Shown: piece by piece, positions 1-33,627 of the stretch
Numbering within the stretch: the first letter of the stretch is position 1
Layout of the letters: each line of letters starts with the position of its first letter
From: Reclinomonas americana ATCC 50394
Lineage: Eukaryota
NCBI GenBank assembly: GCA_048213135.1
Contig: PS015141.1
Coordinates: 70,131 to 103,757 of the forward strand
Length of the DNA: 33,627 nucleotides
Reading direction: 5' to 3'
Position numbers and translations under genes: made by a program
The notes under the pieces: model-generated
What the model was told of the DNA's origin: nothing
Database searches by the model: none
What the model saw: the letters and a program-made list of their open reading frames with translations, nothing else

Positions 1-57
1 TCTCTCTCTCTTTCTGCGTGCGACTCACGTGCACTCACACCGGTGGTATGCCACCAG

Positions 58-512
58 GTGTGCGTCTTTGCGTACTACTACGTGCGGACATCGATGCGCG
101 AAATGACTGACTTTTTCCGCTTCACCGTGCACGTTGCGTGTGCATCGTCTGCTTTTTTTATTTGCTTGCTTGCTTCCCGAGACTCTTACGCGACGTCGGC
201 GTTTCGTGTGTGTGCTCGCAGACCCGCATGTTGCGTCATGATGGAAACATTCTTTTTGGGATCCCTCCGATCTCCGATTCTCACCTCCCTGGCATGCAGG
301 TTGGTTCCCTTCTTGTTCGCCGCTCTGTACTTGGCCGGAGTCTTGCCGCTGTTGCGCGTGTGCTATCCCCTTCGGCCCCTAGTCCCCCCCACTCGCCCAC
401 CCACCCCCTCGTCGTGCGCAGGAGTCAAGTGCTTGCTGGCGTCGGCGACGGCCTCGGCGCGCTGTGGACGGCTTTGGCCCTCAAAAAGGACGGCCACAAG
501 GTATTCGTGTGA
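58..512 (+). CDS. 3' part of a small multi-pass membrane protein (5' end lies before the window)
   Basis: Exons 58-132, 222-229, 300-350 and 422-512 join in frame to give VCVFAYYYVRTSMREMTDFFRFTVH-TRM-LVPFLFAALYLAGVLPL-SQVLAGVGDGLGALWTALALKKDGHKVFV*, with three hydrophobic segments. All three introns are GTTGCG..CAG. The last few codons could instead be spliced out. Confidence 0.7.
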
Positions 513-586
513 CACATCTGTGTCACTCACTCCTCCCCCGTCTCCTGGACAGAGTTGTTGTCATAAACAGTTTCATTATATCTCTA

Positions 587-3500
587 TTATCGTGGCAAGA
601 GTGGCTCCTGTAGTGGTGCTCCTCCTGCCTGCTCCACTTGCTGTTGTGGGAGTGGTGGTCTCGATTGGCGCCTGAAGCTGTCGTCGATTGGGAGCATCCG
701 AATCGACGTGCGGCTGCGCCACTCGTCATCCCTGGTGTTGTCGTTGATTCCTTTTTCGTCGTCCTCCCCATTATCGTCATCGTCATCGTCAACATCACCC
801 CCGTCACCATTGAGACGCGGAGTCGTGCTCGCATCGGTGGTGCCGTCGTCGAGTTCCAACTTGCGGCCACGAATGGAGGAGCGCACTCGCGTAAGCAAGT
901 CGCGCGCCCGCTGCCACATTTGCAGCACGATTGGGATGGCCAGCACGGCACACGTGACCGACACCAGGACGAGACCGGCCACTGTCTGGAAGCCCGTGTC
1001 CGTGCGCGAAGCAAACACACTGGAGATGACCACCATTGACGCCAAGGACACATTCTCCAGCATGTTGTTAACCGGACTAATGTACGCCGGCCACACGATC
1101 TGCACCACAAAGAACGATACGCAGGCCGTGAACAGAGCCATGGGCAGTGGTCCCAACGCGTCGTTTCTGGCCAGGGGGAAGAAAATGGCCAGCAGAATGA
1201 CGCGGCGCAACAGCTGCAGCGCCTCCCAGTAGATCATGTTTGGTCGGTAGTTGAGATACAGCGGCTCTGTGACACGCATATGCATGAGGGAACAATTTTC
1301 TCACTCACTCTCTCGCGCGTGCACACGTACCGTAGCGAACGCGGTTTTTCCGCGAGAACGACGAGGCACCGCCGTGGCGCTGCACGTACCACATGACACC
1401 GAAAAGGACAACGGGGAAAGCCAACAGCACGCCCAGAAAGAAGCCAAAGAAGACTCGCAGGCCGGCAAACACGCTGGACGGGTGGGGGCTGCACTGCACG
1501 CTCGGCTGCAGCAACACATACGACGCGGCACCGACAGACTTGCACGCAAACACGCCGATACACCTGTTCTCACACGGTGTCAGGGTCGATAAAGTCTCTG
1601 CATGGGCGACAGGACGCAACGTCTCCAACAGGCCCTGGTATGCACCTACAGCAGCTTGCACCAGTGAGTTCACATGCCACACAACCGTTGCCATCGTTTG
1701 AATGCACGCACCAATCGCAAACACAACCGAGCTGCGAATGTATCGCGACACCGAGGCCGTGGATGAGATGAATTGTCGCACTCGCATGAGCTTGTCTGAC
1801 GCAGGGGCATCTGCAGGCGGTCGAAGCCACAGGCGTAGCAATCGATGGATGGCAAAAATGCACCACAGCGCAACAAAGTTCGCCAGCGGTAGTAGCACTG
1901 TAGGATGTGTCAGCAGGCGGAGAGAAAGTAGATTTTACCACCTATACTGACCTTGTGTCAGGAGCTCGCCGACACCGTCGACAAAGAACGGGCACGATTC
2001 GCCGACGGGAATCCAGAACTTGACCAGGCGCGCCACATTGAGCACGGTGATATTCGGGTACCTGCGGCCGCCGAGCATGAACAGTCAAGCTAGTTCAGCA
2101 TTATACGAAGCTGTGCTGCGTCTTACACAAAACTCACCAGAGTAGGCACATGGACTGGAGAAAGAAGAAAATCATCTGTACCACGGCGCATTCAGTCACG
2201 ACGGGAAGCGAGAGTGCATCCATATGCGGCGGGTCTCGCGTACCTTGGTGGCTGCCACAGCTCCGCCTTGCGAGACCACGTGTTGCAGCAGTGCAATGAG
2301 GAACACTTTCAGGATCAGCCATGTCAGCGGCCAGGCGCTATTGTCGGTGCATTTGACACAGGAGGCATCCCATGATGCGAACCCGGGCTGCGCGTGTATG
2401 TGTGCGCGCGCAAGTGAGTTGCTAGTGCACAAAGTCGACTCGTGTGCGATGAATGCTGCTTACCAGGCACTCGCCACACAGCACAGAGGTCTCCTGCCGG
2501 TTGGAACCCGGTTCGCACAGCGATCCCCACGTTCCTGTGTGGCGGCTACTGTCAGAAGCCCATGCTTGCGGCAAAAAAAGGCAATCGGTGCAAACTCGGC
2601 GCACGAAACTTGCACCATCTGGCGAATTGCACCACGTGTACGGACACAACCATGTATCGACAAGTGCCGACGAGTTCGTCTGATTGTATGCTGCCAGAGG
2701 CCACGTCCAGTAGTTGCTCTCGATCAGCAGATTAGAACCTGTCGCATAAGCTCACAAATCAGTCACACGAGGCATTGATGAACGGAGTGCGTGCGTAACC
2801 TCCAGGACACAGTAGGTGTGGGTTGTCTGTACATGGATCACTGCCGCCGGTGGAGCACGAACACTTGACACACTGCTGATTGGAGACTAGGGTGCCGAGA
2901 TTGTACGAGTCGTAGGGGCACGTCTGCAGAGTCGCTCATGAGAAGTAATGCGCATTCTTTGTCTTCCGACTGTGAACATGAGATGACGCACCAGGCAACC
3001 GCGGTCATCTGCATACTCTTCGCCGACATCGCAGGGCGACAGGGGGATCTGAACATTCAACTGATTCTGGAGCGGCACACTCAGAGCAGCGATTTGCATC
3101 TCCAACATCAGCGGGCCACGACGGTCCGAGGCGTAGGGCACAACGATAATGCCGTCATCCGACGAAACGAGGCGTTGCTGCGGCCAGTTCAATCAGTCAC
3201 AGTGGTGGTGGTGGTTCGCCCACGCACAACACACAGCGACGACATGTAGCTCACCGCTGTTCGACACGCCGTGCAGTTCACTTGCACAATGAACTGCGCA
3301 CACGGCACACGTGTGAGCACCGAAAACCAACGAGTATGCACTTGCAGATCCACCACGCAACGCCGTCCAGTGTGCGTGTGCGGTATCCACTGACGTCCAC
3401 CAACTCCACTGTGACATTATACTCGGTTCCAGAAAACACAGGCACCACATCCGACAGCAGGCGCATCATGATCGGGGCTGTGCGAAGTGCGATGTGCTTC

Positions 3501-6500
3501 ATGAGCACAACGACGGAAACACTGGCAAGAAAGACACTGCCCGCTGCACGAAACTCGAGCCCATGTTGTTGCCGTACTCGGCACTGTTTGGACCAAACAG
3601 GCAGTTCGACAGAGTGCTTTGCGAGATTTGCGGCAGCGAGCGCAACACCGTGACCAAGGATGCTGGTGCCACACAACCTTGAGTCTGACAAAAGAACGCT
3701 GTCCATGCTTCGAAGGGGCTCTACATGCTTACCAGAGAAGAAAAGTGCTCCACCTCCACCACTTCCAGCAATATCTCCGCGAGCTCCGGCGCTGATATGC
3801 GGCGCGGATTAGCACTACTACTCGCAGTCGACGAGAGAGACAGAAAGGGCAGAATGGATGCTACGCACGAGAAAACGGCCGCGTTTCCACTAAAGATACT
3901 TGAGGAGATCGTCACGGCCGGAGAAGAGTACGTCAGCTGCCGCCGCAGCCCGAGAAACCCCGTTGAGTGAGCTCACGCACACGGGAGAGCGAAAAAGAAG
4001 CAAACACTGGCAACCAACGCAACAGCAATGGAGATGGCACCGCCGAGACTGGCCGAGTTGCTCGCGAACTCGGTGGCGCTCACTCGACAAGTGGCATAAT
4101 CATCATCCACAATGTTCGGCTGCGCGTTACCGCACCATCTACGTGTGAGACCCAACGGAAAAAGACGCAGGAAAAATGCGCCCCAAATATGTTGTCATAC
4201 CGGTTGCAAGAATGCCATGGCGCCACCAGAGCCTGCAGCACGCGCTGTACGGTAAGCAGCCTTGCGTTGTACACGATGTGGCTGTTGTTGCTCACCTTGT
4301 GCCGAGTTGCCAACAAACTGATTTCCAATGACAGTGACAACGGCATCCGAGTCAACGTACATCGCACCGCCATCGACTGCCGCCTTGTTGCTGAGAAACG
4401 TGCTACCGCTGAGCAGCAGAGCCGACAGATTGGTTCGCGCGGCAATCGCACCGCCACTCCAGGCGGCGGTGTTGACAGAAAAGTAACACGATACGCATTG
4501 ATACTGCGCCCCGTTCACCTGTGCATTATTGGAGAGGTGGTGAGAGTGAGCGCGCATCCACAAAATCTGATTGCGTGCAGACTACGATGACGCACCAACA
4601 CGGCGCCTCCATATCCCGCATCGGAGATTGCCGTGTTGTTGGTGAACACCGAGTTGATGGAGGTGCAGTTGGCGAGGAATGCGGCAGCAAGCATGCTGTG
4701 CGGAAAACAGTGAGGTCCATACACAAGCGACATACGCAAGTGGATAACAAAACGCAACAGCGCTCCTCCTCCTTCTTGTGTAGCGAGGTTCTGGCTGTAC
4801 GACGCCTTGTAGTCCAACCATGTTGCCAGGTCCAGAACCTAGCGAAAGAGCAGAGAGAGAGAGAGAGAGAGGAGGGTGAGCTCGCGCTGTACTGTCGCGC
4901 AGGGCGCGGGTGACCAGACATGTGCACGCAACAGCAACTGCGGTAGAGAATATTGAGGGAATGGCATGCGAGAATCGACAATCATGAGTAAGCCCGAGCA
5001 CGCTCACACGATGCTTCAACACGAGATGCACCTGCTCCACCACCGGAGGCACCGTTGACGGAGAAGATGCAACTGCTGCACGACGCGCTCGCTTGCTGCA
5101 CACGGACGTTAGATGTGTGCTTCAGCAGCAAACAAGCACCGAGACGGGACTCACTTGATCGACACAAATGGCCCCACCGCGAGTCATGGCGATATTGTTG
5201 TTAAAGTACGTAGATGAAACGGTGATGCTTGACAGCCCTGTGTGCGTGTCACGGTTACACACTGACGTAAGTCGACTGCGGCAGAGTGACCAGCACGCAA
5301 CCAGAAGCATAGATCGCTCTGCGTCACACATTCACACACACGCACACACGAGCCATTGAGAGAGCAGAGAAAGGTGACGTGAAGCACAGGTTGTAACCAA
5401 CCCGCCAAAAGCACCCTGCGCCGAATTGCCGACAATGCTGCACCCGGAGATCGACGCTGTCGAGTCCTCTGTTACGAAAGCCGCGTCAGTTGATTCGACA
5501 CGTTGGTATGGAATGCAATGTTGTAAGCGCACCGAATGTCGTAATGACCCCACCAAAGTTAGCGGCGTTGCCATACTGCAGGACAAAGTACGTTGTTTCA
5601 GAAGAGTTGCAAGAACAACCTCACAACAATCCTCCCTATGCACACCGCACCACAGTACAGTTCAGCAGTGTCACTGCGCTGTTGGCAATGGCGTGAATGA
5701 CGCCGCCGAACAGGGCGACATTCGAATATAGCGACGAAGAGACGATGTACAGTTGCTGTGCGAACGGCAAGTGAGTTCAACGAAAGAGTCCGTCCGACGA
5801 CCACTCGTTCGTGTGAACCCTCACCGCATTGCTTGCGGCATAGAAAGCACCGCCTGCATGTGAACATGGGGAAGGCTGAGTCGCCAGTCAGCAGTCATGC
5901 TTTCGCACGCAACACACACACACCTTGGCCGGTGTTTACGGCCGAGTTGCCTTGCACGGTTGTATTCTGCAACAGGAGTACAGCCACAGTTTCCGACACC
6001 GCCGCACCTCCTCCCTACACATACGTAAGTCAAGGTATGTACGGGTTATCTCAATCTCCCACAAACAGAAGTACCAGAGCGGCAGTGTTGAAGCTCAACA
6101 CAGAATCGGTCAGTGAAATGTGACTTGACCTGGTGAGAGTGAAAAAATCAGCGATAGTAGGATGGCAAGCGAAATCCGCGACGGTCACGCACGTGAGGCA
6201 AACGATTCCGCCGCCGAGGTGTATGGCTGTGCACAGCAGGGAGGGGGCAGTCGGCGACTGTCATGTCAGGAGTTAAGCAAGAGCAGATGTGACGCGCACC
6301 AGAGTTGTAGGTGATGGTGGACCGCGAGACATCCAGCAACTGATTGTTAACCGCATCCGAGAACCCTACCACACTCAAGAATGAGCATCACGTTCACGAA
6401 ATCTTTGTTACTCACATGCACACACACACACGCACCAGCGAGGCCAGCGCCATCGTACGCAGCATTGTACGACAGTGTGATGTTGATGAAAGATGCGGGG

Positions 6501-9500
6501 AGTGAGGCATAAATACCGCCACCAAAGAAGGCGTAGTTGCTGAAGAACTGTGAGTCGGTAATGTTGCCACCTGCAAAGCAAGGTCAGGGGAGATAAACCG
6601 AAAAGGAAAGCGTGCGTAGCAAAGGCAGTAACAAACCGCGCAGTAGGACGACAGCACCACCATATCCGGGTTGCTGCACCAGTGCCTCGGTGACAGAATT
6701 GCTGACGAACAATGACCGGCTCAATTTTCTGCCACAGATCACGACCATCGTGTCAGCGACAGCACGCAGAACATCAACAACTCGGAGCACATCATCAATA
6801 CGAAACACCACGTCGCTCAAGAGATACGCAGCACCTCCTATTTGGCTTGTTAGAATGCAGAGACGATACGGGATGGACAGAACGAAGGAGAGCACTTTTT
6901 TGTCTCACCTCCCGAGTACGTATCCGAAGGCGGAAACACAAGGTACCCGTCTTGCGAGAGACCGGGAGCGGTGCAGTTGACCACCGAGCAGCTGGAGAAG
7001 GTCACCTGGTCCACGGTGGCACCATCGGAGGCAAACACAAAGATGCCACCGCCGCCAATGTTGGAGGATCTGCGTGAATTAGTGGACCGTGTAAGCAAAG
7101 CCGGCCACAGTCGACATGTCGTCTACGCCAATGCACGCAACGGAATGTTGCTGCCACCGGCCGACGGGGCATTATTTTGCCCACCAGCACCCGAGTTGAC
7201 CACAGAGCAGTTGGTAAACTGCGTTTGCGAGATTGTGCCACCAGCCCTGTGCCGTCGTGGGAATGCGTGAGCAGGTGCGCTCGCTTGGCAAGCGTGCAAA
7301 CAACGGCTACACACCAGCCAGCAATGTACAGTGCACCACCTGCGTAGAAAGTGAGTAACGTGCGCGCACAAAGCACAGCGATCGTGCAACGCCTCACCGC
7401 CTGTATACGAGCCCCCAGTGCCGGCACTCATCAGCGCCCCCACCTGCACCAACACGATGTTAGAATTGACTGCCAACACACAAAAGAAAAAAAAGGTGAG
7501 CACACAACGTTATCTGCACAGTGCATTCACAAGAACAATAGCAGTAAGTCAGTTAGCGTCAGGGAGAGGCACAAGTGAGAAACAAAAAAGCTCAGCGCAA
7601 CTGGATCCGCCAGAGGATACGCGTGCAAGCTGCATCGGCCGAGTGTGAGAGCCGTAAGCGACAGCATTGAGATGGCAGACGACACAAACCATGTTGGATT
7701 GAAACCGCGATCGCGAAAGAGTCATGGTGCCGCCTGTGAGGAACATTCCACCACCGCCGAGAAAGCTCGCACCAAAGCCAGCCGTGTAGGAGGTGCCAGC
7801 GCAGTACGAGCCACCAAGGCCGCTGTGCGGTGCGGCACGCAGCAGTCAGGGTGAGGAGCGCGTTTGTGAAACGAGTTCAATACCCAAGACAAACCTGTCT
7901 GTCATGGAACAGTTGGTCAAGTAGAGCTGGTCGGCTGTTACGAGACCTCCGACGAGGATGCACCCGCCGCCAACAAAGATACCGGCCGAAGCGCACGTCC
8001 CTTGCGCTGTGGTGCGGCAATGAGATTAAAGGCGGATGTACATGCCGGTGACACAACGCGGAAAAACTACTTGCCGCTGCTTGTGTTATTCCTGCCGCCG
8101 TTGGAGACGTGGACGACCTGCAGCGAAAAACAACACAGCCTCGTTGTGTCACACTGCTGGTCGCACGAAGGGGGTGCGCAGTCTGCGAACCTGGCTGTTG
8201 CTGAAATGGAGATTTTGGAGCACCATGGGTGCGTTCGGCGAGCGTGCAAAGATAGTTCCTGGACACCCAAATCACGTGGGCCTGCTGTTTATGCACCCAC
8301 GGGGAACAAAAGTTCACTCACCACCACCAATGTACGGACCGCCGCCACCAGGTGCACTGGTCGCCGACAGAACCACGTTATTGTTTCCACCTGCAACTCA
8401 ATCGAGTCGGTGACAGCACAAAAATGGAGCTCATCGTGTATGTATGCAGATCTCACCGTTTCCGCTTGACGACACTGTGGAGTTGGTGAATTGGGACGAC
8501 GTTACGTTAAGCGCACTGTTGCTGTAGATACAACCGCCTGTCCAGTGCAACCGAAGATCAGCGACGCGCGCACACAACTAGGCACTGTCGCTTTTTCAAC
8601 TCGCCTCCGCACAACCCAACACTGTAGCCGACAGAGGAAGAGGCTGACGAATTCGAGCCGGCGTTGCAGATTTCGCTCACAGAGCAATACAGAAACTGGC
8701 TGTCCGTCACCGTCAGCGGACTCGCGGTGAAAATGGCGCCTGGGATAGAGGGGAAAAGAGCAATGAGTTTCCACCACCTGATATCGAGATACAAGCAAGC
8801 AAATGACGCACCGCCACCAGACTCGGATCCACCAAGTGCGGCCGATGTTTGAGCCAGCAAGTGGTAACTAATCAGTAGATACGCGGTGAGTGAGCGTCAC
8901 AGAGAAAGAACTGCAATGCGTGCGCACCTGCCACCGTTGGCTGAGTTGGTGAAGCGAGAATTCTCAAACAAACAATTGGACACGACAGCCAGCGTGGAAC
9001 CACTCGAGACAAACATCGCACCGCCGCCGCACAGCGGTCCACCGCTCCCTGCCGCACCTGGCGAGTCGCGAGAAGTAAGGCCCGGCCCAGACGGACACGC
9101 ACTCATACACGCACGCATGTGCAATACCTGCGACCGATGAGGAGTTACCACCGTTGCACAAGGTGGAGACGGTGGAATTCGTCATTGTCGAGTTCAGCAA
9201 AGCGAAATTGCCGCCATTAACAAACAAGGCTGCAAGCACAAAATGAGCGCGCACGACGGAAGCGCAATCTACGATGAAGGGTGGCGCACCACCACCACCG
9301 GAATTGGAACCAGCACTGGCCACGGTAGAGGTACCGACGCCGCCACTGCCACCATTGTTGGCGTTGATAAAGGTCGAGTTGACAAATGTTAAACCTGAAA
9401 GAATGGCAGACTGAGGGTCGACAGCAGTGAAGAATACGGCGCCGCCTCCGCAGGCTGTGCGTGGGGAGGAGAGAGACGTAAGTGACTTGCGGGTGCATAT

Positions 9501-12500
9501 CGAGGCACAGTGAAGGTGTGTGATCGGCAGACACGGAACTTGAGCCACCGCCCACCGCAGCACCCTGTCCGAACACTATGGCCGTTATCCCACTGTTGCA
9601 CACGTCCTGCGCGCAATCACGAAGGTCAGAAGGAGGGAATCACACAAGCCAAGAAAAAAGTGCACTCAACTTGGACCATGTTATCGATGAACGTGCAGTT
9701 GACGATGGCAGTCGAGACGCCTTGCATCTGCAAATAGAGAGCACCGCCACCGCTGTAGTCACCCCCTGCAAGAAAATCGTAAAGTTGATCGATAAGCACT
9801 GTGGTCAGTTGCACGGAGGAAATGACAACAAGGATTCGTACCGACGCCCGCAAGGCCGTAGCCGGTTGTACCGATGCCACCATTGGCCGAGTGTAATACC
9901 CTGCACCATGACCGAGGCAACGTGAGGTCACACAACCACCACCACCATCGCGCACCCACGGTCCACGTCACCTGTTGCCGATGAATGTGGTGCGAGAGAT
10001 TGTCGCATTTTGCACCGTGGACATTTCGCAGAACACGGCACCACCGCCCACATAGTCACCACCAGTCGAAACCTCAGACACTGGGGTCGACGGCGCGTTG
10101 CGATTTTGTACCCCACCAACGCCAGTGTTGATTACCCTGAGAGCTCCCACGTCAACAACAAATACCACCACAAGCTCGGACTGATTGAACGCACAGGTTG
10201 TCGCTGAAGTAAGAGTCGCTAATCAGAAGGCCGGTAACTGGACTGGCACCAGGCAGCGCAGGAAAGAAAATAGCACCTGCAAGCGCACGCCACGTGAGCA
10301 CGCATGCATACTTGCACAATGCTTCCAGAAGCGCACGCGAGTACCTCCACCGCAGGATTGCTGGCATCCACCGCCCACGTTTGACGATTGAGTACTGGTG
10401 CCACTCAACAGGCCCTGCGAATAGCTGCCACCATTCGCGCTCCCCGCGACCATGTTGCCGGTGAAAGTGGAGTTGGTGACAAACAGCTGGTCTCCACGTG
10501 CCATAATTGCGCCACCTGCACAAGAAGATCAGGATAGTATTGTCTTCCTACTGAGACGCACGCACTCCACACGTACCACCGACAAAACTCCCAGCTTGAG
10601 CAATCGGATTGGTGGAGGTAATCTGCGATGAGCATGTGAGTGGAGAGTGGCAGCGATCAGCTGAAGCAAGGTAGTTGTTTACGCAGACCGCCCAGTTGGT
10701 GCCACCGTTGCCGGTGGTGACGACTGAGTTATTGAACGCGGTGACACCTGTTACAATGGTGGCGCCAAACGCCAGCAGGGCACCACCTACACCCAGGAGC
10801 GCACTGGTGGGCCACAAAAACACCTCAGTGCAGCACAAACAATAAAAAACGAACCTCCACAGTTTACGCATCCTTGTGCGACGACAAAGGTCAGCGGTGT
10901 CTGAAGTTGCTCTGTCTGCTCGCTGTTTCCGGCGCTGCCGCTGTTCACAACTACGCGTGGTACAGAAGAAACATGAGACCACAATACATCTTCCCTGACT
11001 CTGAGGGAGAATGACAAACCGTAGTTGCCGATCATTTGCACATCGACCAAAGTCACAGCGAGTGTGAATAGCGCACCGCCACCGATTCCGGTGCCGCCTG
11101 TGGCAAGCGATCCACTGACGATTACCAGCACCGACCCAGAATTGCCGGTGTTTTGCACCGAGTTCCCCACAAACGTCGACGACGATATTGTGGCGAGTGA
11201 AGTTCCCGCAGGTAATGGACTCGCACTCAAAATTGCACCGCCGCCTACAAGCAACAAGGCATAGTGAGCAGTTTCACACGAGACTGCAATTCGCACGACC
11301 GGCCTCACCACACGAATTTCCTCCGACAGCCTGTGACAGCTGGAGCTGCGGAATGTTGTTGACATTAGTGACACTGCTGAACAGGCTCCCAGTGCAAGAA
11401 TTCAGCACTGCGTTGGCGGCGAAGCTGGAGTGCGAGATGGTTACGTTGGACATGACAAAGATAGCACCCCTGGAAAACACAGAGGTGTAAGACAGGAAGT
11501 ACAGTCGCACTCAAAGACAACTTTGCCTCACCCCCCGACGTTGTCACCACCAGAGTTTGCGGGAGGTAGCATGTTCAGGAACATTAACTGAGCATCGGAC
11601 GCAAACAGGGAGTTGGCGGTGTTGTTGACATAGTTGTTGGTGAACACAGACGTGTCGATGGAGGTCACCGCTGTGCGGAATGCGCGACCACAGACGCGTA
11701 AGAATGAACGAAATTATGATTCACGTGCACCGACCGCGCTCGACTCCACGCGTACCGTTGGCGAAGACGGCACCGCCCCCAATAAAGGAACCGCCAGAGT
11801 TCAAGCTTCCGCCACTGTTGCCGCAGTTGTTGACTTGATTGCCTGCAGTTGCGAGACAACAGTAAGAGCGGGTGCGCACGCACACACACGACCATCACCA
11901 CACGTTACAAACCAACAAACGTGGCGTTGGCAAAAGAGAGAGTGGTGGCCACAACCGCCAGCGCACCACCACCACTCCCGTAGCTGGCAACCACATTGCT
12001 CACAGAGTTTTGGTAGAACTGGCTGCTTAGCACGGACACCGAGGAAACCAGGTAGGCGGCTGCGGCACCGCCGAGTCCCACATTCGTACTGACGCTTGGC
12101 GTCTGCAAATTTCCGACGACGGTGCAGTTGGAGAAGCGCGAGTTGCTGATCGTCAGCGCAGTAGTCTGCAACGTCGGTGCCACCAGCAGCGCACCGCCCA
12201 TCGAGTTGCCGGCACACGCAATGTTGGAAAACGTGCACGACTCCACTTGCACTGCAGCCACAGTGGCCGTGATCAGCACTGCGCCACCGCACTGCCACGA
12301 AACCGGCGGCTGCGTCGACGCGTTGGCAAAACTCGAACGCAGCACTTGCACACTGCCTGTTCCACCACCACCACCACCACCACCACCCACAATCAGGCCG
12401 CGCGCGCCAGTTACTTGGCAGTCGGCGACCACCACTGACGGCTGCGCTGCTCCGAGGACGGCGGAGACGAACGCGCTCTGCTGCTCAGCAGCGCTCAATG

Positions 12501-13009
12501 TGGTCGAGGGAGACACTGAGAACTGCAGTCCCTGCAGCACCAGCGACGCACTCGACGAAGTGAACGCCGGTAGCGAAGTGGCCACCAGGTGCACACCGCC
12601 GACCGTGGTGCTGTTCAGCAACACTCGCGACTGACCGAGTCCATCCAGCGTCAGCGACGAAGTCCCCAACGTGTACACTCCGTCGGTGAGAAGCAGCGTG
12701 TAGTCGCCAGTGCACGATGCAAACGTCATGGAGGTGAGCGCCGTACTCAGCGAGCAGGCCGTCGCAACATCCGCACCACAAGGTGCGTTCGTCAATCCCA
12801 TCGGCGACACATTGACTGCGGCCGCGGGGGAAGGTGAGAACGAAGATGCTCTCACGCCAGCAGTGTAGGTGCACGCAACTCAGACACGATGTCGCGGCGT
12901 CCACTGCCACAAACGTCAGCGTAATGCTCAGCAGCAACGCGGCTATTAGACATGGGGGTCGACGACGCGCATGACGACCGCCGAGAGGAGGCGGCATCAC
13001 CACTCGCAT
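587..13009 (-). CDS. Very large multi-exon surface/membrane protein: signal peptide, many Pmp-like beta-helix repeats (FxxN...GGA[ILV]), Cys-rich segment, C-terminal multi-TM domain, acidic tail
   Basis: N-terminal hydrophobic stretch LIAALLLSITLTFVAVDA. Recurrent repeats such as FSNIACAGNSMGGALL, FVGNSVQ..GGGALF, FNNNIAMTRGGAI, FTNNTAISDAGYGGAV and FLSNKAAVDGGAMY. Then CPYDSYN..CVKC..CPGGSNLLIESNYW..LCGECLPGF, TM helices and LYLNYRPNMIYWEALQLLRRVILL. Stop at 587-589; ATG at 13009 or 12997. Many junctions were checked in frame, but not all. Confidence 0.8.
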
Positions 13010-13172
13010 TCCGGTGATCGGAATACCAAAGCGTGACACACTCTCACTCTACGCGCACCCGACTTGACTCCCACCCTTCCGTCGTTCTTTGCTTGTCCCA
13101 CCACCTCATGATCTGCAACTTCGCACCATGTGCAACTTCATTGTCGACGTCGTCAAACTGATTCACCACCAG

Positions 13173-15361
13173 TCACAGCGACGACGACGACGACGACGGC
13201 GACGACGGTGGCTGGGTTACGCTGCTGCTGCTGCCTTGTAATCTCTCATTCTCGCGGCGCAGACGTTCGATTTCGCGCTGCAGCGTTCGAATCTTCTCCA
13301 ACGACTGACCCAGACCCGTGGTCATCTGTGCCTTCAGCGAGGCCACTGTGTCGGACAGCACACGGTTGAAGTCGGCCTCCTTCTCGTCGTGCACACGACG
13401 GAGGGCGGATATCGACTGCTGGAATCGTTCCGTGTCTTGCGCCGCCTGCAGTTTGAAAGCAAATGTTGTGACGGATTGGTCGGGGCCGGCCGCTATTGTG
13501 CGCGCACACACTGACCTGCTGGGCCATAATCTCACTGGAGAAGCGCAGTGCAGCGTTCTCTTCAGTCAGCCGTTCCACAGTTTCCTCCAGCGAAGCACAA
13601 CTGTGAACGCATTTGAAAAACAAGAAACGTGAATACCTACCTCCTCGCACATGAATGTCCAGCTGCAGACACAAACAGACCGCTGCTCCAGCGCCGGAAG
13701 CGACAGTGCATCACATCCCATGTCGACCGTGTGCGGCGACTCGCAGTGCGGATCACATGCAGCGTCGCGCATCGGTACAGAAGCCGGCAATGACGTGCGA
13801 CGATGACTGCGACGACGCATTCGCTGCTCCTCGCGCTGCGCCTCCTCGGCTGCTTCCTCTCTTTGCTGCACAGCAGCCGCAGCTGCTGCTGCATCGCGCG
13901 TCTGAAACTCCTCTTCCATGCTGTGCAGCTGTCGTCGAAGGGTGGCGGTGGGATTTCGGTAAACGAGAACTCTGTCTCACATGTCACACGCACCTTGTGC
14001 AACAGTGACAACTCAATGGCGTGACTCTCCATGGTCAGCGCCTGTTCTGCCACTGCGGCTGGCGTCTCGTCGCACGCATCCAGCAGCTAGAGTCACGTGA
14101 ACTGAGTTCAGAGGACCAGCACAGGCAGGGCTTGTTGGGGACGCCACGAAACTGCGTTGTAAGTGCGAATGACAGTGCCCAGCAGCGGCACCGGGTGCAT
14201 CAGGTCGCTGTCGGACTGTGCGCAACAATCAACGGGTCAGCGGGGGGAAAAAACACCTCCGCGGTGACAAAATCTCTCACCACGCCAAACATGGCCAGCA
14301 TGCTGCTCGACGCCGTGGGTGGCGACTGTGTGGCCGCCTTGTGTTCTGGTGACACCCGAGCGGCCTTTTGCGGCGGCGGGGACACCTTGTGTACAAGAAC
14401 AAGTGTCAACACACAGAGCGCGGGTCGAGGGCGCAGATCGATCTCACCTGCTGAGCATCACTACCCGTCGCCACATCCTGCGCACCCACCCGCACGTCAA
14501 TCAACGACAGTAGACACGGCCGCAGAGCAAAACACACACGCACACACACACCTGCATGCGCGGCGGGCTTCCCGCAGCAGCATCCTTCTCAACAACAACA
14601 AAAAAAGACAACACGTCAGGAATCGTACTCACAGGCCGGCCACATGTCCTCTCACCTGCACTCGCGCGGGCGACACCATCGTTGCTGCGTCCTACACATC
14701 GCCAAACACAGTTCAGCACCTACGCCTGTACTACACCACGTGACAGCGCCACTCACCGCCATGGTGGCGTCCTCGCCAGTCTACATTACAAGATCATGAG
14801 TAGAATGTGAGCTCACACACACACACTGTGACATCCACGCAGCCGCACCTGTGGCTCATCAGCGGCCACCACAGGCACGCCTCTGTGAGAGCGATCGCGA
14901 GGAGGCGCCTGACGAGCAGCCGGCTGCCGATGTTTCGCGAGTAAGCAACACAGACAAAGAAAAAGAAAGAAGAACAAGAGAACGCAACACGAGGCGCACG
15001 CTTGGCCATCGCCACCACACCACTCGTCTGCGCATGAACAACAACAGCGTCGGTCATGTAACGTTTTCCCCCCATTTCGCGCGCTTTTTTTGTTGCTGAC
15101 CTTGACTGTGTTCTTCACCGACACTGGCTGTTGTGGCTGTTGTGGCTGTTGTGGAGGAGGTTTCTTACTCTGCTGCAGACGCTGCTGTCGCCACTTCTCC
15201 AACTGCTGTCGCCGAGGATCACCCGCAGTCGCGTTGACACTGAGTGTGCCCAGTGGAGCGCGCGACGAGGAGGACGACAAAGGCGCGTGGTGCACATCAT
15301 CATCATCATCGCCACCACCACCGCCACTCTCGCGGCGACGAGCAGCGGCGCGAGTCTCCAT
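13173..15361 (-). CDS. Uncharacterised low-complexity/coiled-coil protein with an N-terminal D-box-like motif
   Basis: ATG 15361, METRAAARRR..RAPLGTLSVN..RRQQLEKWRQQR, then several short phase-0 exons, then coiled-coil exons (LEETVERLTEENAALRF; LEKIRTLQREIERLRRENERLQ). Stop at 13173. Confidence 0.7.
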
Positions 15362-15478
15362 TTGCGATGCAAAAGGCGCGTGTGACAATCGTGAGTCATT
15401 GCCGGGAATGGGCTGGAACCCGGCATCGCGCTTCCTGTCAACACTCACAGTACATCACACACACACGCAGAGAGAGAC
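15362..15478. promoter_or_regulatory. Probable bidirectional promoter (117 bp between divergent ATGs)
   Basis: Lies between ATG 15361 (-) and ATG 15479 (+). Contains TGCAAAAG (15368-15375), CGCGTG and GTGACAAT (15382-15389), which also occur in the RPS21/RPL11 spacer. Confidence 0.55.
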
Positions 15479-17899
15479 ATGGGCATTTCGGGCTCAAGTG
15501 GAAGGCAACTGGTGTTGGAGGTGCGGGCAATGCGTTTTCTCCACTAATGCACACTCGGGGAGGGGGTTTTTGTCCGACGCCACTCTCTCTCTTTCTCTTT
15601 CTCTCTATGTGTGTGTGCAGGTGGTGGAGCGCGACATTGAGGACACACACGAGGAGGTCATGGTGCTCACGTATGACACGGATATCCGTGAAGCACCGGG
15701 TGCGTGGCACATCATTTTGTTGTTATGTATGTCTCTCTTTGTTTCCTCCTCACTCATTTTTCTGCAGCTCATTGGCGTGCTGCGCTTGGTGATCGTGCTC
15801 TGGAAGCGCTGCTCCAACGTTGCGTGACACAGAGACCTTTCATTCACTCTCCTTGACATTGATTTTTTCTCCTGTCTCTGACGCACACAGAACCCGCTCA
15901 TGGCGTTGCGTCTCTCAGTCTCTCTCACACACATACACACACACTCATGTCTTCCCGCTCATTGGAATTATCGTCGTCGCACACAGATCCGCTGTTGTGA
16001 TGTGAGAGAGGGTGAGCCACTAGCTCCGCGTGTCAAGTTTGTGGTGCTGGTTTCGCTGCAGGAGGAAGGCCATGAGTCTGGAGAAGAGGTCTCAGTTCAC
16101 ATCCCGGCTCCTCGCGCAGTGGTGGAGCATCGATGACTGACTTTGGGGCGCGCAGGCCAAGGGGCGGATTTCGCGAGACTTGCGACAGGTGCACCATTTT
16201 GTGGCCAGCCAGCGTGTGCGGTCGCTGTCGTTGCCGCTCTTCATGTACACTGTGTTGCCGCCGAGGGAGTTGTGTGGGGGTGATGTGCTGGCATGTGTGG
16301 GGGAATTGCAGGCTGACGTGTGCACGCCACAGAGTCGTCGAGGTGTTTGCGTCGGAATTTCGCACGGCATTCGACTACATTGGCACCGGCGCTGCCGATG
16401 CGGCAACTCAACTGACCCGTGTTGTGGTGTGCGTCAAAGGTGGCGGCAAAATACGGCAGGTGAGTGTTGGAAGCTGCCTCGGGAGAGCGAGTGCACTGCT
16501 ATGTCGCTGAATCTGCATTGCCTCGTCCAGCTGTTCAGCCAGTACATAGCGAGCATGTTCCCGCAAGAGGCCGCTCCTCCCGTGTGGGAGCTGTTCTTCT
16601 CCGATCGCCAGTGGTACCCGCTGAAGCGAGAGGTATCCGACTACATCGAGAATGCGACTGGTGACCTTGTTCCGCTGCGTATCTGCCCGGCGCCCGACAA
16701 TCACGAGTGTCTGCGCGTCCTTGTTTGCCGCTCGCGAGATGAGGTGTGCACACACGCACACGTATTCCGTGCACTCATCAGGTTGACTTACTGTATTCCC
16801 TCTCCTCCTTTGTGGTTGCGCCGCAAGGTGGTGGACTTTACAGCCAATCAACGGTATGCGATCCGGCGACGCGAACCTGCGGTGCCGGTGCGATCACAAT
16901 CGTCGCCTCCGACTTCGTCTTCGACACCAGCTGCCGTGGCAGGATCTCAATCGGCGGCACCACCGAATCCTCCCGCGGCAGCAGCAGCACTGACATATGT
17001 ATCGTCCCCCTCGCCACAATCACCGTCACGGCCAGCACCTGCAGCCGCCGCCGCCGCAGCAGCAGCAGCAGCTCCGCCTCCTGCGTCCCCTGCGCAACAA
17101 GCGCCTGCATCGCAAGCAATGTTCGATACTGTACCAGAGGTGAACGTCTGTATGCTTTTTCTGGTAATGCGCACATGAAGCTCTAACAACCTGTCTGTTG
17201 TTGCCATGACAGGTGTTTTCGCGGTCTAGCATGGCGGAGCTGCACCCAGCGCACCTGACGTGGATGAAACCTGGAGGCGTTTTTGTCAAGGGCGCCGTCT
17301 TTGTGCGCGGTTCTTGGGATAGGTATCAGCAGGCGATTCGACTTCGTGCCTTGGGGCACGATCGCTACGAGGTGACAATCCGAGTGCCGGCTGGGTTCTA
17401 CTTCTACAAGGTCAGTGCCTTCGTGTATTATGTACATGGAACCACGCTAACGGAAGCTTGGTGCAGTTCACGGACGACCAGTCTACCACACTGACGAGCG
17501 AGCGCATCAAGGTTGTCAAAGAAGAAAGGACAAATCTTCCGTTCCACCCGCTGGAGGTGCCGGTGACGTTCAGTGTGGCTCGACAGCACGAGCGACAGCA
17601 CACCGTGCTGGAGTTCTCGGCCTCTAATGGTTACTTTCTGCGCGCATTCTTTCCGAAGACCGATGAAGGCGAGGCACTGGCGCGAGCCATCCAGGAGAAG
17701 AGCAGGTTGCGAGCGTGTTTTTCGTCTTTTTCTTTCTTAAGAGTATCGAGCTTACTTGTCCATGCACAGCCGAGCACCACCTGACCCTGTCGTCTTCTTC
17801 ACTGGCCGTTGGCATGGAATCGAACTGAAGACAGAACCATCGCAACTACCGGACCCACAGTGGTGCGCGGCAGCGCTGGACCGAGTGTCGGCGCTTTGA
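15479..17899 (+). CDS. Multidomain protein: MGxxxS myristoylation motif, WWE-like domain, Pro/Ala linker, CBM48 (AMPK-beta-type glycogen-binding) domain, degenerate Deltex C-terminal-like domain
   Basis: Starts MGISGS. WWE-like VWELFFSDRQWYPLKREVSDYIENA...VVDFTANQRYAIRRR. CBM48-like LTWMKPGG..VFVRGSWDRYQQAIRL..YEVTIRVPAGFYFYKF. C-terminus RAFFPKTDEGEALARAI..WHGIELKT..LPDPQW. Stop 17897-17899 after intron 17706-17769. Exons around 16180-16335 are uncertain. Confidence 0.7.
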
Positions 17900-18328
17900 A
17901 TGCTATTGTCACGGAGGGAACTTTGATGCTACCAAGTAAAGGTGCTTCCGACGTTCTCCTCTAGCAGACGCGCTATCCGGTGGGAACGTGGGAAGCGCGT
18001 GCTGGGGGAAGACGGATCACTACAAAGCATCCCATCACGCCGACCCATCACCTGCGCTGCCTTCCCATCAACCTCACCGCAACGACGCAAACCCAACTGC
18101 AGCAACACAAGAGACGAGCCATGTTCGATCCAAACAGTTTACGAGTGCTTGCGACCGATACCACTGCCACAACGCGACGCCAAACCACCACCAATCCTCT
18201 TCCACAAGCCCCCCCAGTTCGACTGGAAAGAGAGGGGCATGGAAGAGCAGCAGCAGCAGACAACCACGTTGTGAACCAGAGCACCGGCAACACGCACGCC
18301 GCGCACACCACAGGCGATGCTCAATTTT

Positions 18329-19019
18329 TTACACGTCCTGCATGATCTTGCGCTCAATGCACAGGCGGTTCACGGCGTTGTCGGATTGGCCCTACAAGAG
18401 CAAAGACAACGACGAAACGGATGAGTAACACAGGGGCATGGATACGAGAGAGAAAGGCACAGACAAACCTTGGCGCGGATGAAGCCGCAGAGTGCGATCG
18501 TGTCGCTTGAGCCAGTGTACACACCATCGGCGTTGATCTGGCCAATGTTGAACTGCACCGACGCGTGATCCGTCGCAGTGATCAGGCGGTTCGTTGCCGA
18601 GCTGCGTGACACAAAGGAGAGAGGGAGGAGAGCACGATGAGTTGCCATGTCGTGCGCTCCTCCTTCCCACTCTCACACGCCTCTCAATCTTTCTCTCTCT
18701 CTCTCTCTCTCTCACGCACACACTCACGACGAGCACTGTCGCATGCACACACAAAGACGGAGAGCTTGTGGCATGCGAGTGCCGACTGACACTATAAACA
18801 GCCTTCTCTTCCACTCGTCTCGTCTCTTTGTTGATCGACACATCGACACATGGTTGCACGTAAGCGACTGCGTGTGTGCGTGCTTGCTGCAGGGGGGCCA
18901 GTCCTCCGCCATGACATGCACATGACATGCACCCCACCCTCTCTCCTCTCTGCGCCCTCGGATACTCACCACTTGCGGGGAATGTACAGATCGACCTTCT
19001 TGCCCTCGTCGTTGATCAT
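18329..19019 (-). CDS. RPS21: 40S ribosomal protein S21 (eS21)
   Basis: Exons 19019-18970, 18601-18469 and 18391-18329 give [37 protein letters not shown]...[19 protein letters not shown]...*. Confidence 0.97.
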
Positions 19020-19147
19020 GATGAACTGTGTGTGTGGATGTGCACTCGTGTGGGATCGAGTTGATTTTGTGTGTGTGATGGGACAGTCGATTGCAATTGT
19101 CACTGCGAGCACGCGATCACTTTTGCACGGCAGGCACACACAACGCA
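19020..19147. promoter_or_regulatory. Probable bidirectional promoter of RPS21 and RPL11
   Basis: 128 bp between the RPS21 ATG and the proposed RPL11 ATG. Contains ATTGTCAC (19096-19103), CACGCG and CTTTTGCA (19120-19127). Depends on the RPL11 start assignment. Confidence 0.5.
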
Positions 19148-20390
19148 ATGGTAAATCCCTCATCAGCAGACACTGAACGGGTTCCACACACAAGGGGGAG
19201 AGAGAGCGAGTCACACACAAGGGGAGGGAGAGAGAGATGCGCGTGTGTGTGCGCGTGGGGAAGTTTGTGGCGCGTGAGTACGATGCGCATGTGCATGGCG
19301 CTGACATGCGCCCCGTTGTTCCCTTCCGCCTCCTCTCTTTGCGCGTGCGCTGCATGGTGCATGTGGTGTTGTGCTGTGTGTGCGACAGATCAGCGAAGAG
19401 AGACGCGTGAGAGTTGATGAGGGGGAGAAGTGTGTGTGTGTGTGTGTGCAGAAGTAGTGTGTGACTGGCCATGGTCGTTCACCTCTTTGTGTGAGTGACA
19501 GCACGTCAGGAGTATGCACGCATCACTGTGCGAGCGAGGGGGCTGTGATTGTTCACGTGTCATGACGACTGGTGTGGTGTTGACTCGCTCGTTGCTTCCA
19601 TCCAGGCGGAGAAGAAGAGCAAGTCAGAGAACCCGATGCGCGAGCTCCAGGTGGGCAAGCTCGTGCTCAACATCTCGGTCGGCGAGTCGGGCGATCCGCT
19701 CACCAAGGCGGCCAAGGTGCTCGAGCAGCTGAGCGGCCAGGAGCCCGTCCTGTCCAAGGGTCCGTTTTTTGTCAGTCGCACATGCATGCATGCCATTCTC
19801 CTCCTTCTCGTGTCATGACACCTCTCCTCCCCTCCCCACAGCTCGCCTCACCATTCGCCAGTTCGGTGTGCGCCGTAACGAAAAGATTGCGTGCCACGTG
19901 ACTGTGCGCGGTGAGAAGGCCAAGGAGCTCCTGCAGCGCGGCCTCCGCGTCAAGGAGTTCGAGCTCAAGAAGGAGAACTTCTCAGCCACTGGCAACTTTG
20001 GATTTGGTGCGTGCGCCCACATGCACGCACACAACAGTGCTGGATAGCAGGGGACTGACTCGTGCGCGCGCGTTTGTGCAGGCATTGATGAGCACATTGA
20101 TCTCGGCATCAAGTACGACCCGTCGACTGGTATCTACGGCATGGACTTCTACGTGGTGATGGAGCGCCCCGGTTTCCGCGTGGCGCGCCGCAGGCGCGCG
20201 AACTCGCGCATTGGCACCAGCCACCGCATCACGCCACAGGAGACGATGGAGTGGTTCAAGAAGGTGTGTGTTTTTTTTTGGCATCATCTTCACGAAAGCA
20301 GCAGGGGAGAGGCGAGAATGGTTGGTTGGCAGTGGCTCACGTGAGTGATTTTTTTTGCGCATGCAGACCTACACTGGCTTCCTCGTCTAA
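19148..20390 (+). CDS. RPL11: 60S ribosomal protein L11 (uL5)
   Basis: [68 protein letters not shown]...[31 protein letters not shown]...TYTGFLV*. The start is inferred as an ATG-only exon (19148-19150, donor GTAAAT) with an intron to 19605; an alternative ATG is at 19471. Confidence 0.95.
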
Positions 20391-20613
20391 ACTATGGCTC
20401 GCTGCTTGGAACGCTTCCAGTGACTCCCTGTTCACCACTCTCCCGCCACTCCGATCCAGCCATTGCTTGTCGTATTATCTCTGCCGCAGAGGGGGTCCCT
20501 TTGAAGCACCGTAAAACACACAAACAACAGAAAAACAATTGTCACGGGGGAGGGGGAGGGGAAGGGTAGGAATTCCATCTTCCATTCGTGGGTCGGAAGA
20601 TCAATTCACGCAA

Positions 20614-22298
20614 ATGAGGTGGTTGTCGAGCCAAGCCACTCGGGCTCCTGCCGCGTTTTTCGATGTGTGCATTGCCGGTGGCGGGTTGGCCGGCTGTGCA
20701 TTCGCCGTGGCTCTTCGTTGCGCGTTCTGCCTCTCCACTCTCTCACGCATCCTCCGTGCCCAATCTCAAGTTTAAATGATTCGCAGAGGCGCATCCCATG
20801 ACACGGCATCTGCGCGTGGCCATCGTGGATCCCGCTCCCTCATCACCTCCACCGACCAGCACCGCAGACAACAGCACGCGAGTGCATTCGATTCGCACCA
20901 GTGCACTCACTCCATCGTCGAGACGATTCTTCGAGCGTTGCGTTGTCCACACAGCAGTCTCTCTCTCAGTCTCACGTTCTCTCTCACATGCATGTTGTCG
21001 CAGAGAGTGGTGTGTGGCCACGCATGGAGGAGCTCGGCGCCTCGCCATTCCATCACATGCGCGTGTGGGACGAGGTCGGTGGCGGCACGATTGGTTTCGA
21101 CAACTCCAAGTCGCCGCTGGCACACATGGCGGAGAATGACCGCCTGCAGGAGGCGCTGAATGAGCGACTGGGCGACGACGCGGTGACGTGGTTCCGCGGG
21201 GTCGGAGTGAAGAATGTGAGCGGAGTGTTTCAGCATGCCAGTCCGGCGGCCACTGTGCACTTGACGAACGGGACCACCATTGATGCCTCCTTGCTGGTGT
21301 GCGCTTGCCACGATGATAATGATGTGGCTGGTTTGCTGATGGGTGGGGCATGCAGGTGGCCGCCGACGGTGCTGCGTCGCGAGTGCGGCAGTGTGTCGGC
21401 ATTGCGTCCACGTCGCGGGCGTATGGGCAAAAGGCGGCGGTGGCGAGTGTGGTGCATGAGCCGGTGGCGCAGCGCACTGCGTATCAGCGATTCCTCACCA
21501 CCGGTCCACTGGCGCTGCTGCCGCTCACCGACACCGTGAGCAATGTGGTGTGGTCGACGACGGTGGACGAGGCCGACGAGCTGGTGGCGTGTGCGCCCGA
21601 AGAATTCGTGCGCCGCGTGAACGATGCCTTCACGCGGCCCACCGCCGCACCACCAGTGTCGGGTGTGTCGGCTGTGCTGTCGGCCATCTTCCCACGACCC
21701 GAAATGATTGCCGGCGCTCCGTTGCCGCGACCACCACAAATATTGCAGTTGGAGCACCCGCAGCGTGGCGCATTCCCACTGCAGCTGATGCACGCACAGC
21801 GATATGTCACTCATCGTTGTGCGCTGATTGGGTGAGTTGTTGGTGACTCGGGGCGAACGAGTGCATGCCCTTGTTGTGACTCTTGCGCACTGGTGTACAG
21901 CGATGCGTGCCACGTGGTGCACCCGTTGGCCGGCCAGGGCCTCAATCTCGGCCTCGGCGACGCCGAATCGTTGGCCCGCGTAATCGCACGCACGGTGGAG
22001 ACCGGTGGCGACATTGGCGCAGTGACGGCGTTGGAGGACTACGAAAGCGATCGGCGACCGACCAACAGCATGATGACCCTCGGCATGCACCTCATCAAGG
22101 GCACCTTTGAGACGAATCAACCGGCGCCATTCGCCATGGCTCGCAGCCTCGGCATGTCGCTGTTGAACAATCTCGATTTCGCGAAGGTATACTTGTTGTC
22201 GAGATTGTGTGTGGGGGGACACGATTGGTGACTCTCATCTGGGTGCGCAGCGTCTGATCATGCAACAAGCGTCGGGCGAGAACGTGCTGCGAAGATGA
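20614..22298 (+). CDS. COQ6: Ubiquinone biosynthesis FAD monooxygenase (COQ6/UbiH family)
   Basis: Short transit-like N-terminus; FAD motif [92 protein letters not shown]. Stop 22296-22298. Confidence 0.92.
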
Positions 22299-22477
22299 TG
22301 AACGGTGCACAATAATAGAACACCAGAAGCTCAACGGCGCCAGGGGGCAAGGGGGAGCAGGGATTGCACATTCGTTGCAAGTTTGACCTCTCTCGACATG
22401 CAAACTATTCTTGTCCAATATCCGTGACAGCTTTCAAGTTTCTGTCATACGTGAGAGAGAGAGAGAGAGAGAGAGCA

Positions 22478-24905
<2,428 letters not shown>

Positions 24906-24998
24906 CGGAAAAACAAGCGACGACGCAACTGTAGTGCAATCATGAATCATACATTGAGCCACTGAGCTGGCGATAATGACACTGGCAGGCGGTTCGTG

Positions 24999-25116
24999 AC
25001 AGTCGATTGGTATCGTTCAGGGCCGAGACAGGCGGTCAAGTGTGTGTGCCAGGCACACACTCGACACAAAAAAAGAGAGGTTTCACACTGTCGCCCGTCA
25101 TCCGATCACAGACCGC
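24999..25116 (-). promoter_or_regulatory. Candidate SECIS element in the SELENOH 3' UTR
   Basis: On the minus strand: ATGAC (25101-25097), 13 nt GGGCGACAGTGTG, AAA (25083-25081), apical region, complementary arm CGCCTGTCTCGGCCC, then TGAA (25019-25016). Helix I can form as GCGGTC/GACTGT. The ATGAC core is about 80 nt after the stop codon. Folded by eye only. Confidence 0.7.
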
Positions 25117-25180
25117 ATCGCCATTCGTCGTCGCCGGCTCATCGGCACCACTTCCCACACACACCCACACCACAGGCCTG

Positions 25181-25879
25181 TTACTTGCCCACTTGTGCCA
25201 CCACCAGATCCACCACCTCGGAGGGCGACTCGGGGAACTTGAGCTTGCGCGGTGGTCCCTTCTTGACACCACTCCACACCAACGAATCGTTGACTGCAGG
25301 GCGCAGCAACGAAGAGTAAGGCGAACAGCAAAGAACAGTAGCTGCAGAAGGCTGAAGGGAGGCGTACCGGTCACCTCAAAGCTGCCTCGCCTGCAGAGAA
25401 ACGGAGTCAGTCGATGATAATGAATGCATGCATGCACGTGATGATTGCTCTCTCTCACCGCGGCTTGTCAGTGTTCAACGCGACCGTGAGGTCCGGGAAG
25501 CGGTCCTGCAACGCCGCCACGACGGCGTTTGCATGCCGCTTGTACACGGATCAGCTCTTGCTGTGGTAATGCACGTCAGCGCATGACACACTCTACAGAG
25601 GAGAGAGAGAGAGAGATCGCACCAAAACTCGATGGCCACACGCATGCCCGACGCTCCTGCCGTCGACGACGAAGCGGTGGGTGTAGTCGCAGTCGCAGTC
25701 TCCTTCTTGGCGGTGGCGGCCTTGAGGGCGCGCTTGCCTCGCTTGGTGGGCGGAGCTCCCTCGGCCTCTGCCGACTCTGCTTTCACATCCTGCTCCTCCT
25801 CTGCATCCTCTGCCACCTCTTCCTTCTTCACCGCGGGCGCCTCGGAGGCGGCAATCTTCGACGCACTTCGTTTGCGCAT
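25181..25879 (-). CDS. SELENOH: Selenoprotein H (Rdx family, CxxU) with in-frame UGA at 25551-25553
   Basis: After removing intron 25622-25561 the frame reads MRVAIEFC-K-S-[TGA]-SVYKRHANAVVAALQDRFPDLTVALNTDKPRRGSFEVTVNDSLVWSGVKKGPPRKLKFPE..*. This matches the SelH signatures CxxU, KPRRGSFEVT and KKGPPRKLKFPE. The N-terminal extension is Lys/Arg/Glu-rich. Confidence 0.93.
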
Positions 25880-25952
25880 GGGAGGAGAAAATGCAAACAC
25901 GAAAACTCCGACCGGAGAGTTCGCTGAAAAAAACCTCCGCCTGCGCTGCTTT

Positions 25953-27384
25953 TTATGCATGCTTCTTGTCCTCTGCGCTGCTGCGCTCCTTTGCCGCCAT
26001 GCCCCCGAGAATCGAAATCGCCAGTCTCTCGCTCAGCCATCTACCGGGTCGTCGTGAGAGAGAGACGCGAGCGATTGCACGATTGCAGCAACAAAACACG
26101 CAACGTCGGCACCAGAGTCAAGGCCATCAATTGCACCTGGTGCGCCCAGTACGGCATGAAGCTGTTGGAGCCTCGGGCGACGCAAGCAATGGCCGAGCGC
26201 GCAAAGGTGCGGGCCGAGCACTCGAAGGTGGTCTCCTTGGTGACGTGCTTGCTACTGAGCGGCGTCACCACGGTCGCCGGCAACACCGAGGCCACTCGGA
26301 CCAGCGGACCGTACGGTCGGCATTCAAGCGACAGGGCACGAGAGAAGAAGTCCACAAACGCCTTGGTGCCGCAGTAGATCGAGAGGTAGGGGCTCGGCAT
26401 GAGACCGACCATCGACGACAGGTTGAGAATGAGCCCGAGCCGGCGTTCGCGCATGCGCGGCAGCACCACGTGCGTCATGCGCAGCAGTGACTGATTATTG
26501 AGGCGCAGCGTGCGGCACGAGGCCTCCACATCCGTATCGGCCACCTCTGTGCACCACCACCACGCACATCAGCACCTCAAGCGAACCAACCAGCCGCGAG
26601 TGCACCACACACCTCGCATGTCGGCCTCGTTGCCGCCGACATTGTTGACCAGCAGCGTCACATCCAACGGCGCCAGGAACTGCTCCACCGCAGCGTAGGT
26701 GCCGTCGAGGTCGGGCGAGCTAAAGTCGACCGACAGCACACGACTCTCCACGCCGTGATCTTGCAAGTGTGGAGGTGAGAAGCGCGCGACAACTCAACGA
26801 AAAAGGTTATACACTGTACTCACCACGTCGAATGTCGGCAGCAATGGCCTCCATCTTGGCGAGCGTGCGGCTGATGATGGCCACGTTGAAGCCGAGAGCG
26901 GCCAGCTCCAGCGCAAACGCCTTGCCCTGTGACAGAGAGAGAGAGAGAGAGACGGGTCATCGCCAACGACATATTCACACTCCACAGGATGCAAGAGTCG
27001 CAACAATGCCGTCGGAGCCACCAGTCACTGCGTGCAACATGAGACACACACACACACACGAGGCATACAGCACAGGAGAGGTGCAAGACTCACCGACCGC
27101 CCACACGCCCTGCAAGAGTGCACACAATGCAATCATCAGTCACACATTTCTCCGCATTCTCTCTCCCTCACACACACACACTCGCGCACTCTGTCTCCTC
27201 TCTCACGCCCACGTGTGTGCACCTTGCGAGGCATCCACGGAGCGAGCGCCTTGCGCAGATTCTCATCCTTCATCGGTCCGAGCACCGAGAAGCGCACCCA
27301 TTGCACAGTGACCCACACCCACTTGGCCACAATCAGCGCGCCCACCACGCCAAACACCCAACACAAGCCGCACGTGACTGACAT
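25953..27384 (-). CDS. SDR of the very-long-chain 3-ketoacyl-CoA reductase / 17beta-HSD12 type, ER membrane
   Basis: N-terminal TM segment; [42 protein letters not shown]; catalytic YCGTKAFVDFFSRAL; PYWAHQ. The spliced C-terminus ends KKHA*, a dilysine ER-retrieval signal. Confidence 0.9.
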
Positions 27385-27440
27385 TCGTGTTGTGATGACA
27401 ACAGAACAGAGAGAGGACTTTACGAGCGCGTAGGACGCAA

Positions 27441-28427
27441 TCACAAACGGTGAATGGTGTGGTGATCGGTGACGGCCGACAAGTCGTCGAGTGAGTCCCA
27501 GATGCGATACAAGAACTGCTCCTGGATCTTGAAGAACCAGGGTGAGAGCAGCACATCGTGGCGATCGGCGTCGCGAATGAAATGCTGCATCTCCTGCTTG
27601 GTAAAGTATCGCGTCTCCTTGATCTCGTTCGGGTTGGCCTCGTGCGACACGTTCTTGCGCACCACCAAGATGTGATCGACTGCATAAAGGAGGGGGGGAG
27701 TGTGTGACTACAAGAAAGGCAGTTGCTTGGTTGGTCGTTCACGCGCGCAACTCTCGTGCTCGCCCCACACGCCATCCGACGGCGCCATGTAATGCAACCG
27801 CGTAATGTACGTCATGTCGTCGGTGCTCACATCGGTGATGTTGAGCTCCTGCTCCAGCTTGCGCACTGCTGCTCTCTTCACGCCCATGTTCTGCGGCAGC
27901 TCGCTGTCCATCTCCTCCGGGTAGAACAGCGGGTGTGAGCAGCACGTGTTGGTCCAGTAGCCGGGGAAGGTGATCTTGGAGTCGGCGCGCTGGTGCATCA
28001 GCAGCCGGTTGTGCGAGTCGAAGATGAACACGGAGAAGGCGCGATGCAGCATGCCCTGGCTGATGTTGCTCATCAAGTGGCCTGCCCAGCATTCAGCACA
28101 TGGTGCATGCAACATGCAGAATGGAATCGATGCACGCACGCAACAGGTCTGCTTGGTCGCACTGCCAATGGGATTGTCGTCGATATCGACCAGAATGCAC
28201 TCCTCCTTCATCAGTGCCACCTGCACGGCATCAAAGCCCTCCAGCTCCGGGTCGACGGGCTCCAGCGGTCCTTCGGTCAGCGCGCTCATGCTCTTCCTGC
28301 GTGCTCCTAATGGCGATGCGACGCTTGTCAGAGTGCGTCTCCACAGGCCACCATTACTACTACTGATGGCGAGAGGAGAGCGAGTGCGAGCGAGGAGAGA
28401 GAGGAGGCTGCGCGACATGTGCGCCAT
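27441..28427 (-). CDS. IDI1: Isopentenyl-diphosphate delta-isomerase, type 1
   Basis: EECILVD..D..IG..TK..CHL; LHRAFSVFIF; QRADSKITFPGYWTNTCCSHPL; GVKRAAVRKLEQEL; WGEHEIDHIL; PWFFKI; ends IHRL*. Introns 28144-28082 and 27751-27680. Confidence 0.96.
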
Positions 28428-28632
28428 GAGAATGAGAAGTTTTTTTGCGAAAAAAATGAGAATTTTCGAAAAACGACGCGACCTTCTCCGCCTCTCCTCC
28501 TTTCCCCAGACAGGGACGACAGCGAAAGAAGAGGCGTGGAGGGATCACTGGATGCTCACTGAGTGTGTGCGAGCGCGCACCTTTTTTCGCACAAATCGAT
28601 TCGATTTCCACTGGATGGCCGACGGACAGATC

Positions 28633-28652
28633 NNNNNNNNNNNNNNNNNNNN
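28633..28652. other. Assembly gap (N run)
   Basis: 20 N in the IDI1/RPS27A divergent spacer. Confidence 0.99.
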
Positions 28653-28694
28653 TTCTTACTTCATCACAGCACCGATCGAGTGCAGACACCAAAC

Positions 28695-29758
28695 ATGCAA
28701 ATCTTCTTGAACACTCTCAAGGGTTCGTGAGTGCGCCGCATTGGCGAAGAGAGGGGACACGAGGGAGAGGATGAACAGAGCGCAGCGGGTCTCGTGTGTT
28801 TCTGTGTCCATGTGTGCCATGTGCATGTCACATGGACGCCGTGTGCCAGCCTCTCTCCTCCTCTCTTCCTCTCCTCTCGTGCTGTTTGGAGGGCGTCGTT
28901 GCTGACTGAGGGAATGCTATTGTTATTTGCTCACAGGGTCCACCATCACCCTCGATGTGGAGCTCACCACCACGGTGGCGGAGGTGAAGGCGATGGCCTT
29001 CGAGAAGGACGGTGAGCACACACACACACACTCTCTCTCACGCACACACGCACAGGAGCAGGAGTAGGGCGGTAGCAGAAGGATGTTGTGACGTGGTGGA
29101 AAGATGTTGACGAGAGTGAGAGTGATTGGTGGCAGTGGCGGTCGTGTTTGTGTTTNNNNNNNNNNNNNNNNNNNNNNNNNNNNNNNNNNNNNNNNNNNNN
29201 NNNNNNNGAGAGCGCGCTGTGTAACAAGTGTGCACGCTGTCATGCTTTTGTAGTAGTAGTGGCTAAGAGGAGGCAGTTGTGGTCAATGGTGGTGCGTGCG
29301 TGCGTGTGTGTGTGTCTTACGCGGCCATGCGCATCTTTGTTGTCACAGGCTGCCCCGCTCCTCGCCTGATCTTTGCCGGTCACTGCATGGACGACTGCGC
29401 ATCACTGGCGGCGTCGGGTGTGACCCGCGATGCCCTGCTGCACGCGACTGCCGACCTGCGCGGCGGTGCCAAGAAGCGCAAGAAGAAGGTGTACACCAAG
29501 CCCAAGAAGGTGCCGCACAAGCACAAGTCGGTGCGCCTGCAGGTGCTCAAGTACTACAACGTGAACCGCGATGGCGAGCTGCAGAAGATCCACAAGGAGT
29601 GCCCTCATGAGGAGTGCGGTGAGTCGACGACGACGACGAATGGTGATGGTGATTCGTTGATGCTGATTGTGTGTTTGGTAGGCCCGGGCATCTTCTTCGC
29701 GAAGCACGCCAACCGCCTCTACTGCGGCAAGTGCCACATGACTGCCGACAACGCGTAA
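28695..29758 (+). CDS. RPS27A: Ribosomal protein eS31 (S27a) fused to a divergent ubiquitin-like domain
   Basis: Exons 28695-28722, 28937-29011, 29349-29618 and 29682-29758 give [118 protein letters not shown]..*. Confidence 0.93.
29156..29207. other. Assembly gap (N run) inside RPS27A intron 2
   Basis: Run of N. Confidence 0.99.
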
Positions 29759-29972
29759 CCAGTTCGTGCCAGCGATCGAATTAGCGTGTTGTTTGAGTGC
29801 GTCGTTTGGTGTACTGCGTTTGGTCTCTTGGTCATGCATGGTGTGTCGGGTGGCGCTTGTCAAGTGAGTGGGTTGATACATTATGCGTTACACTTGTCCA
29901 CCCCCGTGCACTGCGTGTGAAGAGGCGGGAGGGGAAGGGGTAAAAGAATGCGATGGTTGGGTGACTGACGGA

Positions 29973-32900
29973 TCACGTGCGAAGTTGGGCACCCGGTGAC
30001 GCGGGCGTCACTACTTGTCGTGCCTTGCCCGCCGAACCGTACTTGAGTGCCGAAAACGCTCCCTGAGAGCGCTTCAAGCGTGCAAAGGGCGACCCTCCAT
30101 TGCTGGCGTCGCTCTCGGCCGCTGCCGCTCGCTCCCGGGCCTCCTGTTCTTGCAGTCGAGTGGCCTCGAGAGCCACGAGCATGGCCGCATGTCGCTGTTT
30201 TCACACACACACGCGCGTCGGCACAGCAGAGAAAGAGGTGGAGAAGATACAACAAGCACACTGAAGAAAAATCACCATTTCCTTGGTCTCCGGATCGGCG
30301 TCGGTGGGATCGGTCGAGTCGAGCGAATCCTCCGACACTGTCGAAGCTCGCGAGGGTGCAGTGGGAAGCGGCTGCGGCGTGCGGCCAAGAGAGCACTCCT
30401 TGGCACACGCCAGTTCATTGTACAGCGCCGCCACGGCGTGGTCCATGGTTTGCATCTGCCAAACACATGAGCCAGTTTCGCCCAAGAATGCTGATCAAAT
30501 AAACAAACAAACCTTGCAAGTGAGGAACTCGTGCAGGTGCACCATGTCGTTCAGTTCCTCCTCGCTGGCCTCGTCAGTCGGGATCTGCAACAGCTTCTGG
30601 AACGAGTGCAGTTCGCTCGTCGTGTCGTGCAGTGTTCTCGACAAGACGGCGCGGAAAATCTGTCACGACAGCGTCAGCCACTCGCCCGACCTGCGCAGCC
30701 GCTGCATTCGCCACACTGACTCACCTTGGCCTGCGTGAGATGCTTAAACGCCATGGCCACGTCAAACTCGGCATCAAACTGCTTCATCGACGCCGCGACT
30801 TGCAACGGTGCCGCGGCAGCCTCGGACGATACAATGCCAACCGCCGCTCGAATGGAGGCGCGCTGCAACTCCTTGCGCAACACCGTGTTCTCTGCTGACG
30901 CTTGTGCCAACTATAAAAAAACACACTGAGTCAGTCAATAATTGCATCACAAAGGGAAGTCGCTGCATCTCGTCACGCAACTTGGTGCTGCGTAAACTCG
31001 AGTTCCACATTGAGAATGTGCTTGTCGGCCTCCAGCATGTTCAGGCGCAACTTGAGCTCACGAGTGAGGTCGGCCAGTCGTCGTGAATCATCGTCATCCT
31101 CGTCGCCACTCTCTGCACTTTGGTTGCCAGCCGCCGCGGCAGGGCTGTCGCCACTGGCCGTCGTCGACTCCTCCGCAGCCAGGGCACTGGTGGCCTCGTT
31201 GCCGGGGGCCGGTGGGGGAGACGACTGCAATGCTCCAGCCGCAGCGGCAGCAGCAGCAGTGGCGATTCGAGTGCGTGGCGTCAGTAGTATGGGCGACCAC
31301 TTGTTCTCCATCTGTCTTCTGTACTCAAGCTCGATCAGATCGTCAGGACTCGGCTCCGTTTGCTCACCTGCGGGTGGCGTCAGTCAGCGCCGTCTTCACA
31401 CAACTCACAACCAACCACACGGCACTGTGCACGCACGTTTCAGTTGCTGCACGACATCAGTCATGTGTTTCAGCTCGTCGCGCAGCTCCGACTGTGCACG
31501 ATCGGTGCTCGCTCGGTGCTGCTCGAAAGCCGATCCCGCAGCACTCATGGCCTCGGATCTGCAAACAGTCCCACAGTCATCATGGCTGTCATTGGGTAGC
31601 AGATCCTCTCCCCTCCCTCACCTTGCCGGCGATCCACTGACTGTGGTGTGCATCAGCAACACGTCGGCACGCAAGCGCTTCGTCTCCTCCCGCAGTTGAT
31701 CGATTTCGCCGTTCTTCAGCTGCAGGATCTTGATCCACTCTGAACAACACACCTCACATAAGTGCACAGACCCTCACACAGTCGCGGCGGCGGCGAGGCA
31801 ATGCGCACAGACCAGCAGTGAACGGATCAGCGTGCATCGCGTCCGACACATCGGCATCACCTAATCTCTCAACCGCAGACGGAGCGACCTTGGGCGGCGC
31901 ACTGGTCAACGAGTGCATCTCCTTTAGCTGCATCTCCAGCGACATGACCTGCGGAGCGAGGTAACTCCTTTGAGCATCACCACGAAAAGAAGAATTGAGA
32001 CACTGCTGCAAACCTTGCGCTCCAGCGACATGGTCTTCGTGTCGTGCTCCAGCTTCATCTGATCGCGGGCAATTTCGGCGTCGGCCAATTGCTGTGCCAA
32101 GTGCCGCGACTCCTCGCGTGCGTACTCCAGCTGCGAGGATGCGTGCAGAGTCAGATAGTATGTCAATCAGCCTGGCACACAGGCGCATCGCACCTGCAAG
32201 TTTGCCTGCTCCAGCTTTCGGGTGACCTTCCACTTGGCCACCTCCAGCAAACTCGCCTCATCCCTCCACCTCTTCTCGTTCTCCTCGTGCTCCCGACGCA
32301 GCTGTTGGTGATCACTCACCCCGTGAGCAGAAAGATTGCCGACTTTATCACTCTGCCTCTATTGCCTCCCACTCTCTTTCCTTATCTCTCACCCTCCTGC
32401 TCTTGTCTCACACCTTCCCATGTTGCCTCTCACTCTCCTTCTCCTGTTTCTCATTCTCCCTCCCTTGCCTCTCACTCTCCTCCTCTTGTTTCTCACTGTC
32501 CTTCCTTATCTCTCACACCCGTTTTTGCTCACCTGCTGCTGCTTCAGAAACAGCTTGGCCACCTCGCCCTTCCATCGCAGCAAGTGACCCTCAGCTTCCG
32601 CGTACTTTTCCTGCAGCTCTGCGACCTCCTCGCGCAGCTGGATCACCCACCATCCGCACAATGTGAGACCACACAACCAGTTTCACCATCACAATACCAC
32701 GACGCACGTTCTCCGCATCCATTGCCGCCTCGGCCGACTGCAACACCGAGGCACGAATGCGCTCCGCCTCCGCCTGCTCCAGCTGCCGAACGCGAAACTC
32801 CTTGGCCTTGACCTGCATGCACCCCACATCGTCAGTGAGCCGAAACCACACACTCCCTCCCTCTCTCCACACACATGCCACTCACCTCCTGCTTCAGCTC

Positions 32901-33580
32901 CTCCACCTCCACGCGCAGCCTCTCATTCTGCACCTGCGCGTCGGCCGCCAGCTGATGATTGGACTGCTGCATCTCCAGCAGCCGCTCCCGCAACGTGACA
33001 ATCTCTCGCTCCTTCACCATCAGCACCTCCTCGTTCTCCAAGTTCTTGGCACGCGATCGCGCCGACGGCAAGTCACTGGCATTCGACCGTGGCGACACAC
33101 CCTGCTCTCCGCCCACCTCCAGCGCGCCTCCGCTGCTATCCTCGGGCGGACGCAACAGCTGTGCATCACTCTGCGGCAGTGCCAGTGTCGGTACTGTTAC
33201 CTCGGCTTCTGTCTCTGCCTCTGCGACTGCCGCTGCCACTGCTGCTGCGTGCTCCTCGCTCATCTGAGCCGCCGCAGACGGAGTCAGCGTGGACGTCGGC
33301 GAACGACCTCCCCGGCCTGTATTCTCACACACGCGCGCACATGAGAGAGAGAGAGAGAATGAGCATGCTGAGCGCGAGGACACCAACCTGCGCGAGAGGC
33401 CTTGGGGAGTCGCGACCCCACCGGGCCGCCTCCGAGTCCACCCGGCCCGCCTACTGCGCCGAGTGCAGCCGCGCTCACCAGAGAAGGAGACCGTTCGCGC
33501 CCTCCTCCTCCTCCTCCTGCACCACCACTGCGTCCTCCGCTGCCAGCCGCATGCGGCGAGTCACTGAGCTCCTCTTGCAT
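29973..33580 (-). CDS. Long multi-exon coiled-coil protein of unknown family
   Basis: MQEELSDSPH at 33580 (the true start could be upstream). Heptad-rich exons such as EREIVTLRERLLEMQQSNHQLAADAQVQNERLRVEVEELKQE, QLEYAREESRHLAQQLADAE and ASAENTVLRKELQR are separated by GT..AG introns. Stop at 29973. Confidence 0.72.
32343..32516 (-). repeat. Degenerate ~21-nt purine-rich minisatellite (about 8 units) inside an intron
   Basis: Minus-strand units: GTGAGAGATAAGGAAGGACA / GTGAGAAACAAGAGGAGGAGA / GTGAGAGGCAAGGGAGGGAGA / ATGAGAAACAGGAGAAGGAGA / GTGAGAGGCAACATGGGAAGGT / GTGAGACAAGAGCAGGAGG / GTGAGAGATAAGGAAAGAGA / GTGGGAGGCAATAGAGGCAGA. Confidence 0.8.
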
Positions 33581-33627
33581 GCCTGCTTGTTGATGATGGA
33601 ATACAAGGGGTGTATGAGAGTCGCTCG

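Follow-up and report, generated by a model that had tools for sequence, protein, structure and literature searches.

Genes and introns in the window

The window, by which we mean the whole 33.6-kb stretch of intron-rich eukaryotic DNA that was analysed, holds genes for an IDI, an SDR/ketoacyl-reductase-like protein and RPS21 on the minus strand, and for a UbiH/COQ6-like protein, RPL11, a sirtuin with a zf-UBP part and a ubiquitin-like-RPS27a protein on the plus strand, together with a giant beta-helix/PMP-like gene and others introduced below. Introns were placed by spliced protein-to-DNA alignment, in which GT..AG was the sole demand made on donor and acceptor. This single window yielded 31 homology-supported introns; those at 26104 and 22187 are weakly supported, that at 23404 was placed by inference, and those at 28723 and 29012 were read by hand. 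Removal of the introns restores open frames that match the homologs, the spliced frames being open across 240, 267, 242, 454 and 174 aa, and rival models forced on the tested junctions score lower overall.

Donors of the form GTT[GAC]CG were defined as class II and the remaining supported donors as class I. The homology-supported class II introns are the following (a slash marks the exon-intron boundary; fractions are the homologs that place the junction).

28082..28144, minus strand: IDI intron 1, T/GTTGCGTGC, 63 nt; 106/118
27680..27751, minus strand: IDI intron 2, A/GTTGCGCGC, 72 nt; 103/118
26927..27004, minus strand: SDR/ketoacyl-reductase-like intron, T/GTTGCGACT, 78 nt; 89/137
26041..26104, minus strand: SDR intron, C/GTTGCGTGT, 64 nt, acceptor uncertain; 15/137, weak
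20717..20786, plus strand: UbiH/COQ6-like intron, C/GTTGCGCGT, 70 nt; 38/104, rival donor 20707 having 25
20937..21003, plus strand: UbiH/COQ6-like intron, C/GTTGCGTTG, 67 nt; 40/104, rival donor 20917 having 20
22971..23046, plus strand: intron in the zf-UBP part of the sirtuin gene, G/GTTACGTGC, 76 nt; 5/84
23144..23220, plus strand: zf-UBP intron, C/GTTGCGTGC, 77 nt, the next exon having 12 nt; 5/84 and a donor-blind gene model
23606..23662, plus strand: sirtuin intron, T/GTTGCGTGC, 57 nt; 48/84, no-intron model worse for 75/84
23802..23859, plus strand: sirtuin intron, A/GTTGCGCAC, 58 nt; 83/84
24067..24135, plus strand: sirtuin intron, A/GTTCCGTGC, 69 nt; 77/84, no-intron model worse for 84/84

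The conserved motifs by which an initial annotation of this DNA had fixed several of these sites (T-C-HL, WGEHE-I-DH, GGSDGI/GKAF and DLSV/WCY) read as claimed: removal of the two IDI introns restores TKQTCHLM and WGEHEIDH, respectively, that of 26927..27004 restores TGGSDGIGKAF, and that of 23144..23220 restores DLSV-WCYK-CDSYI. Among 137 SDR homologs, leaving out the intron at 26927..27004 lowers the score for 93, makes no difference for 43 and raises it for 1; for 26041..26104, where 8 homologs join the same donor to acceptor 25989, the corresponding counts are 73, 40 and 24. For the UbiH/COQ6-like gene, forcing the rival of 20717 lowers the score for 65 of 104 homologs, leaves it unchanged for 20 and raises it for 19, and each rival of 20937 is worse for 90. 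The zf-UBP domain is found in only 6 of the 120 homologs listed; at 22971 the donor-blind model preferred 22947.

The ribosomal-protein genes, used as controls, have ordinary donors throughout.

18332..19019, minus strand: RPS21, two introns, G/GTGAGT and G/GTTTGT; Pfam S21e profile positions 1-16 and 18-61 on adjacent exons
19606..20392, plus strand: RPL11, three introns, G/GTCCGT, G/GTGCGT and G/GTGTGT; Pfam L5/L5_C profile positions continuous, 47 to 49, spliced frame 174 aa
28697..29758, plus strand: ubiquitin-like-RPS27a, three introns, G/GTTCGT, G/GTGAGC and G/GTGAGT, the first two junctions read by hand; Pfam S27a profile positions 1-23 and 25-44 on adjacent exons

The initial annotation had named 24 GTTGCG or GTTACG sites, and GTTCCG at 24067, as intron starts. 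All 25 motifs are present at the coordinates and on the strands given, and as introns the sites fall into three groups: ten of the 24 (those listed above, 26104 weakly) and 24067 are fixed by homology, eight more have, without homology, the backing of a donor-blind gene model or of a continuous reading frame, and for six the motif is confirmed and they are candidate donors only. The second group comprises the following candidates.

351..421, plus strand: small membrane-protein-like gene, T/GTTGCGCGT; donor-blind model and frame continuity
230..299, plus strand: T/GTTGCGTCA; donor-blind model, doubtful (8-nt exon before)
1564..1620, minus strand: membrane-protein gene, C/GTTGCGTCC; acceptor either 1564, which extends an 85-aa frame, or 1489, chosen by the donor-blind model
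2739..2799, minus strand: beta-helix/PMP-like giant gene, G/GTTACGCAC; reading-frame continuity only
3937..4023, minus strand: giant gene, T/GTTGCGTTG; donor-blind models, the frame running through a GGAI-type repeat
4696..4758, minus strand: giant gene, T/GTTGCGTTT; donor-blind model and frame continuity
12816..12879, minus strand: giant gene, after a signal-peptide-like first exon, A/GTTGCGTGC; continuity into a 302-aa frame, the donor-blind model choosing the in-frame GT 6 nt upstream, 12885
15819..15890, plus strand: gene without a Pfam match, C/GTTGCGTGA; donor-blind model

The six sites for which the motif was confirmed are these.

133..138, plus strand: GTTGCG, called only by a two-class donor model, which is circular
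15905..15910, plus strand: GTTGCG; donor-blind model took 15910
17706..17711, plus strand: GTTGCG, several compatible acceptors, without homology
4927..4932, minus strand: GTTGCG; donor-blind model took 5031 with the same acceptor, 4839
5296..5301, minus strand: GTTGCG, needing a 17-nt exon; donor-blind model took 5378 with the same acceptor, 5238
14983..14988, minus strand: GTTGCG; donor-blind model took 14999

Four further candidate donors lie outside the initial list.

30911..30981, minus strand: coiled-coil gene, A/GTTGCGTGA; donor-blind model, the coiled-coil frame going on
7070..7141, minus strand: giant gene, C/GTTGCGTGC; donor-blind model
7470..7601, minus strand: giant gene, A/GTTGCGCTG; donor-blind models, acceptor uncertain, 7444 or 7470
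9455..9539, minus strand: giant gene, A/GTTCCGTGT (GTTCCG); donor-blind model

Class II introns are of the GT-AG type

Judged by their sequence, the class II introns are genuine GT-AG, U2-type introns. Each of the 31 supported introns, and so every one of the 11 in class II, begins with GT and ends with AG. A pyrimidine-rich stretch lies upstream of the (C/T)AG acceptor, whose type is common to both classes; in the 24 introns tabulated, -3 is C 20 times and -4 is G 16 times. Motifs resembling CT(G/C)A(C/T) could be recognized by eye ca. 16-33 nt before the acceptor in introns of both classes (24 printed introns). U12-type introns have the donor motif (A/G)TATCCTT and, near the 3' end, a conserved branch motif; that donor is absent from all 31 donor strings, and the 3' regions of class II introns are like those of class I.

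Two discrete donor forms

The usual donor is GT(G/A)NGT. Class I as a whole takes the form G/GT(G/T/A/C)NG(T/C), with G almost always at -1, and class II the form H/GTT(G/A/C)CG(T/C), often followed by GC; beyond the defined positions +3 to +6, class II has G at +8 in 8/11 and C at +9 in 7/11 introns. Every class II donor resembles a local ordinary donor plus one T, in agreement with the description given in the initial annotation; G is at +5 in 18/20 class I and at +6 in 11/11 class II donors. The correspondence after a shift of one base extends further: +6 in class I (T14/C5/A1) matches +7 in class II (T7/C3/A1), and +7 in class I (G in 8/20) matches +8 in class II (G in 8/11), so that class II slid by one base reproduces the class I pattern G-(G or T)-T-N-N-G-Y. 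The inner letters differ, class II having nearly always G-C-G and class I mainly GAG or GTG. GTTGAG[TC], which is what the commonest class I donor becomes when shifted, shows no sense excess (4 sense vs 4 antisense).

Class II makes up 11/31 of the homology-supported donors, compared with 63 of the 4693 GTNNNN sites of the window (1.3%; binomial p=1.7e-13), and 11/23 of the supported introns outside ribosomal-protein genes. None of the eight ribosomal-protein introns belongs to it, as had been noticed before (a small sample; p=0.03 vs other genes). When checked against independent position frequencies, GTTGCG would be expected 0.64 times among 31 donors and was observed 9 times. The alignments thus far examined (31 introns) show two discrete donor forms in use in this genome, and the earlier description of a mainstream donor class is borne out in that class II is both discrete and common.

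It can be asked whether the class might be an artefact, made up of chance motifs, wrong gene models, a T added in assembly or copies of a mobile intron. The window indeed has GTTGCG in 45 copies, with 37 expected, so the motif is no rarity, and six of the listed sites rest on the motif; against this, 11 junctions are fixed by homology, and GTTGCG[TC] occurs 29 times in sense and once in antisense orientation over 28.6 kb of oriented genes. A blind T-insertion error should show on the antisense strand too, because both strands have many copies of unaltered [ACT]GTGCG[TC] (53 and 31). The class II introns are mutually no more alike than those of class I (mean local score 13.3 and 13.6, respectively, with 11.8 for shuffled sequences), giving no likeness to introners, and two of them lie at positions common to other eukaryotes. 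An artefact is therefore largely refuted, and we regard it as very improbable.

The last exon base

Class II is tied to a last exon base other than G. The initial annotation had reported that 20 of its 24 sites lacked G at -1, and G is indeed present at 4/24 only (17706, 22971, 2799 and 5301). Within the homology set the anticorrelation is strong, with G at -1 in 1/11 class II vs 19/20 class I introns (p=2.6e-6), and class II takes in nearly every supported intron that lacks it. In other genes, under the donor-blind gene model, the values are 0/10 for class II vs 25/37 for ordinary donors (p=1.2e-4), and 28/29 of the sense-strand GTTGCG[TC] sites, taken with no gene model, are preceded by a non-G. 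Both sets together give G at -1 in 1/21 class II donors, which is below its base frequency of 0.29 (p=0.008). The best explanation of this pattern is that class II is used where the codon forbids G as the last exon base.

Class II donors at old intron positions

The age of the intron positions was addressed with the two IDI class II introns, which are common to 2-3 other eukaryotic loci. An intron is found at the position and phase of IDI intron 1 in three metagenome loci, and at the position of intron 2 in two of them (L001 and L002). The metagenome IDI genes of L001, L002 and L003 have the same T or A at -1, yet ordinary donors, and none of their eight introns is of class II. Since the positions match but the donors there are ordinary, the two introns are old and their donors have changed in place, so that the class II form originated where introns already existed. 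A recent lineage-specific insertion, as by an introner, was considered for the IDI introns and rejected, their positions being common to other eukaryotic loci.

Reading of the class II donors

Duplex energies were predicted with a standard U1 arm, whose letters were taken from Tan et al. 2016 (PMC4856993) and which may not be the arm of the host. The mean for the 11 class II sites was -0.94 kcal/mol, as compared with -6.69 for class I. Class II thus falls short of a stable shifted-register duplex with this arm, a human shifted-register example having -6.5 kcal/mol through strong pairing past the mismatch (PMC4856993). Removal of the extra T strengthens the predicted duplex (-2.46 kcal/mol), so the extra T has no rationale in standard U1 thermodynamics. 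Pairs counted by hand with the standard arm, which again may differ from that of the host, amount to 4 Watson-Crick and 2 wobble in the shifted and 2 and 1 in the standard register. A search for snRNA genes within the window found none.

We see about an even chance that one reader, acting by U1-type pairing, binds both donor forms in registers shifted by one base; U1 as the reader, and the shifted register itself, are what we infer from the donors. In this mechanism, which we take to be the most likely, a single U1-type reader would bind class I and class II alike, the first G of the intron would substitute for the last G of the exon, and the cut would precede the first GU within the heptamer that is bound. 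A site read in the shifted register would have no preference for G at -1, because G+1 of the intron pairs with C9 of U1. Since standard-arm pairing is predicted to be very weak, some lineage-specific help would be expected, either from a U1 arm with an altered base or from a protein that associates with U1, and the lineage-specific adaptation suspected in the initial annotation, with variant U1 or U6 snRNAs or U1C/LUC7-type factors as candidates, is plausible. The G-C-G bias of class II and the flat distribution of GTTGAG[TC] are left unexplained by a single reader.

Systematic bulged pairing had also been suggested initially. Here standard U1 would pair with G+1 and U+2, the U at +2 or +3 would bulge, and G+6/U+7 would replace G+5/U+6. 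A donor with one T added to the ordinary form is exactly this picture, and human sites with a bulge at +3 (or +2) have been established (Tan et al. 2016, PMC4856993). The extra T, however, reduces the predicted stability, and pairing in the bulged register would still be helped by G at -1, which in class II is rarer than its base frequency. A simple bulge therefore fits less well than a one-base shift, and we hold it to be distinctly unlikely.

Another possibility is that ordinary U1 reads class I only, and that GUUGCGU(GC) is paired, without a shift, by an additional snRNA of the U1 kind or by a U1 whose 5' arm is altered. U11, which reads the distinct donors of U12-type introns, offers a parallel. 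The class II motif is long and tightly conserved up to +9, its strict C at +5 is unaccounted for by standard U1, with which almost no pairing is predicted, and the class is discrete and not the tail of one distribution. With such a dedicated reader, however, the likeness to shifted class I donors over ca. 8 positions would be a coincidence and the avoidance of G at -1 would be left without explanation; the acceptors and branch-like motifs are equal in both classes, and a search of the window found no such RNA. We take this form of the idea to be unlikely. The more general possibility of a dedicated second 5' splice-site code, with a reader other than the standard U1 arm and serving about a third of the introns, is tentative, though it deserves somewhat more credit. 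If true, the reader could be a U1 changed at arm position 8 or 5 or, alternatively, a further U1-like snRNA with an arm that matches GUUGCGU(GC). It would act on precisely the old introns in which the encoded protein dictates a last exon base other than G.

Finally, a U1C/LUC7-type or other RNA-binding protein could read UGCG(U) immediately inside the intron, with guidance by protein or independently of U1, and offset the missing exon G. A conserved motif with weak predicted RNA pairing would suit it, and LUC7 proteins are reported to define two classes of 5' splice sites (PMC11842720). The fixed spacing between GCG and the cleavage site and the likeness to shifted class I donors are nevertheless better suited to RNA pairing, and we consider protein guidance quite improbable.

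Comparison with known systems

To our knowledge, shifted or bulged U1 pairing is known solely as a rare exception in human. Such sites have been studied singly, with engineered U1s. In the window, the displaced donors appear to follow a rule and to make up an abundant class, which could offer a natural system for the choice of the cleavage site under off-register U1 binding, for the way in which U6 handles an extra base, and for the co-evolution of splice signals and snRNAs. Moreover, with gene finders trained on GT(A/G)NGT, as many as a third of the introns in this genome would be put in the wrong place.

U12-type introns, read by U11/U6atac, are known to have undergone a massive expansion in Physarum. 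Like them, class II has a second discrete, tightly conserved donor motif that fails to fit U1, and occurs in the same genes as ordinary introns; unlike them, it has another donor motif, and branch-like and acceptor signals common to both classes, so that class II is not a member of that type.

Shifted and bulged U1 registers have been experimentally established in human, where the validated non-canonical registers together account for 1.5% of 201,541 sites (Tan et al. 2016, PMC4856993). The class II donors resemble the human shifted-register sites (Roca & Krainer 2009, as described in PMC4856993) in having GU at +1/+2 and an extra U at +3 and, in the reading proposed here, in that all U1 pairs would move by one position, the first intron G would stand in for the last exon G, and cleavage would fall at the real GU. 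Whereas those sites are rare, the form described here is found in 11/31 supported introns and has C at +5 and weak predicted pairing with the standard arm. With the bulged and asymmetric-loop registers (PMC4856993), class II shares one extra nucleotide between GU and the G/U that would pair with C4/A3 of U1, but those registers should favour G at -1, which is avoided here.

The LUC7-defined "left-handed" and "right-handed" 5' splice sites differ in exon-side vs intron-side strength (PMC11842720), and the two donor classes of the window are split in the same manner. As described there, however, the LUC7 classes are graded within one register, while the intron-side class found here is longer by one base and differs in its consensus. 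Tunicate genomes have non-canonical introns and changed U1/U6 (PMC13326754), and a lineage-wide change in the reading of intron starts would be common to both cases; from what that source describes, tunicates have abandoned the GT/AG rule, whereas GT-AG is kept here in 31/31 supported introns.

Donor sites and their support by homology

The observation of a GTTGCG-type donor class holds, and is stronger than could be known from reading the sequence at initial annotation. All 24 GTTGCG or GTTACG sites that had been read as intron starts, and GTTCCG at 24067, are present at their positions. As intron starts, 11 of these 25 are supported by homology and a further 8 by a donor-blind gene model or frame continuity only, and those at 133, 4932, 5301, 14988, 15905 and 17706 are placed by none of the three. 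Four further candidate donors, absent from the original list, were found at 30981, 7601, 7141 and 9539. Donors of the form GTT[GAC]CG, with an extra T and the G at +6, are referred to as class II, and ordinary donors, with G mostly at +5, as class I. The window (33.6 kb, about 57% G+C) holds densely packed short introns, and its named genes, which include RPS21 and RPL11, comprise the following:

About 2100-12950, minus strand: giant beta-helix/PMP-like gene, roughly 50 short exons
About 20614-22257, plus strand: UbiH/COQ6-family hydroxylase
About 22563-24905, plus strand: zf-UBP-sirtuin-2 fusion, an architecture also present in six listed homologs
About 25950-27384, minus strand: SDR/ketoacyl-reductase-like gene
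27441-28289, minus strand: isopentenyl-diphosphate isomerase (IDI)
28697-29758, plus strand: ubiquitin-like-RPS27a fusion

Junctions were tested with a purpose-written spliced protein-to-DNA aligner (BLOSUM62) whose sole demand was GT..AG, no donor consensus being assumed. Only homologs of 180-650 aa with a score of at least 80 were kept, which gave 118/118 for IDI, 104/104 for UbiH/COQ6, 84/120 for the sirtuin and 137/150 for the SDR gene.

Homologs voting for each class II donor
IDI, 28144: 106 of 118
IDI, 27751: 103 of 118
Sirtuin, 23802: 83 of 84
Sirtuin, 24067: 77 of 84
Sirtuin, 23606: 48 of 84
zf-UBP part, 22971: 5 of 84
zf-UBP part, 23144: 5 of 84
SDR, 27004: 89 of 137
SDR, 26104: 15 of 137
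UbiH/COQ6, 20717: 38 of 104 (rival, 25)
UbiH/COQ6, 20937: 40 of 104 (rival, 20)

The votes for the zf-UBP part are limited because just 6 of the 120 listed sirtuin homologs have this domain, and 26104 is a weakly supported, putative intron start. When rival models were forced and every homolog was re-scored, the GTTGCG models were favoured: the rival to 20717 was worse in 65, equal in 20 and better in 19 of the 104 homologs, the rivals to 20937 were worse in 90 of 104, and leaving out the intron at 27004, 23606 or 24067 gave a worse score in 93/137, 75/84 and 84/84 homologs, respectively. The spliced frames are open over 240, 267, 90+242, 454 and 174 residues. Junctions of the ribosomal-protein genes were fixed by continuous Pfam profile coordinates, Pfam being run on single open pieces.

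Some features of these genes deserve mention. A 12-nt exon encoding WCYK (23221-23232, plus strand) lies in the sirtuin gene, inside its zf-UBP domain, with a class II intron on one side and an intron starting G/GTTCCT (slash, exon-intron border) on the other; it was placed by the votes of five zf-UBP-containing homologs for its junctions. The zf-UBP and sirtuin-2-type deacetylase parts appear to be one gene, joined through an intron at 23404-23515 (G/GTTCGA), a junction drawn from frame and gene model rather than from homolog votes. Acceptors in the window are usually (G/A)CAG, position -4 being G in 16 of 24, and a homology-supported SDR intron at 26760 (minus strand) ends in AAG, not (C/T)AG. 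The giant gene starts with an exon resembling a signal peptide and then encodes repeats of beta-helix or chlamydial-PMP type; Atlas features pointed to Beta_helix/Chlam_PMP clusters, and Pfam returned nothing on its single exons. In the RPS27a gene, the fusion partner of S27a is a ubiquitin-like domain that has diverged strongly, in place of standard ubiquitin, and an assembly gap falls inside the middle intron; the gaps are N runs at 28633-28652 (20 bases), just upstream of the IDI gene, and 29156-29207 (52 bases). The hydroxylase finds its best word-based matches in UbiH/UbiF-type proteins of bacteria (identity about 50%, along part of the exon), few of these matches being eukaryotic COQ6 proteins, a result that the candidate-picking of the search may explain alone.

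Abundance of the class II donor

Eleven of the 31 introns in the homology-supported set start GTT[GAC]CG, a string found at 63 (1.3%) of the window's 4693 GTNNNN sites (binomial p=1.7e-13). GTTGCG itself was seen in 9 of the 31, against 0.64 expected from independent position frequencies. With gene orientation as the sole assumption, GTTGCG[TC] occurs 29 times in sense and once in antisense within the oriented genes (28.6 kb), and the controls GTTGCC, GTTGCT and GTTGCA lack a comparable strand bias. A model given a two-class donor matrix assigned class II donors to 25 of its 111 introns, a circular result that is not counted as evidence. An assembly error adding a T would also yield such strings, but it is ruled out by the 29:1 strand bias and by the unaltered motif [ACT]GTGCG[TC], which occurs often on either strand (53 and 31 times).

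Sense excess was also observed in the oriented genes for GTTTCG[TC] (9 sense, 1 antisense) and GTTGTG[TC] (16 and 3), and a few donor-blind predictions start with GTTTCGTG or GTTGAGTG after an exonic A, or with GTTGTGTG after an exonic C. It is possible therefore that the shifted class is somewhat broader than GTT[GAC]CG.

A rule on the last exon base

The donor class is linked to the last exon base in a new and rule-like manner. An association of these donors with a missing exonic G had been noticed initially, and it holds among the homology-supported introns, where the exon ends in G before 19/20 class I but before 1/11 class II introns (Fisher p=2.6e-6); seen the other way, class II accounts for 10 of the 11 supported donors without exon G. 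The donor-blind model, in independent genes outside 18300-29800, rendered a -1 G in 0/10 class II versus 25/37 +5 G donors (p=1.2e-4), 40 of its 87 predicted introns, many of them probably model errors, being in neither group. When gene models are left aside altogether, a base other than G precedes 28 of the 29 sense GTTGCG[TC] sites (p=0.0007). The ribosomal-protein genes, said initially to be free of the class, indeed have it in 0/8 introns (p=0.03; a small sample), and exon G precedes all eight donors.

Origin of class II introns

The window IDI protein is absent from the protein collection; its best match is 76% identical and unnamed, and the best named matches (about 65-67% identity) are of chytrid, blastoclad and choanoflagellate type. 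Metagenome contigs were scanned once with IDI exon 2, which gave five loci, and the comparison with relatives was made on three IDI loci on anonymous eukaryotic contigs (29-52% G+C; L001, L002 and L003), 63-72% identical. Their introns match the two class II introns of the window IDI gene in position and phase (following residues 49 and 159, in phase 1 in both cases), so that these positions are old. The last exon base is also identical, T of a Cys codon and A of an Ile codon, and the donors at the matching positions are ordinary: T/GTGCGT, T/GTATGT, T/GTACGT, A/GTAGGT and A/GTAAAG. Class II donors are found in 0/8 introns of these three IDI genes; two GTTGCGC sites in L003 lie outside the IDI gene and are not donor-like.

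Spread as copies of an introner or mobile intron would also multiply a donor type, but it is ruled out by the old IDI positions and because class II introns resemble one another no more than class I introns do. On the same two grounds, class II introns are, judging from sequence comparison, old introns whose donor was probably changed in place.

A proposed shifted register of U1 pairing

Moved by one base, class II donors reproduce the class I pattern G-(G/T)-T-N-N-G-Y, and their make-up agrees position by position; thus, +6 of class I is T14/C5/A1 and +7 of class II is T7/C3/A1. This one-base-slid likeness and the loss of exon G are what a shifted U1 register predicts, and we infer this mechanism: the first G of the intron would pair where the last G of the exon normally does, cleavage still occurring at the first GU. 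The extra T could also be accommodated by a simple bulge, but exon G would then still help pairing, yet class II avoids it.

The predicted duplex with the standard U1 arm (as printed in PMC4856993) has a mean of -6.69 kcal/mol for class I, -0.94 kcal/mol for class II and -2.46 kcal/mol for class II with the extra T deleted. Moreover, class II is nearly always G-C-G, whereas GAG or GTG prevails in class I, and GTTGAG[TC] shows no sense excess in the oriented genes (4 versus 4). The weak class II duplex, the G-C-G bias and the lack of GTTGAG[TC] excess make a lineage-specific adaptation, in the form of an altered U1 arm, an additional U1-like RNA or a protein associated with U1, a serious possibility. 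An Rfam search of the window gave nothing at gathering thresholds and, at E<=1, no snRNA, the only two matches being cis-regulatory and at chance level.

None of the listed papers matching the motif words GTTGCG/GUUGCG concerns splicing by its title, and none of the literature matches listed (human, worm, yeast, tunicate) presents a lineage in which a shifted class is abundant; an earlier published description may exist, since papers usually give logos, which escape a word search, and not words. In human, a shifted U1 register is known from rare sites (Tan et al. 2016, PMC4856993), validated non-canonical registers amounting there to 1.5% of 201,541 sites, and in the human shifted register intron G+1 takes the place of the exon G and the cut is made at the first GU.
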